Sequence record: OM258170
Length of the DNA: 47,884 nucleotides
Source: Escherichia phage ZL19
Reading direction: 5' to 3' (one strand)
Both the position numbers and the translations under genes were made by a program. Below the pieces are notes generated by a model. That model was given only the letters and a program-made list of their open reading frames with translations, had not been told where the DNA came from and did no database searches. This document shows, one piece after another, positions 1 through 47,884 of the stretch; the stretch's first letter is position 1; each line of letters opens with the position of its first letter.

Positions 1-45
1 AGCTGACGCGTAATCGCCGTAGCGCGATGTAAGCCAACGCCTATC

Positions 46-83
46 GTTACGCTAGTTACGCGCAGCTACGCCCAGACTTACAC
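46..83. repeat. GTTACGC-type iteron-like repeats
   Basis: GTTACGC at 46-52 and 55-61, GCTACGC 65-71, CTTACAC 77-83. Confidence 0.5.
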
Positions 84-94
84 TATAAGTGCCT

Positions 95-146
95 AATATA
101 TATATATATCTTCTTTCTATTATTATTATTATTATTAATATTATTG
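95..146. repeat. (TA)n and (ATT)n microsatellite, AT-rich
   Basis: ATATATATATATAT followed by 5x ATT. Confidence 0.8.
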
Positions 147-284
147 TATGTAAGTCGTGTAACGGGGGTCTCGGCGATATTTATATGTTTTTTCCTCTCA
201 GTTATAGCCTTGTCTATAATTTAGGATATGGGGGGTGTTTTTGGGCTATTTGCCTCGTTACACGCACGACACGCTACTTACACC

Positions 285-309
285 GAGCTATAGCTGGGCT
301 GAAATGCCA
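285..309. repeat. conserved 25-bp box with AGCTATAGCT palindrome (copy 1)
   Basis: GAGCTATAGCTGGGCTGAAATGCCA, 24/25 identical to 30410-30434. Confidence 0.8.
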
Positions 310-348
310 TTTCGCGTAACGACCCCTCAAAGTTACCAAAAATTACAC

Positions 349-377
349 TTGACTACATGTGTAAGTCGGGATATGAT
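349..377 (+). promoter_or_regulatory. sigma70-like promoter TTGACT-17-TATGAT
   Basis: TTGACT 349-354, 17-nt spacer, TATGAT 372-377, ~30 nt upstream of first gene. Confidence 0.6.
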
Positions 378-408
378 GGACTCAACTTAAACGAGAGGAG
401 TGATAGAA

Positions 409-888
409 ATGAACGAGAAAGTAACATTAGGCCAAGTGATTCGTGAGATGGTGAAAGCAGCGCTTAAGTCTGAGGACAAGCAAATCAGCGTGACGCTCAA
501 CAAGATTGAGAGCCTTATTGGCGCTGAGGAGGGCGGTCTACATAAGCTTAAAAGCTCATACATCTATAATACGACGGCTCGCATGCCAGAGCTGAGAGAT
601 GCAGGGCTGAAGGCAACTCACTATTATGATGAGGATGAGGGTGATAGTGAGTTTGGTGAAACCACTCTAGCTGGAGACAAAAAGCTTGTTATTAAGCTGA
701 TTCCAGGCTCAGCAAACATTGGAATCAGGAAGAAGACCAACGACGCGATCAAGGATGAGGCAATCACTGAGTTCAAGGCGAAGATTTCTAAGGTGATGCC
801 AGACATTTCGGAGTATGAGGGTGAGGCGCTTACCGCGGCTATGAAGGCCATCAAGGATTACCGTTTAATTATCGATGATATTAAGTAA
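409..888 (+). CDS. hypothetical early protein (acidic)
   Basis: Track ORF 400..888 starts at GTG; in-frame ATG 409 has RBS GAGAGGAG 9 nt upstream. Confidence 0.5.
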   Translation: MNEKVTLGQVIREMVKAALKSEDKQISVTLNKIESLIGAEEGGLHKLKSSYIYNTTARMPELRDAGLKATHYYDEDEGDSEFGETTLAGDKKLVIKLIPGSANIGIRKKTNDAIKDEAITEFKAKISKVMPDISEYEGEALTAAMKAIKDYRLIIDDIK

Positions 889-964
889 TGCTTGACTTCA
901 ACTAGGACAAATTGACGACAAGGCATCTTGCGAGGTGCCTCAATAAGACAACTGGAGATAAAAC

Positions 965-1159
965 ATGAAAACTAAAATGGTACACAAGAGCGAAGTTAAG
1001 ATTGGGGATACTGTTATTCATCGTGGCTATCTTAGAACTGTAAACGCCAACACTTTTAGTGAGGATGAGTTTATGGGCCTACTCCTTTGGGGTGACTCCT
1101 ACCAACTTGGGCAGGAGAAGGTTGAGGTGATAATTGATGTTAAGCAGGCAAATTGCTAA
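965..1159 (+). CDS. hypothetical protein (64 aa)
   Basis: ORF with GGAGA RBS. Confidence 0.45.
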   Translation: MKTKMVHKSEVKIGDTVIHRGYLRTVNANTFSEDEFMGLLLWGDSYQLGQEKVEVIIDVKQANC

Positions 1160-1227
1160 ACAATGGATCGGGTAGTCAGCTATGATTACCCCATAGACAA
1201 CAAAGAGAAAGTATTGAGGATTGTAGG

Positions 1228-1491
1228 ATGAAACGTTTAATGAAATGCATGACTATTATTGCGGCAATGGTTGATCTTACTGGCTGCAAGAAGGTGTCGG
1301 AGGTTCAGATTCAGTCAGGTGAGTTCAATGTGGAGCGTCTATTCACAGTGGATGGATGTACCGCCTACCGATTCCTAGATAACGGTAGAACCGTCTACTA
1401 CACAAATTGCCATGGCAGTACGCAGAGTGAGTGCAATTCAGGCAAGGTCATGAAACAAGAAACAGTTCAGACAAATAGCACTAATTGGTAA
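1228..1491 (+). CDS. putative lipoprotein (signal peptide ending LTGC)
   Basis: N-terminal hydrophobic segment with lipobox-like LTGC; GAGGA RBS. Confidence 0.45.
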   Translation: MKRLMKCMTIIAAMVDLTGCKKVSEVQIQSGEFNVERLFTVDGCTAYRFLDNGRTVYYTNCHGSTQSECNSGKVMKQETVQTNSTNW

Positions 1492-1548
1492 AAAGGGATC
1501 ATCCTGACTGGTATAATCCACACATCAGCCACACTAAATGGTAGCAAT

Positions 1549-2001
1549 ATGAGAAAGGTAGATGAATTAATAATAATGATAAGTAGGCAAACGGATGATT
1601 GTATAGAGTGGAATAACTCAAGGACCGTTGATGGATATGGCCAGGTAAGATATGCTGGAACAACTAGAAGGGCGCACAAAGTAGCTTACTGCATAAGCAA
1701 TGATATAGATTATGAATGCGTAAAAGGTGTAATAATGCATTCATGCGATAATCCTTCTTGCATTAATCCAAAGCACCTATCGGTAGGTAGTCAGCATGAT
1801 AACGTGATTGATTGCGTATCAAAGGGCAGGTTCCGAAGCGTTGAGGGGCTTAAGAACCCGAAGTCAATAGTAACCATCGAAGACTCAAGAAAGATGTTAA
1901 GAATGAGAACTGATGGCATGACCTATCAGGATATAGCTGACGCAATGGTCGTTGGCAAAAGCACAGCATACAGAGTGATAACTACAGGATACTTACTATG
2001 A
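1549..2001 (+). CDS. HNH homing endonuclease
   Basis: HNH-type His/Asn/Cys motifs (HSCDNPSCINPKHL, GSQHDN); start uncertain. Confidence 0.55.
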   Translation: MRKVDELIIMISRQTDDCIEWNNSRTVDGYGQVRYAGTTRRAHKVAYCISNDIDYECVKGVIMHSCDNPSCINPKHLSVGSQHDNVIDCVSKGRFRSVEGLKNPKSIVTIEDSRKMLRMRTDGMTYQDIADAMVVGKSTAYRVITTGYLL

Positions 2002-2537
2002 ATCAGCTATACACCATGATTAAACACCATTTAGAAACAGTTGCAGTCAATAAAAAAGTATACTGCTTTGATTTCGACGGCACTCTGTCAGACGGAACTC
2101 ACCGCCTGCATAAGCTGCCGACCAAGGATTTGCACCTCACTGAGTCATGGCTTGAATTTAACTCATTGAGCAAGTTCGATCAGCCATTCCAGGAAACGAT
2201 TGACGTAATGAATAGCCTATTCGCTTCCGGCGCTTTCATCATCGTACTCACTGGTCGATCTGATGCTGTTGTTGAGGAATCAACGCAATGGCTGCATGAT
2301 GCTGGCGCTAAATATAGCGTTCTGGTCATGCGCCAGGCTGATGATAACCGAAAGGATACGATCATCAAGGAAGAGTTTTTACGATACATTGGCTTGCACC
2401 GCATCACCGCAGCGTGGGATGATAGCGTGAGTGTTATAAAGCACTTCCGCAGCTTAGGCATTACCACGTATCAGGTATGTGACTATGGCGATAAACTACA
2501 CGCCGGACTCGGATCGCATGGCGTTCATCATAAGTGA
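1998..2537 (+). CDS. HAD-superfamily phosphatase-like protein
   Basis: HAD motif I FDFDGTL near N-terminus; ATGA overlap with upstream stop. Confidence 0.55.
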   Translation: MNQLYTMIKHHLETVAVNKKVYCFDFDGTLSDGTHRLHKLPTKDLHLTESWLEFNSLSKFDQPFQETIDVMNSLFASGAFIIVLTGRSDAVVEESTQWLHDAGAKYSVLVMRQADDNRKDTIIKEEFLRYIGLHRITAAWDDSVSVIKHFRSLGITTYQVCDYGDKLHAGLGSHGVHHK

Positions 2538-2655
2538 CGATATACGAACATAAATTCAGCAGCAGGGGTATTGATATGCTCCTGCACTATATAGACGAAA
2601 AATACGCAAGGCTAATGCTTAAGACGCATGGCGGCACAATAACGAGGATTAATAT

Positions 2656-2916
2656 ATGAGCAAGTACGACCGCAAAATCATTGGTATTGATGGCACGGTA
2701 ACAACAGTAGATGTTTATCGTGTTCTTGATGCTTTTGGCGTAACTGACCCAGCAACGCAGCACGCGGTAAAGAAGATGCTTTGTATGGGATTGCGTGGCC
2801 ACAAAGATTACTTAACTGATCTTAATGACTCTATTGAGTCACTACAGAAAGCTAAGGAGCTTTACTTGCAGAGGATGATTAGTGAATCGCCTAAATCAAT
2901 TCAGGCTGGTAAATAG
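2656..2916 (+). CDS. hypothetical protein (86 aa)
   Basis: ORF with GAGGA RBS; stop TAG lies inside downstream promoter palindrome. Confidence 0.45.
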   Translation: MSKYDRKIIGIDGTVTTVDVYRVLDAFGVTDPATQHAVKKMLCMGLRGHKDYLTDLNDSIESLQKAKELYLQRMISESPKSIQAGK

Positions 2917-2956
2917 CACGAATTGCTAAAACCGCTCCGGCGGTTTTAGTTATAGT
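2914..2956 (+). promoter_or_regulatory. palindrome-type promoter module (TAGCACGAATTGCTA + TATAGT -10)
   Basis: 15-bp palindrome 2914-2928, -10 TATAGT 2951-2956 (37 bp downstream), then leader and RBS. Confidence 0.55.
2929..2947 (+). terminator. intrinsic terminator hairpin inside promoter module
   Basis: AAACCGC-TCCG-GCGGTTTT hairpin with T-run. Confidence 0.5.
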
Positions 2957-2985
2957 TAGTTAACACCAAACGAGAGGAAAGAGAA

Positions 2986-3078
2986 ATGAAGCAATACCCA
3001 TCAAGCAATCACCATAACGGTCACATCATGCAGTTCTACCGCCACAATCTGAAGACTAAGGGAGTATTTGGAAAATGA
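2986..3078 (+). CDS. small ORF (30 aa)
   Basis: ATG with GAGAGGAAAGAG RBS directly after promoter module; ATGA overlap with next gene; below track cutoff. Confidence 0.3.
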
Positions 3079-3371
3079 TTACAATTAACCTATCAGATAA
3101 AGACGCCGCAATCCTGAAGAGCATAGCTCAATTCAGTAACTCCAGCCCATTCGAGCAGATGAGGGTTGCCAAAGAGGTCGTGGCGCAGATTAATAACCAG
3201 CAGTTCGACGTCGGCGAATTCGAGTCATCACGTCAGTACGAGTCGCTTAGCGTGCAGAGTGCAGGGTTCATACCAAAGAGCGAGTTCACTAAAGGGAAGG
3301 GGTGGAGCATGAAAAAATCGCAGTCAGAATACTCATACCTAGATAACTGGGATAAGGCGAATAAGAAATGA
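3075..3371 (+). CDS. hypothetical protein (98 aa)
   Basis: ORF translationally coupled to upstream small ORF. Confidence 0.45.
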
Positions 3372-3556
3372 AAGATATTAAAACCACAGATCGAAGCGAT
3401 GACCCCCTAATGTTCCAGGTTGACAGCAAGACAACGAAAGAGCACATGAATAAACTGGAGTCATTTGGGATTGATGTTGGCGCATCGAAAGCAACATATG
3501 CCGATAAAATAATCAAATCAGCCATTCAATATGATGTTGGGTTCGGAGAGGGCTGA
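3368..3556 (+). CDS. hypothetical protein (62 aa)
   Basis: ORF with ATGA start/stop overlap. Confidence 0.4.
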   Translation: MKDIKTTDRSDDPLMFQVDSKTTKEHMNKLESFGIDVGASKATYADKIIKSAIQYDVGFGEG

Positions 3557-3559
3557 AGG

Positions 3560-3697
3560 ATGATTTACATTCACACTTACTACACAGGTAAGTTTAACAG
3601 CGTCAAGCATGTTCGCGTGCATGATAGCTACGAGAGTGCAAAGGCGCAATGGCTTATTCTTGGCGGTGACATTAATTCATATAGAGTCGCTGAATAG
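3560..3697 (+). CDS. small ORF (45 aa)
   Basis: ATG 3560 with GGAGAGGG RBS; stop TAG inside next promoter palindrome. Confidence 0.3.
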   Translation: MIYIHTYYTGKFNSVKHVRVHDSYESAKAQWLILGGDINSYRVAE

Positions 3698-3737
3698 CAC
3701 GAATTGCTAAAGCAGTATTGGGGTAATCTGATATAGT
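3695..3737 (+). promoter_or_regulatory. palindrome-type promoter module
   Basis: TAGCACGAATTGCTA 3695-3709; TG-n-TATAGT 3729-3737; TACCCCATTGAAACGAG leader. Confidence 0.55.
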
Positions 3738-3768
3738 TACCCCATTGAAACGAGATGAGGAATTGGAA

Positions 3769-4086
3769 ATGAAAGATCTTAGAATGTTTACTGTTTTTGT
3801 TGCAGTGGATGATGTTGATGGCGAAAATTCATTCTTTGTTTTCGAGCACGAAAAAGTAGCGGAATGGGAAAGATACTATTCTTATGTTGTTTTACCTGTA
3901 TCCGTGTTTGAAGGTCAATATATAATCGATAAGATAGGTAAGTTAAAGGAATACATCATGAAGGAAAAGAAATGCGAATGGCCTGAGATCAACAAGAGGA
4001 AAAGAATGAACGATATGGTTAATCCAATAATGGTTTGCTCATTTGCTATTGATGAATCTAAAAGTGATGATGGGGTAAAAAGATGA
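3769..4086 (+). CDS. hypothetical protein (105 aa)
   Basis: Track ORF 3745..4086 starts at TTG; ATG 3769 has GAGGA RBS. Confidence 0.45.
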   Translation: MKDLRMFTVFVAVDDVDGENSFFVFEHEKVAEWERYYSYVVLPVSVFEGQYIIDKIGKLKEYIMKEKKCEWPEINKRKRMNDMVNPIMVCSFAIDESKSDDGVKR

Positions 4087-4122
4087 ATAGCGACCAAATA
4101 TTTGACATGATGATGAGTCAAT

Positions 4123-4329
4123 GTGAAGAGGTTGGTAAAAAAAATGGCAATGCGATTCCACCAATCAGAACCCAAGCTCCAGGCCAACCACTTCGACGGC
4201 TACGCGACATTCATCATTGCCCAGGCTTGCGGGATGCGTGACGAGCCACAGGTTCACACCATCCACTTAACAGAAGAACAGGCTCGAGAGTTGGCCTACG
4301 AAATTCTAGAGCAATTGAACCGAATTTAA
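4123..4329 (+). CDS. hypothetical protein (start uncertain: GTG 4123 or ATG 4144)
   Basis: Protein-like frame; a competing 52-codon frame from ATG 4083 is Pro/Arg-rich and looks non-coding. Confidence 0.35.
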   Translation: MKRLVKKMAMRFHQSEPKLQANHFDGYATFIIAQACGMRDEPQVHTIHLTEEQARELAYEILEQLNRI

Positions 4330-4380
4330 CGAGCCTAAAACGAATTCTAACGAACTATAATTTAAGTAAGGTGATTCATC

Positions 4381-4506
4381 ATGGAAGTACAAGAAAGCCC
4401 AGTAGAGTGGTGCAGGCGAATGCAGGACGAAGCTAAAACGGGCGAAGAGGCGATGGCTTACTACGAGCTGGCGAAAATGTGGATGGAGCGGGAGAAGAGA
4501 CAATGA
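4381..4506 (+). CDS. small ORF (41 aa)
   Basis: ATG with TAAGGTGA RBS; ATGA overlap with next ORF. Confidence 0.3.
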   Translation: MEVQESPVEWCRRMQDEAKTGEEAMAYYELAKMWMEREKRQ

Positions 4507-4655
4507 GCTTCACTGAATATGTTATCGCATGCGAGAGGTTGGTTTTCGATATGAAGACTTTCCACTGGTTCGTCATTAAGGATTTGATTAAGCCTTATAA
4601 GCAGGGCGTGACACCTGAGGCATTTATCAAGAGCTTCTATAGCACTAAAAGCTAA
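4503..4655 (+). CDS. small ORF (50 aa)
   Basis: Coupled to upstream ORF; 3' end overlaps promoter palindrome. Confidence 0.3.
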   Translation: MSFTEYVIACERLVFDMKTFHWFVIKDLIKPYKQGVTPEAFIKSFYSTKS

Positions 4656-4682
4656 ACGCAGTCGCCACGGATGGCATATAAT
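4640..4682 (+). promoter_or_regulatory. palindrome-type promoter module (variant TAGCACTAAAAGCTA)
   Basis: Motif 4640-4654, CCACGGATGGC box, -10 TATAAT 4677-4682. Confidence 0.5.
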
Positions 4683-4712
4683 TACCCAATCAACACAGCG
4701 AGAGATTGAGAA

Positions 4713-4949
4713 ATGTTCGGACTAAATGACGCATACTTCAACGCAGTTAAGCGACAGGCTGACAAGCTAAACGATGAGTACAGCAAATTGGGAGTAAAGA
4801 AGAAAGATGATAAGGTTGTGGCTGCACTGATCACACAGGTTTGGGGCCCGGTATCAACACTTATCGCTCGCGATAAATTTGTGTGGATTGCTGGTTATCG
4901 AAAGGGTCGAGTTGGTCATGACGAGAATGGGAATAGCCTTTATGAATAA
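4713..4949 (+). CDS. hypothetical protein (78 aa)
   Basis: ORF downstream of promoter module with GAGAGA RBS. Confidence 0.45.
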   Translation: MFGLNDAYFNAVKRQADKLNDEYSKLGVKKKDDKVVAALITQVWGPVSTLIARDKFVWIAGYRKGRVGHDENGNSLYE

Positions 4950-5127
4950 TTGTAAGCACCACTATTACTACGCATACGAGTCGAAAGTGGAGAAGTCTGA
5001 CATTGATGGGCTTAAACATGGATGGGCTGACACAACTGCGCCATGTATCTTCGTAGGAATGAAAATGGCATTCTACGTTTGCAGTAAGTGCTACAATATA
5101 CTTATCGCGGAGAGGCTAGGTAAATGA
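4942..5127 (+). CDS. hypothetical Cys-containing protein (61 aa)
   Basis: Track ORF 4879..5127 trimmed to ATG overlapping upstream stop; start uncertain. Confidence 0.35.
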   Translation: MNNCKHHYYYAYESKVEKSDIDGLKHGWADTTAPCIFVGMKMAFYVCSKCYNILIAERLGK

Positions 5128-5210
5128 GCGAGTTAACAATCTGGTTTATCGCAGGGCTGATTACTTGGGGTTACTTTTTAATCGCTTAGATGGAGATTGT
5201 CAAAAAGAGC

Positions 5211-5239
5211 TTGCATCACTGACCGGAATTACCTAATAT
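5211..5239 (+). promoter_or_regulatory. sigma70-like promoter TTGCAT-17-TAATAT
   Basis: Hexamers with 17-nt spacer upstream of a ~180-nt non-coding stretch and the tRNA. Confidence 0.45.
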
Positions 5240-5422
5240 TGACCACGTAGAAGACAGCCATCCAAGATGGAACGGCGCACGGAGCGCACTACACGGTAAG
5301 TCCGTTGCTCATTAAGTAGCGTATGCGGCACACCCTTACGGGACTTGCAAGACCTAGCGCAAATAGGCAGATTAACCGGCTGTATCAGGCAGCCCCGGAG
5401 CCGTAACCGGGACTCATTCAAA

Positions 5423-5500
5423 GCTCTGCTAGCTCAACAGGATAGCAGCAACGACCTTCTAAGTCGTAGGTTACTGGTTCGAATCCAGTGCGGAGCGCCA
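5423..5500 (+). tRNA. tRNA-Arg (anticodon UCU), CCA encoded
   Basis: 7-bp acceptor stem GCTCTGC/GCGGAGC, anticodon stem ACGAC/GTCGT with loop CTTCTAA, T-arm ACTGG-TTCGAAT-CCAGT, GG in D-loop; D-arm atypical (3-bp stem, long loop). Confidence 0.7.
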
Positions 5501-5514
5501 ATAAAGGAGTCATT

Positions 5515-5697
5515 ATGTGGGATGTGAAGTTGTCCATTCGCTTAATGGGCCGCTCGTGCAAGAATTGCACTCAAGATTACATCGCGTCAGTTGCCGCAAT
5601 CAGCGCTGAGGATGCGGTAGCGAAAGTAAAGGAGTTGTCGGGCGCTGACCCTGATACCCACAAATTCCTGGTAGCTTACGTTCGTGAGCGAAAGTAA
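5515..5697 (+). CDS. hypothetical protein (60 aa)
   Basis: ATG with AAAGGAG RBS just after tRNA; track ORF 5488 starts at GTG inside the tRNA. Confidence 0.4.
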   Translation: MWDVKLSIRLMGRSCKNCTQDYIASVAAISAEDAVAKVKELSGADPDTHKFLVAYVRERK

Positions 5698-5740
5698 AAA
5701 GTGTTATACCCTCGTTAAGTTTCGTTTCTCTCGTTGTTTT

Positions 5741-5764
5741 AGCCCTCGCTTGAGGGCTTTTTTC
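5741..5764 (+). terminator. intrinsic terminator
   Basis: AGCCCTC-GCTT-GAGGGCT hairpin followed by T-run. Confidence 0.65.
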
Positions 5765-5773
5765 GACTGCATG

Positions 5774-5802
5774 TTGACAATAATATGTAGGTGCATTAGT
5801 AT
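5774..5802 (+). promoter_or_regulatory. sigma70-like promoter TTGACA-17-TAGTAT
   Basis: Consensus -35 with 17-nt spacer, 47 nt upstream of ATG 5844. Confidence 0.6.
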
Positions 5803-5843
5803 TAACTCATCGGGGCGACCCACTAACCAGAAGGAGATTCAAA

Positions 5844-6047
5844 ATGATGACATTAAAGGCAGTATACAAAGATGGCAGTGAGCAGATTATAGAAGTTAAA
5901 AGAGTTGGCTACGCTCATGGGTCTAGACTTGTTGACTTCGTTGATTGCGATGGACCCGGCCAGTTCTTCATGGAGGACCGCGTCTTGTCTGTTTATGTGA
6001 TGAATTCAGCCGGCAGCACAGTTGGGAAATACCAACTAGCGGAGTGA
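5844..6047 (+). CDS. hypothetical protein (67 aa)
   Basis: ORF with AAGGAG RBS. Confidence 0.45.
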   Translation: MMTLKAVYKDGSEQIIEVKRVGYAHGSRLVDFVDCDGPGQFFMEDRVLSVYVMNSAGSTVGKYQLAE

Positions 6048-6056
6048 GTTGCCACC

Positions 6057-6081
6057 AAGCCCCTTAATTGGGGCTTTTTTA
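6057..6081 (+). terminator. intrinsic terminator
   Basis: AAGCCCC-TTAATT-GGGGCTT hairpin plus T6. Confidence 0.65.
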
Positions 6082-6125
6082 CGCCTGTAATATGGTATAA
6101 TCTACCATCAACAAAGGAGGATTAA

Positions 6126-6632
6126 ATGAGCAAAGCAGCATTAAAGATGGGTGAGGGAAATTTCAAGGCGCTCTACAACAAGAAGTATGGCGACATTGCT
6201 ATGGTGGCAATCAACCGCAAGTACACGCCTGAGGAAGTTTTTGACTTCGCTGTTCGATACTTCTCTTGGGCAGAGAGTGAGGCAATCAAGGCTATTGAGA
6301 CGGCAGCATTCCAGGGGGTTGTTGGTGAAAGCCTCGTACATAAACCGCGAGTATTCACCTTGACGGGGCTTGCGCTCTTCATGGGTGTTAATATCAATAG
6401 ATTCGCTCGCTGGCGCACTGAGGCTGGATACTCTGATGTTATGGAATTCATTGATAACGTAATCTACGAGCAGAAATACCAACTTGGCGTTGCAGGCATT
6501 ATCAACTCCACCATCGTTGGTAAAGAGCTTGGCATTGATAAGCCACAGGAGATTACCATCAGTAATAACTCTACAGCTAACGACGTTGATAGCATGAAGG
6601 AAGCACTGGAATCTGTGATTGGTAAATTATAA
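6126..6632 (+). CDS. terminase small subunit (putative)
   Basis: Directly upstream of TerL; motifs TLTGLALFMGV and GVAGIINSTIVGKELG resemble small-terminase family. Confidence 0.6.
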   Translation: MSKAALKMGEGNFKALYNKKYGDIAMVAINRKYTPEEVFDFAVRYFSWAESEAIKAIETAAFQGVVGESLVHKPRVFTLTGLALFMGVNINRFARWRTEAGYSDVMEFIDNVIYEQKYQLGVAGIINSTIVGKELGIDKPQEITISNNSTANDVDSMKEALESVIGKL

Positions 6633-6651
6633 CAATAAGAGGGTATAACAC

Positions 6652-8217
6652 ATGTCTTTAGTATGGGAAGAAATGACCATTCAGGAAAAGATGGCCGTCA
6701 AGGCGATATCAGAACACAGCTTCGAGGGCTTTCTTCGCTGCTGGTTCCAAATCACACAAGGCGAGCGATACATCCCTAACTGGCACCACAAATATCTATG
6801 CCGAATTATCGACGAGATTATAGCAGGGGAGCGAAAGGACACCATCATCAACATAGCGCCGGGTAGTGGAAAGACGGAAATCGCTTCAATTCACTTTCCG
6901 GCCTACTCTATGGTTAAGTTAAAGAAGGTTCGCAACCTTAACATCTCTTTTGCCGACTCACTGGTTAAGCGCAACTCCAAGCGCGTACGTGACCTCATCA
7001 AGTCTCAAGAATTTCAGTCACTCTGGCCATGTAAGTTTGGCACTTGCAAAGACGATGAGCTTCAGGTTCTTGATGAGAGTGGCAAGGTGAGATTTGAGTC
7101 AATCTCGAAAGCGGCTGGTGGTCAGATTACTGGTGCTCGAGGTGGGTACATAACTGAAACATATAGCGGCGCGGTTTTGCTGGATGATTTTGACAAGCCC
7201 GCCGATATGCTATCAGCAGTGTACCGCTCGAATAATCACGTAATGCTAAAGAACACGATTCGCTCACGTCGCGCTAGCTCTGTAAAAGGAAAGGCGACAC
7301 CAATAATTTCGATACAGCAGCGACTGCACGTCAATGACTCAACGTATTTCATGATGGAAGGCGGTATGGGTATCGACTTTGACTTGATTAAGATACCTGC
7401 GCTAGTTACTGAGGATTACATAGATTCGCTTCCTGACTGGATTAAAGAACAGTTTGCGGAAGACGTATTAAGCAGTGAGTGCATTGAGCGAGATGGCGTA
7501 AAGTACTACAGCTACTTTCCTAAAAAGGAGTCAGTAAACGACCTTGTTGCGATGTGGGATAGTGACCCGTACACTTTCCTTAGTCAATATCAGCAGGAAC
7601 CTGTAGCACTAGGTGGAAACCTCATTAATGTGGATTGGTTCCAGCGAATCAGCGATACTTTCAGACCTCCAGCTAAGTATGACTATAGATTCATCACATG
7701 CGATACCGCGATGACTACAAAGAGTTATAGTGACTTCTCTGTGCTTCAACTGTGGGGATATAAGGATGCTAAGATTTACCTTATAGACCAGCGTCGAGGC
7801 AAATGGGAGGCGCCTGAGTTGGAGGCGGAACTACTGGACTTCGAGAGGAAATCAAGGGCAACCAGTCAGGTAGATGGCATCCTACGAAAAATCATCATCG
7901 AGAAGAAATCATCCGGAATCGGACTTATTCAGTCGGCAGGCAGAGTGATGAGAACGCCGATAGAGCCATACGTACCTGATAACGACAAGCTAACCAGGGT
8001 AATGAGCGCACTGCCACAGATTAAGGCTGGCAATGTAGTTCTTCCAGAATCAGCGCCGTGGTTAAGCGGATTGCTCACGGAGATTGCAGCTTTTACGGCA
8101 GATGATAGCCACAAACACGATGACCAAATTGACTGTCTAACAATGGCAGTAAACCTTGTTCTCAATATCGCAGATGATCCTAAGTCCAGATTAATGCGCA
8201 TAGCGGGAATTAAATAG
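6652..8217 (+). CDS. terminase large subunit
   Basis: 521 aa, Walker A APGSGKT, C-terminal nuclease-like region, position before portal. Confidence 0.85.
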   Translation: MSLVWEEMTIQEKMAVKAISEHSFEGFLRCWFQITQGERYIPNWHHKYLCRIIDEIIAGERKDTIINIAPGSGKTEIASIHFPAYSMVKLKKVRNLNISFADSLVKRNSKRVRDLIKSQEFQSLWPCKFGTCKDDELQVLDESGKVRFESISKAAGGQITGARGGYITETYSGAVLLDDFDKPADMLSAVYRSNNHVMLKNTIRSRRASSVKGKATPIISIQQRLHVNDSTYFMMEGGMGIDFDLIKIPALVTEDYIDSLPDWIKEQFAEDVLSSECIERDGVKYYSYFPKKESVNDLVAMWDSDPYTFLSQYQQEPVALGGNLINVDWFQRISDTFRPPAKYDYRFITCDTAMTTKSYSDFSVLQLWGYKDAKIYLIDQRRGKWEAPELEAELLDFERKSRATSQVDGILRKIIIEKKSSGIGLIQSAGRVMRTPIEPYVPDNDKLTRVMSALPQIKAGNVVLPESAPWLSGLLTEIAAFTADDSHKHDDQIDCLTMAVNLVLNIADDPKSRLMRIAGIK

Positions 8218-8257
8218 CACTAATTGCTAAACATTGAGGCCACGGATGGCGTATATT
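8215..8257 (+). promoter_or_regulatory. palindrome-type promoter module
   Basis: TAGCACTAATTGCTA 8215-8229 overlapping TerL stop; CCACGGATGGC; -10 TATATT 8252-8257. Confidence 0.5.
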
Positions 8258-8288
8258 TACCTTACACAAACGAGAGGAGAAAAGACAA

Positions 8289-8645
8289 ATGGCACGCACT
8301 TCAAAGGCTGTATATCTTGGCAACAACGATGATGTGTATTATGGCTTCACCGTAGGTAAGGAATATGAGATTGTATCGTATACTGATGATGACCTCATTC
8401 TGATCGTTGATGATGATGGCGAATGCCGTGGCATCAATAACGGGGCATTCCACAAGTTCGAACTCTCAGTAACAGAATGCGCAGCCGCAGCCACTGGCAA
8501 TAATAAAAGACCGGATCTCAGATATTACATAAACGGGCATGAGGTTGACATGATTGAGTTCGAAAATGTGCGCTATAAGGTGGATCAGCTTGATGAGGAT
8601 GGCGTAAAATGCGACACAATAAAGTTCGAGGTAAAATTCGAGTAA
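8289..8645 (+). CDS. hypothetical protein with internal duplication (moron-like)
   Basis: Own promoter module and terminator, inserted between TerL and portal; acidic D/E-D-G-x-x-C repeat. Confidence 0.45.
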   Translation: MARTSKAVYLGNNDDVYYGFTVGKEYEIVSYTDDDLILIVDDDGECRGINNGAFHKFELSVTECAAAATGNNKRPDLRYYINGHEVDMIEFENVRYKVDQLDEDGVKCDTIKFEVKFE

Positions 8646-8666
8646 CCACAAAAGCTATGATAAACT

Positions 8667-8689
8667 AGCCCCTACATGGGGCTTTTTTA
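8667..8689 (+). terminator. intrinsic terminator
   Basis: AGCCCC-TACAT-GGGGC hairpin plus T6. Confidence 0.65.
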
Positions 8690-8701
8690 TTGGAGAAAAA
8701 C

Positions 8702-9970
8702 ATGGTCAAGACAGACAGCTACGCCAATATCTTTCTCGGCGGTAGTGATGGTAGTGAGATTTACGGGAGCTTGCAGAACCAGGCTCCTACAATTCTGGCT
8801 TCGCTATATGCGGACAATGCTCTGGTGCGTCGAATTATCGACACAATCCCGGAGACAGCATTGGCGGCAGGATTCCATATTGACGGCATTGATGACGAAC
8901 CTGCATTCTGGTCGAGATGGGATGATTTGGAGATGACGCAGAATATCAACGATGCCTGGTCATGGGCCAGATTGTTCGGTGGGGCTGCTATTGTCGCTAT
9001 CGTCAAGGACAATAGAGCATTAACAAGCCCCGCCAGGGAAGGCGCTGAGCTTGAAACCGTTCGCGTTTACGACCGCACTCAAGTGAAAGTTCAGACTCGC
9101 GAGGAGAATCCGCGCAACGCACGTTTTGGTAAGCCATTAACCTATCGCATCACAACTAATGAGAGCGATATGTTCTATGATGTTCATTACAGCCGCATTC
9201 ATATCATCGATGGCGAGCGAATCCCTAACGTAATGCGTCGGCAAAATGACGGCTGGGGCCGTAGCGTTCTATCCAGTGACATTCTTGACTCAATCAAGGA
9301 TTACACCAACTGTGAACGACTTGCTACGCAATTACTGAAACGTAAGCAGCAAGCGGTATGGAAAGCCAAAGGTCTGGCTGAACTGTGTGATGATAGCGAA
9401 GGATTTGGTGCAGCAAGATTACGCCTGGCCCAGGTTGACAACAATAGCGGTGTTGGTCAGGCGATTGGCATTGACGCAGAATCTGAAGAGTACAGCGTTC
9501 TAAACTCTGATATTGGCGGCATCGACGCGTTTCTGGATAAGAAGTTCGATAGAATCGTTGCTCTGAGCGGCATTCATGAAATCATCCTGAAGAACAAGAA
9601 CGTTGGAGGGGTATCATCAAGCCAGAATACGGCACTGGAGACATTCCACAAGCTGGTTGACCGCAAGCGCAATGCTGAGTTGCTCCCTATTCTTGAGTTC
9701 TTGATCCCGTTCATCGCGAACGCAGAAGAGTGGTCAGTTGAGTTTAATCCGTTGGCTCAGGAATCAAGCAAGGATAAGGCCGAGATTCTTGAGAAGAACG
9801 CAAACAGCATTGCGGCACTAATTGCGGCAGGCGCTATGGATATCGACGAGGCTCGTGATACACTACGAACTATAGCCCCAGAGGTTAAGATCAATGATGG
9901 TTCAGTAGAGACAAAGGTGACAATTAGTGAAACCAGTAACGACCCGTTGGAAGTACCCACAGACAATTGA
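8702..9970 (+). CDS. portal protein (putative)
   Basis: ~420 aa ORF after TerL; track ORF starts at TTG 8690, ATG 8702 has GGAGA RBS. Confidence 0.65.
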   Translation: MVKTDSYANIFLGGSDGSEIYGSLQNQAPTILASLYADNALVRRIIDTIPETALAAGFHIDGIDDEPAFWSRWDDLEMTQNINDAWSWARLFGGAAIVAIVKDNRALTSPAREGAELETVRVYDRTQVKVQTREENPRNARFGKPLTYRITTNESDMFYDVHYSRIHIIDGERIPNVMRRQNDGWGRSVLSSDILDSIKDYTNCERLATQLLKRKQQAVWKAKGLAELCDDSEGFGAARLRLAQVDNNSGVGQAIGIDAESEEYSVLNSDIGGIDAFLDKKFDRIVALSGIHEIILKNKNVGGVSSSQNTALETFHKLVDRKRNAELLPILEFLIPFIANAEEWSVEFNPLAQESSKDKAEILEKNANSIAALIAAGAMDIDEARDTLRTIAPEVKINDGSVETKVTISETSNDPLEVPTDN

Positions 9971-10655
9971 GAGCCAGGTTAACCGCAATCTCAGTATTGC
10001 GGTAACTGAGTTAATTTCGGCAATGAGGGAGTCTGCAACAAGGCTTAAAATTGATACTGCAGATGAGCTTGAGGAAGAGGATGGATACCTTGACGGGATA
10101 ATTGCGGCGCTGGTGGCGTCATTTATATCAACCATCCCAGCTATAGGGGCAGCAATATACAGATACAATAGTTCGCAATTTCTTGTTCTTGCAATCAAGA
10201 CTGGAGGGAGATCTAATCCTAGCGTTCTAGACCTTGAATTTAACGGAATAAATGGCGATGAGCCGTGGTATAATGATGACCTCAAGAAGTGGATTTACAC
10301 CACGGATAAGTCAGCCAGAAAACTGCTAAACAACATCAAGGATGATTTCTTACAGACGGCTGCAACAATACAGAATGGTGACTACGTTAAGCTATCTGAC
10401 AGGTACAAAATCTACAGGAAGCGAACAGCAAACATTGCTTCTGGGATTGTTTCAAGCCTAAACTCGACACTCATGAGGCGCAGGCTTGAGGATGCTGGTG
10501 TTAGCCGCTATATCTGGCATGGCATGCTAGATGAGAGGGAGCGCCAATCACACATAGCAAGAGAAGGCCTTAGCTTTAAACTTGGTGGGGCAGATATATT
10601 TCCGGGCCAAGAGTACGGCTGTCGTTGCTGGTCAGTTCCAGATTGGGAATCATAA
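9927..10655 (+). CDS. head morphogenesis protein (Mu F / SPP1 gp7-like)
   Basis: C-terminal DERERQSHIA-type motif; overlaps portal 3' end; GTG start. Confidence 0.6.
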   Translation: MKPVTTRWKYPQTIESQVNRNLSIAVTELISAMRESATRLKIDTADELEEEDGYLDGIIAALVASFISTIPAIGAAIYRYNSSQFLVLAIKTGGRSNPSVLDLEFNGINGDEPWYNDDLKKWIYTTDKSARKLLNNIKDDFLQTAATIQNGDYVKLSDRYKIYRKRTANIASGIVSSLNSTLMRRRLEDAGVSRYIWHGMLDERERQSHIAREGLSFKLGGADIFPGQEYGCRCWSVPDWES

Positions 10656-10668
10656 TAGGAGAGTTTAA

Positions 10669-11757
10669 ATGAGTAAAATCCGCTATGACAGCGCAAAGTT
10701 TAAGGCAACAATCGACGAGAATGGATTCTTAGTCGACACACCAGTAGTCGCACGTCTCGGCGTGCAAGTCTACTACATGGAGGACGGTCGCACCGTTCGA
10801 GAGTTTCGTCCAGCAGAGGAGGTTTTCAAGTATGAGTCTCTGGCAAGTTACCAGGGCAAGCCAATGACGCTGGACCACGTCTTCGTTAACTCGGAGAATG
10901 CTAAAGACGTAGTGGTAGGTTCCGTTACTGGCAAGGCTGAACCATTGGGTAGCTCGGTCGTTGCTCCGATTGTTGTTTACGACAACACGGCCATTCAGGA
11001 AGCTATGGCAGGTAACGCCAAAGAGTTATCGGTTGGGTACTCCGCAGTTCTTGATGAGACCCCTGGCTGGGGCGACCCTATTACTGGCGAGTATGTACTT
11101 AAATCTGATGGTGAGCAATTCGATGCGCCTGAAGGATGGCAGGAGTTCGACGCAATTCAGCGTGACATTAAAGTTAACCATCTCGCAATGGTATATCGCG
11201 GTCGCGCAGGTATTGCCAAATTGAATATGGACGGTGAGCAGGAAAACCCGTATACTACTGACGTTGATATCAATAAAGAGGATAAACAGGAAATGACAGT
11301 TAAAATTAAACTCGACGGCGCGCAGGAATTTGAAGTCGCACCGGAAATCGCTTCTCACATCGAAGCGCTGAACGCAAAGGCTGACACTGCAATCGCAGAA
11401 CGCGATGCACTGAAAGCTAAAGTAGATGCAATCCCCTCTGAAATCGAGGCTGCTGTTGCTAAAGCGAAAGCTGATGCTGATGCTCTGGCTGCTCTGGTTG
11501 CTGTTGCTGCTGAAGCTGGTGTGAAAGCTGATGGTCTGGACGCTAAAGGCATCAAGATTGCTTACGTTAAAGAAGTCTCCGGCCTTGATGTTGCTGAGAA
11601 ATCTGACGCGTACATCGACGCAGCGTTCGACATTGCCAAAGAATCTGATAAAATGGCTGAAGTACGTAAAGCGACTACCGCTTCCGACAAATCTGACAGC
11701 GCCGATGAGCCTAAGAAATTAGACCCGCGTGCTCGTTTAGCTAAAATCAAGAAATAA
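10669..11757 (+). CDS. scaffolding protein, possibly with N-terminal prohead-protease-like domain
   Basis: C-terminal Ala/Lys/Glu-rich coiled-coil; N-terminal ~200 aa globular region; position before capsid gene. Confidence 0.5.
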   Translation: MSKIRYDSAKFKATIDENGFLVDTPVVARLGVQVYYMEDGRTVREFRPAEEVFKYESLASYQGKPMTLDHVFVNSENAKDVVVGSVTGKAEPLGSSVVAPIVVYDNTAIQEAMAGNAKELSVGYSAVLDETPGWGDPITGEYVLKSDGEQFDAPEGWQEFDAIQRDIKVNHLAMVYRGRAGIAKLNMDGEQENPYTTDVDINKEDKQEMTVKIKLDGAQEFEVAPEIASHIEALNAKADTAIAERDALKAKVDAIPSEIEAAVAKAKADADALAALVAVAAEAGVKADGLDAKGIKIAYVKEVSGLDVAEKSDAYIDAAFDIAKESDKMAEVRKATTASDKSDSADEPKKLDPRARLAKIKK

Positions 11758-11769
11758 GGAGTTATAAAC

Positions 11770-12249
11770 ATGGCAATTCGTTCTGTAGCACTCGCTGGTA
11801 TGATTTCTGATACCTCTCTGTATAACATCGACGGCGCATGTGTAGTTGGCGGCACTACTGCAATTCCAGTTGGGACTGTTGTTGGTGCGTCAGTGCCTGC
11901 TGATGAGCGCCTGGCTGGTCACAAGGTGATTGCAGCCACTGGCATCACTGCTGATAATGTTTACGGTGTGGTTGTTCGCTCTCATTACGAGACTCCTGAT
12001 GGGGCTGCTAAACCGCAAGAAGCTGTTAACGTGATGACACATGGTCGAATCTGGGTTCGCACCAGCCTTACTGCCGCGCCTACATTTGGTGCCCCAGTTC
12101 TTGTATCTGCCACTGGACTGGTTGAATCAGCAGGTGCAGTTGAGACTGGTTGGACTTTTGCAGGTGGTTACATCGCAAACACTGGCACAGACCCACAAAA
12201 CCTGAGCGTTGATGGCGCCCTGGTTGAAGTTCAGGTCAAGCAGAAGTAA
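11770..12249 (+). CDS. head structural/decoration protein (putative)
   Basis: Gly/Ala/Val-rich 159-aa ORF between scaffold and capsid genes. Confidence 0.4.
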   Translation: MAIRSVALAGMISDTSLYNIDGACVVGGTTAIPVGTVVGASVPADERLAGHKVIAATGITADNVYGVVVRSHYETPDGAAKPQEAVNVMTHGRIWVRTSLTAAPTFGAPVLVSATGLVESAGAVETGWTFAGGYIANTGTDPQNLSVDGALVEVQVKQK

Positions 12250-12266
12250 ATATTAAAGCTAAATTA

Positions 12267-12290
12267 AAGCCTCCTTCGGGAGGTTTTTTA
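12267..12290 (+). terminator. intrinsic terminator
   Basis: GCCTCC-TTCG-GGAGGT hairpin plus T6. Confidence 0.65.
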
Positions 12291-12614
12291 TTACCCATAA
12301 TCTGTTAGACTTATTATGTCTATTAACCAATCAGGAGATTAAGATGGATAGCGAATTAAGAGCAGCGCCCTAACACTTGGCGCCAGCTCTGCAGGACTTG
12401 GCTTGAGGACCGTTCACTACACGATAAAAGAGTGGGGTTCAAGATACATAGTGGAAATAGATATAACTCAACATGGAAGGGTTGGTGATTCTTCAATCCC
12501 AATTCAGGTAAGGATGGCATCTTATAAGTACTAACAAAGAGCCCACCATTGCGTGGGCTAAAAACTCGTGTATAATGAATCCGTAAACACATAACCGAAA
12601 AGGAACAACAAAGA

Positions 12615-13559
12615 ATGGCCATTAAATTTGATGCAGAACAAGCAAAAATCACCGCTCACCTCGAGCAAATGGGCGTAGAGAAAGCCGACGCCGCTGGTAT
12701 CTGGACTGTTAAGCAGCTTACCGCAACTCTGAATCGTGCTTACGAAAAAGAGTATGCAGACAATTCTGTTGTTAATATCTTCCCTGTAACCAATGAAATT
12801 CCTGGTCACGCGAAGTATTTCGAATACCCAGAGTTTGATGGTGTTGGTATCGCGCAGATTATCGCTGATTACTCTGATGACCTGCCGCTGGTTGATGCTT
12901 TCATGACCGAGAAACAAGGTAAAGTGTTCCGTTTCGGTAACGCATTCCTGATTTCTACTGATGAAATTAAAGCAGGCGCTGCAACTGGTCAGCCTCTGTC
13001 AGCTCGCAAGCAGGCACTGGCTTTCGAAGCGCACGACAACCTGCTGGATAAACTGGTTTGGTCTGGTTCCGCTCCCCACGGTATCGTAAGCGTATTCGAT
13101 CAGCCGAACATCAACAACGTTGTCGCAACACCAGACTGGAGTGCCCCGCAGAACGCAATTAATGACGTTACCGCAATGATTGACGCAGTTGAGACTTCAA
13201 CTCAGGGCTTCCATCATGTAACTGACATTCTGCTTCCGGCATCTGCCCGTCGAGTAATGCAGCGCCTTGTTCCGAATACAACTCTGAGCTACGGCGAGCT
13301 ATTCACTCGTAACAACCCAGGTATGACCATTCGTTTCATGCAGTTCCTGGACAACTACGATGGCGCAGGTGGTAAAGCTGCTCTGGCGTTTGAGAAGGAT
13401 CCGCTCAATATGTCCATTGAGATTCCAGAGGTTACCAACGTACTTCCGGCCCAACCTAAAGATCTGCATTTCCGCTACCCTGTAACATCAAAGGCTACAG
13501 GATTGATTGTTTATCGTCCGCTGACGATGGCTGTAATCAAAGGCATCACCTTTGCATAA
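12615..13559 (+). CDS. major capsid protein (putative)
   Basis: 314-aa ORF with GGAACAACAAAGA RBS, positioned after scaffold and followed by strong terminator. Confidence 0.65.
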   Translation: MAIKFDAEQAKITAHLEQMGVEKADAAGIWTVKQLTATLNRAYEKEYADNSVVNIFPVTNEIPGHAKYFEYPEFDGVGIAQIIADYSDDLPLVDAFMTEKQGKVFRFGNAFLISTDEIKAGAATGQPLSARKQALAFEAHDNLLDKLVWSGSAPHGIVSVFDQPNINNVVATPDWSAPQNAINDVTAMIDAVETSTQGFHHVTDILLPASARRVMQRLVPNTTLSYGELFTRNNPGMTIRFMQFLDNYDGAGGKAALAFEKDPLNMSIEIPEVTNVLPAQPKDLHFRYPVTSKATGLIVYRPLTMAVIKGITFA

Positions 13560-13563
13560 TAAA

Positions 13564-13588
13564 TCGCCCTCTTCGGAGGGCTTTTTTA
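13564..13588 (+). terminator. intrinsic terminator
   Basis: GCCCTC-TTCG-GAGGGC hairpin plus T6. Confidence 0.7.
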
Positions 13589-13651
13589 CGCCTGTACCAA
13601 ATGGAATTGTTGGGTTATAATCACCCAATCAGATAAACAAAGGAGACAAAG

Positions 13652-13897
13652 ATGATTAGTTTAGAACACACTGGTGCTTGCCTTATCGTTTACAAGGGTG
13701 AGAAATATTTGCCTGGTGACACTTTCGAGGTTGACGTAATTTGCGACGGCCTTAAGCGTTTAATCGCAGAGGGCAAGCTCACTATCGAAGGTGACGCCAA
13801 AACAACCAAGCAGATCGCGCAAGAAGTTATTAGCAAGAAAAAGCGCAAAGAACCGAAAACTATCTCCGAAGCTGAGACCGGTAACGAGTACAAATAA
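13652..13897 (+). CDS. hypothetical protein (81 aa, Lys-rich C-terminus)
   Basis: ORF with AAAGGAGA RBS. Confidence 0.4.
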   Translation: MISLEHTGACLIVYKGEKYLPGDTFEVDVICDGLKRLIAEGKLTIEGDAKTTKQIAQEVISKKKRKEPKTISEAETGNEYK

Positions 13898-13902
13898 CAA
13901 AC

Positions 13903-13922
13903 AGGGCGCTTCGGCGTCCTTT
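13903..13922 (+). terminator. intrinsic terminator (weak T-run)
   Basis: AGGGCGC-TTCG-GCGTCCT hairpin. Confidence 0.45.
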
Positions 13923-13938
13923 ATTGTATGGAGCTAAT

Positions 13939-14340
13939 ATGAATGATGAAATCTTGGCGTTTATGCGATCGCTTGTTCCTGCGCTCAAGGCAGTGGATGA
14001 TGAATCAATTAATGTGTGGATCGATTTGGCGCGTCTCTACGTATGTGCGGATAAGTTTGGTAATGATGCAGATCGCGCTGTGGGCCTTTATGCACTACAC
14101 CTGATGCTTTCTGATGGCGCATTTAAGGGGGAGAATGAAGGCTTGGAAACATACAGTCGTAGAATGGCAAGTTACGCACTGAGCGGTGAGTTCTCTATCA
14201 CTTATGATAATCAATCAGCAATCCAGGGTGACTTATCATCTTCCTCTTGGGGTCGCATGTACAAGGCACTTCTCCGCAAGAAAGGCGGCGGATTTGGATT
14301 GATTACTTCCGCTGCTGGCGGTGGGTGCGGTTGCCGATGA
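13939..14340 (+). CDS. head-tail connector/adaptor protein (putative)
   Basis: Track ORF 13924 starts at TTG; ATG 13939 after GGAG; position after capsid. Confidence 0.45.
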   Translation: MNDEILAFMRSLVPALKAVDDESINVWIDLARLYVCADKFGNDADRAVGLYALHLMLSDGAFKGENEGLETYSRRMASYALSGEFSITYDNQSAIQGDLSSSSWGRMYKALLRKKGGGFGLITSAAGGGCGCR

Positions 14341-14708
14341 ACTACAATGAAATCGAATCAATCACTCGCGCTGGCATTAACTTCTTTAGTGATGCCAATG
14401 GCGTTTACGAGATGAGCACTGGCGCTGGGTATGTTGAAATCGTTAACGGAGTTGAGGTTGAGGTTCCAGCAAGAAAATTCCAACTAAAGGGTTTGGTGCG
14501 AGAGATCAAGACTCGCGATATCGATGGCGAGTTTATCCAGTTTGGCGATAAGCGCGGAATCTTCACGGCCCAGGTAGAAATCAAGCAGGGTTATCAGATT
14601 AAAGTCGATGGTGAGACTTTTGTTGTTGTTGACCCGCGCCCCGTTAAACCAACAGGGACGACTGTTGGTTATCGTCCGATTCTTCGCAGGGTGGCTACTT
14701 ATGGCTAG
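14337..14708 (+). CDS. head-tail joining protein (putative)
   Basis: ATGA overlap with upstream gene; track ORF 14247 trimmed. Confidence 0.4.
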   Translation: MNYNEIESITRAGINFFSDANGVYEMSTGAGYVEIVNGVEVEVPARKFQLKGLVREIKTRDIDGEFIQFGDKRGIFTAQVEIKQGYQIKVDGETFVVVDPRPVKPTGTTVGYRPILRRVATYG

Positions 14709-15138
14709 AAACATGGGGAGTGTAGTTACGTTTGAGAAATCTATTGCTGACTGGATTGACAGAGCGGAGGATGGTTTTGGGATTGTGGTATCCAATACGG
14801 TTATCAAGACAGCAAACGCAATTGTTGACCTTTCACCCGTCGATACCGGCAGATTCAAGGCTAACTGGCAAATCTCCGCAAACTCACCAGCTCAGCAGTC
14901 ACTCAATGAGTACGACCAGACTGGCGGCCAGACCAAAACATATCTCGCCAGACAGGCTAGAGCGGTTGCCAACTCAAAAGCTACAAGTGTTATTTATATC
15001 ACCAATCGACTTGATTACGCGGTCGACCTTGAATACGGAGCTTCAAGCCAGGCTCCAGCTGGCGTTTTAGGTGTGGTGCAAGCAAGGCTGGGTAGGTATT
15101 TCCAGGAAGCAGTAGAGGAGGCTCGCCGTGCAATATGA
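14701..15138 (+). CDS. neck/tail component (putative)
   Basis: Track ORF 14608 trimmed to ATG overlapping upstream stop. Confidence 0.4.
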   Translation: MARNMGSVVTFEKSIADWIDRAEDGFGIVVSNTVIKTANAIVDLSPVDTGRFKANWQISANSPAQQSLNEYDQTGGQTKTYLARQARAVANSKATSVIYITNRLDYAVDLEYGASSQAPAGVLGVVQARLGRYFQEAVEEARRAI

Positions 15139-15529
15139 ATTATCATTAGCAGCAAGGAAATTCGTCAACGATTTGTTGGTAAATGAATTTCCTGTCAGAT
15201 ATCCAGTTGCTTGGGAGAACGCTGCCTTTGCGCCTCCTGCGGACGGCTCAATCTGGCTTAAGTACGACTACACAGAAGTTGACACAGTAACATACGGGTT
15301 AAGCAGGAAGTGCAAATACTACGTTGGCATGGTGCAGATTTCAGTGTTCTTCAGTCCGGGGACTGGGATTGATAAGCCGAGACAAATAGCTAATCAATTG
15401 GCAGAATCTATCGTTGATGGTACAATGCTTGACAGCGGGACCATTTATGAGTCTGGAGTTGTTAACCCGGTTATCAAATCCAAGTCTGGGTGGTTTATCC
15501 CGGTTCGTTTTTATGTTCGTCTAGACTAA
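15128..15529 (+). CDS. tail completion/terminator protein (putative)
   Basis: 133-aa ORF overlapping upstream gene, precedes major tail gene. Confidence 0.4.
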   Translation: MQYELSLAARKFVNDLLVNEFPVRYPVAWENAAFAPPADGSIWLKYDYTEVDTVTYGLSRKCKYYVGMVQISVFFSPGTGIDKPRQIANQLAESIVDGTMLDSGTIYESGVVNPVIKSKSGWFIPVRFYVRLD

Positions 15530-15544
15530 CAAAAGGAAAAATAC

Positions 15545-16201
15545 ATGGCCCATCTCAGCAATGGCACGCAGGTCTTCGTAGAAGGCTCTCGCGGAGCTGC
15601 AATCGACGTAACTGCAATTTCTAACGCAGTTACCCCTGTTTTAACTGTATCTGACGCGTCTGGTTTGGTCGTTGGTGATTACCTGCTTTTCACCTCTTCT
15701 GCTTCAACGCTTCTAGCTGACAAGCAAGTTCGAGTGACTGCAATCACTGGTACGTCAGTAACTGTTGAAGGTATTGATACCTCCAGCACCACAAAGTTCC
15801 CGGCTGGCTTAACTGGTGAAGTTGTCAAGATCACCTCCTGGTTCGAAGTTCCGTGCGTTCAGGACGTATCTACTGACGGTGGCGAACAGCAATTCGTTAA
15901 CTTCCAGTGCTTGTCCGATGACCGCGAACAGCAGATTCCGACTTATAAATCTGCGGTAACAAACACCTTCACCTTTGCTCACGAGTACACCAACCCGGTC
16001 TATCCGGTTCTGCGTAAATACGATGAGTCTGGCCAGGTTGTCGCGATTCGTCTGTTCGTACCTCGCGCTCAGGAAATGCGTTTGCAGTCCGGCACTATCG
16101 CTTTCAACGACACCCCTACCATTGGTGTTAACGAAATCGAAACGGTATCCATCGCAGTATCAATTCGTGGTCGCCTGTCCTCTGTGGCAGCTGAAGTTTA
16201 A
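15545..16201 (+). CDS. major tail protein
   Basis: 218-aa ORF with AAGGA RBS, followed by strong terminator, upstream of chaperones and tape measure. Confidence 0.6.
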   Translation: MAHLSNGTQVFVEGSRGAAIDVTAISNAVTPVLTVSDASGLVVGDYLLFTSSASTLLADKQVRVTAITGTSVTVEGIDTSSTTKFPAGLTGEVVKITSWFEVPCVQDVSTDGGEQQFVNFQCLSDDREQQIPTYKSAVTNTFTFAHEYTNPVYPVLRKYDESGQVVAIRLFVPRAQEMRLQSGTIAFNDTPTIGVNEIETVSIAVSIRGRLSSVAAEV

Positions 16202-16207
16202 AACACA

Positions 16208-16230
16208 AACCCTCTTCGGAGGGTTTTTTA
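16208..16230 (+). terminator. intrinsic terminator
   Basis: CCCTC-TTCG-GAGGG hairpin plus T6. Confidence 0.7.
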
Positions 16231-16235
16231 TTGCA

Positions 16236-16278
16236 TAGCACTTTTTGCTAAAGCACTTATTCAGCTTTACTGTATAGT
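16236..16278 (+). promoter_or_regulatory. palindrome-type promoter module
   Basis: TAGCACTTTTTGCTA 16236-16250; TG-TATAGT 16271-16278; CATCGAAACGAAATGAGAG leader. Confidence 0.55.
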
Positions 16279-16311
16279 TATCTCATCGAAACGAAATGAG
16301 AGATTAAAGAA

Positions 16312-16560
16312 ATGAATAACGTTAAAAACATCATCAAACTTGCTGCAGTTCTTGTTGCTTTTTATGCAGTAGTTCAGATTGTTAACCCAACTGGTGAGGC
16401 TGATGCCAATAGCAAGGCAAACAAATATACCGTTGAGTTCGCTAAAGCTGAGCGAGCATGTCAGGAGCTTGTGGGTAGTAAAGTTGACCAAATCATGAAA
16501 TATGGCAAAGAGGTCTGCAAGGACTCAGCTGCTAAGATTGCAAAAGAAAACACTAAGTAA
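16312..16560 (+). CDS. small secreted/membrane protein (moron-like)
   Basis: N-terminal hydrophobic segment; own promoter module between major tail and chaperone genes. Confidence 0.45.
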   Translation: MNNVKNIIKLAAVLVAFYAVVQIVNPTGEADANSKANKYTVEFAKAERACQELVGSKVDQIMKYGKEVCKDSAAKIAKENTK

Positions 16561-16599
16561 TAGAATACATACTCACAAACAATAAGAGGATTAACTAAG

Positions 16600-16914
16600 A
16601 TGGCTAAGTTCAAACTTTCACTGGCAGCACTCCCTGACTTCAAGCTTCCGGTAAAATTCAAGCTGGCTAACGACCAGGATGTAGAGGTTATCTTTACAGT
16701 CAAGCATAAGAAAACATCTGAGCTTCAGGAGCTTTTGCAGAAAGAAGACTTGAGTACTAAAGAATTGATTATGGCAATCGCCTCTGATTGGGATTTGGAA
16801 GAAGAATACAACGAGGATAACGTTAATGAGTTCTCCGACCTGTTCCCAGCGTCAACAGTTGCACTGACTACCGCTTACATGCAGGCACTGGCAGGCCAGC
16901 GGGTAAAAAACTAA
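16600..16914 (+). CDS. tail assembly chaperone (lambda G-like)
   Basis: Acidic 104-aa ORF immediately upstream of tape measure; ends at slippery site. Confidence 0.6.
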   Translation: MAKFKLSLAALPDFKLPVKFKLANDQDVEVIFTVKHKKTSELQELLQKEDLSTKELIMAIASDWDLEEEYNEDNVNEFSDLFPASTVALTTAYMQALAGQRVKN

Positions 16915-17234
16915 AGAGGGCGGTGTATCTACAGTACCAGTCAGATCCAACTGATGCCGAACTGGAAGCTATTGGGATGCGCCGCTCTGATTACGAAGAT
17001 GAAGAGCCTGAAGTTTTACACTTCGACGACAACATGATGAAGGCTTGGGACATTTATTGTTCAATGGCCACGCAATGGAGGGTTGGAGCTAACGGAGCTA
17101 CAGGGTTAGATTACAACGTGCTAAATTTCCTCTTTAGAGTGTATAATGTCTCAGAAGAAGAATTGGTGCTCAGTGATTTACGCATCCTTGAAGCTAAGGC
17201 TCTCGAGATGATGGATAATCTGAGAAAAAAATAA
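16600..17234 (+). CDS. tail assembly chaperone, frameshift-extended product (G-T-like)
   Basis: Predicted fusion of ORF 16600..16914 with -1 frame ORF ending 17234. Confidence 0.5.
16905..16911 (+). other. -1 programmed frameshift slippery heptamer A_AAA_AAC
   Basis: Heptamer 4 nt before G-frame stop; -1 frame is open from here through ORF 16923..17234. Confidence 0.6.
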
Positions 17235-17254
17235 CCCGCTTCGGCGGGTTTTCT
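17234..17254 (+). terminator. intrinsic terminator (short T-run)
   Basis: ACCCGC-TTCG-GCGGGT hairpin. Confidence 0.5.
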
Positions 17255-17269
17255 ATTATGGAGGCTTAG

Positions 17270-20245
17270 ATGGCAACAAATGAATTAGCCGGAATCACAC
17301 TAGCCGTAGACGTCTCGCAGGTAGACAGAGGTACACAGTCCCTGCGGAAGTTCAGGCAGGCAAACCAGCAGGCCGCTTCCGGCATTAGTGAGTTCGTCAA
17401 CGCCGAGCAGGTTGCAAAGAATCAAGCCAGAGACACAGCTCGCGCACTGGCTGAACAGCAATCATCTTTGGCTAAATTGCAAACGGCTATTGACCCAACT
17501 GCGGCAAAGTTCCGTAAACTCCAGGAGGCTGCTGTAGGTCTTGATAAGGCTTTCGCGGCTGGAGTAGTTCCTGATGAGGAGTTTTTCCGCTTAGGTGAGG
17601 CGCTTGAAACGCAGAACGCAAAACTTGCTCGTTCACGTGCGGCACTAACTGAAGAGGGTAGAGCGGCGGCGCAAGCTGCAAAGGATAAGGCAAAGGCAAA
17701 GGCTGAAGCGGATAGATTCATTGCATCACTTGAGCGTCAGGCTCAGGCGGCAACATTGACGCGAGAGGAGTACCTAAAGTTACAAGCGGCCCAGCTTGGC
17801 GTAAGTTCTCAGGCGGCGCCTATTATTGACAGAATCGCCGATGTATCACGGAAGGCAAACACCCAGCTAATTGCTCAGAGCAAGGCCTTTCAACGCTCTG
17901 GCTTAAGCGCAGGTCAATACAAGGCTGCAATCTCTCAATTGCCAGCGCAGATTACAGATATTGGGACATCACTTGCTGGCGGCATTCCGATTTGGCTTAT
18001 TGCAATTCAGCAAGGTGGACAAATTAAGGATGCATTTGGAGGTATTGGTAACACATTTAGTTTTGCGCTTGCTGCTTTAAACCCGTTCAACGTAGCAGTT
18101 GGGGTTCTCGGTGGCGCGCTTGTTGCTTTAGGCGTCGGTGCTGCGCAGGCTGAAAGTGAATTCAGGGCGTTAAACTCCGCCATTGCGTTCTCAAACAACT
18201 CCACAATCGCATCAATCTCGCAGGTTAGAGAGTTGGTTAGCTCTGTTTCTGATGCCACTGGTGCAACCAGAGGACTTGTGACTAGCATCGCAACAAGCCT
18301 TGTTGAGCAAGGAAACCTTACGCTAACGCAGATTGACAAGATTACTAAATCAACAGCCAGATGGGCTCAGTTGACAGGTAAGGATGCAAAGGAAATTACT
18401 GGTTACTATAACCAGATTGCGAGCGACCCAATTCAAGGACTTGCTGATTTAGACAAGAGGTTTAACTTCCTTACACAGGGGCAGTTAACAACAATTGAAA
18501 GATTGAGGGAGACTAGGGGTGAGGTTGAAGCCGTAACTGCTGCTATTGATATATTTAGCAAATCACAAGAGGCAAACCTTAACGATATTGCAGCCCAGCT
18601 TACTCCTCTTGAATTGGCCTGGAATGACTTCAGGAAGTACATATCTGATGTATGGGATGCAATTAGTCGCAGAACGGTTGGGGCGCTAAACCTGTTTGTT
18701 GACGTAATCGCCGGAACAATTGAGCAAATTAGGGTCTTCATCAACCAGGGTGATGTGCTGATTGGTGAATTCGTAATTAGCGCAACACAGGCACTGCAGA
18801 ACATCCCCGGCCTTGATGGTGTTGGTGATGATGTTGTCAAGGGACAGCAGAAGATTATCGATGCCGCTAAGAAGCAAAACATTGAGCTAGAGAAGTCTAT
18901 CAAGGAGCGCGATGCCAGAATCAGAGAAGGAGAACTTGGCTACGTTACTCGCAGAGAAAATCAGAATACCAATGAGCAGTCAGGCACGGATGAGGAGTTT
19001 GCAAAAAGGAAGAAAGCGCTTCAGGATGAACTTGATGCGATCAAGAAGAGCAGGAAAGAAGAAAATGGTAGGGTTAAAGAGCAAAGAGACCTTACAATTG
19101 GTTACGAATCTGGCGTACTTGCACTACAGGCACAACTCAAGGTGCTTCAGGAAAACAGGGATATTGGCGCAGTAATAAGCAATGAGCGCAAGCAGTATCT
19201 TCAGGAGGTTGCAAAATTCCAGATTCTTGAGCAAAGGCAGCGTGATGGCTCAATAAAAAAAGAGCAAGCAAGACTTCTCATTGAAAAGGATAAAGTTCTT
19301 GAGTTGGCCAGGCAGAAGGCTGAGCTAGGTGATCAGATTGTTTTGCAAGAAAGAGCCAATAAGTTGGCTGAAGATAACCGCAAGAAGATTCTTCAGATTA
19401 ACAATGAGGCAAGCAATATTGATTTGGGTACTGGATTATCATCTCGTGAACTGCAAAGAGCCAAAGAGATTCAGGCTCTTCAGTCCAATCAGGTCAATGC
19501 TGGTGGCTCTCTTGATGACGTTGATTTTCAGCAGCTACTGGAAGCAAGACGTAACTTTTATGCCCAGGAGGATGCGCTACGTGAAAACTGGCTCGCTGGT
19601 GTGAATCAATCCTTTGCCAATTGGGCTGAGAGCGCGACGGATGCATTCTCAATTGCTGGAAGTTTAACCACAACAGTCTTTGAAGGCATTACCGACCAGA
19701 TTACAAACCTCGTAACAACTGGCGAAACAAACTTCAGAGAGTTTACTGTTAGCATCCTTAAACAGATTGCTAAGATTGCAACCCAACTTCTTATTGTTAA
19801 GGCTATAGAGTCTAGCTTAAGTAGCTTCGGTGGTACTGGTGGCGCTATTGGTTCAATTTCTTCAGGTCTTGGTTTCGCTGGCGGCGGCTACACTGGTAAT
19901 GGCGGGAAATACCAACCAGCAGGTACTGTACATAAGGGTGAGTTTGTATTCACAAAAGAAGCGACTAGCAGAATTGGTGTTAAGAACCTTTACGCACTAA
20001 TGAAGGGATACGCAAACGGTGGCGCTGTAGGTGGTCCATCTGGTTATGCTAATGGTGGCTATGTTTCCGGCGGCTCGGATATTAATGTTAGTGGCATCAC
20101 TGTTAACGTTAATGGTGGCGTTGGTAGCGACCCAGAACAAGCTAAGGCGCTGCAAAGCGGAGTCAGGGCTATCGTAGCAGAGGAGATTGCTCAGTCCTTC
20201 CAGCAGGGCGGAAAAGCTTATCAGTACCTTCGCGGATTCAACTAA
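17270..20245 (+). CDS. tail tape measure protein
   Basis: 991 aa, Ala/Gln-rich coiled-coil with Gly-rich C-terminus, GGAGG RBS. Confidence 0.85.
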
Positions 20246-20275
20246 TTAACGGGGCTTTGGCCCCTAAGGATTTTT

Positions 20276-20626
20276 ATGGCTATTGATACTTTTAATTGGT
20301 GCACTCAGATACAGGGTGGATCAGCTTCATTCAGTAATACGAACAACGTGAGAGTTGTTAGCTTTGGCAATGGCTTTGAGCAAAGAGGCACGGGTGGTTA
20401 TCGCAGCAACAAGCGTAGCTACCAGATGACTTACACCAACAAGGATTGGCGCGATGTGATGGATTTCTGCTTCAACCACATCATCACTCCATTCTTCTGG
20501 ACCACTCCGCAGGGTGACACATCAATGTTTGTGATTCAGCAGGATAGCATTAGTGTTACACCGCTCAGTAAGGAAGTTCAGACTGTAAGTATGCAATTCG
20601 TAGAAGTATTTAGTTCAATGCGTTAA
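20276..20626 (+). CDS. minor tail protein (lambda M-like)
   Basis: 116-aa ORF directly after tape measure; FGNGFEQRG motif. Confidence 0.6.
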   Translation: MAIDTFNWCTQIQGGSASFSNTNNVRVVSFGNGFEQRGTGGYRSNKRSYQMTYTNKDWRDVMDFCFNHIITPFFWTTPQGDTSMFVIQQDSISVTPLSKEVQTVSMQFVEVFSSMR

Positions 20627-20630
20627 ACTA

Positions 20631-20653
20631 AGCCCCTATGCGGGGCTTTTTTA
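20631..20653 (+). terminator. intrinsic terminator
   Basis: AGCCCC-TATGC-GGGGC hairpin plus T6; near-duplicate of 8667-8689. Confidence 0.6.
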
Positions 20654-20665
20654 TTGGAGAAATAT

Positions 20666-21421
20666 ATGCTAAGTCCAAAGTTTGAAAATCAGTTGCAAAG
20701 CCTTTTTCCTGGCGAGATTGTGACACTAATCCAGGTAGACGGAACCTCATTTGGAAGTCTCGTTTACAACTTCCACAATGAGAACATTTCATACACACCA
20801 GAAGAGATTATGCTGGCCCAGATGAATGGCGAGCCACTACCAGAGAAGACTATTACATTTCGCGGTGAAGAGTATGGTCCTAGACCTTTCGGTATCTCGG
20901 GCATCAATATGACGTCTGACGGAAAGGCCAACAAAGTTACGCTAACAGTATCAAACGTAGATCAGCGTATTAGCGCGTTGATTCGCACATACAATGGACT
21001 CGTTAAGGCCAAGGTCACTATCTGGATTACTACGCGAGACAACATCAATGAGGATGGAAGTATTGCTGATGGGGATTATCGCCGCTTTGTATACTTCATT
21101 GAGCGACCAAAGCAGGTTGACTATAAGACTGCATCATTTGAGCTAAGCAGCCCGATGGATATGGATGGAATTTACATTCCTGCACGACTTGTTCAGTCGG
21201 TTTGCTATTGGGCTTCAAGGGGGTGGTATCGTAGCGGTAATGGGTGTTCATATGCTGGTAACAGATACTTTAGCAAGGATGATGAGCCAGTTGCAGACCC
21301 TTCATTAGACTTCTGTGCAGGAACTGTTAACAGTTGCAAACTTAGATTTGGTGAGAATAATCAGTTAGATTTCGGCGGCTGCGCTGCAGCAAGTCTTCAG
21401 GCTAAAGCCAATCAATCATAA
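20666..21421 (+). CDS. minor tail protein (lambda L-like)
   Basis: C-terminal Cys cluster typical of L-like tail tip proteins; track ORF 20654 starts at TTG. Confidence 0.65.
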   Translation: MLSPKFENQLQSLFPGEIVTLIQVDGTSFGSLVYNFHNENISYTPEEIMLAQMNGEPLPEKTITFRGEEYGPRPFGISGINMTSDGKANKVTLTVSNVDQRISALIRTYNGLVKAKVTIWITTRDNINEDGSIADGDYRRFVYFIERPKQVDYKTASFELSSPMDMDGIYIPARLVQSVCYWASRGWYRSGNGCSYAGNRYFSKDDEPVADPSLDFCAGTVNSCKLRFGENNQLDFGGCAAASLQAKANQS

Positions 21422-21445
21422 AAAAGGCCCCGAAAGGGGCCAAAA
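21422..21445. terminator. bidirectional terminator
   Basis: GGCCCC-GAAA-GGGGCC hairpin flanked by A-run and T-rich sequence, between convergent genes. Confidence 0.6.
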
Positions 21446-21943
21446 TTACCATCCAAGAGTTAACTGTGCTTCCTTGTAAAGGTTCTCCATTTCTTCTTTC
21501 CGCTGCTTCTTGACCCTCTTCCACTCAGATAGTGTCTTTCCGCAACTGCTAGCAATCTCAACCTCTGACTTTAACGTTCCGATTAACTCATTGCATTTCT
21601 GCATTACTGATTTATTTTCTTCTTTATACTCCTCTTTAAGAATTCGCTCCATTTCGTTAAAAGCATTAATGTAAGCTTCCTTCCACTTTGCTGCCTCCTT
21701 TCCGGTAAAGCCCATTGCTAGGAATGAGAAACCATCACGTGTAATGTCATAGCAATCTAACTTCTTGTTTTGCTTGGAAATATAAGATGAGGGCCGAAAA
21801 TTAGGCTCTCTAAATTCTTCGCTACAATCAAGTCCTCGAATAGCATCAAGCACGTGCTTGTGCGACTTACCAAACTTTTCTGAAACATCCTTTGATGTGA
21901 CTGTAATGCGACCATCTTTGCCTAAAGATACTAAATCGTTCAT
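21446..21943 (-). CDS. Rha-family phage regulatory protein
   Basis: N-terminal ITVTSKDVSEKFGKSHKHVLDAIRGL matches Rha domain pattern; track ORF trimmed to ATG with AGGTAGG RBS. Confidence 0.6.
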   Translation of the reverse strand: MNDLVSLGKDGRITVTSKDVSEKFGKSHKHVLDAIRGLDCSEEFREPNFRPSSYISKQNKKLDCYDITRDGFSFLAMGFTGKEAAKWKEAYINAFNEMERILKEEYKEENKSVMQKCNELIGTLKSEVEIASSCGKTLSEWKRVKKQRKEEMENLYKEAQLTLGW

Positions 21944-22039
21944 AATATACCTACCTGGTGAGTTGATTATTTGTTTATGGAGATTCAAATATAAAACTCC
22001 TAATAGGATTTGTCAAATCTTAAAATCATAGAGGTGAAG

Positions 22040-22798
22040 ATGTTAACACCAAAAGTTAAACTGGAAATCTTCCAGCACGCAAAAGAAGTTTACCCGCACG
22101 AATGTTGCGGGGTTGTCACGCAGAAAGGTCGCGCGCAGAAATACCACAGAATCAAGAACGCCAGCAAAGACCCAGAGAATGAATTCATCCTTGATTCAAA
22201 TGAGTATGCAGACGTTCTCTTTGAGTTGGCTCACAACGAGTCAATTGTTTATGTAGTTCACTCTCATACAGGCGATGGAGCCACAACAAGACCAAGCCCA
22301 GCGGACATTTGCAGCTGCAATGAGTGCGAGATTCCTTACGTTATCGTCAGCATTCCGGAAGGAGACATGCGGATCCTTGAACCTTCAACCATGCCACTGA
22401 TTGGTCGCCCATGGGGTCTTGGTAGCTTTGACTGCTGGGAGTTGGTAATGGCATTTCACAAGAAATACGGCGTCAAACTGAATGACTACCGCGTTAATTA
22501 CCCGTGGTGGGAGAAGCGATACAATGAGAATATCTATGAAGACAACTGGATTAAGGAAGGATTTGAGCTAGTAAAAACTTCAGATATTCCTATTGGCTCA
22601 ATGATTATGATGCAGGTTCAAAGTGAGGTGACAAACCACGCCGGAATCTATATTGGCAACAACAGATTCATTCATCACCTTTATGGTAAAATGAGTTCAG
22701 TTGATATCTACTCCGATTACTGGCGAGAGCGCACTGTGCGAATCGTTCGCCATAAGGATTTACCAGAGGATGTAATTTATGACCCAGAAACTGATTGA
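22040..22798 (+). CDS. tail assembly protein (lambda K-like, JAB/MPN + NlpC/P60)
   Basis: HECCGVV and HSH motifs plus C-terminal Cys/His region; track ORF 22010 starts at TTG. Confidence 0.7.
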   Translation: MLTPKVKLEIFQHAKEVYPHECCGVVTQKGRAQKYHRIKNASKDPENEFILDSNEYADVLFELAHNESIVYVVHSHTGDGATTRPSPADICSCNECEIPYVIVSIPEGDMRILEPSTMPLIGRPWGLGSFDCWELVMAFHKKYGVKLNDYRVNYPWWEKRYNENIYEDNWIKEGFELVKTSDIPIGSMIMMQVQSEVTNHAGIYIGNNRFIHHLYGKMSSVDIYSDYWRERTVRIVRHKDLPEDVIYDPETD

Positions 22799-23351
22799 TA
22801 TTAAGTTAGGCTTGTCTCTAGGCCGCAAGTTTGGAAAGATTCACCAGATGGCAGTGAATAGCGTGCCAGAGGCTATGCGAGCGCTTTGCTCTCAGATTCC
22901 TGCATTCAAGGAGTTCATGAGCAGCCACGTTGGGCAGAACACAAGATACGCAGTCTTTGTAGATGGTAAAAATGTGAACGAGCATCAAATCTCTGATTTT
23001 AGTGCCGTTCAGGAGATACGCATCTTGCCAATCCCGCAAGGCCGAAAGTCCGGCGGTTTGTTTCAGACAATTTTAGGTGCAGCGCTTATCACGGTTGGCA
23101 TCTTCACTGGGCAGATTTATCTTGTTGGTGCTGGCGTATCTTTGGCAGCAGGTGGTATTGCCCAGCTACTCTCACCGCAGGCAACTGGATTAAAGACCCA
23201 GAACAACCAAACAAGCAACAGAGCATCTTACGCATTTGGCTCCTCTGTAAACACGGTGGCTGCTGGTTATCCGGTTTGCCTTCCTTACGGCTATCGGACG
23301 GTTGGCGGGTCTGTATTTAGTGCAGGCAGTTATAGTGAAGATATTTCTTGA
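22779..23351 (+). CDS. tail assembly protein (lambda I-like)
   Basis: 190-aa ORF overlapping K 3' end, Gly-rich hydrophobic C-terminal half. Confidence 0.6.
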   Translation: MTQKLIDIKLGLSLGRKFGKIHQMAVNSVPEAMRALCSQIPAFKEFMSSHVGQNTRYAVFVDGKNVNEHQISDFSAVQEIRILPIPQGRKSGGLFQTILGAALITVGIFTGQIYLVGAGVSLAAGGIAQLLSPQATGLKTQNNQTSNRASYAFGSSVNTVAAGYPVCLPYGYRTVGGSVFSAGSYSEDIS

Positions 23352-23408
23352 TAATTAAATTATTCTGCATTACAGTCACCTTAAGATTTACTCTTTTGGT
23401 GACTTAAA

Positions 23409-23897
23409 ATGCAAAAATTCGAGAATTACCTTTACGAGATTGATGGAAAGCTATACTGGAAGGAGGCGAGAAACAACTCGGCCAAAATAGAGTCAGAGGC
23501 TGGATTTATTCATCATTCTGGCTATAGGTATGTTAAATTGAATGACAAACAGACTTCATCTCACAGGATTCTTTGGTACTTAAGAAATGGATTCAAGATG
23601 CCACCTAAAGGCATGGAGATTGACCATATAAATGGAAACAGGCTTGACAACTCAGCTAGTAACTTACGGATTGTATCTTCATCGGTAAACTCAAAAAACA
23701 GGTCAAAAAGGTCAGATAACTCAAGCGGCGTTGCGGGAGTTGGATTTCATAAGTTAACTGGAACGTGGTGGGCTACGATATCAATAAACAAAAAGAGAAA
23801 GCACTTGGGGCTATTCGTTGATTGGTTTGAAGCAGTGTGCGCCAGAAAGAGCGCTGAGAACTTAAATGGTGAGTACACCTATAGACATGGTAAGTAA
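23409..23897 (+). CDS. HNH homing endonuclease with AP2-like domain
   Basis: EIDHINGNRLDNSASNLR HNH motif plus GVAGVGFHKLTGTWWATI AP2-like segment; free-standing between I-like and J-like genes. Confidence 0.65.
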   Translation: MQKFENYLYEIDGKLYWKEARNNSAKIESEAGFIHHSGYRYVKLNDKQTSSHRILWYLRNGFKMPPKGMEIDHINGNRLDNSASNLRIVSSSVNSKNRSKRSDNSSGVAGVGFHKLTGTWWATISINKKRKHLGLFVDWFEAVCARKSAENLNGEYTYRHGK

Positions 23898-23905
23898 AAT
23901 CAGAA

Positions 23906-23926
23906 CCCGCCTGGCGCGGGTTTTTT
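23906..23926 (+). terminator. intrinsic terminator
   Basis: CCCGC-CTGGC-GCGGG hairpin plus T6. Confidence 0.6.
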
Positions 23927-23938
23927 ATTTACTGTAGA

Positions 23939-26900
23939 ATGGCACAAATGATCAAAACAAACATGAGGCTTTGTGATATGGCTGAAGAGATTAAGATTTA
24001 TGGTGCCAAGGGTGGTAGCCAAAAGCAGCATCAACCAGTGGAGCAGGAAGATAACCTAATTTCACTTAACAAGGTTAAGGTTCTTTTGGCGGTTGCTGAC
24101 GGTGAGGTGGATCCTAACTTCTCATTGAAGGATTTATACCTTGCTGACGTTCCGGTACAAAATCAGGATGGTAGCTACAACTATGAAGGTGTTCGCGCTG
24201 AGTTCCGTGCTGGCACGCAGTATCAGGACTATATCGCCGGGCTTGACGGTGCTAACTCAGAGATTCAGGCATCCAGAGAAATCAAGAACGATACCCCGTA
24301 CATCATTGCAGTTAACAATACTCAGCTTTCAGCAATTCGAGTTAAGCTATTCTGGCCTCGACTGGTTAAGCAAGAAAGCAATGGAGACCTGAACGGAACA
24401 ACCTGCGAGTATGCAATTGACCTTTCTGTTAATGGTGGCGCTTACCAGGAATACACTCGCGGAGTTGCTAACGGAAAGACCACTACAGGTTACGACCGAA
24501 GCATTCGCGTAAACCTTCCGGCAGAATTTGATAGCGCGCTTGTTCGCATCCGTAAGATTACGCCGGATTCAACAAGTAGCACCCTGGTTAACGGTATGCA
24601 GATTACAACCTATCAGGAAGTAATTGACGCTAAATTCCGCTATCCGCTTACGGCTCTGGTTTACGTTGAGTTTGGTTCTGACTTGTTCCCTAACGGCATC
24701 CCAACAATCTCAATCAAGAAGAGATGGAAGTTGATTCAGGTTCCTACAAACTATAACCCTGAAACCAGAACTTATAGCGGCACATGGAATGGTCTATTCA
24801 AGATGGCATGGTCAAACAACCCAGCATGGGTTCTTTATGACCTAGTAACAAACCGCCGTTACGGACTTGACCAGCGAGAGCTGGGTGTAGAGATTGATAA
24901 GTGGGGCCTGTACGAAGCTGCACAATTCTGTGACCAGATGGTTCCAGATGGCAAGGGTGGCTTAGAGCCGCGTTACCTTTGCGATATGGTTGTACAGAAC
25001 AAGGTTGAGGCTTACACGCTAATTCGTGATATCTGTTCAATCTTTCGCGGCCTGACTTTCTATGACGGCGAAAAGATTGGCATCGTGGTTGATAAGCCTC
25101 GCAACCCATCTTACATCTTCACCAATGATAACGTTGTAAACGGATTGTTCAGTCGCACATTTGCCAGCGATAAAAGTCTTTACACCACGGCAAACGTTCA
25201 GTTTGATGATGTAGAGAACAACTATCAGCAGGATGTTGAGCCAGTATTTGAGCTTGAGGCTACTCGCAGGTTCGGGTTTAATCCAGTCGACCTTACGGCA
25301 ATTGGCTGCACTCGCAGAAGTGAAGCAAACAGACGCGGCAGATGGCTCCTAAAAACCAACCTGAGAAGCGAAACTATCAGCTTCACTACCGGGTTGGAAG
25401 GCATGATTCCGATGATTGGCGAGGTTATTGCAGTTAATGATGCGGCATGGTCGAGCAACTATCAGTTGAACCTTTCCGGCCGCATTGAATCAGTGCAGGG
25501 GCTACAGGTTTTTACACCGTTTAAAGTTGACGCAGCGCCGGGTGACAGAATTCTTCTTAACAAGCCAGACGGAAGCCCGGAGGCAAGAACTATTGCCAGT
25601 GTTTCGGAAGACGGCAGAACAATCAACCTTAACACTGCTTTCAGTTTTGTAGCTCAGCCAGACACTGTGTTCGCAATTGATAAGGATAACCTTGCGCTTC
25701 AGCAGTATGTTGTGACCGGGATTCAAAAGGCAGATACTGACGGCTCTGATTCATTTCAGTACACGATTACTGCGGTGGAGTATGACCCTAACAAGTATGA
25801 CGAGATTGACTACGGCGTTAATATTGTTGACCGTCCAACTTCAGTCGTAGAGCCTGATAGATTGTCGCCACCTGAGAATTTAACAGTGTCAAGCTACAGC
25901 AAGGTTGTTCAAGGATTATCAGTTGAGACGATGGTTATCGGGTGGGATAAAGCGCCATACGCTAAAACCTACAATGTTCAATGGAGGAAAGAGAATGGTA
26001 ACTGGATTAACGTACCCAGAACAGCAAGCACAGAAGTTGATATCGAAGGTATTTACGCAGGAATCTATGACGTTAGGGTTCGCAGCGTATCAGATACTGA
26101 AAACGTGTCTGCCTGGTCTGACATTGTAACGGTGTCGCTAACTGGCAAGATTGGTCGCCCATCGGCGCCTACTGTTATCACGGCATCAACAGATGAGGTA
26201 TTTGGCATCCGTGTTAAGTGGGGTTTCCCTGAAGGCTCTGGTGACACTGCTTACACTGAACTTCAGCAGGTCCCTGATAATGGTGACGGCACTTACAATC
26301 CTGATAACGCAAGTTTGCTTACGTTACTTCCGTATCCGGCATATGAATACTGGCACACTCCGATTCAGCCAGGTAAGGCTATCTGGTATCGCGCAAGATT
26401 GATTGACAGAATAGGTAATACGTCTGATTGGTCTAGTTTCGCAAGAGGCATGAGTACTGACGACGAAAACATTATCAATGATTACATCAAAGTTGATATT
26501 GAAGGCTCAGAAGGATTCAAATACCTCGAACAGAATGCGATTCAAAAGAATCAGGACATCCAGAACCAGGCAGAATCAATTCTTGAGAACGCATTAGCTA
26601 ATGACACTGATGTTCGTCGCATGACAAAGGAGAATGGCGCAAGAAAGGCGGAGTATGTTCAGGCTGTGAATCTCATAGCCGATGAAACTCAGGCGCGCGT
26701 AGAGGCTCTAACGGCCCTTAAGGCGCAGATAGATGATGAAGTTGTAGCATCGATTACAGAAGTTCAGACTGCATTAGCCACAGAGACAGAAGCAAGGACT
26801 ACTGCAGACACGACTCTATCAGCAAGACTTGGTGAAAATGAGGCGGCTTTAAACCAGAAGCTGGACGCATTCTCTAATGCCACATCGACTGGTGTGCAGT

Positions 26901-27295
26901 ACGGAATTAGTCTTGGCCTGAAATACAATGGACAGACTTATTCATCCGGTATGAGCATGGAGCTTGTTGGTACTGGTGGTAATGTTCGCAGTCAGTTCAT
27001 CTTTGACGCAAACAGATTCGCAATCAGTAATGGTATTGGTTCTGGCTCCGGTCAATGGCAGCTCCCCTTCGTTGTAGAGAACGGAAACGTAATCATCCAA
27101 AGCGCGGTAATTGGCGATGGATCAATCAGCAACGCGAAGATTGGTAACTTCATTCAGTCTAATGACTGGGGTACAAATTCAGGCTGGAGGCTAGATAAGG
27201 ATGATGGATTGACGCTTAGGGGTTCCGATCGTGGCAAGATGAGAGTCCTGGACCGGAATGGAGTGGTTAGGGTAAAATTAGGATACTTGGGTTAA
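23939..27295 (+). CDS. central tail fibre / host specificity protein (lambda J-like)
   Basis: 1118 aa; segment QVPTNYNPETRTYSGTWNGLFKMAWSNNPAWVLYDLVTNRRYG aligns by eye with lambda J; start may be ATG 23978. Confidence 0.85.
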   Translation: MAQMIKTNMRLCDMAEEIKIYGAKGGSQKQHQPVEQEDNLISLNKVKVLLAVADGEVDPNFSLKDLYLADVPVQNQDGSYNYEGVRAEFRAGTQYQDYIAGLDGANSEIQASREIKNDTPYIIAVNNTQLSAIRVKLFWPRLVKQESNGDLNGTTCEYAIDLSVNGGAYQEYTRGVANGKTTTGYDRSIRVNLPAEFDSALVRIRKITPDSTSSTLVNGMQITTYQEVIDAKFRYPLTALVYVEFGSDLFPNGIPTISIKKRWKLIQVPTNYNPETRTYSGTWNGLFKMAWSNNPAWVLYDLVTNRRYGLDQRELGVEIDKWGLYEAAQFCDQMVPDGKGGLEPRYLCDMVVQNKVEAYTLIRDICSIFRGLTFYDGEKIGIVVDKPRNPSYIFTNDNVVNGLFSRTFASDKSLYTTANVQFDDVENNYQQDVEPVFELEATRRFGFNPVDLTAIGCTRRSEANRRGRWLLKTNLRSETISFTTGLEGMIPMIGEVIAVNDAAWSSNYQLNLSGRIESVQGLQVFTPFKVDAAPGDRILLNKPDGSPEARTIASVSEDGRTINLNTAFSFVAQPDTVFAIDKDNLALQQYVVTGIQKADTDGSDSFQYTITAVEYDPNKYDEIDYGVNIVDRPTSVVEPDRLSPPENLTVSSYSKVVQGLSVETMVIGWDKAPYAKTYNVQWRKENGNWINVPRTASTEVDIEGIYAGIYDVRVRSVSDTENVSAWSDIVTVSLTGKIGRPSAPTVITASTDEVFGIRVKWGFPEGSGDTAYTELQQVPDNGDGTYNPDNASLLTLLPYPAYEYWHTPIQPGKAIWYRARLIDRIGNTSDWSSFARGMSTDDENIINDYIKVDIEGSEGFKYLEQNAIQKNQDIQNQAESILENALANDTDVRRMTKENGARKAEYVQAVNLIADETQARVEALTALKAQIDDEVVASITEVQTALATETEARTTADTTLSARLGENEAALNQKLDAFSNATSTGVQYGISLGLKYNGQTYSSGMSMELVGTGGNVRSQFIFDANRFAISNGIGSGSGQWQLPFVVENGNVIIQSAVIGDGSISNAKIGNFIQSNDWGTNSGWRLDKDDGLTLRGSDRGKMRVLDRNGVVRVKLGYLG

Positions 27296-27336
27296 TAAAT
27301 TATTGGCGGGTAAATCCCGCCTAAGGTTTTATTTGT

Positions 27337-27708
27337 ATGGCTGGTTTGTATGGTTGGGAGATGTACGATTCTGCGGGGCGGCTTGTAGCTGACAATAGCA
27401 GCATAATGAGCAGGAGGCTATTCACTTATAGCGTGCCACTGATAAGGGCTTTATCTGCAAACATACCATGGGAAGTCTCATTTAATGTTAACTTCTCAAA
27501 TGGAACGCCTTATGCGCATTGCAATACCAGAACAGGGGTGGTGGTCCCTGCATCTACTAACTGGTATCCAGTATCACCTGATATAATAATATCTGGAAAT
27601 GCAGTTACACTCAGGTATACAAACAGGCATGTTTCCTATCCGGACGATCTTGGGTACATACTTGCAGTTGGTGGTGTTGATGTTCACTTAGGAGTTTATA
27701 ATAAATGA
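27337..27708 (+). CDS. hypothetical protein, paralog of next gene (tail/host-range associated?)
   Basis: N-terminus YGWEMYDSAGRLVAD resembles N-terminus of ORF 27705. Confidence 0.4.
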   Translation: MAGLYGWEMYDSAGRLVADNSSIMSRRLFTYSVPLIRALSANIPWEVSFNVNFSNGTPYAHCNTRTGVVVPASTNWYPVSPDIIISGNAVTLRYTNRHVSYPDDLGYILAVGGVDVHLGVYNK

Positions 27709-28502
27709 GTGATTATGGTGTTGAACTAATAAATGACTATGGTTTAAAGGTTGCTGACGCAGAGGATGTAAATTACGTACTAAGAAGTTCTGGTACATTT
27801 AATGATTCAAATTTCTACTCATATGCAAACTCCACATCTGCAATTAGCCTCATGACCACAGGAATGAATTCGCCTCTTCTATTTCTAAAGATGAACGAAA
27901 GTAGGTCAAGGATAAGCCAGAAGCCTGGAGTTAACAAAATATCACCTGATTTTGTTAACCCAAATACCACAATAACAAAGACAAGCATAGACCTATTCAA
28001 GTGGTGGAACATACCGCTAGGAACTGTAGAGTATTACATATTTGACAAGTGGATCCCGCCAGAAAGAAGTGATTATGGAATGCAGATATTTAATGAATCT
28101 GGTTCTATAATCTTTGATTCTGGCTGGTACTTCCTCAAACTTAGGGATGTGCTATGGCTTGATCCAAGTTATCCAAACCATTCAGATCAGGAAGGTGGTA
28201 GTAACTGGACTAACGTCGGGAATATTGTCAACTCCGCGAACGTATCAAACTCAGCATTATCAATGCCTGTTGGTAGGGGGTGGGTTGAAACATCATTGCA
28301 GGGTGGGTACTACTATAATGAATGCTGTCACCTTGACTCATCCGGTAATCTATTTATATCCATAATACCTACAGGTATATACCTTGATGTTTCACCAACT
28401 GGCGGCTGGGTTGGCAATATGAGGACGCAAGTTATGGTTTGCGACACCTCGAGGCTGCCTCTTAATTACAATCCAGTTGAGATAAGAAAGGAAAACAAAT
28501 AA
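27705..28502 (+). CDS. hypothetical Asn/Ser-rich protein with repeated DYG motif
   Basis: ATGA overlap with upstream paralog; two DYG-x-x-x-x-N-x-x-G segments. Confidence 0.4.
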   Translation: MSDYGVELINDYGLKVADAEDVNYVLRSSGTFNDSNFYSYANSTSAISLMTTGMNSPLLFLKMNESRSRISQKPGVNKISPDFVNPNTTITKTSIDLFKWWNIPLGTVEYYIFDKWIPPERSDYGMQIFNESGSIIFDSGWYFLKLRDVLWLDPSYPNHSDQEGGSNWTNVGNIVNSANVSNSALSMPVGRGWVETSLQGGYYYNECCHLDSSGNLFISIIPTGIYLDVSPTGGWVGNMRTQVMVCDTSRLPLNYNPVEIRKENK

Positions 28503-28504
28503 AA

Positions 28505-28528
28505 ATAAGGCCCTTAATGGGCCTTCTT
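28505..28528. terminator. bidirectional terminator
   Basis: AGGCCC-TTAAT-GGGCCT hairpin between convergent genes. Confidence 0.5.
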
Positions 28529-28699
28529 GTTAAAACAATATCCAGCTGGTAAAACCGAATAAAGATTTTGATTTACCTCTCCATTGCTGTATTCACAACC
28601 TCTAATTGTAACTGAGTAGTCACTGATAAGAACTATAGTTCTTTCACCGCCTGAACAACCAGCTAAAATCATTGCAGTGATAACGATTAATTTTTTCAT
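28514..28699 (-). CDS. small lipoprotein (Cor/Llp-like superinfection-exclusion candidate)
   Basis: Signal peptide with lipobox LAGC, 61 aa, located beside tail fibre genes. Confidence 0.45.
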   Translation of the reverse strand: MKKLIVITAMILAGCSGGERTIVLISDYSVTIRGCEYSNGEVNQNLYSVLPAGYCFNKKAH

Positions 28700-28700
28700 C

Positions 28701-28805
28701 TTAGAACCCTTTAAAGTTGCTAGCCAGCATCAGAAGCCATACGAAGAAACCAGTAGCTGCTACACCGAAGATTGCAGAGATTACGTTAGTAGTTAAGTTA
28801 GTCAT
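28701..28805 (-). CDS. small hydrophobic membrane peptide (34 aa)
   Basis: ATG with AAGGA RBS; stop abuts lipoprotein start; single predicted TM; below track cutoff. Confidence 0.35.
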   Translation of the reverse strand: MTNLTTNVISAIFGVAATGFFVWLLMLASNFKGF

Positions 28806-28826
28806 TTTGTATTCCTTAGTAAGTGT

Positions 28827-28866
28827 GTTTCGTTTCGATGGAAAGATAATACCGCATCCTTGCGAT
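28827..28866 (-). repeat. 40-bp perfect repeat (promoter -10 plus leader), copy A
   Basis: Identical to 46447-46486. Confidence 0.8.
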
Positions 28867-28888
28867 AAGTGTTTAGCAATTAGTGCTA
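28846..28888 (-). promoter_or_regulatory. palindrome-type promoter module (minus strand)
   Basis: Motif TAGCACTAATTGCTA on minus strand, -10 TATTAT 37 bp downstream, leader CCATCGAAACGAAAC. Confidence 0.5.
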
Positions 28889-29158
28889 TTAGTGAATATC
28901 CTCACAGCCAGGAATGGACTTAACATTGTAATGCCGATAAGCGAATATCAAGTTAAGAGCCTGCTCGACCGTGCATTTAAGGGCGCCAGAGATAATAAAT
29001 GAAGACTCAGTGATGTGATTTATTAACTCATTTCTGACAGGGTCGTCATCTGCTAGTAACTCTGCGCGCTTAACAAAAAGAGCGTTGTTTACCAGGATTG
29101 TCACAACCTTTTCATTGAGCTCTTTCTTCGCTTTTGCAATCTCTTTCTCGTAGTTCAT
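28889..29158 (-). CDS. hypothetical protein (89 aa)
   Basis: ORF with AAGGCGG RBS. Confidence 0.4.
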   Translation of the reverse strand: MNYEKEIAKAKKELNEKVVTILVNNALFVKRAELLADDDPVRNELINHITESSFIISGALKCTVEQALNLIFAYRHYNVKSIPGCEDIH

Positions 29159-29300
29159 CTTATACCGCCTTGTTTTCGATTTGCATTACGCTATTAACTG
29201 ACATCATAACATTCCGATTCTGCTGCTGAGTAGTGGTTACTACATGCTGCATTTTATTGCAGTCACTTTAAATGACCACATCTTATTGTGGTCATTAGTG

Positions 29301-29948
29301 CTACTTATCTTTAAGTAGCAACTTGATATCAATTCCTAGATTATTCTCAATCAATCCAGTCAGTGCACCTACCTTTTCCTTAAGCGCGAAGCATTGCGAT
29401 TCATACTTAAATCTTTCCTCCATCTCATCAGAACGACTAACCCAACACTGGCGAGCCTCACAAGCCAACATGTCGAGTTTTTCATCGGTATTCTTATCCA
29501 TGAGTAAGATCTCATTTATCCTTTGCTCTGCAACAATGCGCTGACTCAGGTGTGCATTTTGCGCATTAGCCACACCAAGCATCATGCGCGCTTCTTTTAA
29601 CTCATCAATGCTTACCATCTTACTGATTACTTCTTCTTGTTTTTTGACTAACGCCTCAAGTTCATGAAGTCGACGGATAACCCTGTGACGAAGAACGACG
29701 CTATAGCCAGTTATTAGCGTTTCTGTAAGTTCCTTGTTAAGTAAAATCTCTGATGTATAGCCGCGATTGTCCGTAAGTACTTGATAATCATCATGACCCA
29801 AATCTGGGGCATCGTTATAATGTAACAATTCATTGATCATTTCCTTTGTGTCGCGAACGACGTGATCATGACGCTTACCTGTCAATTCAGCAATTTCCTT
29901 CGTGCTCATCATGGTTTTTGGCTGTTCTTTGTACGCCTCAATGTTCAT
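29301..29948 (-). CDS. Rha-family regulatory protein with coiled-coil C-terminus
   Basis: MSTKEIAELTGKRHDHVVRDTKEMI matches Rha pattern; track ORF trimmed to ATG with AAGAGAGA RBS. Confidence 0.55.
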   Translation of the reverse strand: MNIEAYKEQPKTMMSTKEIAELTGKRHDHVVRDTKEMINELLHYNDAPDLGHDDYQVLTDNRGYTSEILLNKELTETLITGYSVVLRHRVIRRLHELEALVKKQEEVISKMVSIDELKEARMMLGVANAQNAHLSQRIVAEQRINEILLMDKNTDEKLDMLACEARQCWVSRSDEMEERFKYESQCFALKEKVGALTGLIENNLGIDIKLLLKDK

Positions 29949-30052
29949 TTTAGTCTCTCTTATGTTTTTCATGTCTCAGATTTTAGCCATCGTTTGGTTT
30001 TGGTCTATCGATTTTCGGTAGACCAAGCAGCACCATTGCCGCCATGCGCCTA

Positions 30053-30095
30053 AATATACCCAAAGATAGCTAGTTGTCTTTAGCAATTGGTGCTA
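30053..30095 (-). promoter_or_regulatory. palindrome-type promoter module (minus strand) for Rha gene
   Basis: Motif TAGCACCAATTGCTA on minus strand, -10 TATATT at 30053-30058. Confidence 0.5.
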
Positions 30096-30122
30096 TTTAT
30101 CGCCAATTCCACCATAAATCAC

Positions 30123-30215
30123 AGTTACACGTAACCGATGTAACTCGATGTATACAATCTCATCCGCGGAAAATGATATACGCACTGTTACGCCAATTTA
30201 CGCATTAGTTACATT
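30123..30215. repeat. GTTAC(A/G)C iteron-like repeats including palindrome GTTACACGTAAC
   Basis: Several GTTACGC/TTTACGC/GTTACAT copies in non-coding DNA. Confidence 0.5.
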
Positions 30216-30220
30216 AAAAT

Positions 30221-30270
30221 ATCTATATATATCAACCTTTTACTCTTATTATTATTATTATATATATTAC
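30221..30270. repeat. (TA)n and (ATT)n microsatellite, AT-rich
   Basis: ATCTATATATAT and 5x ATT then TATATAT. Confidence 0.8.
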
Positions 30271-30409
30271 TGTGTATATCATGTAACTACTTCTATAGAG
30301 TGTTTCGGTTATAATTTTAATATAATGTGGATTTATACAGTATTGCGTGGCAGCTATACCAATGCACCCCGCAAGGAATGGTATACACGATATACACACT
30401 GGTTACATT

Positions 30410-30434
30410 GAGCTATAGCTGGGCTGAGATGCCA
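30410..30434. repeat. conserved 25-bp box with AGCTATAGCT palindrome (copy 2)
   Basis: GAGCTATAGCTGGGCTGAGATGCCA, 24/25 identical to 285-309. Confidence 0.8.
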
Positions 30435-30514
30435 AAAAACGTAACTAGCGGCAATACCTACACGGAATTACAAAGATTCACGCGTAAGTCTGAATCAACG
30501 ATTGGCAAAACCAA

Positions 30515-30544
30515 TTGGACTGGCTACGGTGCCGAATATATAGT
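30515..30544 (+). promoter_or_regulatory. sigma70-like promoter TTGGAC-18-TATAGT
   Basis: Followed by TACCACATCGAAAG leader and RBS of gene 30582. Confidence 0.5.
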
Positions 30545-30581
30545 TACCACATCGAAAGCAAACAACCAGAGAGATAAATAA

Positions 30582-30776
30582 ATGACCTACTACATTATCA
30601 AAGAGAAAAACAACGCACTGTTCGGTGATTGCTACTTTGGTGGGCCGGCCGGATACACCACAGATAAGAGTGAAGCTGACAGATTCGAAACTAAAGAAGA
30701 AGCCCGAGATGTGCTGACCGGTTACTTCACTGAAGAAGATTTGAAGTCTGTTAAAGTAGTTAAGGTTAAGGAATAA
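30582..30776 (+). CDS. hypothetical protein (64 aa)
   Basis: ORF with GAGAGA RBS, first gene of recombination module. Confidence 0.45.
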   Translation: MTYYIIKEKNNALFGDCYFGGPAGYTTDKSEADRFETKEEARDVLTGYFTEEDLKSVKVVKVKE

Positions 30777-30779
30777 ATT

Positions 30780-31745
30780 ATGGGCTTTAAAGTTTACACA
30801 CGAGAAGAGCTATCAAACTGGGAGTACCACGCCGAAACTGAACACATCTCAGGTAGCTCGCTTGTTGAGATTATCCAGGGATCCCCAGCTAAATGGAAGT
30901 TCAAGCAGCGCAATAATGACAGCAAGGCGCTTAAATTCGGAACGCTTAGTCACACGTACATCCTGGAAGGTGACATGTTTGATAAAGAATACCTTCGAGC
31001 TACAGACCTTGACGCGATTGAAGGATTAATTACAAGCCAGACCGGATTATCGGCAGCGCTGAAAAAAGTTGGCGTGGCTGGCACGTCAGGGAAGGGCTAT
31101 AGCGAGCTCGTAGAGATGATGTATCGCTCTGGTGAGGATTGGCCTATTGAATGGCTAATTGAGCAGCAGGAGAGCGCCAGGGCGCTTGTGGAGGGTAAGG
31201 AGCTAGTTAGCGCAGCAGACTACGACAAGGTGGTGGCGATGCGTGAGGTTCTTTGCAACATCCCGGCGTATGATGCAATTGTGAATAGCGAAACGGCGCA
31301 GAAGGAGTTATCAATCTTTGGTGAGATTCTCGGTGTTGGAGTTAAGATTCGAATAGACCACGTTGATGTTGTTGATGGTGCGGTTAAGATCACAGATTTT
31401 AAAACGACCGCCGACGCAAGCCCGGAAGGATTCGGAAAGTCTGCATTCAATCACGGATACCTTGCAAAAATGTCGCTTCAGCGCGATCTGTTTGTGAAGG
31501 CATTCAACGAGAAGCGCAAGGTTGTTGTAGGATTGCTGGCGCAGGAGAAGGTGGAGCCATACTTACCAATGCTGTACACCCTAACTGACGAACAGCTACG
31601 AATCGGCCGTCTTCAGTATCTTGAGGCGCTGGCTACTTATAAGAAGTGCAAGGAGCTAGATATCTGGCCTGGATATTCGAATGGAATTACAGAGCAAGAG
31701 CTAATGATTCCTGAGTGGGCATTAAAACAATACAAAGAAATCTAA
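30780..31745 (+). CDS. PD-(D/E)xK recombination exonuclease (putative)
   Basis: IDHVDVVDGAVKITDFKT D..D-x-K motif; adjacent to ERF and SSB. Confidence 0.6.
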   Translation: MGFKVYTREELSNWEYHAETEHISGSSLVEIIQGSPAKWKFKQRNNDSKALKFGTLSHTYILEGDMFDKEYLRATDLDAIEGLITSQTGLSAALKKVGVAGTSGKGYSELVEMMYRSGEDWPIEWLIEQQESARALVEGKELVSAADYDKVVAMREVLCNIPAYDAIVNSETAQKELSIFGEILGVGVKIRIDHVDVVDGAVKITDFKTTADASPEGFGKSAFNHGYLAKMSLQRDLFVKAFNEKRKVVVGLLAQEKVEPYLPMLYTLTDEQLRIGRLQYLEALATYKKCKELDIWPGYSNGITEQELMIPEWALKQYKEI

Positions 31746-31746
31746 A

Positions 31747-31789
31747 TAGCACGAATTGCTAAAGACAAAATTAAAAGGCGGGGTATGAT
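31747..31789 (+). promoter_or_regulatory. palindrome-type promoter module
   Basis: TAGCACGAATTGCTA 31747-31761, -10 TATGAT 31784-31789, TACCCCATC leader. Confidence 0.55.
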
Positions 31790-31818
31790 TACCCCATCAA
31801 CAACGAACGAGGTTAAAG

Positions 31819-32469
31819 ATGCAAATTTCAGAATCATGCAAATCAATTTTAAACGCTCTACACACTGCAAAATCGCTATTTGCGAAGGCTGAAAAATCAA
31901 AGCAGAACTCACACTTAAAGAACAAGTACGCTACCTTAGAAGACGTACTAGCGGCTGTTGAGCCAGGCCTAGATGAGTGTGGCTTGGTTATGTTCCAGAG
32001 CGTGCTTGATGATGAACAAGCCAACCGTATGAAGGTTGAGACAAAATTGTTTCATGCTGAATCTGGAGAGTGGGTTAGCTTCTTGATGATCGTCCCAATC
32101 AGTAAGAATGATGCACAAGGTTACGGATCAGCATTAACATACGCTCGACGATACGGCATTACAGCAGCTTTAGGTCTTAGTCAGGCAGATGACGATGGTA
32201 ATCTCGCAGCTAAAGGTGTTAAAGACTTTAAGCGAGAACTTGAGAAGTGCAACACTCTTGATGAGCTTCGCAATGTCTGGAAAGATGCTAAGCAGTCACT
32301 CGATGCGGCTGGATGGAAGGTGTTTGAGCCTTACATTATCGAGCGAAAAGCAGAGATTGAGGCAAATGCAGCAACTGGCTTCAACCCAGCAACACCAAAG
32401 AAAGTTGCAGAAAAAAGTAGTACTACTGAAAAGATTGAAGTAGAATCACAACAAATCGACACATTCTAA
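31819..32469 (+). CDS. erf: ERF-family single-strand annealing protein
   Basis: KYATLEDVLAAVEPGL and GSALTYARRYGITAALGL resemble P22 Erf conserved segments. Confidence 0.8.
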   Translation: MQISESCKSILNALHTAKSLFAKAEKSKQNSHLKNKYATLEDVLAAVEPGLDECGLVMFQSVLDDEQANRMKVETKLFHAESGEWVSFLMIVPISKNDAQGYGSALTYARRYGITAALGLSQADDDGNLAAKGVKDFKRELEKCNTLDELRNVWKDAKQSLDAAGWKVFEPYIIERKAEIEANAATGFNPATPKKVAEKSSTTEKIEVESQQIDTF

Positions 32470-32512
32470 ATTAAGCGGGGATTCGTCCCCAACAAAACAG
32501 AGAGAGATAACA

Positions 32513-32932
32513 ATGCACGTAATTACTGGTCAGATTCGCAAAGCACCATTCACCAAAGAAGGCAGCAACAACAACGGACGTTGGAAAATGTACGCAGTAG
32601 AACTTTCTGAACGAATGAAGATTCGAAATCAGAATGGCGAGGATGAGACTGTTTACAGTAACTACCGCGCTACGTTCTTCGCAAAGGAAAATGTCATGGC
32701 ATGGTATGACGAAGCGTTCCAGGAAGGTAAGGTGGTCTCTATTTCGTCAGATACGTTACACATTACGGCGCGTGATCATAACGGAACTACATACACAACA
32801 GCGGAGCTTATCCGCCCTCAGTTGCAATTCAGCCAGCGCGAGCCAGCACAACAGCAGCCTCAGCAACAACAGCAGCAACCTCAGCGGTCACCGCAGCAGC
32901 AAAAACAATTCGATGACGACATTCCATTCTAA
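32513..32932 (+). CDS. ssb: single-stranded DNA-binding protein
   Basis: C-terminal acidic tail DDDIPF after Gln/Pro-rich linker. Confidence 0.75.
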   Translation: MHVITGQIRKAPFTKEGSNNNGRWKMYAVELSERMKIRNQNGEDETVYSNYRATFFAKENVMAWYDEAFQEGKVVSISSDTLHITARDHNGTTYTTAELIRPQLQFSQREPAQQQPQQQQQQPQRSPQQQKQFDDDIPF

Positions 32933-32944
32933 TGATAAAACTAA

Positions 32945-32970
32945 CCCCGCCTCCGCGGGGTTTTTGTTTT
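32945..32970. terminator. bidirectional terminator
   Basis: CCCCGC-CTCC-GCGGGG hairpin plus T-run, between convergent SSB and tailspike genes. Confidence 0.65.
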
Positions 32971-35533
32971 ATATTGGATAATTAGATACCTTGATGTCAG
33001 AAAAAATTGTTGTTCCGGTAAGCGCAGAATCAGCGTCAGATGCAGCTGCCGGAGCTAAAAGTATTTCAACCGCAGCACAATTCGCATTAGTCACTGCATA
33101 TATAAGAGACTTCAATTCCCATGACGAGTTAGGAACTAAAGGTCTGTAAGTATTAACCAGTGCAGCTCCAGATGAATCAAGTTCTCTGAATATCACAGAG
33201 GCGACACTCGAACTACCACGTAGAACATACAAATCAAGATAAACCCAACCTTTTGTCGACGCAAGAATTGTAGCAACACTAAGAGACTGAATGCTGGCCC
33301 TATTTTCGTCGCCCAATGTAAACGCATATCCGGTTCCCAGGGGCCACGAAGCGCTATCGGTTTTTTTTGGAGCAGTGCTTGTGACATTTTTTAACAGTCT
33401 GTCGTAATTTAAGTAATTTGGTTTTACTACAGAGTATGGTTTGTTCCCATGGTATGTTATTGAACTGCTAGATACCTTTGTTTTACCGTTATTATTATTG
33501 ACAACGCCTGATAATGTTACATTGTGGCCTGTATCGACATTGAGGTCATAGGAGTTGTCGTACGACATAGCGGAACCTTGCGTGTTATCGGTAGGTACTA
33601 TCTCAGCGAGCGTAGTACCGTCTATTCTACCGCGAACCAGTTCCCATGACACCGCCGCGCCGTTGCAAAACTTAGCCCACACACCATCAACAGTGCAATG
33701 TGATGTATTTGCTAACCTAATGGCACTGTTGTTAACTCGTTCAATACTCGCTGAAAGGATATTTATATAGAGACTTTGATGGTAATTAGTTTCGCTTGGA
33801 TACTTATAATCCGTCACGAAAAGACCTGCTTGACCTGCCCGTGAAGCAGGTGACGCACTGTATCGGAAGCCCTCAATTGTTATATGCTCTCCCTGTACTT
33901 CCAGGTAGTTCTTTGTGGTCTGGGATGCCCCCGTCTGTACACCTTCGTTTGAAGAAGTGAATACCCCATAGCTAGAACCATCAGTACTATGGTGGCAGTC
34001 ATTCATATCGTATGTTTGACACCCATCAATAATCCAATGCTCACAACCACGCTTAAGATCTGCCAGGGTTCGGTGGCCATTGGCCGTACTATTACGACAT
34101 ACAATATTTTTAATTGTGTACGTTCCGTAAGGCCCTGGCGCGTCAATAGTTCCATTCATGCATTTGAATGCGTTGAATCCAATCGCAGTAACTGTTGGGT
34201 CTGTACCCTCAGACGAGCAGTTAATATAGCGTATACCGTCAATCTTCCCACCACCTGTGGTATAGCCTTCCCACGCCTCATGAGGGCAATTTTTAAAGTG
34301 ACAACCGTTAGCCTCTATATCACGGATAATATTACCGACACCGTCACTGTGCCAGCAAAAAGCGCGAATCAGGTTTTCGGATGGAGTTGAATACCCACCC
34401 TGATACTGACCGTCAAATCCGATATTCTCCAGGCGCGCGAAGGTTAGCCCCGTGGCTGGGTTCTTTCTGGAAAACCAGGCATACACACTACCATAGTTAC
34501 CAGAATACGCAGCACCTAATGCAGTTCTCGTCAGGGTTAATGGTTTGATTGTAGTGTTGAACCTTCCGTTGGATTTCCAGTGGAAAAAATCTCCAACTCT
34601 GACCATGCCAGAGAAAACAACCTCTTCAATGCCACTAAAATCTATTGGTAAGCGAAGTGACTCTGATAGATCCTGTATCTCTTGGATTATAGAAGAACAA
34701 TCAACCCCGCTAACAACACCGTATAGTTTTGCTGAAATCACGCCAGAAGAGGATGCGAAATTCCCTATGTGTAACGCTCCTTTTTCAGATGCAAGCTCAC
34801 TTCTCAAAGCAGCATCGCCAACACTAACCCACGCCCCTAATTCAATCCCACCAGTGCTATCTGGGGTTGAACCACCTGGAAACATCTTTGGCAATGATCC
34901 AGTCCATATATAAGACTTAACATCGCTTCCATTGACGTATAAAACCTGCTGATTTTTAGACTCTAGCGTTCCTCCATCTGAGAAGTTTAAAGTTAATGAC
35001 CCAGACACAGAATTTGCCGCTGCCTCTGCTCTATCGGCGGCAGATGATGCATTGGTAGCGTTAATTTGTGATGATGATACATCATTTGAAACCTGTGTTG
35101 CATCACTTGAAACCTGCGCACCAATAGAAACAACATCACCATGCTGAGTGTTTACCTGAGCTACCTTCGATTCAAAATCCGCAGAGTCAAAGTTGTTAAA
35201 AGCATCAACGGCATCTGCAACTTCTGTTTCTCGAGACTGATAATATCGAAGCGTTTCAGCAACATCCTGAGCCAAACCCTGAACGGTAATCCCATCGTGT
35301 GCAAGAATCGCGTAACCAGTTCCGGCAGGAACAGTTTCAGAATTAGGATTATAAACATTAACCTGAGTGTCGCTGATAATTTCTGAGATAGTGTAAATCT
35401 GTACTGGTTCAGTTTTGAAAACAATGGTAGCACCAATGCGAATCAGTGTAAGCGGCGCTTTCCATGTCGTTCCTACGCCAGTTACCTCGCCATTCGCGGC
35501 TAGCGATGCTGTTCCTAAGTCATAAATTGCCAT
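32969..35533 (-). CDS. tail fibre / tailspike protein (depolymerase-type, putative)
   Basis: ~854 aa from ATG 35533 (GGAGA RBS); Gly/Asn/Ser-rich central region; track ORF starts at upstream GTG. Confidence 0.65.
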   Translation of the reverse strand: MAIYDLGTASLAANGEVTGVGTTWKAPLTLIRIGATIVFKTEPVQIYTISEIISDTQVNVYNPNSETVPAGTGYAILAHDGITVQGLAQDVAETLRYYQSRETEVADAVDAFNNFDSADFESKVAQVNTQHGDVVSIGAQVSSDATQVSNDVSSSQINATNASSAADRAEAAANSVSGSLTLNFSDGGTLESKNQQVLYVNGSDVKSYIWTGSLPKMFPGGSTPDSTGGIELGAWVSVGDAALRSELASEKGALHIGNFASSSGVISAKLYGVVSGVDCSSIIQEIQDLSESLRLPIDFSGIEEVVFSGMVRVGDFFHWKSNGRFNTTIKPLTLTRTALGAAYSGNYGSVYAWFSRKNPATGLTFARLENIGFDGQYQGGYSTPSENLIRAFCWHSDGVGNIIRDIEANGCHFKNCPHEAWEGYTTGGGKIDGIRYINCSSEGTDPTVTAIGFNAFKCMNGTIDAPGPYGTYTIKNIVCRNSTANGHRTLADLKRGCEHWIIDGCQTYDMNDCHHSTDGSSYGVFTSSNEGVQTGASQTTKNYLEVQGEHITIEGFRYSASPASRAGQAGLFVTDYKYPSETNYHQSLYINILSASIERVNNSAIRLANTSHCTVDGVWAKFCNGAAVSWELVRGRIDGTTLAEIVPTDNTQGSAMSYDNSYDLNVDTGHNVTLSGVVNNNNGKTKVSSSSITYHGNKPYSVVKPNYLNYDRLLKNVTSTAPKKTDSASWPLGTGYAFTLGDENRASIQSLSVATILASTKGWVYLDLYVLRGSSSVASVIFRELDSSGAALVNTYRPLVPNSSWELKSLIYAVTNANCAAVEILLAPAAASDADSALTGTTIFSDIKVSNYPI

Positions 35534-35557
35534 TGTGTAAAGTCTCCATATGTAAAA

Positions 35558-35602
35558 TAGCACGAATTGCTAAAGTGGATTGTAGCATCTTTCAGGTATA
35601 AA
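35558..35602 (+). promoter_or_regulatory. palindrome-type module in plus orientation, function ambiguous
   Basis: TAGCACGAATTGCTA 35558-35572 with TATAAA at 35597-35602; no plus-strand gene downstream; 25 nt upstream of tailspike ATG on minus strand. Confidence 0.35.
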
Positions 35603-35623
35603 AAAAACCTCCCGAAGGAGGTT
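35598..35623 (-). terminator. intrinsic terminator of primase gene
   Basis: AACCTCC-CGAA-GGAGGTT hairpin followed by T8 on minus strand. Confidence 0.65.
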
Positions 35624-36596
35624 AGCTGTTCAATAAATCACTTGCCTTATATATCTTCTTCCTGATTCCGCTCTTGAATGAGTATTCATCATTTGGTATT
35701 ACCACATCAAGATTCCTCTCATCAGCAACGCAAAGCAATTCCCTATCAAGATAGCAAGCAACTCTTAACTTGAAATCTTTGAGTGCGTAAGCAACCATCT
35801 CCATGTTGTAGCTAGAGTGGCAAACAAGTACACATCGGTTGCCAGTAGCAAGATGAACACGAATACCATCAATCCAATTATCCACAAGATAAGCGTACTC
35901 ATCACTTTTAAAGGAACCAATAACAGCAACTGACTGGCGTGTGTAATATTTTGCAGCATAACTAACACCTCCCTCCTCGTTAATAAACATTACATTGCAC
36001 ATTTCTTCTGATATACCGTCACTATAAACCATAAAGCACGGTATTGCGTGTATTATTTCACCGGATTTTGTCCTGCCAACATCAAAACCAAACTCGCTAT
36101 AGATACCCTCGTATGTACTGAGCGGGGTTGATTCTACTCTTTCAGTCCTCTCCATTATCTCTAAGCATCTCTCGTGGTCAATTTGAGCGCCCATTTTGTA
36201 GAGCTTGGTTCTTGATGCTTGCTTGTTTGCCTTGTTAACAACCTCAACAGGGATAAGGCTTAACCACCCACCGAGAACATCGATACATTCACTAAATGAC
36301 TCACCTCGCATTTTCTGGACCCAAACAACACCATCTCCTGAACCGCATTGGTTGCAGATAATTCCACCATCACCATCTTCGCTAACCTTATTAGTCCATC
36401 TTGCGCGATCGTTGCCGCCGCAATAAATGCACGGCTGATGCTTTTTGGTCTGGAAAAACTTAGGGTCAGCGCCGCAGATGTTGATAAGTGCTTTATCCCA
36501 CAGGCCGCGCATTCTTGGTATAACTTCTTTCTTATCGTAGTGCATATCAATCTGTCTCTTAACAAATAAAAAAAGGATGTACCGATTATGGCACAT
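35622..36596 (-). CDS. DNA primase (zinc-ribbon + TOPRIM-like)
   Basis: CIYCGG...CNQCGSGDG zinc-ribbon motif; start could be M18 at 36545. Confidence 0.55.
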   Translation of the reverse strand: MCHNRYILFLFVKRQIDMHYDKKEVIPRMRGLWDKALINICGADPKFFQTKKHQPCIYCGGNDRARWTNKVSEDGDGGIICNQCGSGDGVVWVQKMRGESFSECIDVLGGWLSLIPVEVVNKANKQASRTKLYKMGAQIDHERCLEIMERTERVESTPLSTYEGIYSEFGFDVGRTKSGEIIHAIPCFMVYSDGISEEMCNVMFINEEGGVSYAAKYYTRQSVAVIGSFKSDEYAYLVDNWIDGIRVHLATGNRCVLVCHSSYNMEMVAYALKDFKLRVACYLDRELLCVADERNLDVVIPNDEYSFKSGIRKKIYKASDLLNS

Positions 36597-36604
36597 CCCA
36601 TTCT

Positions 36605-37078
36605 TTACTCTTTAGCTTTTCGTGCTGCCTCGTTGGCGGCCTTAATCTTACGCCATGATCGACACTCTGGCTTGGTGGCTAATTCAGCTTCGGTAACCAC
36701 GCGCAGCATATGACGCTTTTTGCAACGTAGTGTAAGAGGCTTGCCGTTACCGTCGAATTGCAGGTCTGGTCGGCAGAATGTAGCTCGAAAACCTTCTCCG
36801 GTTCGTTTGTAGTAGTTGTGCGACAGCTGAGCACCACGCGCAGAAATCATACCACGATTGAACCATTCTTCTACAGTTTGGGGAGTTACCTTTAACTGCT
36901 TTGCGATGTTTGCCTTTGTTCCGAAGAAATCAAGGAGCATCTCAAGCCGTGCGCGTAACCCTGCCCTTACCTCGTCTTTTAAAACGTAGTAGCCTGAAGG
37001 TCGTTTCCGTTGTTTTTTGTCTTCAGTGCGGATGGTTCCGTTATTACCGTTAGTGGTTCGCTTGTCAACTGCACTCAT
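36605..37078 (-). CDS. HTH DNA-binding protein (putative regulator)
   Basis: Basic protein with helix-turn-helix-like IAKQLKVTPQTVEEWFNRG; ATG with GAGGT RBS; divergent from helicase. Confidence 0.5.
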   Translation of the reverse strand: MSAVDKRTTNGNNGTIRTEDKKQRKRPSGYYVLKDEVRAGLRARLEMLLDFFGTKANIAKQLKVTPQTVEEWFNRGMISARGAQLSHNYYKRTGEGFRATFCRPDLQFDGNGKPLTLRCKKRHMLRVVTEAELATKPECRSWRKIKAANEAARKAKE

Positions 37079-37091
37079 TTTGTTACCTCGA

Positions 37092-37133
37092 TAGCATTTT
37101 TTGTTAAAAGTCATTCTTATTTGATGGTAGTAT
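37092..37133 (+). promoter_or_regulatory. palindrome-type promoter module (variant) for helicase
   Basis: TAGCATTTTTTGTTA 37092-37106, -10 TAGTAT 37128-37133. Confidence 0.45.
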
Positions 37134-37179
37134 TGTACTCAATTAAACGCTACAAGACAATTTTTATAGGAATTTAGAT

Positions 37180-39174
37180 ATGTTGCCTATCGAGAAGCTG
37201 GTTGCCAACTTTGATAAAGAAAGAATCAAACAGATTCAGAAAGATTATCAGTTTGGCGAGATAACCCCTTACGAATTCCAGTGCGTAACATTTGATGCAA
37301 TCGGAAAGTCTATTGGCAAGTACGAGGCACCATTTATCGCTGACCTTTCAGTATCCGCTGGTAAGACAATCATTCTTGCTATGATTGGAAAGCGTATGGA
37401 GCAGCTTGGGCTTCCTTATATGGTTCTTTCTCGCCAGTCAGAAATAATTAGCCAGAACTCAGAAGAGCTTCGTAATTTCGGCATCCGTAATAGCGTCTAT
37501 TGCGCCGGACTTAACGTTAAATCAGTTTACTACCCAACCATAGTGGCTAGCGAGGGTACAGCAGCTAACGGCTTGTTTAAGGGGCTTGGTGACTATGTTC
37601 CTGCCGTTATCGCGATAGATGAGGTCCATCATATGGACCATATGGATATCGTGGAGGCTGAAGAGAACGAAGAAACATTTGAGCAAATGAGCACAAAGAA
37701 AGGAGAGATGGTTTTCAAGGATGGCGTTAATACCGGATTGCTTGGCACTGGTCGCGCGCAGTACACGCTAATAATTATTGAGATGAAGCGCCGCTGCAAA
37801 GAAAAGTACGGTCGTGAGCTTCGTATCTTTGGCCTTACTGGCAGCCCGTATCGTAACAACGATCACATTGTCATTAGCAACCCAAACATCCGTGGATTCT
37901 GGCGCAAAACAGTGATTCAGGTGCCAACCAATTACCTGGTTGATTTGGGGTTTGTTGTGCCAACTGTTTACGGAGAGGTTGGTGATTTGGGTTACGACCT
38001 TAGCGAATTTGCTCCAGACGGTAGTGATGGTGTGAAAGACTTTAGTAAGAAAGAAATGGATGCAATGCAGGAAAAGATTCATCAAAACCAGTCCATGACG
38101 CAAAAGATTATGCAATTTGCCGCAAAGTTCATGGAGACTCGCAACGCTGCGCTTGTGACATGTGCCGGTAAACGTCATTGTGAGGAGGCAGCAGCAGCGC
38201 TTCCTGAGGGTGTAACCTGGGCTATAGTAACTGACTCTACTGGTGAGAAAAAGCGTAGGGAGATTCTTTCTGACGCAGTTGAAGGTAAGTATAAATTCAT
38301 ATTTCAGATCGGTTGTCTCACAACTGGCGTGAACGTCCCGCCATGGGATACATCAATCATTCTGCGCAAAGTTGGTAGTATCACGCTTCTTATTCAGCTT
38401 TTGGGGCGAGGCATGCGAATACTTAAGAAGAAACATAAGGACATGGGGATGGTCAAGGATGATCACGTGGTGCTAGACTTTGCTGGCACTCTTGATGACA
38501 TGGCAGAATTATACTTTGATCCAATCATAGAGGAGGTGCAGGATCAGAAATTCAAGTCCTCTCGTAAAGTTGGGGATAAGTCAAGAGTATGTCAGGCCTG
38601 TGGATATAAAAACTCCCCACTTGCTCGTCGTTGCAATAACGTAATTGACGGAAAGCGTTGTGATAATTTTTTTACATTTCGCTTGTGTGAAGATATAGAG
38701 GACCCGCAGACAAAATCTATTATTAAGAAAGGTTGTGGTGAGAAGAATGATATTGCCGCTAAAAACTGTCGGTGCTGCGGTGAGATGTTAATAGACCCGA
38801 ATGCAAAGTTATCTGGGAAAATGTATCGTAAAGGAGACTGGTTGCGAGTCTACGACTTTAAGATTGGATTAACAAAGAATCAATCAGGGATTGTTGCCTC
38901 ATACGAGGTCATGGCTCATAGTGGTGATAGGTTCCGGGCCTATGAGACGTTTTTTCCAGAGTCAGACCATCGCGTTTGCTCTGTAAGATGGAAAGCATTT
39001 TGCTCAACTCACATAGAGAACAGGACTGAGGCTTTTAGAATTGGCAGGTTACGTAATGCTAAGATGATTATGACTAATGCTCACCTTTTTCGTGCGCCAT
39101 TAAGGATTACGCACAGAAAAAACCAGAAAGGTCAGGATATTATCGCCAATAAATCTTTTACTATGGAGGATTGA
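37180..39174 (+). CDS. superfamily-2 DNA helicase (DExH)
   Basis: Walker A SAGKT, motif II AIDEVHH, 664 aa with C-terminal Cys-rich zinc-finger-like region. Confidence 0.75.
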   Translation: MLPIEKLVANFDKERIKQIQKDYQFGEITPYEFQCVTFDAIGKSIGKYEAPFIADLSVSAGKTIILAMIGKRMEQLGLPYMVLSRQSEIISQNSEELRNFGIRNSVYCAGLNVKSVYYPTIVASEGTAANGLFKGLGDYVPAVIAIDEVHHMDHMDIVEAEENEETFEQMSTKKGEMVFKDGVNTGLLGTGRAQYTLIIIEMKRRCKEKYGRELRIFGLTGSPYRNNDHIVISNPNIRGFWRKTVIQVPTNYLVDLGFVVPTVYGEVGDLGYDLSEFAPDGSDGVKDFSKKEMDAMQEKIHQNQSMTQKIMQFAAKFMETRNAALVTCAGKRHCEEAAAALPEGVTWAIVTDSTGEKKRREILSDAVEGKYKFIFQIGCLTTGVNVPPWDTSIILRKVGSITLLIQLLGRGMRILKKKHKDMGMVKDDHVVLDFAGTLDDMAELYFDPIIEEVQDQKFKSSRKVGDKSRVCQACGYKNSPLARRCNNVIDGKRCDNFFTFRLCEDIEDPQTKSIIKKGCGEKNDIAAKNCRCCGEMLIDPNAKLSGKMYRKGDWLRVYDFKIGLTKNQSGIVASYEVMAHSGDRFRAYETFFPESDHRVCSVRWKAFCSTHIENRTEAFRIGRLRNAKMIMTNAHLFRAPLRITHRKNQKGQDIIANKSFTMED

Positions 39175-39175
39175 T

Positions 39176-39595
39176 ATGAATATTACAGACAAAGTTGATT
39201 ACATTGAGTTTTACCCTGGCCCGGTTAAGTCATGCCCTAAAGAGGATGATGAACAAATCTTTTGCTCTGATTGGGTTAAGTATAACTACCCAGGGATGGT
39301 ATTTTTCCACTGCGTGAATGAGGGTAAGAAAACCATTGGTCAAGCAAGAAAAGATCAGGCTAAGGGTCTCCTTAAGGGAGTGTCAGACTGTATGTTTCTT
39401 ATACCTGAATCTATCCGAGGCAAATACCCTTTCGGAGCTATAGAGCTAAAGAGAGCAGGAAAAACGCAGGCAAGCCCAGTCAGTGAGGAGCAGAAAGCTT
39501 TCCTTAAAAGCGTAATGGAATCAGGTGGTTTCTCCGCAGTCGCCTACGGCAGGGAAGGGTTCCTTGCAGCATTCAAAGAAATGATTTCAAAATAG
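39176..39595 (+). CDS. VRR-NUC domain nuclease
   Basis: PD-(D/E)xK-type core GAIELKRAG; immediately after helicase. Confidence 0.6.
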   Translation: MNITDKVDYIEFYPGPVKSCPKEDDEQIFCSDWVKYNYPGMVFFHCVNEGKKTIGQARKDQAKGLLKGVSDCMFLIPESIRGKYPFGAIELKRAGKTQASPVSEEQKAFLKSVMESGGFSAVAYGREGFLAAFKEMISK

Positions 39596-39635
39596 CACGA
39601 ATTGCTAAATGAGATTTCAAAAGATGGGGTATAGT
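39593..39635 (+). promoter_or_regulatory. palindrome-type promoter module
   Basis: TAGCACGAATTGCTA 39593-39607 overlapping stop; -10 TATAGT 39630-39635; CATCGAAACGAAACGAAG leader. Confidence 0.55.
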
Positions 39636-39671
39636 TACTTCATCGAAACGAAACGAAGAGAGAGAAACAAA

Positions 39672-39872
39672 ATGGCTACTATCTACACTGGAAAATTCTA
39701 CGAGTCACGCAAAACTGGTTATATTTATGAGTTGCAAATCACTGAGGATGGTTATGTTTTGGTTGATATCGAAGATTGCACTTACGCATTCGAGGTTAGC
39801 CCGACCTACAAGGATGACTTGGAAACTGTTAAAAACGCATTTGGAGAAAAATTTAATGAGGTATCAGAATAA
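39672..39872 (+). CDS. hypothetical protein (66 aa)
   Basis: ATG with GAGAGAG RBS; track ORF 39609 trimmed. Confidence 0.4.
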   Translation: MATIYTGKFYESRKTGYIYELQITEDGYVLVDIEDCTYAFEVSPTYKDDLETVKNAFGEKFNEVSE

Positions 39873-40093
39873 TGGCAATTTTTACATTTGAGCAACAATG
39901 GGAAGCATTCAAGGTAATGGCGGCGGAGGAATTATACAACGCACATTATAAGCGTGATTTATGGGGTGTTGTGAGTTGCCTGGATATGAGCTTCGAAGAA
40001 GACTACCTGAACACTGATATCGAAACATGGCGAGACCGTATGGTTGCTGATATCGAAGAGATGAAAAAAGATTGCCCGGAGGATTTTTTATGA
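39872..40093 (+). CDS. hypothetical protein (73 aa)
   Basis: TAATG overlap coupling. Confidence 0.4.
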   Translation: MAIFTFEQQWEAFKVMAAEELYNAHYKRDLWGVVSCLDMSFEEDYLNTDIETWRDRMVADIEEMKKDCPEDFL

Positions 40094-40278
40094 TTGGCAT
40101 CTGCGTAAAAACAAATGGCTTCTTTACACTTCTTGAGGATTATGAAATTAATTTCGATTCAAATGAAATAACAGTGTTAAGCGATGATGGGTGCTATTGG
40201 TTCCTTAGTTATCAAGGTGATGGTTATTACGGTTGCAGAGATTCAGGCGGAAAAGAGGTTAGTTTCTTAGTCGAATAG
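40090..40278 (+). CDS. hypothetical protein (62 aa)
   Basis: ATGA overlap; GGAGGA RBS. Confidence 0.4.
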   Translation: MIGICVKTNGFFTLLEDYEINFDSNEITVLSDDGCYWFLSYQGDGYYGCRDSGGKEVSFLVE

Positions 40279-40318
40279 CACTTTTTGTTAAAAATCAAAT
40301 CCATGGATGGATTATATT
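40276..40318 (+). promoter_or_regulatory. palindrome-type promoter module (variant)
   Basis: TAGCACTTTTTGTTA 40276-40290; CCATGGATGG; -10 TATATT 40313-40318. Confidence 0.45.
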
Positions 40319-40348
40319 AAACACATCAACAACGCAGAGGATTGAGAG

Positions 40349-40474
40349 ATGAAAATTGTAGACAGAGAGATGTTTGAGATCGCACAGATGTACGCAAATG
40401 ATGCTGTAAAAACTGGCTCTGATTATTGCTGGATGTGCGCTAAAGAATACCTGAAAATGGCCTACGGCTTATGA
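40349..40474 (+). CDS. small ORF (41 aa)
   Basis: ATG with GAGGATTGAGAG RBS; ATGA overlap with next gene; below track cutoff. Confidence 0.3.
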   Translation: MKIVDREMFEIAQMYANDAVKTGSDYCWMCAKEYLKMAYGL

Positions 40475-40713
40475 TAGTTAAAACCGGACGCGCGGAAGTA
40501 TGGGCGCACTGTGGGGAGGCTGGCATTCAGGATGATATTAAACAAATTTCTCGCTTCTTCGACATAAAAGATATAAGCGTAGTCTATGATGGTAAATTCT
40601 CATACGTTGATGAGCGCCCAAGAAAGTACGTAAGAGTTAAGCCAGGTGTAAGCATAGATGTTAACGAATTCCTGAAATCTCAGGGATGCAAATTTAAGAT
40701 AACTAAGGCATAA
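40471..40713 (+). CDS. hypothetical protein (80 aa)
   Basis: Coupled ORF. Confidence 0.4.
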   Translation: MIVKTGRAEVWAHCGEAGIQDDIKQISRFFDIKDISVVYDGKFSYVDERPRKYVRVKPGVSIDVNEFLKSQGCKFKITKA

Positions 40714-40716
40714 ATT

Positions 40717-40968
40717 ATGTTGGGATTGGACTTTCAGCCAGAGCATTACGATTTAGTTCATGGTCAGAGTGGGGTAAAGTTTAGAGCTATACCTATTGCT
40801 GACTGGTTTCCTCCTGATTATGTGGATGTGAACGCAAAAACTAAAGACGGGAAGTGGGTTCAGATTTACTACTCCCCAGCATGCGGAAACCTTTGCATGA
40901 CTGACCTTGATAAGAAATTAGCAATTAGTGCGGAAGTTATCGACTACTGGTTGAAAGAAGTTGAATGA
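40717..40968 (+). CDS. hypothetical protein (83 aa)
   Basis: ORF 3 nt after upstream stop. Confidence 0.4.
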   Translation: MLGLDFQPEHYDLVHGQSGVKFRAIPIADWFPPDYVDVNAKTKDGKWVQIYYSPACGNLCMTDLDKKLAISAEVIDYWLKEVE

Positions 40969-41050
40969 AGAGCCTGATACTAGTAGCATTAGTCCCACTG
41001 TTTAGCTTTACTATCTTATACTTTATCGTAATGAATTAAGGAACTTATAA

Positions 41051-42187
41051 ATGGCAACTGCAAAAATTACCAACGAAGAACTGCGCGAAGAACTGGCAAA
41101 TGGCATGACAAACAAGGCAATCGCAGAGAAGTACGGCATGAACATTCGCAACGTTGAATTGCGTCGCAGTAAGCTGGCGAAGAGTGGAGAATTGCACGGA
41201 AACCCAGGCATCAAGAAGCTAGTTCCTGACGGTTATATGGTTAAGGGTACGTCAACCATGATTGACGCTGATGGTAACGAGAAGATTAGATGGGTCAAAA
41301 CCTCAATAGACAATGAGCGCCTTGAGGTTTTAATGGAGCAAGCTCGCGAGGCATTCTGCTCTGAGTTGCCAAAGGCCACTCCATCTGAATCACCAAATGT
41401 TAACTTTGATAATGACACACTTGCGATGTATCCAGTTTTTGATTTGCACATTGGGGCGATGGCCCACAAACATGAGTGTGGCGAAAACTATGATACAGCA
41501 ACAGCAGAGAATGTTATGAATGGGTTCTTTGACTACGCTGTAGATAAGGCGCCAAACTCTAAGAATGCTGTATTGGTATTGGGTGGTGATTTCCTACATT
41601 ACGATTCCCTAGAGGCTAAAACCCCGGCCTCAGGCCATATCTTAGACTCTGACAGTCGTTACGCTAAGATTGTTTATGTCGCAATCCGGTCAGTTCGTCG
41701 TGCGATCTCTCGAATGATGGAGAAGCACCAAGTTATTGATATTAAAGTAATAAGTGGAAATCACGACGAAGCAGGGATGGTTTGGCTTCGCGCTGCTCTT
41801 GCTGCATTTTATGAAGACGAGCCTCGCGTAAATGTTGATGTTAGCCCAGCTGCAATGATGATGACAAGCTTTGGAACGACGCTTATTGGATACACTCATG
41901 GCCACCAAATGCGGAAAGCCGATACTCGACTAACTGTTATGGCAACTGATTTTCGTAAGTTATTTGGTCAAAGTGAGTATGTTTACACACATAGTGGCCA
42001 CTGGCATTCTCAGAAGATTACAGAAACAAACTTGGGAATTGATGAGGTTCATGGGCAGCTGGGAAGTCCTGACGCGTACTCAGCAAATGGCGGCTGGCGC
42101 TCTCAACGTCAAGCGGCAGTTATTGTCTACCATAAAGAATTCGGTGAAGTTGGCCGCTTCATTTGTCGCCCTAAAATGTTTAGCTAA
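41051..42187 (+). CDS. metallophosphoesterase with N-terminal HTH-like domain
   Basis: Calcineurin-like motifs GGDFLHYD, GNHDE, GHWH; N-terminal MTNKAIAEKYGMNIRNVELRR HTH-like segment. Confidence 0.6.
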   Translation: MATAKITNEELREELANGMTNKAIAEKYGMNIRNVELRRSKLAKSGELHGNPGIKKLVPDGYMVKGTSTMIDADGNEKIRWVKTSIDNERLEVLMEQAREAFCSELPKATPSESPNVNFDNDTLAMYPVFDLHIGAMAHKHECGENYDTATAENVMNGFFDYAVDKAPNSKNAVLVLGGDFLHYDSLEAKTPASGHILDSDSRYAKIVYVAIRSVRRAISRMMEKHQVIDIKVISGNHDEAGMVWLRAALAAFYEDEPRVNVDVSPAAMMMTSFGTTLIGYTHGHQMRKADTRLTVMATDFRKLFGQSEYVYTHSGHWHSQKITETNLGIDEVHGQLGSPDAYSANGGWRSQRQAAVIVYHKEFGEVGRFICRPKMFS

Positions 42188-42230
42188 TAGCACTTTTTGC
42201 CTAACCCATGCCGTAGAAATGCGGCATAAT
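42188..42230 (+). promoter_or_regulatory. palindrome-type promoter module (variant)
   Basis: TAGCACTTTTTGCCT 42188-42202; -10 CATAAT 42225-42230; CATCGAAACGAG leader. Confidence 0.45.
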
Positions 42231-42271
42231 TACCACATCGAAACGAGATGAACTAAGCGAGGAAACACAAG

Positions 42272-42448
42272 ATGACCAAGATGATTTATTGCACAAAGAA
42301 CAACTCCAAGACCCTGCCATTTACAGTTAACCAGCCGTACAATGCAGAGTACCAGGGTGATGGATATTACAAGATTTACAGCGACGATATGACGTGGATT
42401 TTAGCGCCGATTGAAGGTTCACTGGTTGAATTTATTATCGCTGACTAG
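42272..42448 (+). CDS. small ORF (58 aa)
   Basis: ATG with GAGGAAACACAAG RBS after promoter module; below track cutoff. Confidence 0.35.
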   Translation: MTKMIYCTKNNSKTLPFTVNQPYNAEYQGDGYYKIYSDDMTWILAPIEGSLVEFIIAD

Positions 42449-42474
42449 CACAGAAAAAACATAGCGTTACGCAC

Positions 42475-42500
42475 GGGGAGCCTTTGGGCTCCCTTTTTTT
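42475..42500 (+). terminator. intrinsic terminator upstream of lysis cassette
   Basis: GGGGAGCC-TTTG-GGCTCCC hairpin plus T7. Confidence 0.7.
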
Positions 42501-42578
42501 GTGCTTCTTTTACGAGCAGGGCTAATGTATCATTCTTTTACTAACTTAAACATTGACAAATACATAAAGGTGGATCAC

Positions 42579-42794
42579 ATGAGGGAAGTAATCAACGCCG
42601 CTACGGCATCAACTGGCGGTGCTGCGGTAACTGGCGCGGCAACTGGTCAAATGACTATAGCAATAATCAGCCTTATCGCTCTAATCATTTTTGGAGCTTG
42701 GGGTGCTTACTGGAAGTATAAGGATAGCCAGGCAATTCGACGAGCGCTTGAATCAAGGGATTTAAAGACGGCAATCAAGATAAGGAGCAGGTAA
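42579..42794 (+). CDS. holin (pinholin-like)
   Basis: 72 aa; Gly/Ala-rich weak TM1 and strong TM2 then charged tail; abuts endolysin start; track ORF starts at upstream GTG. Confidence 0.55.
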   Translation: MREVINAATASTGGAAVTGAATGQMTIAIISLIALIIFGAWGAYWKYKDSQAIRRALESRDLKTAIKIRSR

Positions 42795-43280
42795 ATGAAG
42801 CAGAAGCTGGTAGTTGGTGCTGCGACCGCTGCGGCAATATACATCGCAGCGCCGCTTATTGAGCTTGTAGAGGGTGTTGAGAATAGGCCTTACATGGACA
42901 TTGCTGGGGTGAAAACTGTTTGTGCTGGCGTAACTGGTCCTGACGTAGTTTGGGGTAAGACTTACAGTAACAGGGAGTGCCGGAACCTGCTGGAGAAACA
43001 CATTCAGATTCATGGGAAGCATGTTCAGGATGCAGTTACCTACCCAATTTCACCGCAGACAAGAGCGGCGTTAATCAGCTTTAGCTACAATGTTGGTGGT
43101 CATGCTATGAAGAACTCAACAGCAGTTCGACTTATTAACCAGGGTAAAGTGGAGCAGGGTTGCAGGGCTCTCGGGGTGTGGAATAAAGCTACCATTAACG
43201 GCAAGAAGGTTGTGGTTAAGGGGTTGGTAAATCGCAGGAATGAGGAGATTAAGTTATGCTTAAGTGGATTGCAGCGTTAG
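42795..43280 (+). CDS. SAR endolysin (lysozyme)
   Basis: N-terminal signal-anchor-release-like TM; PYMDIAGVKTVCAGVTG...GKTYSNRECRNLL resembles phage 21 R-type lysozymes. Confidence 0.8.
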   Translation: MKQKLVVGAATAAAIYIAAPLIELVEGVENRPYMDIAGVKTVCAGVTGPDVVWGKTYSNRECRNLLEKHIQIHGKHVQDAVTYPISPQTRAALISFSYNVGGHAMKNSTAVRLINQGKVEQGCRALGVWNKATINGKKVVVKGLVNRRNEEIKLCLSGLQR

Positions 43281-43645
43281 TAATGTGCGTAGCTTTATCT
43301 GGATGTTCAGCAACATCCGCGCTGACCGGATTAATTGGCAGCAAGCCAGAGATTAGCGCCCAGGCTGGCGCTGAGAACAATAAGGTTGGTGTTGGGTTAA
43401 CGAACAAGGTTGACTCAAGTAACTCAAGTGAAGCCACGGTTAAAGATTCTAAGGTTGGGTCACTGGATAGCTCGAGCGGGAAAAAGACTGCTGACAACTC
43501 GATTAAGGCCTCAACAATCACTGCTGAAAAGATTGAGATCACAAATAACGAATCATCAGCGCTTCCGTGGGTCGGAACAGGAGCAATGGGGTTGCTGGTT
43601 CTTATTCTCATGGCATTAATCTTAAGACGTAAAAAAGCCCCCTAA
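43256..43645 (+). CDS. unimolecular spanin (T1 gp11-like)
   Basis: N-terminal lipoprotein signal (LSGC) plus C-terminal TM followed by RRKK; overlaps endolysin 3' end. Confidence 0.7.
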   Translation: MLKWIAALVMCVALSGCSATSALTGLIGSKPEISAQAGAENNKVGVGLTNKVDSSNSSEATVKDSKVGSLDSSSGKKTADNSIKASTITAEKIEITNNESSALPWVGTGAMGLLVLILMALILRRKKAP

Positions 43646-43653
43646 TGGGGGCT
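43636..43653. terminator. bidirectional terminator
   Basis: AGCCCCC-TAAT-GGGGGCT hairpin between convergent genes. Confidence 0.5.
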
Positions 43654-43658
43654 ATATT

Positions 43659-43994
43659 TTAGCTAAATAACTCGTCGTCAGTCATTGTTCCTATATTCAT
43701 CATCTCTTTTATGTACTTGCTCTGATACCCGCTAAGTGCCTCGAAATTAAACTCAAATGGCCTTTTCAAACTCCCCTTGCTAACAAACTCACCGCACTTA
43801 CCATCAATGTAACCCGCGCTAAGCATCTTCGCGCAGAACTCCTTTGAAGCAGCACTGCAAAACTCTCTATGCGATAAACCCGATGCCTTGCTGAACCTCT
43901 CAGAGTCCTTATGTTGGTATATGAACCGCGCCAAATGCTGTCGCGTGAAAAAGCTGTAAGATTCGCAGAACTTAAATATATCGAGCATGAACAT
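43659..43994 (-). CDS. hypothetical protein (111 aa)
   Basis: Track ORF trimmed to ATG with GGAGTT RBS. Confidence 0.45.
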   Translation of the reverse strand: MFMLDIFKFCESYSFFTRQHLARFIYQHKDSERFSKASGLSHREFCSAASKEFCAKMLSAGYIDGKCGEFVSKGSLKRPFEFNFEALSGYQSKYIKEMMNIGTMTDDELFS

Positions 43995-44083
43995 AATTAA
44001 CTCCATTGCATGCTTAAAACAAATATGACACCAGAAATCACCACAAGGAAACCAAACAATATAAGTAGAATGTCAAGCATAAA

Positions 44084-45667
44084 TCACCCCAACAGTCGTG
44101 GATTAATGTAAACTTTATCACCAATCAGGCACGTATAGTTTTTCTCATCAAGCATTGGCAGTAAGTGATCTTTAATCTTTGTCATTACACCAGCCTGAGC
44201 TTCGAACGGCTTAACCTTACGAGCCGCTTCATATAGAGAACGAATACCCACTACTCCTTTACCGTTCTTGCCTTGCTTAATTAGAATATCAATCAGCTTA
44301 TTCATCTCGGCATTGTCGCCAGCGTGACCAGCGGCGTTTGCAGATGACAGATAAGTCTTGCTAAGTTCATGGAACATAATTACAGCTTCTTGCATGGTGT
44401 CGAGCTCGATCTCTCTGGACTTCTGTGGACTACCGCCATTTGGGTTGAACCAGTTGCGCACAGTGTGAAGAACAGCTGCAATCCTTATGGCCTGCTTATC
44501 GAACTTACCCAACGCGCCACGTAACATTGTGTGTGAATACTTCCCGCCATCTGCAAGGTGAGGCTCCATCTCCTGACGCGCACGGTTGAGGTATTTCATC
44601 GCTGAGTTGCTAACTGTCAATTTCACTTCTTGCTCGTTCATGATCTCGTGAACCAGACGGAAATAGTTAGCCTTCAGCTCACCATCAATTGGCTCGTATG
44701 TTGAGTTGCCATTCTCATCAACGAATACGCGCTCACCAAGGAATGATTTTTCACGAACCAAAAGGAAACGTTCAGATACACCGATACCACGCGCACCAGC
44801 ATTCATGATGGCGTTGATTGTTTCATCCTGCGCAATTACAGAGATGCAACCCATAGCAACGAAACTCATGTTATTTTCTGCGTTGGCACGCGCGATAGAT
44901 ACGTTACCAGCGTCCCACGCTTTCAGTACAAGCTCGCTGTTCGTTTTCTTGGATCCGTCGCCATATGTCATACCAAGTAGTGAGTTCACGCTCGTTGCTT
45001 CATCCGAGATCACGGCAAAGTTACCCTGGCGGTTGTTTATTCGCGCAAGACCTTCAGGTGTGGTATCTGACACGGGGAAAACGATATCGCATAGCTTCTC
45101 GAGCTTCTCCTCTAACTCCTCTTTCTCCTCAAAAAGTGAGGCCATCTCTGATGGTGACTTCTCCTGCTTCATCTCTTTGGATAATGCAGATAGTTTTGCC
45201 ATGATCTTCTTGCGCTCACGCTTTCGCACTTCATTCAGTCGCTCAGTCTCAGCAATCATTGGAGCAATTGAAAGTGAGTTAATGGCTGACTTACCAGTCG
45301 ATGGTGGCTGGCTTGTTACGACGTAAAGCGAAGTCGGTTGCTGGGTTCCATGATACTCTACAGTAAAACGTCCAAGCATCGCCGCAGAAATACATCCCAG
45401 GAAGTGCATATAAGCAGATGACTCAGGGAACTGGACTGAGCGAGCGATGTTAGATGAAAGTTTACCAACAACATCAATGTCATTGCCGAGTGAGATTACG
45501 GGGTACTTGTCATTAGCAGCATCAATCTCGACTGGTGCTTTCCAGAATGATTGAGACTGACGATAGCCATTAGCATTAATAGCGACGCGCAGGGGTGAGA
45601 GGTTGTCTGCGGCAGCAATTGCCATAACCTGTTCAACAGATAGTTTATCTTCGTTGAAATCAAACAT
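44084..45667 (-). CDS. P-loop NTPase of unknown function (possibly DUF3987-like)
   Basis: 527 aa; Walker A SQPPSTGKSA and Walker B VISDEAT; GGAGAGAAG RBS. Confidence 0.6.
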   Translation of the reverse strand: MFDFNEDKLSVEQVMAIAAADNLSPLRVAINANGYRQSQSFWKAPVEIDAANDKYPVISLGNDIDVVGKLSSNIARSVQFPESSAYMHFLGCISAAMLGRFTVEYHGTQQPTSLYVVTSQPPSTGKSAINSLSIAPMIAETERLNEVRKRERKKIMAKLSALSKEMKQEKSPSEMASLFEEKEELEEKLEKLCDIVFPVSDTTPEGLARINNRQGNFAVISDEATSVNSLLGMTYGDGSKKTNSELVLKAWDAGNVSIARANAENNMSFVAMGCISVIAQDETINAIMNAGARGIGVSERFLLVREKSFLGERVFVDENGNSTYEPIDGELKANYFRLVHEIMNEQEVKLTVSNSAMKYLNRARQEMEPHLADGGKYSHTMLRGALGKFDKQAIRIAAVLHTVRNWFNPNGGSPQKSREIELDTMQEAVIMFHELSKTYLSSANAAGHAGDNAEMNKLIDILIKQGKNGKGVVGIRSLYEAARKVKPFEAQAGVMTKIKDHLLPMLDEKNYTCLIGDKVYINPRLLG

Positions 45668-45741
45668 TACTTCTCTCCGTGTTGTTTCTGAGCGGCCATT
45701 ATATCAACGACCGCTTATAATTCATTATCAATTTGTGCTAT

Positions 45742-46095
45742 TTACAGGTATTGCGCCTCGAAGTGATATGTCTCACAAAGAGTGTAAAATCCAACATCCT
45801 CACTTCGGTAAAGCTGCCATGCGTTACCATCTTCGTCATAAATGTATCCGGCAGACTGACCAAGACCCGTATGAAGATTTACTTGATAACGATTATTCTC
45901 TTTAAAGTCTTTTTTAACTCCTGACTTGTGGTTAACCTTTGTGCAGTAAAGAGTCTTGGTCTTGATATACTTGCCGCGCTCTTCCAGGTTAATCCATTTG
46001 CCATCTTTCTTGATTTGCTCTACACCATCTTTAACGCGAGCTTTGTAGAGTACGTTTTCGCTGCTAATCCAGTTTTTAGTCAGTGTGGTAGTCAT
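45742..46095 (-). CDS. hypothetical protein (117 aa)
   Basis: Track ORF 45742..46119 trimmed to ATG 46095 that overlaps upstream stop (TAATG). Confidence 0.45.
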   Translation of the reverse strand: MTTTLTKNWISSENVLYKARVKDGVEQIKKDGKWINLEERGKYIKTKTLYCTKVNHKSGVKKDFKENNRYQVNLHTGLGQSAGYIYDEDGNAWQLYRSEDVGFYTLCETYHFEAQYL

Positions 46096-46256
46096 TATTT
46101 CGCTCTCTTCGTTGTCCACATGAATTTGTTTGGTACTGATTTGCGCACTATTCGTACAACAATCTTATCAGTCTTCTGAACTAAACCGTAAATCTTTCCA
46201 TCAAGGGAGGCTCGGTAAACGGCCTCCTCCATTGCGTCATGAAAGTTGTCGAACAT
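46095..46256 (-). CDS. small ORF (53 aa)
   Basis: ATG overlapping stop of upstream gene, stop overlapping next ATG; below track cutoff. Confidence 0.3.
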   Translation of the reverse strand: MFDNFHDAMEEAVYRASLDGKIYGLVQKTDKIVVRIVRKSVPNKFMWTTKRAK

Positions 46257-46429
46257 TAGTGAGCCTTGTAGTTGGTAGAGAATTTAGCACCTTCGAATTT
46301 TGAAGGGCGGCGGTTAGCGTTAATTGCTTCGTAAGTTTTTTTAGTGTCGCGAGCATCAATCACTTCAACAACCATCATGGCAACCATCGGGAAAACTACT
46401 GCGATAACCATCAGAGTTAAAATAATCAT
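46256..46429 (-). CDS. small membrane protein (57 aa)
   Basis: ATG 46429 with AAAGGTAAAG RBS; N-terminal TM segment; track ORF extends upstream into promoter leader. Confidence 0.4.
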   Translation of the reverse strand: MIILTLMVIAVVFPMVAMMVVEVIDARDTKKTYEAINANRRPSKFEGAKFSTNYKAH

Positions 46430-46446
46430 TTTCTTTACCTTTCGTT

Positions 46447-46486
46447 GTTTCGTTTCGATGGAAAGATAATACCGCATCCTTGCGAT
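46447..46486 (-). repeat. 40-bp perfect repeat (promoter -10 plus leader), copy B
   Basis: Identical to 28827-28866. Confidence 0.8.
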
Positions 46487-46508
46487 TCTGTTTTAGCAAT
46501 TCGTGCTA
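46466..46508 (-). promoter_or_regulatory. palindrome-type promoter module (minus strand)
   Basis: Motif TAGCACGAATTGCTA on minus strand at 46494-46508, -10 TATTAT 46466-46471. Confidence 0.5.
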
Positions 46509-46653
46509 TTTCGTGCCTTTTCTATCGCCTTGAGCATAATTTCATGACTCTCAAGCAAGTCTTCGCGAAACCAGTCGCCGCAGGGCCAACCCTTTCCGCT
46601 GTAGGCGCTAATAACTTCCAGATCGAAATAATTTATCTCAGATGGTAGAAGCA

Positions 46654-46893
46654 TCATTTCACCTCGTCAAAAGTTGCAACCCCAGGAATAAACATCCCAA
46701 CCTTCCAACCTGCAATGGCAATCCATCCAGAATCGTGCCTGTGTGGTCGATCAGCGCCATTAATCACCCATTCGTTCGGGATTATCTTCCCGTTAATGAT
46801 TAGCGGCTCAGCGTCGTATACAGGGCCTTTAACGAATGGCGTTAATACTTTCTTGTCGGTACTTGTAATGCAATTGGTGCAGCGAATTTTCAT
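46654..46893 (-). CDS. hypothetical protein (79 aa)
   Basis: Track ORF 46654..46959 trimmed to ATG with GAGGA RBS. Confidence 0.4.
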   Translation of the reverse strand: MKIRCTNCITSTDKKVLTPFVKGPVYDAEPLIINGKIIPNEWVINGADRPHRHDSGWIAIAGWKVGMFIPGVATFDEVK

Positions 46894-46903
46894 ATCTAAA
46901 TCC

Positions 46904-47080
46904 TCAAATAAATGGTAAACATTCGGCACAGCCAAGACCATCACAGCACAGTAATTCATCCTCTGACTGGAATTGCCTTGCTAAATCAATGTCCAACTTT
47001 CCGCGCACCACAAGGTCTGTGTAATCTTCGTTAAGCCCAATCAGTGCGCATTCGTGACGCAACTTATCTTTCTTATTCAT
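46904..47080 (-). CDS. small Cys-rich ORF (58 aa)
   Basis: ATG with GAGG RBS; five Cys near C-terminus; below track cutoff. Confidence 0.3.
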   Translation of the reverse strand: MNKKDKLRHECALIGLNEDYTDLVVRGKLDIDLARQFQSEDELLCCDGLGCAECLPFI

Positions 47081-47088
47081 GAATAACC

Positions 47089-47286
47089 TCAGAAGTTACC
47101 AAGTACCAAAGACATTTGCTTGCGTGTCTTGCACTCAGACAGCTTAGCGAACAAAGCCTTAGCTTCAGGGTCATCTGTCTGCTTTACACAGAATGCGCAA
47201 CTTTCTGCGATATCCTTCACACGGCGGCGAGCATCCTTAATTTCCATTGCGATTTCGTTTAAAGTGTTCTTGATTGCGATATCCAT
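47089..47286 (-). CDS. hypothetical protein (65 aa)
   Basis: ATG with GAGGG RBS; first gene of right-arm minus operon. Confidence 0.45.
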   Translation of the reverse strand: MDIAIKNTLNEIAMEIKDARRRVKDIAESCAFCVKQTDDPEAKALFAKLSECKTRKQMSLVLGNF

Positions 47287-47411
47287 TTTATTCCCTCGTC
47301 TCGTTTAAGTTGTTAGAGGTTCGCTTTGATGCCATCGCTGCTTGGGTGGTTATCCTGTTCCTTCAGGAGGCCGCTCGGCTCTTTACTTCCCACCCCGTTC
47401 TCTATGTATTA

Positions 47412-47454
47412 ACTATACTTCTTTTCTTTACTGCTGTTTTAACATTTCGTGCTA
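47412..47454 (-). promoter_or_regulatory. palindrome-type promoter module (minus strand, variant)
   Basis: Motif TAGCACGAAATGTTA on minus strand at 47440-47454, -10 TATAGT at 47412-47417. Confidence 0.45.
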
Positions 47455-47652
47455 TTTAATAACTTTCCACTTCATTTACTTCTTTCGAGGAACCCGGTCA
47501 GACTTTGCTGCCGGAGAAGGTGTCTGGGAGTTTACCTATTCGGAAGTGACTCAACGTGCCCTTTCTCAACACTCGCCAGCATTTTTCATCTGGACGATTC
47601 GACCTCTGGGAGGCAGCTACTTGGCGTTCGCTTCACTGCTTCCTTGAGGTAC
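47455..47652 (-). ncRNA. candidate non-coding transcript between two promoter modules
   Basis: ~200 nt downstream of minus-strand promoter 47653-47695 without an RBS-preceded ORF; speculative. Confidence 0.25.
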
Positions 47653-47695
47653 ATATTACCAGTTTCTTGATTTATGTCTTTAGCAAAAAGTGCTA
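47653..47695 (-). promoter_or_regulatory. palindrome-type promoter module (minus strand)
   Basis: Motif TAGCACTTTTTGCTA on minus strand at 47681-47695, -10 TAATAT at 47653-47658. Confidence 0.45.
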
Positions 47696-47715
47696 TTCGT
47701 CAGATTTATGGATTG

Positions 47716-47796
47716 TTGCAGATATTGCAATGATTTAGATGACTATTGCACATATAGCAATATTTCTTCATATGCAATGATGTTTTTGATTGTTGC
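47716..47796. repeat. cluster of inverted and direct repeats (TTGCA-N5-TGCAA, ATTGC-N7-GCAAT, TGCAATGAT x2, GATTGTTGC x2)
   Basis: Palindromes at 47716-47730 and 47745-47761 plus direct repeats, non-coding, near window end. Confidence 0.6.
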
Positions 47797-47884
47797 GAAA
47801 AGTGAAATGAATTGGGGAGCGAGTGAATGAAAGATTGATGGACTACCATACAAGTTGATTTTGATTCTGGGTGAACCATTTTTG

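Follow-up and report, generated by a model that had tools for sequence, protein, structure and literature searches.

What role is played by the repeat-rich DNA with which the sequence of Escherichia phage ZL19 (record OM258170) begins? The window, meaning the whole stretch of 47,884 nucleotides which was analyzed, is a complete, circularly permuted genome of an Rtp-like phage (Drexlerviridae; T1/Rtp-like coliphage). A sequence-only reading had described short repeats, a microsatellite and a box at the window start, had noted the same elements at 30123-30434, and had proposed duplicated origin or early-control regions. The two regions are referred to here as locus A and locus B. Locus A extends over about 47677..47884 plus 1..408, across the window junction; each locus fills a divergent intergenic region, and the two are separated by 17.8 or 30.1 kb (Table 1). 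Judging from sequence comparison, we consider A and B to be paired candidate replication origins, with a probability of about 0.5; the anatomy and comparative data fit the earlier proposal and would favor the origin half of it. The repeats, microsatellite and box were all recovered where they had been reported or within a few bases, with the correction that the trinucleotide tract of locus A, given as (ATT)5, contains six units, (ATT)6 at 119-136, preceded by (AT)7 at 96-109. The placement of both loci at the heads of gene blocks was also confirmed, as each sits between divergent transcription units. Five genomes were examined whole (the ZL19 window, Rtp, T1, TLS and Klebsiella phage KP36), representing four subfamilies of Drexlerviridae plus Webervirus, and the two-locus arrangement was present in 5/5; the pair, which had been treated as a feature of this genome, is therefore not confined to ZL19.

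Table 1. Coordinates of features at locus A, at locus B and of the candidate helicase gene in the ZL19 window.
Position	Strand	Feature	Details
Locus A
47677..47697	-	21-nt T1-like repeat ATAGCACnnnTTGnTAAA, leftward copy	left edge of locus A; exact match 47679-47696
47716..47796		TTGCA/ATTGCAAT-type repeat cluster	identity 0.85-0.93; four ATTGCA words in 55 bp
8..36	-	GTAA-type short repeats, n=3	GTA at 10, 19, 29; spacing 9-10 bp; kept in 8 phages
45..84	+	direct TTACRC repeats, n=4	starts 48, 57, 67, 79; spacing 9, 10, 12 bp
75..156		perfect 8-bp inverted repeat GACTTACA / TGTAAGTC	brackets AT core; 66 nt between arms
94..146		AT core: (AT)7, CTTCTTTCT, (ATT)6, AATATTATT	candidate DNA unwinding element
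149..165	-	two short repeats (TGTAAGTC, GTGTAAC)	right of AT core; conserved
166..255		variable spacer	identity 0.53-0.70, indels; bracketed by second inverted pair 156-167 / 253-264
256..284	+	additional short repeats GTTACAC, CTTACAC	
285..309		box GAGCTATAGCTGGGCTGAAATGCCA with 10-bp palindrome AGCTATAGCT	24/25 bases shared with 30410-30434
313..366		short repeats GCGTAAC, AGTTACC, ATTACAC, GTGTAAGT	both orientations; overlap promoter
349..377	+	sigma-70-type promoter-like site TTGACT-17-TATGAT	rightward gene block; 10/12 consensus positions
Locus B
30076..30098	-	21-nt T1-like repeat, leftward copy	match 30079-30096; kept in 13 phages
30123..30214		left repeat array	GTTACAC; three GTAAC/GTATAC (minus, 10-bp phase); ATCCGCGGAAAAT; four direct TACGC/TACAT
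30216..30269		AT core: (TA)n, CAACCTTTTACTC, (TTA)5, (AT)4	TRF, duplex stability
30271..30289	-	short repeats TGTGTATATC, ATGTAACTA	right of AT core; inverted-repeat search
30384..30434		TATACAC repeats and box GAGCTATAGCTGGGCTGAGATGCCA	box at 30410-30434
30516..30544	+	promoter-like site TGGACT-17-TATAGT	rightward; 5' of recE/erf/ssb block; 9/12
Helicase
44084..45667	-	DUF3987 protein, T1 gp09 homologue	MCM-like AAA+ helicase; leftward operon starting at locus A

The pairwise alignment that had been suggested as a check revealed similarity well beyond the shared box. Three segments were aligned by BLAST, A95-163 with 30218-30287 (78% over 72 nt, E 2e-11), A269-309 with 30394-30434 (85%, E 7e-10) and A6-31 with 30127-30152 (77%), and these were colinear, with offsets all between 30121 and 30132. 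The Smith-Waterman score of A against B was 66 compared with 21.9±2.7 for dinucleotide-preserving shuffles (n=300, maximum 31), far above chance; the claim of a common order and spacing is upheld. On either strand of the window the best non-self partner of A was B, and vice versa, while the 18-nt core of the box matched exactly twice, at 285 and 30410, against an expectation of 0.02. The two loci are built alike: three GTAA/TTACRC repeats and a further four, spaced by 9-12 bp, come first, then an AT core of ~55 bp enclosed by a perfect inverted repeat, followed by additional repeats, a box with a palindrome and a promoter pointing rightward. At each, four plus-orientation repeats lie to the left of the core and two minus-orientation repeats to its right. 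The minus-orientation repeats of locus B at 30131, 30140 and 30150 are the counterparts of the GTA repeats of locus A; they are followed by the conserved ATCCGCGGAAAAT and by direct TACGC/TACAT repeats at 30179, 30189, 30199 and 30210. The inverted pair around the B core, TAGTTACAT / ATGTAACTA, likewise has exactly 66 nt between its arms, an equal spacing with different arm sequences. These observations show that A and B are true paralogues. The promoter reported to follow the box was found at locus A, where the site has an identity of 0.97 among relatives and coincides with an annotated promoter in the CEB_EC3a record, but not at the homologous position of locus B, where the promoter-like site lies ~60 bp further downstream.

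With respect to duplex stability, the two AT cores were the two least stable 60-bp segments in 5/5 genomes, with z values of 5.5 and 5.1 in ZL19 (next segment 3.3), 5.15 and 5.02 in Rtp (3.6), 5.8 and 5.5 in T1 (3.75), 5.1 and 5.1 in TLS (3.4), and 6.0 and 5.6 in KP36 (4.8). Genome-wide in ZL19, the locus A core was the least stable segment at 40 and 60 bp (z 5.0-5.5), and the locus B core was second at these lengths and least stable at 100 bp (z 4.4-5.1). The top-scoring tandem repeat of the window as determined by TRF also falls in the locus A core (period 3, 9.3 copies, 118-145). The T1 cores are (TA)-rich with no clear trinucleotide repeat, and the (ATT)n detail is therefore not universal. 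Locus A has 11 copies of the TACRC core of the short repeats and locus B has 9, compared with 3.5 per kb genome-wide; overall the short repeats are enriched 5-10 times and phased at 9-12 bp, and GTTACA/TGTAAC was the top hexamer repeated at both loci (p 1.5e-8).

Comparison with relatives showed that 92-166 is the most conserved stretch of the region (identity 0.95-0.98, against 0.56-0.94 for the adjacent gene in those genomes), with 0.89-0.91 for the TTACRC repeats directly 5' of the core. Microsatellite length was identical in 8/8 A-type copies and nearly invariant in nine B-type copies from Braunvirinae and Nouzillyvirus. The box is kept in the Braunvirinae and Nouzillyvirus copies and not in Rogunavirinae, in which 30123..30214 is still 78-85% conserved even though its flanks fail to align. 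On this comparative evidence we regard the module as non-coding and under purifying selection. Inverted repeats acting as DNA or RNA stems were rejected, as the substitutions of relatives are uncompensated in the alignment, and for that reason the repeats are read as probable protein-binding sites; the pair bracketing the variable spacer is similarly not a conserved stem, since relatives lack compensatory changes.

It is true that microsatellites align readily and that ORFs of 76 and 87 aa lie over the AT cores, yet it is extremely improbable that the loci are AT-rich DNA of low complexity without function, that ORF 89-319 is a coding gene or that the loci are alike by chance. Neither ORF is conserved. 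Relatives carry indels of 1, 3, 6 and 8 nt in the 89-319 region, some of them not multiples of three, positions 200-250 are hypervariable, and the frame in which the ORF overlapping the locus B core passes through the trinucleotide repeat is other than that of A; ORF 89..319, earlier judged probably non-coding, is therefore not coding. The shuffle statistics, the two occurrences of the box, cores more conserved than the adjacent gene and the recurrence of the arrangement in five genomes argue equally against a lack of function.

The repeat word itself varies between lineages and yet changes at both loci together. GTTAC counts at the two loci were 6/8 in ZL19, 2/7 in Rtp, 2/8 in T1 and 0/0 in both TLS and KP36; among the genomes compared, GTTCAC/GAACA occurred only in TLS and GTAAGA only in KP36 (3/9). 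As the three coliphage lineages share E. coli as host and differ in the word (GTTAC against GTTCAC), a co-evolving phage-encoded binder is favored over a host factor, and the lineage-specific words common to both loci point to such a protein. A proteome-wide scan for the repeat binder gave no convincing candidate, and the per-segment identity of the MCM-like helicase, Cro-like regulator, primase and SF2 helicase does not track repeat type. The sole proteome-wide outlier, encoded at 41051-42187 (87.5% identical to T1, 56-64% to TLS and KP36), was not convincing as the binder, its excess identity lying in the nuclease domain and not in the HTH. Neither the DUF3987 helicase nor the Cro-like regulator nor the gp16-like nuclease gave a significant match in sequence searches of the PDB. 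When the locus B core was compared by BLAST with 72,556 plasmids and 5,426 E. coli genomes no match was obtained, which argues against a plasmid origin or prophage as the source of the module. An IMG/VR scan with the 18-nt box matched a single contig and was of no help for comparison.

We propose that A and B are ancient duplicates of one cis-acting module which Drexlerviridae genomes retain in two fixed positions, one in an intergenic region between divergent units where the genome conventionally starts, beside the probable pac, and the other upstream of the recE-erf-ssb block. Each copy would be an origin of the type in which short iterons surround an AT-rich unwinding element. A phage-encoded sequence-specific protein would occupy the phased 5-7-bp repeats (of GTTACRC/GTAAC type in ZL19), the ~55-bp (TA)n/(ATT)n core between oppositely oriented repeats would melt, possibly helped by the flanking divergent early promoters, and a replicative helicase would be loaded at the melted core, probably in both directions. 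From these features we infer protein binding, melting, helicase loading and origin function as well as a reason for the presence of two copies. The helicases found in the genome are an MCM-like (DUF3987) and an SF2 protein, and the former, together with a separate zinc-ribbon primase, could be the one loaded. The DUF3987 protein is an AAA+ enzyme with a winged-helix-like C-terminus, structurally related to SaPI Rep and SCCmec Cch and with cellular MCMs as its closest structural matches, and is a candidate self-loading replicative helicase. The C-terminal winged helix of cellular MCMs is not known to have an origin-recognition role. Locus A lies ~2 kb upstream of the operon of the DUF3987 helicase, on its promoter side, and locus B is about 14 kb away.

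Other origin types did not fit these loci. A DnaA-dependent oriC-like origin was rejected, with GATC at 0 in both loci versus 75 genome-wide, and DnaA boxes (TTWTNCACA, one mismatch) occurred at the loci at about background density. A lambda-type origin, with iterons inside an O-like gene, was also rejected, both loci being intergenic and the overlapping ORFs unconserved. Cumulative GC and AT skew tracked gene orientation only and gave no independent origin signal. At the gathering threshold Rfam returned nothing at either locus, its sole match in the window being a tRNA at 5423-5497, and RNA folding of the neighboring 47287-47660 (minus strand) gave no structure signal (z 0.10 and -0.85).

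Several known replication systems resemble the proposed paired origins in part. In phage P4, ori and crr are separate cis regions with the same short repeat, and both are bound by alpha, a single primase-helicase-origin-binding protein. ZL19 similarly has two cis regions with a common short repeat, and the annotation of the T1 primase notes a similarity to P4-family alpha proteins; in ZL19, however, the primase and the helicase are two proteins, and no domain for origin binding was identified. The TLS word GTTCAC resembles the P4 octamer TGTTCACC, a resemblance taken as a lead only. The SaPI origin consists of 6-12 penta- or hexanucleotide iterons with an AT-rich center, bound by a self-loading helicase, with at least two iterons on each side of the center in opposite directions (PMC9371898; Ubeda et al. 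2007 cited there). The ZL19 loci share with it numerous 5-7 nt iterons (at least six very short repeats of one word) and an AT-rich center with opposed repeats on each side, and, like SaPIs, ZL19 has genes for an MCM-like AAA+ helicase whose C-terminus is winged-helix-like and for a separate primase. The SaPI origin lies directly downstream of the helicase gene, whereas neither A nor B is so placed. The Bacillus phage SPP1 carries two origins, oriL and oriR, in each of which direct repeats accompany an AT-rich unwinding element (PMC6316719), and A and B likewise form two loci of the same organization in one genome. SPP1 is also a siphovirus of the pac-type headful class and about 44-48 kb in size; one of its origins is in a long intergenic region, and the two are 13 kb apart (31 kb the other way). 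In contrast to the intergenic ZL19 loci, oriL sits within gene 38, the initiator gene, and gp38 binds its boxes, alongside a DnaB-type helicase and a loader (PMC6316719). No similarity in sequence was seen between the two systems. The TLS re-annotation reported neither iterons nor an origin (PMC11447400) and no oriC-like site was found in the SU57 study (PMC7718038); these two papers report no T1-like origin, and the T1 and Rtp genome papers may already describe these AT-rich regions.

A more specific form of the paired-origin reading, which we consider rather unlikely, is an undescribed T1-like dual-origin system, in which two distant iteron-flanked microsatellite unwinding elements would both be required and would load the MCM-like helicase. 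The copies might then cooperate in the manner of P4 ori and crr; alternatively, only one might fire, and the other might be a fork barrier at which theta replication gives way to concatemer synthesis, a role proposed for SPP1 oriR. If the (TA)n/(ATT)n length reflects helicase-loading geometry, freezing of a normally unstable microsatellite would follow.

The position of locus A raises the question of packaging. Joining of the window end to its start, as had been conjectured, was borne out by AugustePiccard, BEK2, DTL, TH21 and CY1, in which the equivalents of 47675-47884 and 1-1000 are contiguous. Locus A therefore does adjoin the repeat cluster at 47716-47796, as was also suggested, but that cluster is different in kind and stands outside the duplicated module. 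It is probably the pac (packaging initiation) region, to judge from the starts of related records. Position 1 of the T1 record, the start of its annotated 2800-bp terminal repeat, falls inside the equivalent TTGCA-type cluster, and position 1 of Rtp corresponds to window 47756, within the cluster; in TLS, position 1 is found at the same distance from the AT core, about 215 bp upstream, in the equivalent intergenic region with GATTTGATT-type repeats. None of the three record starts (0/3) is inside the shared module. The TLS pac was mapped by restriction analysis (PMC11447400). The shared module might itself belong to the pac recognition site, with locus B as a secondary pac, since locus A is ~220 bp from the pac or genome start of T1, TLS and Rtp and the SU57 paper places the T1 pac in the untranslated region equivalent to locus A (PMC7718038). 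This appears very unlikely, as the TTGCA-type cluster is restricted to locus A and absent from B, the terminase genes are 24 kb away from locus B, and T1 and TLS are described with a single pac site (TLS: PMC11447400).

The linkage of locus B to recE-erf-ssb is retained even in KP36, in which the block is inverted and the module is inverted along with it. This counts in favor of the paired origins, and would also suit a site-specific nick or cut, made for example by the HTH-fused Mre11-type nuclease (T1 gp16 homologue, 41051-42187), that feeds the RecE/Erf/SSB pathway and leads to recombination-dependent replication and concatemers, and the HTH and metallophosphoesterase protein is conserved in 5/5 genomes. 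No cleavage site or end signature is visible in the sequence, however, the copy at the genome start is away from the recombination genes, and the nuclease HTH does not track repeat type; such an entry point, a reading of pure inference, is quite doubtful.

Replication origins are not the only structures that could take the form of A and B. Since both loci also lie between divergent early promoters, arrays of regulator sites would look alike, and it is possible, at a lower level of confidence, that these are early-transcription control regions, with operators for a Rha-like (29301-29972) or Cro-like (T1 gp23 homologue, 36605-37114) regulator or for nucleoid-protein loading. The divergent early promoters would then be switched, and the AT core would be bent or UP-like DNA. 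Each locus does have a promoter element of the 21-nt-repeat kind facing left on one side and a sigma-70-type promoter-like site facing right on the other, the repeats overlap the locus A promoter, and a gene of the Rha DNA-binding family adjoins locus B. In relatives with an unchanged module, though, this neighbor is swapped for a lipoprotein or Dcm gene, and the AT core, ~200-250 bp from the rightward promoters, is too distant for an UP element. In B, the core has been conserved whereas the counterpart of the locus A promoter has decayed, and at least 20 sites, distributed across 400 bp surrounding the genome's least stable DNA, exceed what a simple operator needs. A perfect IHF-consensus match at 30230-30242, within the locus B core, would also suit control regions, but is present in locus B only and was considered too weak to use.

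T1 belongs to the seven classic T phages, and T1-like phages are common therapy candidates and fermentation contaminants. The analysis supplies for these phages two candidate origins, a possible MCM-like helicase partner and an adjoining probable pac cluster. If the paired-origin reading is true, it would provide an engineering handle for T1-like phages, another case, the second after SPP1, of paired origins in a pac-type siphovirus, and a microsatellite held at fixed length by selection. If the loci are regulatory instead, they would be the main early control regions of Drexlerviridae.

A 21-nt promoter-associated intergenic repeat was described for TLS (PMC11447400), and one copy of this T1-like repeat, aaATAGCACnnnTTGnTAAAA, is present at the left edge of each ZL19 locus. 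It is nevertheless distinct from the duplicated module, which occurs twice only and has another sequence and anatomy, whereas the 21-nt repeat is dispersed in 19 copies (0.6 expected) that face downstream genes. The locus A copy had a mean pairwise identity of 0.96 across six genomes.

The window is the complete genome of a virulent Rtp/T1-like coliphage (Drexlerviridae, Braunvirinae), with CEB_EC3a, PCEc3, AugustePiccard, BEK2/3 and DTL as its closest relatives and a gene order shared with Rtp and T1. Since positions 47675-47884 and 1-1000 form a single aligned block within AugustePiccard, BEK2, DTL, TH21 and CY1, the window end joins the window start, and the locus at the start (locus A) extends left over this junction as far as a leftward promoter-associated repeat at 47677-47697. 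Locus A and its counterpart near 30123-30434 (locus B) both occupy divergent intergenic regions. A sequence-only reading had described them as two copies of one series of repeats, microsatellite and box, and every element it named was found in the window at or near the expected place. BLAST of locus A against locus B returned three colinear segments with offset variation within about 10 bp, so the box is not their sole similarity and the proposed common order and spacing held. The local alignment score was 66, compared with 21.9±2.7 for 300 dinucleotide shuffles, and the best non-self match to locus A in the whole genome was locus B. On this evidence the paralogy is real. The two 25-bp boxes share 24 of 25 bases, and their 18-nt core occurs exactly twice in the window versus 0.02 times expected.

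The elements of the module, in the left-to-right order common to both loci, are listed in the table with the neighboring genes. The GTTACGC-type repeats described there are present as TTACRC words. The microsatellite was correctly described for (AT)7 at 96-109, while the supposed (ATT)5 is in fact (ATT)6 at 119-136. The strong promoter was found in locus A (TTGACT-17-TATGAT, 349-377) but locus B has none at the homologous position, its rightward promoter-like site being TGGACT-17-TATAGT at 30516-30544.

Elements of the two loci, their gene neighbors and related features
Feature	Position	Strand	Description
Three GTAA-type repeats	A 10, 19, 29; B 30131, 30140, 30150	-	9-10-bp spacing
Four direct TTACRC repeats	A 48, 57, 67, 79; B 30179, 30189, 30199, 30210		9-12-bp spacing
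AT core	A 94-146; B 30216-30269		~55 bp; (TA)n, short pyrimidine-rich tract, (ATT)n
Two repeats	right of AT core	-	
Variable stretch			~90 bp
Additional repeats	between variable stretch and box		
Box	A 285-309; B 30410-30434		includes palindrome AGCTATAGCT
Further repeats and rightward promoter	right of box		
Locus A left neighbors	to 47286		leftward block: small genes and DUF3987 helicase
Locus A right neighbor	409-888		DUF7174 gene, first of rightward block
Locus B left neighbor	29301-29972	-	Rha-family DNA-binding gene
Locus B right neighbors	30582-32932		recE/erf/ssb block
T1 gp16 homologue	41051-42187	+	N-terminal HTH and Mre11-type metallophosphoesterase
21-nt repeat ATAGCACnnnTTGnTAAA, example sites	2913-2930, 8214-8231, 31746-31763, 46492-46509		

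Using 40- and 60-bp windows, the AT cores were the two least stable duplexes of the genome by nearest-neighbor free energy (z 4.4-5.5, the next segment at ~3.2-3.3). Each core is bracketed by a perfect inverted repeat whose arms differ in sequence between the loci (GACTTACA/TGTAAGTC in A, TAGTTACAT/ATGTAACTA in B) and lie exactly 66 nt apart in both. The TACRC core word reached 18 per kb in each locus versus 3.5 per kb genome-wide, and the most enriched hexamer among those repeated in both loci was GTTACA/TGTAAC (p 1.5e-8). GATC sites are absent from both loci, where DnaA-box-like matches were at about background density. Directly 5' of the locus B rightward -35, a palindrome ATTGGCAAAACCAAT (30496-30512), kept in the closest relatives only, is a possible operator. 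Another possible protein-binding word within the module is ATCCGCGGAAAAT (30163-30175), which includes a CCGCGG palindrome and is conserved across subfamilies in B-type copies; the Rtp start-locus copy repeats this motif (about 175-185 and 370-400), with CGCGGA occurring five times there.

That chance similarity or coding explains the loci is excluded. In eight A-type copies, positions 200-250 were hypervariable with indels of 1, 3, 6 and 8 nt, frame-breaking indels were also present in B-type copies, and the ORFs over the A and B cores read the trinucleotide repeat in differing frames. These observations rule out a coding ORF over the AT cores and bear out the suspicion that ORF 89-319 is not coding. 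Likewise KP36 gp01 (record 110-415), annotated as a hypothetical protein with one transmembrane domain over the start-locus AT core, is probably a low-complexity ORF artefact, and the CEB_EC3a annotation stretches Ec3a_41 upstream into locus B. An Rfam search gave no match at the loci. Because substitutions in relatives are uncompensated, the inverted repeats are better read as candidate protein-binding sites than as stems.

Across six genomes, positions 92-166 were 0.95-0.98 identical, with the promoter equal and the adjacent gene lower (0.56-0.94). Tract lengths of (TA)7 and (ATT)6 were unchanged in all eight A-type copies, which is unusual for microsatellites. Locus B had matches in 134 phage records; in Rogunavirinae its core (30126-30298) was 78-85% identical where flanks no longer aligned, and the module was unaffected by a varying left neighbor (Rha-like, lipoprotein or Dcm). 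A-type sequence was confined to 18 records scattered over Guelphvirus, Loudonvirus, Christensenvirus, Nouzillyvirus and Eastlansingvirus, and the Rtp genome start carries a second, more B-like copy (84.6% identity to the B core). T1 (Tunavirinae), TLS (Tempevirinae) and Klebsiella phage KP36 (Webervirus) each carry an analogous pair, one module at the start of the genome and one upstream of recE, and in each genome these two rank as the least stable 60-bp duplexes. In KP36, module and recE block are inverted together. Each lineage has its own short-repeat word, which both loci of a genome share. Counts at the two loci for GTTAC were 6/8 in the window, 2/7 in Rtp, 2/8 in T1 and 0/0 in both TLS and KP36; TLS alone was enriched for GTTCAC (3/2) and GAACA (7/6) at both loci, and GTAAGA (3/9) was present in KP36 only. 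This co-variation argues for a single putative sequence-specific protein, encoded by the phage and acting at both loci, and for a function common to the two copies. We consider it very probable that loci A and B are conserved, paralogous, protein-binding cis-elements.

With respect to that function, we favor replication origins, at a probability of about 0.5. Both loci have the anatomy of a DNA unwinding element flanked by iterons. In the proposed mechanism a phage protein would cover the phased repeats, the AT core would melt, and an MCM-like helicase would be loaded, probably in both directions. This kind of element is already known, as are paired origins in SPP1. SaPI origins have 6-12 penta- or hexanucleotide iterons around an AT-rich center, at least two per side in opposite directions (PMC9371898), to which a self-loading helicase binds via its C-terminal winged helix (PMC9371898; see also PMC7581432). 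The anatomy of both loci matches this description, although SaPI origins lie directly downstream of the helicase gene and neither locus here does. SPP1 oriL and oriR combine direct repeats with an AT-rich unwinding element (PMC6316719), and their two-copy arrangement is matched by loci A and B. Early-transcription control is a serious rival, since both loci sit between divergent early promoters, but we hold it to be rather unlikely; recombination entry sites are less likely again. The T1-like phage papers covered (PMC11447400, PMC7718038) report finding no origin of replication, and the loci make an open question on a classic phage family directly testable.

A high-confidence prediction makes the DUF3987 'helicase' (T1 gp09 homologue, 44084-45667, minus strand) an MCM-like AAA+ ATPase whose C-terminus resembles a winged helix, and its predicted structure matched cellular MCMs more closely than SaPI Rep or SCCmec Cch. 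The remaining replication module comprises a separate zinc-ribbon primase, an SF2 helicase and a Cro-like protein. Across genomes, differences in the winged helix of the helicase or in the HTH of the Cro-like protein did not follow repeat type. The sole proteome-wide outlier was the gp16-like protein, with an HTH (residues 13-46, LuxR/sigma-region-4-like by weak Pfam matches) and an Mre11-type nuclease domain in which the excess of T1 identity lies. This protein shares 87.5% identity with T1, against about 50% for most proteins, which suggests recent exchange of the nuclease part.

The sequence-only reading had also proposed that, in a circularly permuted genome, locus A would join the repeat cluster at 47716-47796. 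Contiguity across the junction was confirmed; the cluster itself is read as a separate element. These TTGCA/ATTGCAAT repeats are conserved among relatives, and locus B lacks them. The T1 and Rtp records begin inside the equivalent cluster, T1 position 1 opening an annotated 2.8-kb terminal repeat and Rtp position 1 corresponding to window 47756. The TLS record begins amid GATTTGATT-type repeats instead of TTGCA ones. In all three, position 1 precedes the AT core by about 215-223 bp, and the TLS pac was mapped there via restriction analysis (PMC11447400). For these reasons the cluster is probably the pac or small-terminase binding region, adjoining locus A. That the loci themselves serve packaging is the least likely of the functional readings and, like recombination entry, ranks below early-transcription control.

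At its left edge each locus has the 21-nt repeat ATAGCACnnnTTGnTAAA on the minus strand, an element known earlier from TLS, T1 and Rtp (PMC11447400) and present in 19 copies in the window versus 0.6 expected. TATAGTTAC often follows by ~17 bp, and the pair resembles a promoter specific to this family, preceded by a palindromic element. The ~390 bp (47287-47675) that separate locus A from the last small gene (47089-47286) hold no credible ORF in the direction of transcription (minus strand), fold unremarkably as RNA and have no counterpart in AugustePiccard, BEK2, DTL, TH21 or CY1. Compared by eye this stretch is close to the Rtp junction text, and it holds a second leftward 21-nt repeat (47438-47455). 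A tRNA-Arg (anticodon TCT) is located at 5423-5500 on the plus strand, as reported for SU57 and other T1-like phages.

Follow-up and report, generated by a model that had tools for sequence, protein, structure and literature searches.

The genome of Escherichia phage ZL19 (OM258170; "the window" below is the whole stretch of 47,884 nucleotides that was analyzed) repeats one short element in front of promoter after promoter, which raises the question of what reads it. A sequence-only reading had described a 5-N5-5 palindrome for a dimeric phage or host factor and had recognized no known E. coli factor site in it. The 15 box coordinates listed there are all correct, the minus-strand numbers being the right-hand ends of the sites, and the TAGCA-N5-TGCTA repeat is real: TAGCANNNNNTGCTA has 11 exact matches in the window against 0.08 expected, and 20 against 2.16 at one mismatch or fewer. 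Copies absent from that list lie at 1476 (+), 45740 (-), 36628 (-; weak), and 35558 (+; an orphan).

Shape of the box and geometry of its promoters

The conserved element is oriented and reads A-T-A-GCAC-KWW-TTG-Y-T-AAA. A true palindrome was rejected because motif position 6 is C (15/15) and position 10 is T (13/15), which do not pair; palindromic flanks would be A and T, whereas A is observed on both sides (A0 15/15, A16 15/15). The palindrome for a dimeric factor is thus not sustained, the conserved positions being asymmetric both in the 15 copies and in 252 modules. Across these 252 modules, G3, C4, A5, and C6 are conserved at 98–100% and A15-A17 at 96–99%; positions 8-9 hold only A or T (W), positions 1 and 13 each hold C or T (Y), and the proximal element is TAAA in 92%.

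In 15 of 16 copies, the distance from the T of TAGCA to the start of a downstream -10-like hexamer (TATAGT, TATAAT, TATATT, or TATTAT) is exactly 37 bp, and at 37092 it is 36 bp; none of the modules has a -35 hexamer at the proper position, so that a sigma-70-type -10 without a -35 is borne out. The window has no excess of canonical -35/-10 promoters (42 vs. 39.9 in shuffles). The transcription start is predicted at a conserved A 7 nt after the -10, which puts the box center at about -41/-42 and agrees with the class II activator position proposed earlier. The leader TAYCYCATCGAAACGA downstream of the modules is likewise real; the CCACGGATGGC box is present but is one among several short G+C hairpins in a variable spacer, whose truly conserved feature is G at -14 (80% of the 252 modules). 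In about eight copies, the upstream gene's stop codon, said to be supplied by the motif, falls inside the box or abuts it (ORFs ending at 2916, 3697, 4655, 8217, 31745, 39595, 40278, and 42187).

Correspondence with the host marbox

MarA, SoxS, and Rob bind DNA as monomers, each with a pair of motifs of the helix-turn-helix (HTH) type. Their marbox/soxbox consensus is the 20-bp AYnGCACnnWnnRYYAAAY (PMC3709825, PMC2064960, PMC6900184), which served as an external search pattern fixed beforehand. The phage box agrees with this consensus at each position, contrary to the statement that no known E. coli site fits. In the window, AYNGCACNNWNNRYYAAA has 15 exact matches against 0.12 expected, 14 of the 15 being boxes, and the ChIP-seq form GCAHWWWWTGYYAAA has 18 against 1.44 with one mismatch allowed. 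The mar operon's own marbox, ATGCCACGTTTTGCTAAATC, is identical to the phage box at 16 of 20 positions; on the phage matrix, the boxes score 21–33 bits, and micF, fumC, and mar 6–11. Judged from sequence, the asymmetry of the box logo is that of the marbox, and the consensus accounts for each asymmetric box position. The box is therefore best explained as a marbox, which is 20 bp long and asymmetric and is bound by the AraC-family activators MarA, SoxS, and Rob; this identity appears to be new.

The geometry can be compared with that of host promoters. In class II promoters, a forward marbox lies over the -35 region, with sites clustered at -41 and without a recognizable -35 (PMC12052159; PMC10268841; PMC8811837). 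In the phage, the marbox is forward in every module, and 15 modules have a gap of 18 bp to the -10, two a gap of 17 bp; read directly from the E. coli K-12 sequence, the gaps are 18 (micF), 18 (sodA), and 17 (fumC). Nearly every promoter of this T1/Rtp-like coliphage bears a near-perfect marbox at a fixed distance from the -10. With the boxes labeled on this reading, the features are as follows (mismatches are to the consensus).

1475..1524 (+): marbox module; marbox 1475-1494 ATAGCACTAATTGGTAAAAA, gap 17, -10 TATAAT 1512-1517; reads into ORF 1549..2001
2913..2963 (+): marbox module; marbox 2913-2932, gap 18, -10 TATAGT 2951-2956, predicted start 2963; terminator-like hairpin CCGCtccgGCGG in spacer
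3694..3744 (+): marbox module; marbox 3694-3713, gap 18, -10 TATAGT 3732-3737
4639..4689 (+): marbox module; marbox 4639-4658 ATAGCACTAAAAGCTAAACG, 0 mismatches, -10 TATAAT 4677-4682; reads into ORF 4713..4949
8214..8264 (+): marbox module past the large terminase gene; marbox 8214-8233, -10 TATATT 8252-8257; reads into 8289..8645, head genes
16235..16285 (+): marbox module past the major tail protein gene; marbox 16235-16254, -10 TATAGT 16273-16278; reads into tail chaperone and tape-measure genes
28839..28889 (-): marbox module; marbox 28870-28889, 0 mismatches, -10 TATTAT 28846-28851
30046..30096 (-): marbox module; marbox 30077-30096, -10 TATATT 30053-30058; leader of about 74 nt, then Rha-domain gene 29301..29972
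31746..31796 (+): marbox module between exonuclease VIII and Erf genes; marbox 31746-31765, -10 TATGAT 31784-31789
35557..35576 (+): orphan consensus marbox between two minus-strand genes, no correctly spaced -10; directly downstream of the tail-fiber gene's candidate extended -10 promoter (minus strand, TGCTACAAT); kept in Rtp (33762) and T1 (34903)
36578..36628 (-): weak marbox-like module upstream of the primase gene; GCAGCACGAAAAGCTAAAGA, 2 mismatches, gap 18, -10 CATAAT 36585-36590; spacer and leader double as terminator hairpin after the regulator gene
36605..37078 (-): regulator gene, Rtp52/T1 gp23 family; Cro-like HTH core, invariant basic N-terminal arm
37091..37140 (+): helicase-gene module, marbox degenerate (ATAGCATTTTTTGTTAAAAG), gap 17, -10 TAGTAT 37128-37133; adjoins the regulator gene's start codon
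37132..37160 (-): candidate regulator-gene promoter, conventional sigma-70 type, TTGTCT-17-TACAAT
39592..39642 (+): marbox module; marbox 39592-39611, 0 mismatches, -10 TATAGT 39630-39635
40275..40325 (+): marbox module; marbox 40275-40294 ATAGCACTTTTTGTTAAAAA, -10 TATATT 40313-40318
42187..42237 (+): marbox module, proximal element weakened (ATAGCACTTTTTGCCTAACC); -10 CATAAT 42225-42230; towards lysis genes
45691..45741 (-): marbox-like module upstream of DUF3987 helicase gene 44084..45667; ATAGCACAAATTGATAATGA, 3 mismatches, -10 TATAAT 45698-45703
46459..46509 (-): marbox module; marbox 46490-46509, -10 TATTAT 46466-46471
47405..47455 (-): marbox module; marbox 47436-47455 ATAGCACGAAATGTTAAAAC, -10 TATAGT 47412-47417; long leader
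47646..47696 (-): marbox module; marbox 47677-47696, -10 TAATAT 47653-47658; no ORF immediately after

By sequence matches, the module is family-wide and also crosses families: it recurs throughout T1 and Rtp as well as one Pantoea and one Vibrio phage, and properly spaced copies are present in the T4-like phage Lw1. The numbers of exact consensus matches, with those in shuffles after the slash, are 13/0.10 in Rtp, 15/0.13 in T1, 4/0 in AAS23, and 7/0.07 in Vc1, and, in the podovirus genera, 7/0 in IME_EC2 and 7/0.03 in C130_2; most copies in these six have a -10 at gap 18, and the Rtp boxes stand at places homologous to those of ZL19.

Candidate readers of the box

Host Rob, MarA, or SoxS (RamA in Klebsiella) probably binds the box in monomeric form and brings in sigma-70 RNA polymerase, a reading given a probability of about 65%; RamA is a further marbox-binding activator in Klebsiella, Salmonella, and Enterobacter. 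Near-perfect marboxes on nearly all promoters suggest that the phage probably relies on host activators rather than on a regulator of its own. Of the earlier interpretation, the promoters, the class II position, and the option of a host factor stand, while the dimer with its palindrome and the unfamiliar site are not supported and the phage HTH candidates only poorly so. In a module, a forward marbox would take the -35 position (GCAC distal, YYAAA proximal); after 18 bp of free spacer would come a sigma-70 -10 with its G at -14, and transcription would start at an A 7 nt further on. One MarA-family monomer would grip the box via its two HTH motifs, substitute for the -35 contact, and hold RNA polymerase via sigma region 4 and the alpha C-terminal domain, as at micF-type promoters. 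The spacer may host the upstream transcript's terminator hairpin in many copies because it needs no specific sequence. Rob would be the likeliest factor in unstressed cells because it is made constitutively; a contribution from MarA, SoxS, or RamA would come on top in multidrug-resistant mutants and in cells under antibiotic, oxidative, or bile stress. Most speculatively, at the two boxes that lie close downstream of conventional promoters running the opposite way, for the regulator and tail-fiber genes, occupancy would repress rather than activate.

Several points count against host activators. T1-like phages grow fast in unstressed laboratory cells, and the SoxS-specific consensus prefers CAAA, whereas the modules mostly carry TAAA. 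One box-bearing phage is recorded as a Vibrio cholerae phage, whose host would need a MarA/SoxS/Rob homologue, and the lone conventional promoter of the regulator gene is also expected of a first-expressed activator. MarA and SoxS are scarce in unstressed cells, and Rob is reported to be largely aggregated (PMC10268841, PMC12052159); strict dependence would therefore need a small active Rob pool or a Rob-mobilizing phage function.

The uniformity of the boxes beyond that of host marboxes could reflect a different, more exacting reader, such as a phage-encoded one, whether a MarA mimic beyond the reach of Pfam or a shared protein non-homologous to MarA; alternatively, sigma-70 holoenzyme might act factor-free. 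Such readings are unlikely, although the boxes are nearer the ideal consensus than host marboxes, the phages grow well without stress inducers, and G at -14 with a good -10 could allow factor-independent activity. Drexlerviridae, IME_EC2, and C130_2 do exchange genes, since they have a replication module in common (primase, helicase, VRR-NUC, exonuclease VIII, and Erf); however, only replication and recombination enzymes are common to ZL19 and IME_EC2, and no AraC/HTH_18 domain was found in the 31 ORFs of the window that were scanned, the HTH regulator included. A reader unrelated to MarA is not expected to copy every degenerate marbox position, and for the holoenzyme, TTGCTA lies 22 bp from the -10, beyond the reach of sigma region 4.

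The Cro-like product of 36605..37078 might instead bind TAGCA-N5-TGCTA as a dimer centered at -42 and activate as lambda cI does at PRM, being made first from its own conventional promoter, which it would then repress. The 2006 Rtp genome paper reportedly proposed an Rtp52-type regulator as reader of the repeats; in five Drexlerviridae, the regulator gene alone has a conventional promoter, whose -10 overlaps the helicase-module -10 face to face in ZL19 and likewise in Rtp, T1, AAS23, and Vc1. This reading has a low probability, since the recognition helix is highly variable (QTVEEW, AVINEW, QCVHEW, RLTNAY) whereas T1, Rtp, AAS23, and Vc1 all carry an identical box. Moreover, IME_EC2 and C130_2 share box, spacing, and -10 yet are without a homologue of Rtp52 (an HMM search run with --max gave best E-values of 0.11 and 0.47, against 5e-62 for T1), the conserved positions lack two-fold symmetry (C6/T10, A0/A16), and the marbox consensus accounts for all the asymmetric ones. 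The product of 36605..37078, named earlier as a candidate, is thus a poorly supported reader, as are the Rha-domain proteins, which have no counterpart in Rtp, T1, AAS23, or Vc1.

Quite improbable, though compatible with any other reading, is that the modules are mainly portable recombination cassettes of promoter and stem-loop, like the PeSL elements of T4-type phages, their uniformity being due to spread by recombination rather than factor-driven selection. Consistent with this, properly spaced copies, the CATCGAAACGA leader included, occur amid small hypothetical ORFs of the T4-like phage Lw1, many modules have a stem-loop within the spacer, and modules flank small accessory genes near genome ends. 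However, spacers and leaders vary among copies and phages while the box and the 18-bp distance are kept, which points to selection on function, not simple copying. The host nucleoid protein Lrp is a very improbable reader and usually works from clusters of upstream sites rather than one site at -41. Its SELEX consensus, yAGhAwATTwTdCTr (quoted in PMC5554404), agrees at 11–13 of 15 positions, with the outer TAG...CTA, the 5-3-5 architecture, and the A/T center, but it disallows the invariant C6, its ATT mismatches the central GAA/TAA, the invariant A0 and AAA15-17 are unexplained, and the marbox consensus fits far better.

Comparison with known systems

The phage modules most resemble the class II mar-sox-rob promoters of E. 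coli and Salmonella (micF, fumC, sodA, inaA, nfo, lpxC P2, lpxL P1, and rfaY P1), with which they share the forward 20-bp asymmetric consensus over -35 centered near -41 (PMC10268841, PMC12052159), a sigma-70 -10 without a -35 hexamer, and the 18-bp gap of micF and sodA. Unlike the host regulon, they lie in a virulent genome and serve almost all transcription units rather than a small stress regulon; host marboxes are notoriously degenerate, whereas the phage boxes are near-ideal, nearly identical to one another, and have, beyond the consensus, an invariant A (position 2) and T (positions 10-11).

Wietzorrek et al. (2006, J Bacteriol 188:1419) reportedly described conserved inverted repeats in phage Rtp and attributed them to the putative regulator Rtp52. 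These are the same element in the closest sequenced relatives, with boxes at homologous places, but the evidence favors an oriented marbox over inverted repeats, and two box-using genera are without Rtp52. As with lambda cI at PRM and the class II sites of CRP/FNR, the site is centered at about -42, replaces or adjoins the -35, and would activate via sigma region 4 and alpha contact; unlike these dimers with two-fold symmetric sites, the phage box is asymmetric and suits a monomeric two-HTH protein.

T4 middle promoters (MotA box plus AsiA; sigma appropriation) likewise combine, in a phage, a sigma-70 -10 with an activator-read box and no -35, and TTGCTAAA is loosely similar to the Mot box TGCTTtA (consensus PMC1524935). 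However, the Mot box is centered at -30, 11–13 bp from the -10, whereas the phage box ends 18 bp from it, and the scanned ORFs yielded no homologue of MotA or AsiA. Finally, TAGCAC and TTGCTA resemble the -24 and -12 elements of sigma-54 promoters (TGGCAC-N5-TTGCW), but the spacing is 2 bp shorter, AG replaces the invariant GG, and a sigma-70 -10 lies at a fixed distance downstream.

Box copies and module architecture

The window is an essentially complete, Rtp-like genome that belongs to the Drexlerviridae (subfamily Braunvirinae). Over the 10 kb compared, it shares 91% identity with Escherichia phage TR3 and 89% with phage Rtp. Its gene order is that of Rtp and T1. Rfam and tRNA scans of the window returned a tRNA-Arg gene only (anticodon TCT; 5423-5500, plus strand), which related phages likewise carry. 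The T1 gp16 homologue (41051-42187, plus strand) has 88% identity to T1, as against 40-60% for other core proteins, which suggests recent exchange or unusually strong constraint. Two Rha-domain proteins are encoded at 21446-21988 and 29301-29972 (both minus strand), one of them with an ORF11CD3 domain; counterparts are absent from Rtp, T1, Pantoea phage AAS23, and Vc1, and their genes are accessory insertions, one lying among the tail genes, on the strand opposite to theirs. Host labels in the Drexlerviridae should be treated with caution; records including MG065663, PP134917, and ON843697 are labelled as Campylobacter or Pseudomonas phages, yet they are near-identical to coliphages.

The box, an oriented 20-bp element, is strongly enriched: TAGCANNNNNTGCTA occurs 11 times exactly in the window compared with 0.08 expected, and 20 times with one mismatch compared with 2.16 expected. 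All the box coordinates of the sequence-only reading were correct, and the fixed distance that it described also held, as the -10 hexamer starts 37 bp past the first T in 15 of 16 aligned copies, with the copy at 37092 (36 bp) as the exception. Because the box is enriched and its distance to the -10 is fixed, the feature is real, strongly non-random, and position-locked. Further copies were found beyond those first listed.

Additional box copies in the window
1476, plus strand, additional copy
45740, minus strand, additional copy
36628, minus strand, weak copy ahead of the primase gene
35558, plus strand, orphan copy

The module, comprising box, spacer, -10 hexamer, and predicted start, was compared across 395 distinct modules from the window, four other Drexlerviridae, and IMG/VR contigs. 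In 247 of the 395, the best -10 lies at the same position, corresponding to 18 bp from the end of the box; it is shifted by one base downstream in 31 and upstream in 15. Of the modules in the window, 15 have a gap of 18 bp and two a gap of 17 bp. The modules serve small terminal, replication, and structural genes alike, and canonical -35/-10 promoters are not enriched in the window (42 vs. 39.9 in shuffles), so the modules appear to be the main promoters of the phage.

In the window and in 252 modules, the position counts read A A-T-A-G-C-A-C-(G/T)-(A/T)-(A/T)-T-T-G-(C/T)-T-A-A-A-(A/C), in which the symmetric part is limited to the five-base cores TAGCA and TGCTA. C at position 6 (98%) stands opposite T at position 10 (96%), and both flanks are A (A0 94%, A16 99%), which breaks two-fold symmetry in 93-99% of the 252 modules; this asymmetry is not predicted by a dimer on a two-fold site, and the proposal of a palindromic dimer site is not supported. 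The -10 consensus is TATAgT, G is found at -14 in 80% of the 252 modules, and positions -35 to -30 read AAA(A/G)(C/A)N, without a recognisable -35. An A located 7 nt past the hexamer, with pyrimidines before it, is conserved in 85% of them and is the predicted transcription start; numbered from this predicted +1, the box spans -50 to -31, overlapping the -35 region with its centre near -41, which agrees with the class II activator position suggested earlier.

Correspondence with the class II marbox

It has been reported that the marbox or soxbox bound by MarA, SoxS, and Rob has the consensus AYnGCACnnWnnRYYAAAY (PMC3709825, PMC2064960), and a MarA motif derived from ChIP-seq is GCAHWWWWTGYYAAA (PMC6900184). 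AYnGCACnnWnnRYYAAAY matched the window exactly 15 times, compared with 0.12 expected, and 14 of the 15 matches are boxes; similarly, GCAHWWWWTGYYAAA with at most one mismatch gave 18 matches vs. 1.44 expected. The search with the published marbox consensus is an independent test, since that consensus itself was the query. Variation of the box in the 252 modules stays inside the consensus codes (position 13 C/T, that is Y; positions 8-9 A/T, W; position 1 T/C, Y), and invariance is highest in GCAC and AAA, the two recognition elements. What looks like a palindrome is the GCA...TGY pseudo-symmetry inherent to the marbox.

All modules with a -10 have the forward orientation, GCAC being distal and AAA proximal, and the E. 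coli micF marbox is oriented in the same way. In class II promoters, a forward marbox overlaps the -35 (PMC12052159, PMC6900184); mapped starts in Salmonella have a cluster of forward sites 41 bp ahead of them, and a recognisable -35 is absent (PMC10268841); in K. pneumoniae micF, RamA is placed at about -41 with the top strand CACT-7X-AAA (PMC8811837). Host class II promoters were read directly from E. coli K-12.

Class II marbox promoters of E. coli K-12
micF: marbox ACAGCACTGAATGTCAAAAC, gap 18 bp, -10 TAGAAT
sodA: marbox ACGGCATTGATAATCATTTT (3 mismatches), gap 18 bp, -10 TATAAT
fumC: marbox ATGGCACGAAAGACCAAACA, gap 17 bp, -10 AATAAT

For micF, the annotated 5' end follows 8 nt past the hexamer. 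The mar operon marbox, in forward sense ATGCCACGTTTTGCTAAATC, is identical to the phage copy at 16235 at 16 of 20 positions. Consensus, orientation, position, gap, and -10 all fit, so every feature by which a class II marbox promoter is recognised in sequence is present, and the boxes are best described as predicted consensus class II marboxes that would make up the usual kind of promoter in a virulent phage family.

Phages of other lineages carry this combination of box, gap, and -10 as well.

Marboxes outside the Drexlerviridae
Enterobacteria phage IME_EC2 (Murrayvirus): 7 exact matches to the marbox consensus, compared with 0 expected
Escherichia phage C130_2 (Hungariovirus): 7 exact matches to the marbox consensus, compared with 0.03 expected; six are followed at 18 bp by a -10
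T4-like phage Lw1: a few copies

Two Lw1 copies keep the 18-19-bp gap; two others have a terminator hairpin between marbox and -10, with a gap of about 27-30 bp, and look like decayed or differently wired modules. A conserved leader, (C)ATCGAAACGA(A/G), begins at the predicted +1, about 7 to 25 nt past each -10 (for instance at 3744-3760, 16285-16300, and 39642-39660); it also occurs with modules in Lw1, and IME_EC2 has a different, hairpin-forming leader. Long leaders follow three minus-strand modules, at 29973-30046 (about 74 nt), 47287-47405 (about 119 nt), and ~47460-47646 (about 190 nt), with no ORF start nearby; Rfam gave no match for these three, which may represent long 5' UTRs or small RNAs.

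Many of the 18-bp gaps enclose a short G+C hairpin that runs up to the -10.

Hairpins within the box to -10 gap
Window: 2933-2950, 4659-4676, 8234-8251, 28852-28869, 40295-40312, 46472-46489
T1: 38973-39001, 39998-40024, 41980-42007

The deposited T1 annotation marks several of these as rho-independent terminators. With the hairpin inside it, the 18-bp gap doubles as the terminator of the upstream transcript, and the modules can be viewed as mobile promoter/stem-loop cassettes, a view compatible with any reader of the box. In addition, the orphan perfect marbox at 35557-35576 has no correctly spaced -10 and points away from both neighbouring genes; it lies directly downstream of a candidate minus-strand extended -10 (TGCTACAAT) and just upstream of the tail-fibre start codon, is kept in Rtp (~33762) and T1 (~34903), and is possibly a repression or timing site. 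Just downstream of the promoter of the phage regulator gene is the degenerate box at 37091, and it may be speculated that occupancy of these two boxes would hinder the opposing promoters.

Candidate readers of the box

The phage's own HTH regulator of the Rtp52/T1 gp23 family, encoded at 36605-37078 (minus strand), is one candidate reader. The abstract of the 2006 Rtp genome paper reportedly describes ten conserved inverted repeats upstream of genes and ascribes them to Rtp52 as a putative regulator. That paper is cited in PMC8594841. The regulator gene has a conventional promoter at 37079-37179, with 9-10 of 12 -35/-10 matches, and the same arrangement is found in Rtp, T1, AAS23, and Vc1; in these five Drexlerviridae, its -10 overlaps that of the helicase marbox module face to face, and the marbox lies within the regulator's 5' leader. 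Such an arrangement is as compatible with a phage regulator expressed first as with simple autoregulation. However, the recognition helix of the Rtp52 family (residues 66-75) has zero invariant residues among 43 homologues (QTVEEW, AVINEW, QCVHEW, RLTNAY), whereas T1, Rtp, AAS23, and Vc1, the last recorded as a Vibrio phage, carry an identical box; the invariant residues lie not in the HTH but in a basic N-terminal arm (DKRTxNGNNGTxRGxDKKxRKRP), of low AlphaFold confidence, and in helix 1 (EVxAGLxAR). Moreover, IME_EC2 and C130_2 use the box without an Rtp52 homologue, since whole-genome profile searches with filters off found none in either (best E 0.11 and 0.47, respectively, compared with 5e-62 for T1); in Lw1, the search covered the box flanks. 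The asymmetry of the box is also unlike a two-fold HTH dimer operator. The earlier suggestion that the 36605-37078 protein reads the box is therefore disfavoured by its variable helix, by its absence from IME_EC2 and C130_2, and by the asymmetric site, and Rtp52/gp23 is an unlikely reader.

Another phage-encoded reader, or direct recognition of the box by polymerase, seems comparably improbable. Several conserved small ORFs of the window had no match in domain searches. No AraC/HTH_18 domain was detected in 31 window ORFs, the HTH regulator included, and the proteins common to the window and IME_EC2 are replication and recombination enzymes only. Two further candidates of the sequence-only reading fare poorly: the 41051-42187 protein has a weak metallophosphoesterase match only, and the Rha proteins are not conserved in the other four Drexlerviridae.

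A site for Lrp is very improbable, as its SELEX consensus yAGhAwATTwTdCTr agrees with the box at 11-13 of 15 positions, a real but weaker resemblance, whereas it forbids the invariant C6 and misfits the box centre. CRP- or FNR-type class II sites (TGTGA-N6-TCACA, TTGAT-N4-ATCAA) differ in half-sites and spacing from the asymmetric box; a sigma-54 promoter is rejected because the box has AG-N8-GC rather than GG-N10-GC and a sigma-70 -10 lies 22 bp past TTGCTA, and this 22-bp spacer also rejects TTGCTA as a -35. The T4 Mot box is centred at -30, 11-13 bp from the -10 (PMC1524935), compared with 20 bp from the end of TTGCTAAA to the -10, an arrangement that does not fit a T4-type MotA-dependent middle promoter. 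None of the UP element, Fis, CRP, FNR, OxyR, RcsAB, and GntR-type sites, as generally described, fits the box.

MarA, SoxS, and Rob have the marbox in common as their site, and enteric bacteria conserve all three (PMC12052159). Given the evidence against Rtp52 and the lack of an AraC/HTH_18 domain in the 31 ORFs scanned, the most economical reader is host MarA, SoxS, or Rob, with RamA in addition in Klebsiella and relatives, and we assign this model a probability of about 0.65. A monomer on the forward marbox would substitute for the -35 contact and may stabilise the sigma-70 holoenzyme via sigma region 4 and the alpha C-terminal domain; class II activation has been described via such contacts (PMC6900184, PMC8811837, PMC10268841). 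Rob is constitutive and the tightest DNA binder of these proteins, yet published work describes it as mostly aggregated when inducers are absent (PMC10268841, PMC12052159). MarA and SoxS would join under stress, near-ideal boxes may make a small active pool sufficient, and the G at -14 together with a good -10 may give some basal activity. Caveats to the host-factor model include the fast growth of T1-like phages in unstressed cells and the recorded Vibrio host of one box-bearing phage, Vc1.

It is more tentatively proposed that the Drexlerviridae (T1, Rtp, Klebsiella weberviruses, and others), together with at least two podovirus genera, leave the recognition of their promoters to host MarA, SoxS, Rob, or RamA. 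If this were true, bile, oxidants, and antibiotics would gate the expression of phage genes; multidrug-resistant mutants overproducing MarA, SoxS, or RamA would support such phages better, and rob marA soxS mutants would support them poorly. The role of Rtp52/gp23 would then be a different one; in view of the invariant N-terminal arm of the protein, this role might involve RNA polymerase or the host factor.

Prior work, significance, and comparison with host marboxes

To our knowledge, a proper definition of T1-like phage promoters has never been given, and we know of no test of Rtp52 as the proposed regulator. The published annotations of T1-like phages that were consulted contain ad hoc or generic sigma-70 promoter predictions only (PMC4070988, PMC7718038). 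Literature searches on Rtp52, on Drexlerviridae transcription starts or cappable-seq, and on T1 transcriptomes yielded no relevant report, and marboxes go unmentioned in the BASEL paper. The box repeats were reportedly already seen in the 2006 Rtp genome paper; the consensus class II marbox identity, the spread beyond the Drexlerviridae, and the evidence against Rtp52 had no precedent in the literature searched, although a prior report is possible.

The class II marbox reading provides a cheaply testable transcription model for >800 sequenced phages, many of them candidates for therapy against E. coli and Klebsiella. This model couples phage growth to MarA, SoxS, and RamA, whose overproduction causes clinical multidrug resistance, and a built-in trade-off is suggested in which resistant mutants may express such phages better. 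As predicted compact, near-consensus MarA/SoxS/Rob-responsive promoters, the modules could become reporters or synthetic-biology parts. Unlike host marboxes, which score 6-11 bits on the phage matrix, the phage boxes score 21-33 bits and are far more uniform, and this greater uniformity could reflect a more exacting reader.

Follow-up and report, generated by a model that had tools for sequence, protein, structure and literature searches.

Bacteriophage T4 encodes rnaC (species 1) and rnaD (species 2), two small stable RNAs of 119-139 nt that lie within the phage tRNA cluster beside a tRNA-Arg gene and are processed from a tRNA precursor. GOLLD and ROOL, two structured RNAs of phages and prophages, are often located near tRNA islands and sometimes contain tRNAs themselves; they are 500-800 nt or more in length and adopt complex pseudoknotted folds that assemble into cages (PMC12286853). 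Phage HK022 carries put elements, which span ~70 nt and form two long stem-loops (PMC9378689).

Here we analyzed a locus in which a tRNA-Arg(UCU) gene follows a leader of 178 nt, using as the window the whole 47,884-nt stretch of DNA in which the locus lies. The tRNA half of this finding is real, ordinary and was known before, since the tRNA-Arg gene is already annotated in relatives. What is new is the leader, which its conservation and covariation identify as a new family of structured RNAs in Drexlerviridae tRNA operons.

Organization of the tRNA-Arg operon

Over positions 5100-5560, the window shares 99.8% identity with Escherichia phage vB_EcoS-IME253 (Rtpvirus, Braunvirinae, Drexlerviridae); within the leader, identity rises to 100%. 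The phage is a T1-like lytic coliphage that depends on host RNA polymerase (PMC7718038). A sigma-70-type promoter lies at 5211-5239 (+), with TTGCAT at 5211-5216 and TAATAT at 5234-5239 separated by a 17-nt spacer, and transcription is predicted to start at ~5245 (+). The putative transcript would comprise the structured leader (5245-5422, +), recognized by covariance model and covariation, the tRNA-Arg(UCU) gene with its encoded CCA (5423-5500, +), a 60-aa ORF (MWDVKLSI..., 5515-5697, +) with the ribosome-binding site AAAGGAG, and an intrinsic terminator, located by a terminator scan at 5741-5765 (+), that marks the end of the operon. It is followed at 5774-5802 by the next promoter, which the scan showed to be near-consensus with 10/12 hexamer matches. 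The translation of the 60-aa ORF resembles rtp17 and T1 gp56 and matched no Pfam family; the ORF is kept 3' of the tRNA in relatives, and in the predicted operon it would be co-transcribed with the leader and the tRNA. The leader locus lies ~700 bp upstream of the terminase genes, and throughout the family the leader is always found upstream of an rtp17-like ORF and the terminase genes. We tentatively view 5211-5765 as a small operon for stable RNAs in a T1-like phage, in which the layout is evident and the stability of the RNA products is predicted.

The TTGCAT-17-TAATAT promoter named in the original prediction is present and conserved in relatives. Judged by its hexamers alone it is weak, with 7/12 consensus matches, and it was not listed by a consensus promoter scan; despite this it has been kept in the Braunvirinae relatives. 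Counterparts occupy the same position in ES (TTGACA-17-TACATT) and in the Rogunavirinae (TTGACG-17-TAGTAT). Immediately upstream, a hydrophobic mini-ORF of 21 aa (MSELTIWFIAGLITWGYFLIA, 5124-5189, +) ends just before the leader promoter and is kept in the Braunvirinae. Rogue1 carries a 22-aa version, MTELSIWFLAGMLTWIYFVVMA (L131 418-486), the stop codon of which overlaps the -35 element. The mini-ORF probably encodes a tiny membrane peptide, and in Pfam it gave only a sub-threshold match to DUF6341. We also noted that Rtp, JulesPiccard, Msk and ES have a different short segment (…AAACCAATAATCCTGGGGGATTTATGAAAATTGTAA) 3' of the tRNA (L002 ~1872-1900; L003, L014, L020). This segment carries a Shine-Dalgarno-like GGGGGA, the usual direct ribosome-binding site of the 60-aa ORF is absent, and by eye a 4-codon mini-ORF, MKIV*, can be discerned in Rtp, JulesPiccard and Msk, with a longer frame in ES.

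ARAGORN reported a single tRNA in the whole window, a tRNA-Arg with anticodon tct at 5423-5500 (+), and the Rfam tRNA model RF00005 gave the same gene 55.9 bits, well above its gathering score (29). Both programs therefore agree with the original prediction of a tRNA-Arg(UCU) with canonical acceptor, anticodon and T arms; the T-loop motif GGUUCGAAUCC is present as GGTTCGAATCC, and the 3' end GCGCCA lies at 5495-5500. The predicted 3-bp D-stem and long D-loop also hold, as the Rfam alignment contains one irregular pair, C:C at position 13:22 of the D-stem, which leaves three standard pairs. The emphasis placed on an atypical D-arm was nevertheless too strong, since both predictors accept the tRNA and the gene in Rtp has a regular 4-bp D-stem, making the arm only mildly unusual. 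Ordinary phage tRNA-Arg(UCU) genes are of the same kind as that in the window, the 13:22 mismatch being the sole notable difference, and related tRNA-Arg genes were found in 811 phage records. In both the GenBank and the RefSeq record of IME253 the tRNA-Arg gene is without annotation (window 5423-5500 corresponds to KX130960.1 11634-11711). The annotation is also missing in DTL, BEK2, BEK6, phiA2-1, IME542 and C119, and in BEK6 a reverse-strand hypothetical CDS has been placed over the tRNA.

AGA and AGG codons are common in the phage. In a set of 42 ORFs from the window, all long and free of mutual overlap, AGA occurs at 10.8 per 1000 codons (21.9% of Arg codons) and AGG at 7.3 per 1000 (14.8%), so that together they make up 37% of Arg codons, and the highest counts fall in the long structural ORFs. 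In E. coli K-12, AGA and AGG occur at ~2 and ~1 per 1000 codons, respectively. The phage thus exceeds its host several-fold, a pattern that fits a decoding role for tRNA-Arg(UCU) and agrees with the earlier suggestion that the tRNA likely helps late gene translation by reading a codon that is rare in the host.

Additional tRNA-like elements were seen in some relatives. A 99-nt element lies just 3' of the tRNA-Arg gene in CEB_EC3a, PsgS01F and Sadiya (L009 896-994, L012 895-993 and L133 765-863) and, by alignment, in BEK6. With the Rfam tRNA model the element reaches 39-43 bits, and a long insertion within a tRNA could explain it; ARAGORN missed it in CEB_EC3a and PsgS01F and called it 'tRNA-???' with a two-base anticodon in Sadiya, and the PsgS01F record annotates it as tRNA-Ile. 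In one SRA-derived relative, the leader and tRNA-Arg(CCU) are separated by a weak tRNA-like element (L147 184-255; Rfam 33.9 bits), for which ARAGORN made no call. On visual inspection the element has the anticodon loop CUUUAGG; this would correspond to the anticodon UUA and make it a possible ochre suppressor.

Distribution and conserved structure of the leader RNA

Searches with blastn detected the leader in 88 phage records, which come almost exclusively from Braunvirinae coliphages, and a pattern scan added 12 further metagenome contigs, while four SRA-derived contigs supplied additional leader variants of the TR2/ES type. We built a covariance model, R1, from an alignment of leader sequences (A2). 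In the window R1 detected a single copy at 165 bits, this copy being among its training sequences. The model also recovered divergent leaders at the syntenic position in the Rogunavirinae, with scores of 14-19 bits (E ~1e-4 to 1e-7); 31 Rogunavirinae records contain the leader, among them those of Rogue1, C119, Sadiya, BECP10, phiEB49, Sd1, Sf12 and phiJLA23. In all, ~40 distinct leader variants are spread over the two subfamilies, and relatives' leaders range from 157 to 361 nt, the shortest forms measuring 157-160 nt and the longest (361 nt) being that of JulesPiccard.

Every complete copy of the leader lies directly 5' of a tRNA gene, either Arg-UCU, Arg-CCU or Trp. In all complete copies from the Braunvirinae and the metagenomes this gene is tRNA-Arg (UCU or CCU). 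The tRNA genes after the leader are Trp and Arg, in that order, in Sd1, and Arg followed by Val in phiEB49, which indicates that a small tRNA operon begins with the leader and that the linkage is to tRNAs rather than to tRNA-Arg.

The family does not correspond to a described RNA. The leader is absent from Rfam 15: apart from the tRNA, a cmscan of 5100-5560 at E<=10 returned a single match, a chance one on the opposite strand, leaving the leader unmatched by the models for GOLLD, ROOL, 6S, tmRNA, RNase P, ribozymes and riboswitches, and equivalent scans of the relatives' leader regions likewise gave no leader match. A host-derived RNA was rejected because blastn found no leader match in 5,426 complete E. 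coli genomes. The GenBank records we inspected either leave the leader without annotation or place nothing but 'hypothetical protein' calls over it. Our literature searches yielded no description of the leader, and the genome paper on one phage of the leader family discusses only the tRNA (PMC7718038).

A coding function is also rejected. The ~180 nt had been predicted to hold no credible ORF, and the ~178 nt indeed contain only short ones, including a 27-aa ORF in the window. Indels among the relatives' leaders are not multiples of three, and the 27-aa ORF stops after three codons in the 160-nt forms, both of which show that the leader is not protein-coding; a 40-aa CDS annotated in Rogue1 is not conserved.

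We tested the structure of the leader on the 25 sequences of A2, for which the hairpins P1, P2, P3, P3b, P4, P5 and P6 were proposed. Across these seven helices, 99.3% of alignment cells hold standard pairs, compared to 24-42% in slid controls, in which the 3' partners are shifted by 1-3 columns, although many of the sequences are close kin and such cell counts therefore suggest more independent compensatory events than there were. Eleven pairs are changed on both sides (0-2 in the slid controls) and the covariation score is 0.241 (<=0.043 in the slid controls). For four of five measures, none of 500 shuffles reached the observed value, and for the remaining one, the count of further pair types, 83 of 500 did so. 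Most of the double changes in A2 are carried by P1, P5 and P6, and P1 by itself occurs with seven distinct paired stems. At three helix positions we found G-U pairs, which would be C-A mismatches if read on the other strand, indicating that the structure belongs to the plus-strand RNA. The folding energy of the leader is no better than that of shuffled sequences (z = -0.75), so that the short GC hairpins of the original prediction are borne out by covariation without support from folding energy. That prediction was right about the hairpins and the missing ORF, but it undervalued the leader, which forms a covarying family across two subfamilies.

The first 13 nt of the leader are single-stranded, and its 5' end, CGUAGRC, is common to both subfamilies. 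P1 follows at 5258-5270 (+; CCAUC/GAUGG, loop CAA) and covaries among the stems CCAUC, GCCAC, CUAGC, ACCAC, GUCAC, ACGG and GCGG, with an eighth, in e4/1c, containing one mismatch. A terminator-like site reported by the scan at 5276-5257 (-) is P1 read on the opposite strand; it has a weak T-rich tail and is probably non-functional. P2 (5275-5287, +; GCGC/GCGC) has AACG just 5' of it and closes the pentaloop ACGGA at 5279-5283. Its stem covaries among GCGC/GCGC, GCAUC/GAUGC, GGAC/GUCC and GGGC/GCCC, and the pentaloop reads RCGGA in 39 of 40 distinct leaders.

A central three-way element occupies 5297-5347 (+), with its pairings verified in the window. It consists of the tentative helix P3a (UAAGU/ACUUG, 5297-5301 with 5343-5347, +), the covarying P3 (CCGU/GCGG, 5302-5305 with 5325-5328, +), in which GC changes to AU and UG, CG and UA alternate, P3b (UGCU/AGCG, 5306-5309 with 5318-5321, +), in which only one-sided changes occur, and an inserted hairpin (CCC/GGG, 5333-5335 with 5340-5342, +). 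Tentatively, P3a encloses P3 in the window, and the same strands form a simple adjacent hairpin in the Rogunavirinae. P4 (5353-5367, +; CCUA/UAGG) has a compensated stem, which is ACCA/UGGU in Rogue1 and e4/1c with the loop, GCGCAAA, unchanged; P4 is missing from some variants, for example ES.

Towards the 3' end, P5 (GCUGU/GCAGC, 5379-5383 with 5389-5393, +) has three pairs changed on both sides and abuts P6 (CCCGG/CCGGG, 5394-5398 with 5407-5411, +; loop AGCCGUAA), which has two. Elsewhere the P6 stem is GCUGG/CCAGC, CCCGC/GCGGG or GCCGG/CCGGC, with the loop keeping ..C(C/G)GUAA. Tentatively, a 3-bp pseudoknot could join the P6 loop to bases 5' of P5: most variants offer CGG:CCG and Rogue1-type leaders offer CCG:CGG, and only 2 bp are available in the TR2/ES types. 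The leader ends in a conserved single-stranded tail, ACUCAUUCAAA (5412-5422, +), which stops at the predicted RNase P site and whose motif ACUCAUUC is kept in Braunvirinae and Rogue1-type leaders.

The Rogunavirinae leaders, together with the SRA-derived variants, supplied covariation that the Braunvirinae lacked, seen in the stems of P2, P4 and P6, whose loops are kept. Comparison of both subfamilies defines a universal core composed of a 5' domain (P1-AACG-P2) and a 3' domain (P5-P6-tail), which flank a variable middle. All of the features that characterize the family, namely CGUAGRC, P1, AACG, P2 with RCGGA, P5 abutting P6 with ..CGUAA, the tail and the position 5' of a tRNA, were located in the window. 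Insertions in relatives are whole extra hairpins, all of them in linkers, and this includes the second P5-P6 module of JulesPiccard and A110b, which arose by duplication. In Rogue1 (L131 617-658) and e4/1c, a unit of ~21 nt is duplicated in tandem (GCCGGACCTTTCCGAGGATTG / GCCGGACCTTCCGAGGATTG), a further instance of modular growth. We also came across an isolated match to P6 and the tail, CCCGG-AUGGUCGUAA-CCGGG-ACUCAUUC, in an unrelated 52-kb viral contig (L136 7116-7142), where an ORF starts 14 nt downstream of it and no tRNA is nearby; it could be a real relative of the 3' module or a chance match. Apart from this contig, a wider search for P6 plus tail returned matches that look like chance hairpins or opposite-strand terminators.

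Possible functions of the leader RNA

The original prediction had left two options for the leader, a processed precursor or a separate small RNA, and these are still the two leading explanations. We lean, with some reservation, towards the leader being a released, stable RNA that acts in trans and is recognized via its invariant loops, with its start, release, stability and role all being predictions. Host RNA polymerase would start at the sigma-70 promoter and transcribe the leader, the tRNA-Arg(UCU), the 60-aa ORF and the terminator. As expected from standard tRNA biology, RNase P would then cut at 5422/5423 and free both the tRNA and the leader. The freed tRNA would decode AGA, a codon far commoner in the phage than in the host, and the freed leader would accumulate as a separate RNA that resists exonucleases, a property predicted from the placement of P1 near the 5' triphosphate end and of the stacked P5-P6 at the 3' end. 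In trans, the leader could serve as a protein-binding scaffold or decoy, with recognition occurring through the P2 RCGGA, P4 GCGCAAA and P6 ..CGUAA loops together with the conserved A/U-rich linkers.

Several properties of the family favor a trans role. Conservation includes the P2 loop, at a distance of more than 130 nt from the tRNA, modules have been gained and duplicated in the way of binding sites, and T4 rnaC/rnaD and GOLLD/ROOL provide precedents. Insertions confined to linkers and a duplicated P5-P6 module are typical of a modular protein-binding RNA. A more far-reaching version of this idea, which we consider rather doubtful, is that the leader represents an unrecognized class of trans-acting phage RNA that uses RNase P for its own 3'-end formation and manipulates a host or phage protein through the invariant loops; it might, for instance, contribute to host takeover, act as a decoy against host defences or soak up a factor that targets tRNAs. 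In this version, the palindromic GCGC in the P4 loop may also allow the leader to self-associate.

The strongest competitor is a purely cis-acting leader that aids tRNA production and is discarded after cleavage, for instance by insulating tRNA folding, by presenting the RNase P site via the tail or by protecting the precursor from 5'-end-dependent decay. We judge this to be on the unlikely side, yet nearly as likely as a trans role, given the absolute linkage to tRNAs and the fact that the best-conserved 3' domain abuts the cleavage site. Indeed, the tail and the tRNA linkage fit a purely cis role equally well: the leader always lies directly upstream of the first tRNA, whichever tRNA that is, its most widely conserved domain (P5-P6 plus ACUCAUUC) adjoins the cleavage site, and the element resembling P6 plus tail directly upstream of an ORF in L136 hints at an effect on downstream sequence. 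Against a cis role, tRNA leaders of E. coli are usually short and without conserved structure, the invariant P2 loop is more than 130 nt distant from the tRNA, the single-stranded first 13 nt are poorly suited to 5' protection, and in relatives the 5' domain can be separated from the 3' domain by an additional 50-200 nt of hairpins.

An improbable alternative is that the leader modifies RNA polymerase as nascent RNA, in the manner of put, nut or boxA-like elements, and thereby suppresses pausing, Rho-dependent termination or intrinsic termination along the untranslated operon. Its position suits such a role, as P1-P2 starts at most 15 nt from the predicted start and is conserved along with the promoter-proximal TAACCA-CGUAG, and HK022 putL likewise lies just downstream of its promoter and forms two stem-loops, although put stems are much longer, with ~70 nt in total (PMC9378689). 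At 5306-5315, TGCTCATTAA matches the rrnB boxA TGCTCTTTAA at 9/10 positions; this boxA-like string is, however, missing from the Rogunavirinae leaders and in the Braunvirinae undergoes a recurrent C-to-A change that extends P3b. P2, with its GC stem and pentaloop, is reminiscent of boxB. Read-through does not seem to be needed in this operon, since the terminator at 5741-5765 is followed by a near-consensus promoter (10/12). An rrn-type boxA was rejected, as the match to the consensus GCUCUUUAACAA is not family-wide, sits inside the P3b hairpin and is absent in the Rogunavirinae.

It is very unlikely that the leader is functionless as RNA, either as the remains of decayed former tRNA genes or as a DNA-level site such as pac, an origin or protein-binding repeats. 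The proximity of the tRNA locus to the terminase genes would suit a DNA site, and extra degenerate tRNA-like elements in the same operon of some relatives would suit decay, but the tRNA model matches nothing within the leader, even at E<=10, and GC skew is unremarkable at its position. Moreover, selection on RNA pairing is indicated by the compensatory changes and by G-U pairs that fit one strand only. Least credible of all, and close to negligible, is a CsrB/RsmZ-like sponge for CsrA: P2 (C-ACGGA-G) looks like the hcnA hairpin to which RsmE binds and several GGA triplets lie at stem-loop boundaries, but none of 15 variants is enriched in GGA over dinucleotide-preserving shuffles (P = 0.06-0.76), with only 3-8 GGA per RNA and a loop GGA in P2 alone, which is lost in DTL.

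A number of further readings were considered and rejected. An antisense regulator of phage genes is not indicated, as a search of the phage genome for leader targets found no antisense match of at least 11 nt and the complementarity consisted only of 10-mers, as expected by chance. There is no GC-skew feature at the leader that would mark a replication origin. Pairing of GACUC in the leader tail with GAGUC at the ribosome-binding site of the downstream ORF would involve 5 bp only and is not conserved in TR2- and Rogue1-type operons. The likeness of P5 to a type I-F CRISPR repeat is lost in variants with a covaried stem, and an apparent likeness to RNase P RNA motifs found no counterpart in Rfam, where RNase P was not matched.

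Relation to other tRNA-linked phage RNAs

T1-like coliphages are common and genetically easy to handle; they include the Rtp and Rogue1 groups as well as JulesPiccard (Bas03 in the BASEL collection). Since the leader is short, has defined invariant loops and occurs in phages that grow on E. coli K-12, deletion, loop-mutant and pull-down work would be straightforward.

Among described elements, HK022 put, rrn boxA/boxB and lambda nut are, like the leader, promoter-proximal hairpins of nascent RNA. Elements of the put type bind the beta' zinc-binding domain of RNA polymerase and suppress downstream terminators, and the leader resembles them in its position right after the promoter, with stems that measure 4-5 bp. 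GOLLD and ROOL differ from the leader in size and complexity, as the leader family spans 157-361 nt and consists mostly of simple hairpins. With respect to T4, rnaC and rnaD lie 3' of tRNA-Arg whereas the leader lies 5' of it, and rnaC ends in a tRNA-like T-arm, which the leader does not. Homology between them was rejected: nhmmer with --max found no match between rnaC/rnaD and the leader at E<=100, R1 returned only noise from the tRNA region of T4, where its top match reached 4.6 bits (E = 2.1) and lay on the non-coding strand, and the shared strings AACGGCGCAC, GGTAAGTC, AGTAGCGT and TAACCGGG are suggestive by eye only. Like the leader, rnaC and rnaD are missing from Rfam.

To our knowledge, none of T4 rnaC/rnaD, GOLLD and ROOL has a known function. 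The leader falls within this known but unexplained kind of tRNA-linked phage RNA, to which it adds a compact and tractable member, and studies of the leader could therefore show what RNAs of this kind do.

Follow-up and report, generated by a model that had tools for sequence, protein, structure and literature searches.

We analyzed the 47,884-nt sequence of Escherichia phage ZL19 (record OM258170), hereafter the window; coordinates count from its first nucleotide, and features lie on the plus strand unless marked (−). The window represents an Rtp-like coliphage of the family Drexlerviridae, with late genes >96% identical to those of vB_EcoS-IME253 and ~90% identical to those of Rtp. Across the 8 kb between positions 6000 and 14000, it shares 99.9% identity with Escherichia phage vB_EcoS-IME253 and ~90% with Rtp (Drexlerviridae, Braunvirinae, Rtpvirus), and outside this region the relationship to IME253 is mosaic. 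A comparison of the two ends of the window detected no common sequence and hence no terminal redundancy. The genes considered here encode the small terminase subunit TerS (6126-6632, phrog_606), the portal (8702-9970) and the major head protein (12615-13559), both as annotated in Rtp and IME253, a DUF7444 protein (Pfam DUF7444, ATG at 13652) and an L-like minor tail protein (20666-21421, phrog_18), so that the labels TerS, portal, capsid and L-like, which an earlier note on this DNA had assigned from the sequence alone, hold.

Among the other features of the window is a tRNA gene upstream of the packaging genes (5423-5497, +; Rfam RF00005, 55.9 bits); a tRNA-Arg is annotated at a comparable position in related phages. 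Two copies of an AT-rich repeat, AATATATATATATATCTTCTTTCTATTATTATTATTATTATTA, are 84% identical and lie ~30 kb apart (95-146 and 30218-30260); an origin-like or pac-like role for this repeat would be a guess only. The non-coding gap between the decoration-protein and major capsid genes spans 365 nt (12250-12614), compared with 113 nt in Rtp. Its additional ~250 nt are located between a terminator (12270-12283) and a hairpin (12540-12559); downstream of them comes CGTGTATAATGAATCC, which resembles a promoter and is conserved in Rtp and Rogue1. No Rfam matches were obtained in this gap. Two further open reading frames (ORFs) match IME253 genes and take their labels from the IME253 record, namely, a Rha-like regulator between L and K, encoded on the opposite strand (21446-21988, −), and an HNH endonuclease between I and J (23409-23897, +).

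Terminator hairpins at four late gene boundaries

The earlier note had described two pairs of similar intergenic junctions, pair A before TerS (A1, 6057-6120) and after the major capsid gene (A2, 13564-13650), and pair B before the portal gene (B1, 8667-8704) and before the L-like gene (B2, 20631-20668). Both pairs are located where it had placed them. In pair A, the hairpin and its T6 tract are followed in both copies by ACGCCTGTA, a perfect TATAAT and a ribosome-binding site; in pair B, the hairpin leads into TTTTTTATTGGAGAAA and ATG.

The hairpins have stems of 6-7 bp with five GC pairs and are immediately followed, on the sense strand, by T6 tracts (6075-6080, 8683-8688, 13582-13587 and 20647-20652). 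They start 9-21 nt past the preceding stop codon at A1, A2 and B1 and 3 nt past it at B2. Together with an additional hairpin at 5741, they fold with −12.2 to −13.9 kcal/mol (z −2.6 to −4.0 against shuffled sequences). The A1 terminator (6057-6080), with the stem AAGCCCC/GGGGCUU and the loop UUAAUU (−13.1 kcal/mol, z −2.6), was missed by the first terminator scan and listed by a second scan of our own. The A2 terminator (13564-13596) is formed by GCCCUC-UUCG-GAGGGC (13566-13581; −12.2 kcal/mol, z −3.2), with ACGCCTGTA as the tail of the T-tract. The hairpin at 5741-5771, the resident and ancestral terminator of the TerS junction, reads AGCCCTC-GCTT-GAGGGCT, followed by T6 and the tail CGACTGCA (−12.7 kcal/mol, z −3.1); its stem, GCCCTC/GAGGGC, is that of A2.

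The orthologous boundaries in Rogue1, T1, TLS and Klebsiella Webervirus carry hairpins as well, with stems that are unrelated or compensatorily changed; before L, for example, Rogue1 has AGACCC/GGGTCT where the window phage has AGCCCC/GGGGCT. What is conserved in the junction hairpins is their structure and not their sequence. In the GenBank record of T1 (AY216660), rho-independent terminators are annotated at the same boundaries, several of them abutting a ribosome-binding site. By every feature that can be assessed in a sequence, the junction hairpins are predicted to be rho-independent terminators. Mapped transcript 5′ or 3′ ends were not found for any Drexlerviridae phage in the searchable literature, so that terminator and promoter activities, including termination efficiencies and transcription start sites, are predictions throughout.

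Predicted terminators fused to ribosome-binding sites

At B1 (8660-8704), an A-rich lead-in, ATAAACT, precedes the hairpin AGCCCC-UACAU-GGGGCU (8667-8683), and the T6 tract runs into ATT, the Shine-Dalgarno (SD) sequence GGAG (8692-8695) and the portal ATG (8702). B2 (20624-20668) opens with the stop codon TAA, followed by ACT, the hairpin AAGCCCC-UAUGC-GGGGCUU (20630-20648), T6, ATT, the SD sequence GGAG (20656-20659) and the ATG of the L-like gene (20666). The B1 hairpin folds with −13.9 kcal/mol (z −4.0), the A-tract pairing with the U-tract, and that of B2 with −12.2 kcal/mol; the Rtp orthologue of B2 has a different loop. In the pairwise alignment that the earlier note had proposed as a check, B1 and B2 are identical at 33 of 38 positions, with the similarity reaching upstream into TAAACTA. 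Their local alignment score of 58 ranks first among the 66 pairs that can be formed from 12 terminator junctions of the window, and none of 3000 shuffles reached it.

The B1 junction is conserved in all close relatives despite a different upstream gene. At the portal boundary of Rogue1 and T1, TTTTTATTGGAG likewise comes after a hairpin, and TLS shows the arrangement in looser form, with an unrelated stem in each case. Before L, the fused arrangement is found in Rtp and Rogue1, and a terminator plus promoter in T1, TLS and Webervirus. T1 has the fused arrangement at several boundaries, for example, TTTTTTTATTggagaaatcaaaATG after the capsid gene.

Much of this arrangement is not specific to the family. 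Within the window, TTTTTTATTGGAGAAA occurs three times at up to three mismatches against 1.1 expected, and the exact 16-mer is present in at least 120 unrelated IMG/VR viral contigs, behind many different stems. Among the matches listed, 90 of 121 have both a hairpin of −8 kcal/mol or lower immediately before the 16-mer and a start codon 2-7 nt after it. The 16-mer is therefore generic, and pair B represents a generic fusion of a terminator to a ribosome-binding site. The recurrence of the same architecture in unrelated viruses is what would be seen if the members of each pair were unrelated by descent and short consensus elements (terminator hairpin, U-tract, −10 and SD) made any AT-rich coliphage junctions look alike, and the AGCCCC/GGGGCT stem, which occurs four times in the window, points the same way. 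However, B1 and B2 have the stem and the upstream TAAACTA in common, well beyond the generic part, and their score of 58 compares with 39 or less for all other pairs. Because TAAACTA can pair with the U-tract, part of this additional similarity may be functional; ancient copying from one of the two boundaries to the other is plausible.

In these junctions, which we denote type B, the U-tract continues directly into ATT-GGAG-AAA-N4-ATG. Given that the SD sequence and start codon are joined to the U-tract, the downstream gene is expected to be translated only from read-through transcripts. The terminator would thereby scale down downstream expression, and the U/A-rich context would provide a strong ribosome-binding site.

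Predicted terminator-promoter junctions

In pair A, the terminator is followed by a predicted promoter, a leader and a ribosome-binding site. At A1 (6081-6128), the spacer ACGCCTG leads into TAATAT (6088-6093), a weak −10-like hexamer, and then into an extended −10 element, TGG+TATAAT (6093-6101), the SD sequence GGAGG (6116-6120) and the TerS ATG (6126). A2 (13597-13654) comprises TATAAT (13616-13621) preceded by G at −14, the leader CACCCAATCAGATAAAC, the SD sequence GGAG (13642-13645) and the ATG of the DUF7444 gene (13652).

Both −10 hexamers match TATAAT at six of six positions. A1 has the TG at −15/−14 (TGG-TATAAT), and A2 (GGT-TATAAT) has the G at −14 without the T of TGn. A sigma-70 scan found no −35 hexamer with at least four of six matches at 16-18 nt in either junction, which is why a generic scan calls neither promoter; the −35 position falls in the T-tract at A1 and in TGTACC at A2. 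Extended −10 (TGn) promoters are a known class of sigma-70 promoters, and A1 would belong to it, with TGG-TATAAT and no recognisable −35, whereas A2, with G-14 only, would differ. The distance from the T-tract to TATAAT is 15 nt at A1 and 28 nt at A2, so that the two junctions cannot work identically. We regard A1 and A2 as intrinsic terminators, each followed by a predicted host sigma-70 promoter.

Five lineages have kept, upstream of TerS, a TAnAAT hexamer preceded by TGn or G-14, at a constant 15-16 nt from the T-tract: TGG-TATAAT in the Rtp-like phages, TGC-TATAAT in relative L006, TGG-TACAAT in Rogue1, TGG-TAAAAT in T1 and AGC-TATAAT in TLS. At A2, TATAAT and the leader are 95% identical to the orthologue in relative L003 and are kept in relative L008 and in Rogue1, where an HNH gene replaces the stretch from the capsid terminator to the −10 hexamer. 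This HNH gene, located between the capsid and DUF7444 genes, ends inside the A2 TATAAT, with its stop codon within TTATAA.

The right half of pair A recurs elsewhere in the genome. The core gGTATAATc-ACC-ATCA-AAC...GGAG is the one that follows each copy of an ATAGCAC-N5-GCTAAA repeat, and a degenerate −10/discriminator motif derived from A1 and A2 has six sites in the window against 0.72 expected, including three promoters associated with this repeat. Since the core is common to ~18 promoter sites in the genome, the similarity in the right half of pair A reflects a promoter family and not a private duplication. One antisense match to the motif, GTTATAATTTACCAATCA (6616-6633, −), at the TerS/TerL boundary, overlaps the region of the TerL ribosome-binding site on the other strand and is probably a chance match.

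The 21-nt direct repeat aaATAGCACnnnTTGnTAAAA, to which no function was assigned, has been reported previously for TLS, T1, Rtp and Rogue1 (PMC11447400). In the window, ATAGCAC-N5-GCTAAA occupies ~18 sites on both strands, with 27 matches at up to two mismatches against 4.9 expected; the sites include 2914-2930, 3695-3711, 8215-8231, 16236-16252, 31747-31763, 39593-39609 and 46492-46508 (−). The repeat lies 19-22 nt upstream of a gGTATAaT hexamer with the conserved leader tACCcCATC(g/a)AAAC, and its palindromic core (TAGCA-N5-TGCTA) has its centre near −43, a position like that of a class II activator or operator site. A sigma-54 reading of the repeat was discarded on inspection, the CAC-TTGC spacing being 3 nt where 5 are needed and AG replacing GG. 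The window's most extended duplicated promoter module, which exceeds both pair A and pair B in length, consists of this repeat, the −10 hexamer and the leader: a 65-nt repeat, 91% identical, at 28826-28890 and 46446-46510, where it forms minus-strand promoters of two different genes. Only the −10/discriminator/leader core links the promoters with the repeat to A1 and A2, in which the terminator stands upstream in place of the repeat; the 21-nt form ATAGCACnnnTTGnTAAA is absent from the 60 nt upstream of either pair A promoter.

We also considered a −10 element embedded in a hairpin, given that in both copies an inverted repeat (ATGGTA/TACCAT and TTGGGT/ACCCAA) holds TATAAT in its loop, with a compensatory TTGAGT/ACTCAA in Rtp. 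This candidate was rejected, as the repeats are broken in relatives L003, L004, L006 and L007 and the folds are close to those of shuffled sequences (z −0.55 and −0.11).

Origin of the similarity within pair A

A1 (6073-6089) and A2 (13580-13596) share an exact 17-mer, GCTTTTTTACGCCTGTA, which at up to three mismatches has three matches in the window against 0.21 expected; none of 100 shuffles gave three. The third site (43622-43638, −) was dismissed as a mere bidirectional terminator between convergent genes, without a promoter module. Further downstream, TATAAT is followed by ACAAAGGAG in both copies (6096-6101 and 6111-6119 in A1, 13616-13621 and 13637-13645 in A2). The colinear alignment of A1 with A2 has 51 of 72 positions identical (71%), with indels of 13 and 6 nt. 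Their local score of 39 is the second highest of the 66 pairs and was not reached in any of 3000 shuffles; it is barely above those of other terminator pairs (37, 35 and 32).

That other pairs score nearly as high, and that ACAAAGGAG at up to one mismatch occurs at about chance frequency (14 occurrences against 12.3 expected), again fits similarity by convergence alone. Against it, the exact 17-mer runs 9 nt past the U-tract and is accompanied by colinear blocks. The earlier note had stated that similarity limited to generic terminator features would refute its reading. Several components are indeed generic when taken alone, but the 17-mer in pair A, like the stem and TAAACTA in pair B, goes beyond them. 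The paralogy of A1 and A2 is suggested by colinear short blocks. Recent gene conversion between A1 and A2 was considered and is unsupported: identity between them is 69-71% inside a genome and 68-69% between genomes, hence recent copying or gene conversion is not indicated, and the relationship appears to be old and not maintained in this way.

A proposed promoter design overlapping the terminator

A histogram of the distances from hairpin to −10 hexamer for 120 predicted terminators in six genomes was too noisy, owing to the definition of the stem end, and a table of orthologous junctions was used instead. This table revealed a recurrent design, in which a hairpin is followed by T6-8, 6-8 nt ending in CTG or GTG, and TAnAAT. 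Hairpin and hexamer are separated by a constant 13-14 nt, so that the −35 position coincides with the hairpin loop or 3′ arm. In T1, the design reads TTGCGC-17-TATAAT before J, with the spacer ...TTTTTTTTCGCCTG, and TTGCGC-17-TAGAAT before L; in TLS, it reads TTGCGC-17-TACAAT before J, TTGTGC-17-TATAAT before L and, in a weaker version, TTGCGC-17-CAATTT before TerS. The TTG lies in the hairpin at the J and L junctions of T1 and at the J and TerS junctions of TLS. The window has this design before its J-like tail gene (23902-23941), where the hairpin AACCCGCC-UGG-CGCGGGUU is followed by TTTTTTATTTACTG and TAGAAT; the hairpin at the I/J boundary and the 13-14 nt spacing to the −10 hexamer are conserved in Rtp, Rogue1, T1 and TLS.

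At the corresponding position, A1 has the weak TAATAT (6088-6093), and in A2 the hexamer has decayed to TACCAA, without the final T; both have a better TATAAT further downstream. The tail ACGCCTGTA is accordingly best read not as a separate signal but as the putative spacer and −10 edge of a terminator-overlapping promoter used at the TerS, L and J junctions of the family; the tail is retained at A1 beside the stronger downstream −10 and is apparently a relic at A2. We also examined ACGCCTGTA as a widespread terminator-tail signal. The form GCTTTTTTWCGYCTGYA has at least 120 IMG/VR matches, and among the matches listed 112 of 120 lie after hairpins; however, GCTTTTTT already selects terminators, so that by our estimate this number of matches is about that expected by chance for the size of the database and weighs neither for nor against a wider role of the motif.

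The reuse of terminators within a genome is also seen in relatives. In T1, an identical hairpin, CCCGCCTTGCGCGGG, is located before both L (22793-22816) and J (24972-24994), and in TLS, CCCGCCTTGCGCGGG precedes TerS (8721-8739) and, with a one-base insertion, J (24855-24876). Paralogous terminator-promoter modules are thus a habit of the family and not specific to the window.

The fixed geometry could represent a selected device that couples termination to re-initiation, in which RNA polymerase released by the terminator stays on the DNA and starts anew from the overlapping promoter. The −35 position would then be taken by the hairpin loop or 3′ arm, the U-tract would serve as the spacer, and the −10 hexamer would follow 13-14 nt past the hairpin. 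If this were the case, transcripts would be reset at module boundaries, inserted cassettes would be insulated and the mRNA trimmed, and transcriptional flux would be kept up through the 20-kb late block with no antiterminator. We consider such coupling improbable.

Alternatively, the tail ACG(C/T)CTGTA or the whole module could be the site of a phage or host factor, acting either as a DNA site for an activator or repressor or as an RNA antitermination or attenuation signal. The phage does encode HTH regulators, transcription must somehow pass the many terminators inside the late block, and (C/T)CTG(C/T)A is conserved upstream of TerS in Rtp, T1 and TLS together with its distance from the T-tract, though there it lies in the promoter spacer. 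However, the motif is anchored to the terminator and not to the −10 hexamer (15 versus 28 nt), has degenerate counterparts at other junctions with this design (GTAGCTG, TTTACTG and TTACATG) and is present in just two or three copies per genome. Furthermore, the searched sequence has no Rfam match above the gathering threshold other than tRNA, and the segments downstream of the pair A terminators are no more stable than shuffled sequences and have no conserved structure, the inverted repeats around TATAAT included. We rate a dedicated factor site as the least probable of the explanations considered. The earlier note had also proposed a common attenuation mechanism. This applies only trivially, in that each of the four junctions carries a predicted intrinsic terminator; there is no sign of a dedicated attenuator or antiterminator, a special attenuation mechanism is not indicated, and no feature of the junctions calls for a new mechanism.

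An accessory gene cassette at the TerS junction

The A1 terminator is part of a moron-like cassette (5772-6089), which combines a promoter and an ORF of 67 aa with this terminator (6057-6076) and, as the right tail copy, TTTTTTACGCCTGTA. The promoter, TTGACA-17-TAGTAT (5774-5802), scored 10/12 in the promoter scan and is near the sigma-70 consensus; the ORF (5844-6047; phrog_3909, function unknown) was found in only eight phage records. The cassette, of ~335 nt, lies between two copies of the terminator tail GGGC-T6/7-(A)CGnCTGyA, the left one belonging to the hairpin at 5741-5771. Alignment with close relatives places the indel exactly within the TerS junction: the cassette is present in Rtp, IME253, JulesPiccard and GaoY1-9D and absent from relatives L003, L004, L006, L007 and L008, and in L003, L004, L007 and L008 the hairpin located at 5741-5758 in the window directly abuts the TerS promoter. 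In JulesPiccard, duplicated terminators flank the cassette as they do in the window, and in GaoY1-9D (Nouzillyvirus), it is flanked by a perfect ~33-nt duplication spanning the whole terminator. This duplication of an entire terminator at the TerS junction also argues against pure convergence as the source of the similarity between junctions, which on the evidence from both pairs we consider unlikely.

The cassette has the features by which morons are recognized, that is, its own promoter and terminator, a single accessory ORF between conserved genes and presence or absence among colinear relatives. Morons of lambdoid and HK97-like phages are reportedly promoter-gene-terminator units inserted between conserved genes, and the cassette resembles them in its own promoter and terminator, small ORF and variable presence. 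The classical definition does not include a flanking duplication of the resident terminator tail, which is present here, and because the phage is virulent, the prophage-expression rationale of morons is absent.

The earlier note had taken the reused junctions as a sign of modular exchange. Exchange is directly supported by the cassette indel, the GaoY1-9D duplication, the insertion of HNH genes at the same junctions in relatives and the swapped junction types, orthologous gene boundaries having different types in different lineages; much of the similarity itself, however, goes back to functional convergence or a family-wide design, and not to recent reuse. A stronger version, in which the junctions are recombination linkers selected for homologous exchange of modules between co-infecting T1-like phages, would account for the mosaic boundary located exactly at B1, where the upstream genes differ and the same TGATAAACTAGCCCC... 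follows, for the cassette indel within a shared tail, for the HNH insertions at junctions and for the mosaic relationship of the window to IME253. Yet transcription and translation functions suffice to explain the conservation, the stems turn over completely between subfamilies, which is unfavourable to a linker role, and exchange may be a by-product, insertions being tolerated only between genes. We find selection for a linker role very improbable.

Comparison with known phage systems

The late region of T1 has been described as a series of "transcriptons", units that have terminators on their flanks and RpoD promoters within (Roberts, Martin and Kropinski 2004, as cited in PMC11447400). T1 and the window share the boundaries at which rho-independent terminators divide this region, namely, those preceding TerS, L and J and the one following the major capsid gene; RpoD-type promoters stand behind some of these terminators, and others directly abut a ribosome-binding site (TTTTTTTATTggagaaatcaaaATG). 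The two phages differ in the type used at particular boundaries: after the capsid gene, T1 has the type fused to a ribosome-binding site and the window has a terminator plus promoter, and before L, the situation is reversed. In contrast to the layout shared with T1, the pairwise paralogy and the TerS-junction cassette are confined to some Rtp-like and related phages.

The position of A2 directly after the most highly expressed structural gene, with downstream genes that need read-through or re-initiation, recalls the terminator T-phi of T7, a partial terminator that follows the major capsid gene, gene 10. T7 uses its own RNA polymerase, and no promoter is fused to T-phi, whereas A2 has a predicted host-type promoter within 35 nt.

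Probable transcription-unit boundaries in the late gene block

The reading we favor, and hold to be likely, is that the four sites are boundaries of transcription units in the late gene block of a T1/Rtp-like phage, which covers packaging, head and tail, and that their similarity stems from shared constraint, old paralogy and duplication of the terminator tail at TerS. Each junction would open, just past a stop codon, with a Rho-independent terminator made of a GC-rich hairpin of 6-7 bp and U6. Before the portal and L-like genes, this terminator would run directly into the ribosome-binding site, as set out above for type B. Before TerS and after the capsid gene (type A), it would be followed by a host sigma-70 promoter that relies on a consensus −10 with no usable −35 and that would restart transcription with a short conserved leader and an SD sequence. 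The similarity between junctions would then have three sources: functional constraints shared by all of them, together with a promoter core used genome-wide; old paralogy between junctions; and duplication of the terminator tail at TerS upon insertion of the moron. The layout of terminators with promoters or ribosome-binding sites has already been described for the T1/Rtp-like family, and in this respect the finding is ordinary, though tidy.

Its value is mainly one of annotation. For phage engineering, the junctions are suggested as tolerated insertion points that come with ready-made insulation. The TerS cassette, with its duplicated terminator tails, is a clean example of the entry of accessory genes into T1-like genomes at boundaries between a terminator and a promoter. 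The "repeats" would be regulatory punctuation, neither mobile elements nor a new RNA, and the late block would be better annotated as a string of short units with terminators between them, some of these units having host-type promoters of their own, than as one operon.

Follow-up and report, generated by a model that had tools for sequence, protein, structure and literature searches.

Comparison of the spacer between the cement and major capsid genes of Escherichia phage ZL19 with the corresponding region of its relatives indicates that this 324 bp interval is almost certainly a deletion scar, the pseudogene relic of an accessory virion gene for a collagen-like fibre. The stretch analyzed (sequence record OM258170, 47,884 nucleotides, referred to here as the window) is the near-complete genome of an Rtp-like coliphage of the T1 family (Drexlerviridae, Braunvirinae, Rtpvirus), and its head-gene block at 4170–20221 has 99.3% identity with that of Escherichia phage vB_EcoS-IME253 (IME253). 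The slot in question is bounded on the left by a capsid cement/decoration gene (11770–12249, + strand, with its stop codon at 12247–12249), a homologue of rtp26 that matches Pfam PF22758 Phage_cement (E = 4e-27) and whose product is 100% identical to IME253 gp40 and 93.8% identical to Rtp rtp26. On the right it is bounded by the major capsid gene (12615–13559). An earlier note made from the letters of this DNA alone had correctly read the capsid ATG at 12615, and had seen no credible gene at 12291–12614, offering a leader peptide or attenuator, a small RNA, or a decayed gene as explanations. It is the last of these that is borne out, as relatives have a conserved gene of 478–506 aa in the slot, of which only the two ends, no longer in frame with each other, are left in the window. 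The note had pointed to comparison with related phages, and to a conserved gene at this position with frameshifts here as grounds for giving up the non-coding reading; a conserved slot gene is indeed found, although what disrupts it here is an internal deletion and not frameshifts. There is thus no intact gene in the spacer, as the note held, but it overlooked a 60-codon + strand frame at 12352–12534 that is a C-terminal fibre relic. Its view that the minus-strand ORFs are spurious stands; those at 12356–12652 and 12558–12917 have no PHROG or Pfam match and overlap the start of the capsid gene.

The left end of the interval is occupied by an intrinsic terminator (CCTCC-TTCG-GGAGG followed by T6; 12267–12290, + strand) that begins 17 nt past the cement gene stop. 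The hairpin lies at 12270–12283 and the T run at 12284–12289, which agrees with the placement in the earlier note, and folding gives a dG of -12.3 kcal/mol (z = -2.6 against shuffled sequences). The terminator is invariant in all aligned relatives, and an equivalent is annotated in the ETEP102 and CEB_EC3a records. With its G+C-rich hairpin and T run at a gene end, it is the predicted Rho-independent terminator of the cement gene, and represents functional context outside of the relic.

The sequences to the right of the terminator correspond to the start of a gene. In Rtp the cement-capsid spacer is only 113 bp and the terminator is joined almost directly to the capsid promoter, whereas the window and IME253 have approximately 253 extra bp. 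A DNA search shows that the first ~75 bp of these match the start of a gene situated immediately upstream of the major capsid gene in AugustePiccard (bas01_0010, 478 aa), RobRod40 (CDS0008, 478 aa) and e4/1c (gp11, 506 aa). The segment 12267–12365, spanning the terminator, leader, Shine-Dalgarno (SD) sequence, ATG and seven codons, is 90–95% identical to the 5′ end of the fibre gene in these three phages; by blastn it is 95% identical to AugustePiccard (positions 1039–1138 of locus L005), and the nucleotide homology to the AugustePiccard 5′ end runs out at 12365. Alignment with the same three phages identifies 12291–12343 (+ strand) as the 5′ leader of the lost gene, including the SD sequence AGGAG at 12333–12337, six nt ahead of the ATG at 12344. 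Codon alignment then identifies the N-terminal relic (12344–12365, + strand), consisting of the ATG and first seven codons, in which 21 of 22 nt are the same as in bas01_0010 and the residues are M-D-S-E-L-R-A as compared to MASELRA in AugustePiccard and IME253.

The leader itself is well conserved. The block at 12301–12343 (TCTGTTAGACTTATTAnGTCTATTAACCAATCAGGAGATTAAG) is near-invariant among phages that still carry the fibre gene, and across the Braunvirinae and Rogunavirinae it is better conserved than the neighbouring coding sequence, the capsid genes being 80–91% identical. It contains the inverted repeat TAGAC-N7-GTCTA, one pair of which is broken in RobRod40 with no compensation, and the block might serve the intact fibre gene as a regulatory element.

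The other end of the gene is recognizable primarily by its translation. The + strand frame at 12352–12534, which includes a 43-aa ORF starting with TTG (12403–12534), is open for 60 codons, a length matched by only 1.6% of composition-matched shuffles. BLASTP, tblastn, phmmer and codon alignment place the C-terminal relic at 12366–12534 (+ strand), comprising the last ~55 codons and the original TAA. There are several lines of evidence. First, the translation, ending …LTLGASSAGLGLRTVHYTIKEWGSRYIVEIDITQHGRVGDSSIPIQVRMASYKY and stop, aligns without gaps to the family C-terminus, …LFLGNSPVALGLRELTITLKEWGDRTLTTIKAIHHGRSGDTTRPLQITMFSNKY and stop, with 26 of 55 residues (47%) identical to AugustePiccard residues 423–477 (E = 1e-15, pairwise BLASTP), and the TAA at 12532–12534 is shared with the AugustePiccard fibre gene. 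Second, tblastn finds the family with E = 4e-6 against 2.3 Gb of phage DNA, and E = 1e-7 to phage JS10. Third, although the 158 bp between the two blastn matches have no DNA match to AugustePiccard, RobRod40 or e4/1c, nucleotide identity to AugustePiccard at the successive codon positions is 54/65/33%, a signature of divergence under protein-coding constraint. Fourth, all 15 of the 15 columns invariant in the family alignment are retained. What remains represents the last 55 residues of a ~130-aa C-terminal domain (ending ...HGRxGD..P....M.S.KY and stop), the first ~75 residues having been deleted.

The closest match to the relic comes from metagenomic data. An exhaustive phmmer search of 1.84 billion proteins, the only one of the searches to turn up this allele, yielded a 116-aa protein (P0002) that is 91% identical (E = 1.8e-25), as well as full-length DUF1737-collagen proteins such as P0006 (466 aa, E = 9e-9). 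P0002 aligns to positions 394–515 of the 519-position PHROG 5073 profile, and is encoded on two short ENA contigs with a progenitor-like allele (L014, which is ERZ28614107 scaffold_131761, and L015; the second ENA record is ERZ15185863 NODE_305660). The two are identical over their overlap, and on them the 3′ half of a gene for a collagen fibre is followed by the start of a capsid gene; L014, at 1.4 kb, ends short of the 5′ end of the fibre gene. Between the window (12369–12534) and L014, 154 of 166 nt (92.8%) and 50 of 54 aa (93%) are identical. The fibre gene of L014 is likewise interrupted, with an in-frame TGA at 330–332 (GGT GAT ACC TGA CCG CAG; the same in L015) at a position that should be a Gly codon in the G-X-Y repeat, and this TGA-carrying sequence is found in assemblies from two samples. 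The TGA may be a true nonsense mutation, a read-through site or an error common to both assemblies. Three giant proteins of 1,700–3,200 aa (P0001, P0003 and P0004) each match relic residues ~9–44 between 7 and 15 times at ~34% identity, and a relationship may thus exist between a repeat unit of these large proteins and the motif at the C-terminus of the fibre family.

Profile searches of the spacer gave no matches. Neither the relic translation nor the stand-alone 43-aa ORF has a PHROG or Pfam match, and a word-indexed protein search with the 57-aa relic gave no candidate. There is no G-X-Y run in any frame of 12291–12614 and Pfam finds no Collagen domain (PF01391) there, nor does the spacer translation match Pfam DUF1737, only seven codons of the N-terminus being left. 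One reading of the open frame is that the relic is partly alive, with the 43-aa product from TTG 12403 or a similar C-terminal fragment, or the 9-aa peptide described below, being made and functional; in addition to the frame being stop-free for 60 codons and the retention of all 15 invariant family residues, there is an AGGA at 12393–12396, six nt ahead of the TTG. We regard this as very improbable. The GGC TTG AGG that would contain the start codon encodes a Gly-Leu-Arg that family members have as an ordinary, conserved internal stretch, which makes the 'start' incidental; an open frame is equally expected of a recent deletion, and there is the lack of any PHROG or Pfam match as a stand-alone protein. 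Moreover, the fragment is only about 44% of the ~130-aa domain and would hold only its last three strands, the domain being all-beta in an AlphaFold2 model of P0002 that is of low confidence (pLDDT 55.6, from a 7-sequence alignment) and too poor for a fold search.

The architecture of the intact gene makes clear how much has been lost from the scar. Intact relatives have an N-terminal Pfam DUF1737 domain of ~100 aa that scores above the gathering threshold (26.7 and 31.6 bits against 24), followed by Collagen (E = 1e-29 to 1e-35) and then the family-specific C-terminal domain. The PHROG 5073 fibre genes of AugustePiccard, RobRod40 and e4/1c share with the window the same slot, terminator, leader, SD, ATG, first seven codons, stop and 3′ hairpin, but in the window the two ends are out of frame and codons ~8 to ~423 are gone; the C-terminal part also belongs to a diverged allele, at the 47% amino acid identity to AugustePiccard and 93% to P0002/L014 given above. 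Relative to the intact genes of 1434–1518 nt, approximately 1.24–1.33 kb is missing, a loss that covers the entire DUF1737 domain and every collagen repeat and extends through the first ~60% of the C-terminal domain.

When the window is set against both AugustePiccard and L014, the deletion junction falls at a 5-nt AGCAG (12361–12365, + strand). This sequence is common to the N-terminal donor (…AAGAGCAG/TAACC, the slash marking the boundary) and the C-terminal donor (…ACTAGCAG/C…). In the junction alignment the N donor reads …GAATTAAGAGCAG/TAACC…, the C donor …CAACTAGCAG/CCTAGCACTTGG… and the window …GAATTAAGAGCAGCGCCCTAACACTTGG…, the window having one extra GCC codon relative to L014. A breakpoint within the shared AGCAG points to microhomology-mediated illegitimate recombination, and this is probably the mechanism, judged from L014 as the closest allele rather than the exact progenitor. 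The common ancestor of the window phage and IME253 would have carried a ~1.4–1.5-kb gene between the cement and major capsid genes, whose product began with DUF1737, continued as a long run of collagen G-X-Y repeats and ended in a C-terminal beta domain of ~130 aa. A single illegitimate recombination, probably across AGCAG, would have taken out ~1.24–1.33 kb, starting at codon 8 and sparing the last ~55 codons ahead of the stop; the progenitor would be expected to have …AAGAGCAGT… at codon 7 and, near codon -56, …AGCAGCGCCCTAACA…. The survivors would be the leader, SD, ATG and seven codons (12291–12365), fused out of frame to the last ~55 codons and stop (12366–12534), and then the 3′ hairpin of the gene. 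That the C-terminal frame is still open suggests that the deletion is recent.

Such a deletion also accounts for the 9-codon ORF (12344–12373, + strand; ATG GAT AGC GAA TTA AGA GCA GCG CCC TAA) that had attracted attention in the earlier note. The SD, the ATG and the nine codons are all as described there, with the stop at 12371–12373 and MDSELRAAP as the peptide. From the ATG at 12344 to the original fibre stop there are 191 nt, and because 191 mod 3 = 2, the ATG frame stops after nine codons; the C-terminal frame is -1 relative to the ATG, the two frames being one nucleotide apart, and no uninterrupted reading frame runs from ATG 12344 to the fibre stop. The 9-codon ORF is the old start codon reading over the deletion junction into a wrong-frame stop (GCG CCC TAA), an accident of the junction. 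Upon read-through of the terminator at 12267–12290, translation would probably begin from the intact SD and end nine codons later, without any designed role.

The one-nucleotide offset between the two pieces, with a hairpin (12359–12390) at the junction, could in principle be an arrangement for a programmed -1 frameshift, joining seven N-terminal codons to 55 C-terminal codons in a protein of ~63 aa. The likelihood of this is vanishingly small. The product would have neither DUF1737 nor a collagen region, and the hairpin is built from both donor sequences, whose arms met at the junction by chance. A search of the sole permissive window, 12352–12370 (CGAATTAAGAGCAGCGCCC), for a slippery heptamer of the form X_XXY_YYZ found none, and programmed frameshifting was rejected as a candidate.

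Downstream of the relic lie the elements that serve the capsid gene. The predicted promoter (12549–12576, + strand; TTGCGT, 16 nt, TATAAT) has its -35 at 12549–12554 and its -10 at 12571–12576, is invariant in six aligned phages, and is annotated in the SU57 record (BPROM) and in ETEP102; it falls under the threshold of our consensus scan because the -35 matches at only 3 of 6 positions. The TATAAT noted earlier is therefore present, but the TG at 12569–12570 directly abuts it (GTG-TATAAT), which is not the canonical extended -10 (TGnTATAAT). The capsid RBS, AAGGAA, together with the ATG, occupies 12600–12617 (+ strand), as found by sequence and alignment and as annotated at the equivalent place in SU57. 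Identity with the relatives resumes before these elements: 12524–12614 is 91–93% identical to the last 11 nt of the fibre gene plus the capsid promoter and leader of AugustePiccard, RobRod40 and e4/1c, and blastn extends this against AugustePiccard to 12524–12640 at 94%, taking in the last 11 nt of the gene, the intergenic region and the capsid start. A hairpin at 12540–12559 (AGCCCAC-CATTGC-GTGGGCT, + strand; dG -12.7, z = -3.3) follows the fibre stop in the gene-bearing relatives, and its 3′ arm overlaps the -35. It is intact in AugustePiccard, RobRod40, e4/1c and L014, and its left arm is absent in the gene-less Rtp, JeanPiccard and 12210III.

The short distance from a strong SD and ATG to a stop codon, upstream of a highly expressed gene, is also what is seen in attenuators of the Phe leader (RF01859) type, and translation of the 9-codon ORF might accordingly be supposed to control the downstream capsid gene. 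The hairpin at 12359–12390 (z = -2.1) overlaps the ORF stop, and there is a weak Phe_leader match (E = 1.5; 21 bits against a 55-bit threshold), which sits on the terminator and not on the ORF. Nonetheless, a leader peptide is very improbable. First, the SD, ATG and first seven codons are those with which the 478-aa gene starts in relatives. Second, the capsid promoter is 175 nt downstream of the ORF and is invariant also in phages that have no such ORF. Third, there is no + strand terminator in 12373–12615 and no terminator/antiterminator pair in either the MFE or centroid structure, so that the promoter-ORF-attenuator-gene order and alternative hairpins of the Phe leader are missing. Fourth, MDSELRAAP contains no run of regulatory codons. 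Finally, there is no conservation of the kind seen for Phe leaders: codon 2 differs (GAT or GCT) between the sole two carriers, and the ORF is not co-conserved with the capsid gene, as the leader of the capsid gene is retained in more than 100 relatives and the 9-codon ORF in IME253 alone.

A small RNA or a structured cis-acting RNA has similarly little chance of being what the spacer encodes. Its location between a terminator and a promoter would suit one, and two local hairpins (12359–12390 and 12540–12559) beat shuffled sequences, although the rest of the several short hairpins reported earlier do not. Folding of the whole 324 nt, the structure prediction that the earlier note had advised, gives nothing better than shuffles (z = -0.8) and so offers no help to a regulatory reading. 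In a search of 11500–13500 in E-value mode, Rfam returned only noise, with best scores of 13–21 bits against thresholds of 44–55, and the promoter/terminator consensus scan found no + strand site inside the relic and no promoter-like site in 12291–12540. Homology to a protein-coding gene accounts fully for the sequence, and the region is conserved in one other genome only: searches of 50,697 phage records, IMG/VR, GTDB genomes and JGI metagenomes gave IME253 and the window phage and no others. We thus return to the deletion scar, with the upstream terminator and the capsid promoter and RBS (12549–12617) as the predicted functional elements of the interval; these are also present in relatives that have no relic, and the relic itself would be without function.

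The scar has a very narrow distribution. IME253 has the identical junction, with one difference in 255 bp, which indicates that a single event occurred in a common ancestor. The only difference inside the relic is in codon 2, GAT in the window and GCT in IME253, as in the intact genes. These two genomes, ~99% identical here, are the only carriers. Neither INPHARED, IMG/VR, GTDB genomes nor JGI metagenomes contain the scar in any other genome, the search of phage records for relic sequence having covered 50,697 entries. Exact DNA scans found the relic interior in IME253 only, the conserved leader in e4/1c and IME253 only, and the junction not at all in the JGI metagenomes, and scans with back-translated patterns (IMG/VR, GTDB genomes and JGI metagenomes) returned IME253 alone.

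There are other points of comparison between the window and IME253. Across 10.5–15.5 kb there are nine differences, four of which (12586, 12591, 12596 and 12609) crowd into 24 bp of the predicted capsid 5′ UTR, with 0 in 480 bp of the cement gene and 1 in 945 bp of the capsid gene. At these four positions IME253 agrees with Rtp, AugustePiccard and e4/1c, and the window agrees partly with vB_EcoS-12210III and ETEP102; a small patch of recombination could account for the cluster, as could regulatory tuning. The window also lacks the HNH endonuclease gene that follows the tape-measure gene in IME253 (gp52, NC_047810 26530–27000), having only a 29-bp spacer there (20246–20274). Of the 105 differences in the 16-kb, 99.3%-identical block, 72 are within ~720 bp just upstream of this spacer, and this cluster (19500–20274) resembles the co-conversion tract of a homing endonuclease. 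A tRNA-Arg with anticodon TCT is present at 5423–5500 (+ strand) of the window, as is reported for other T1-like phages (PMC4070988).

The slot is variable among the wider family. Approximately 20 distinct Drexlerviridae carry such a fibre gene and most Rtp-like phages are without it, which marks the gene as accessory. In Rtp, JeanPiccard, 12210III and JulesPiccard the whole cassette is absent with the capsid promoter and RBS kept. The gene-less junction of the Rtp type (Rtp, JeanPiccard, SU57, CEB_EC3a and Veterinaerplatzvirus) has the same terminator, capsid promoter, RBS and ATG as the window, but these phages have a 106–121-bp spacer with no trace of the cassette, whereas the window keeps 253 bp of gene wreckage. 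In e4/1c (locus L006, 982–1068 and 2581–2666) the cassette lies between 4-nt direct repeats, CACC, with boundaries TTTTTTTACACC/TATAATC … GCCCACC/ATTGCG. In Rtp (L002, 1548–1666) and JeanPiccard the gene-less junction is TTTTTTTACACC/ATTGCG, and 12210III has the same boundary with a RobRod40-like left flank. An independent CACC-microhomology deletion was considered as the origin of the Rtp gene-less state and set aside, as gene-less phages with different left flanks share the boundaries and insertion fits equally well. ETEP102 (L004, OR979723) has in the same slot an unannotated ORF of 26 codons (MALNFKQITADTTYNLDNEDVKCDDN and stop; 1648–1728, + strand) behind AAAGGAGAG, where the record annotates a minus-strand 45-aa ORF instead. 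Over its first 19 residues this ORF shares 10 with the N-terminus of e4/1c gp11 (E = 0.008 in a tiny search space), and it may be an independent stub of the fibre gene.

Four states of the slot are therefore seen in addition to the intact gene: deletion (the window), a nonsense TGA (the metagenomic relative), a 26-codon stub (ETEP102) and clean absence (Rtp). The occurrence of several different lesions of the fibre gene in related phages suggests that it is readily lost. A further reading goes beyond this, in which the relic is not inert, the SD-driven 9-codon ORF or the 43-aa TTG fragment having been co-opted, for example to tune terminator read-through into the capsid gene, and the slot is an on/off hotspot of a repeatedly inactivated DUF1737-collagen head fibre. 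We consider this unlikely, but were the hotspot reading true, the pattern could arise from head fibres being selected against in some conditions.

As to what the intact gene encodes, it is probably a collagen-like fibre of the head, with DUF1737 as its anchor, and not a tail fibre, given that DUF1737 is a capsid-binding domain and that the gene is positioned among the head genes. In phage phi24B a cryo-EM preprint describes DUF1737 binding at the centre of capsid hexons (bioRxiv 10.64898/2026.04.10.717836). The phi24B protein gp84, a NanS-p esterase, has an N-terminal DUF1737 capsid-decoration domain as do the intact Drexlerviridae proteins, but its cargo is an esterase instead of a collagen fibre and beta domain, and the phage family and capsid also differ; in the window nothing of DUF1737 is left past seven residues. 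In phiA2-1 the same slot holds a 190-aa 'virion structural protein' (PHROG 1954) that has 28% identity to an N-terminal-domain query (tblastn E = 1e-4). PDB sequence searches with bas01_0010 and phiA2-1 GP03 matched collagen and the collagen region of BclA alone, and no entry matched their N- or C-terminal domains. Literature on Drexlerviridae and collagen, on IME253 and on phiEB49 contained nothing on the cement-capsid locus. The slot genes (L005 1117–2550 and L006 1066–2583, with homologues in Rogue1, JK06, C119, phiKP26, Sd1 and Sf12; PHROG 5073 / 22681) are labelled variously as 'tail fiber protein', 'collagen repeat protein' and 'DNA polymerase (I)'. The 'DNA polymerase' label is clearly wrong, as the DUF1737 N-terminus and the place among the head genes suggest a capsid-anchored fibre.

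As a pseudogene relic the scar is of an ordinary kind and derives from a known gene family, though it is new to annotation, as the IME253 record has no feature at the matching region. It explains the unannotated 365-bp gap in Rtp-like phages of the IME253 type, and while the direct value of this is small, it removes a false lead, in that the orphan SD-ATG mini-ORF here is a deletion scar and no regulator. The gene that belongs in the slot is widely mis-annotated as a 'tail fiber' or 'DNA polymerase', and its domain content and location suggest a capsid-anchored collagen-like head fibre. More broadly, the cement-capsid slot tolerates from 0 to 1.5 kb of cargo across the Drexlerviridae, and is thus a natural permissive site for phage engineering.
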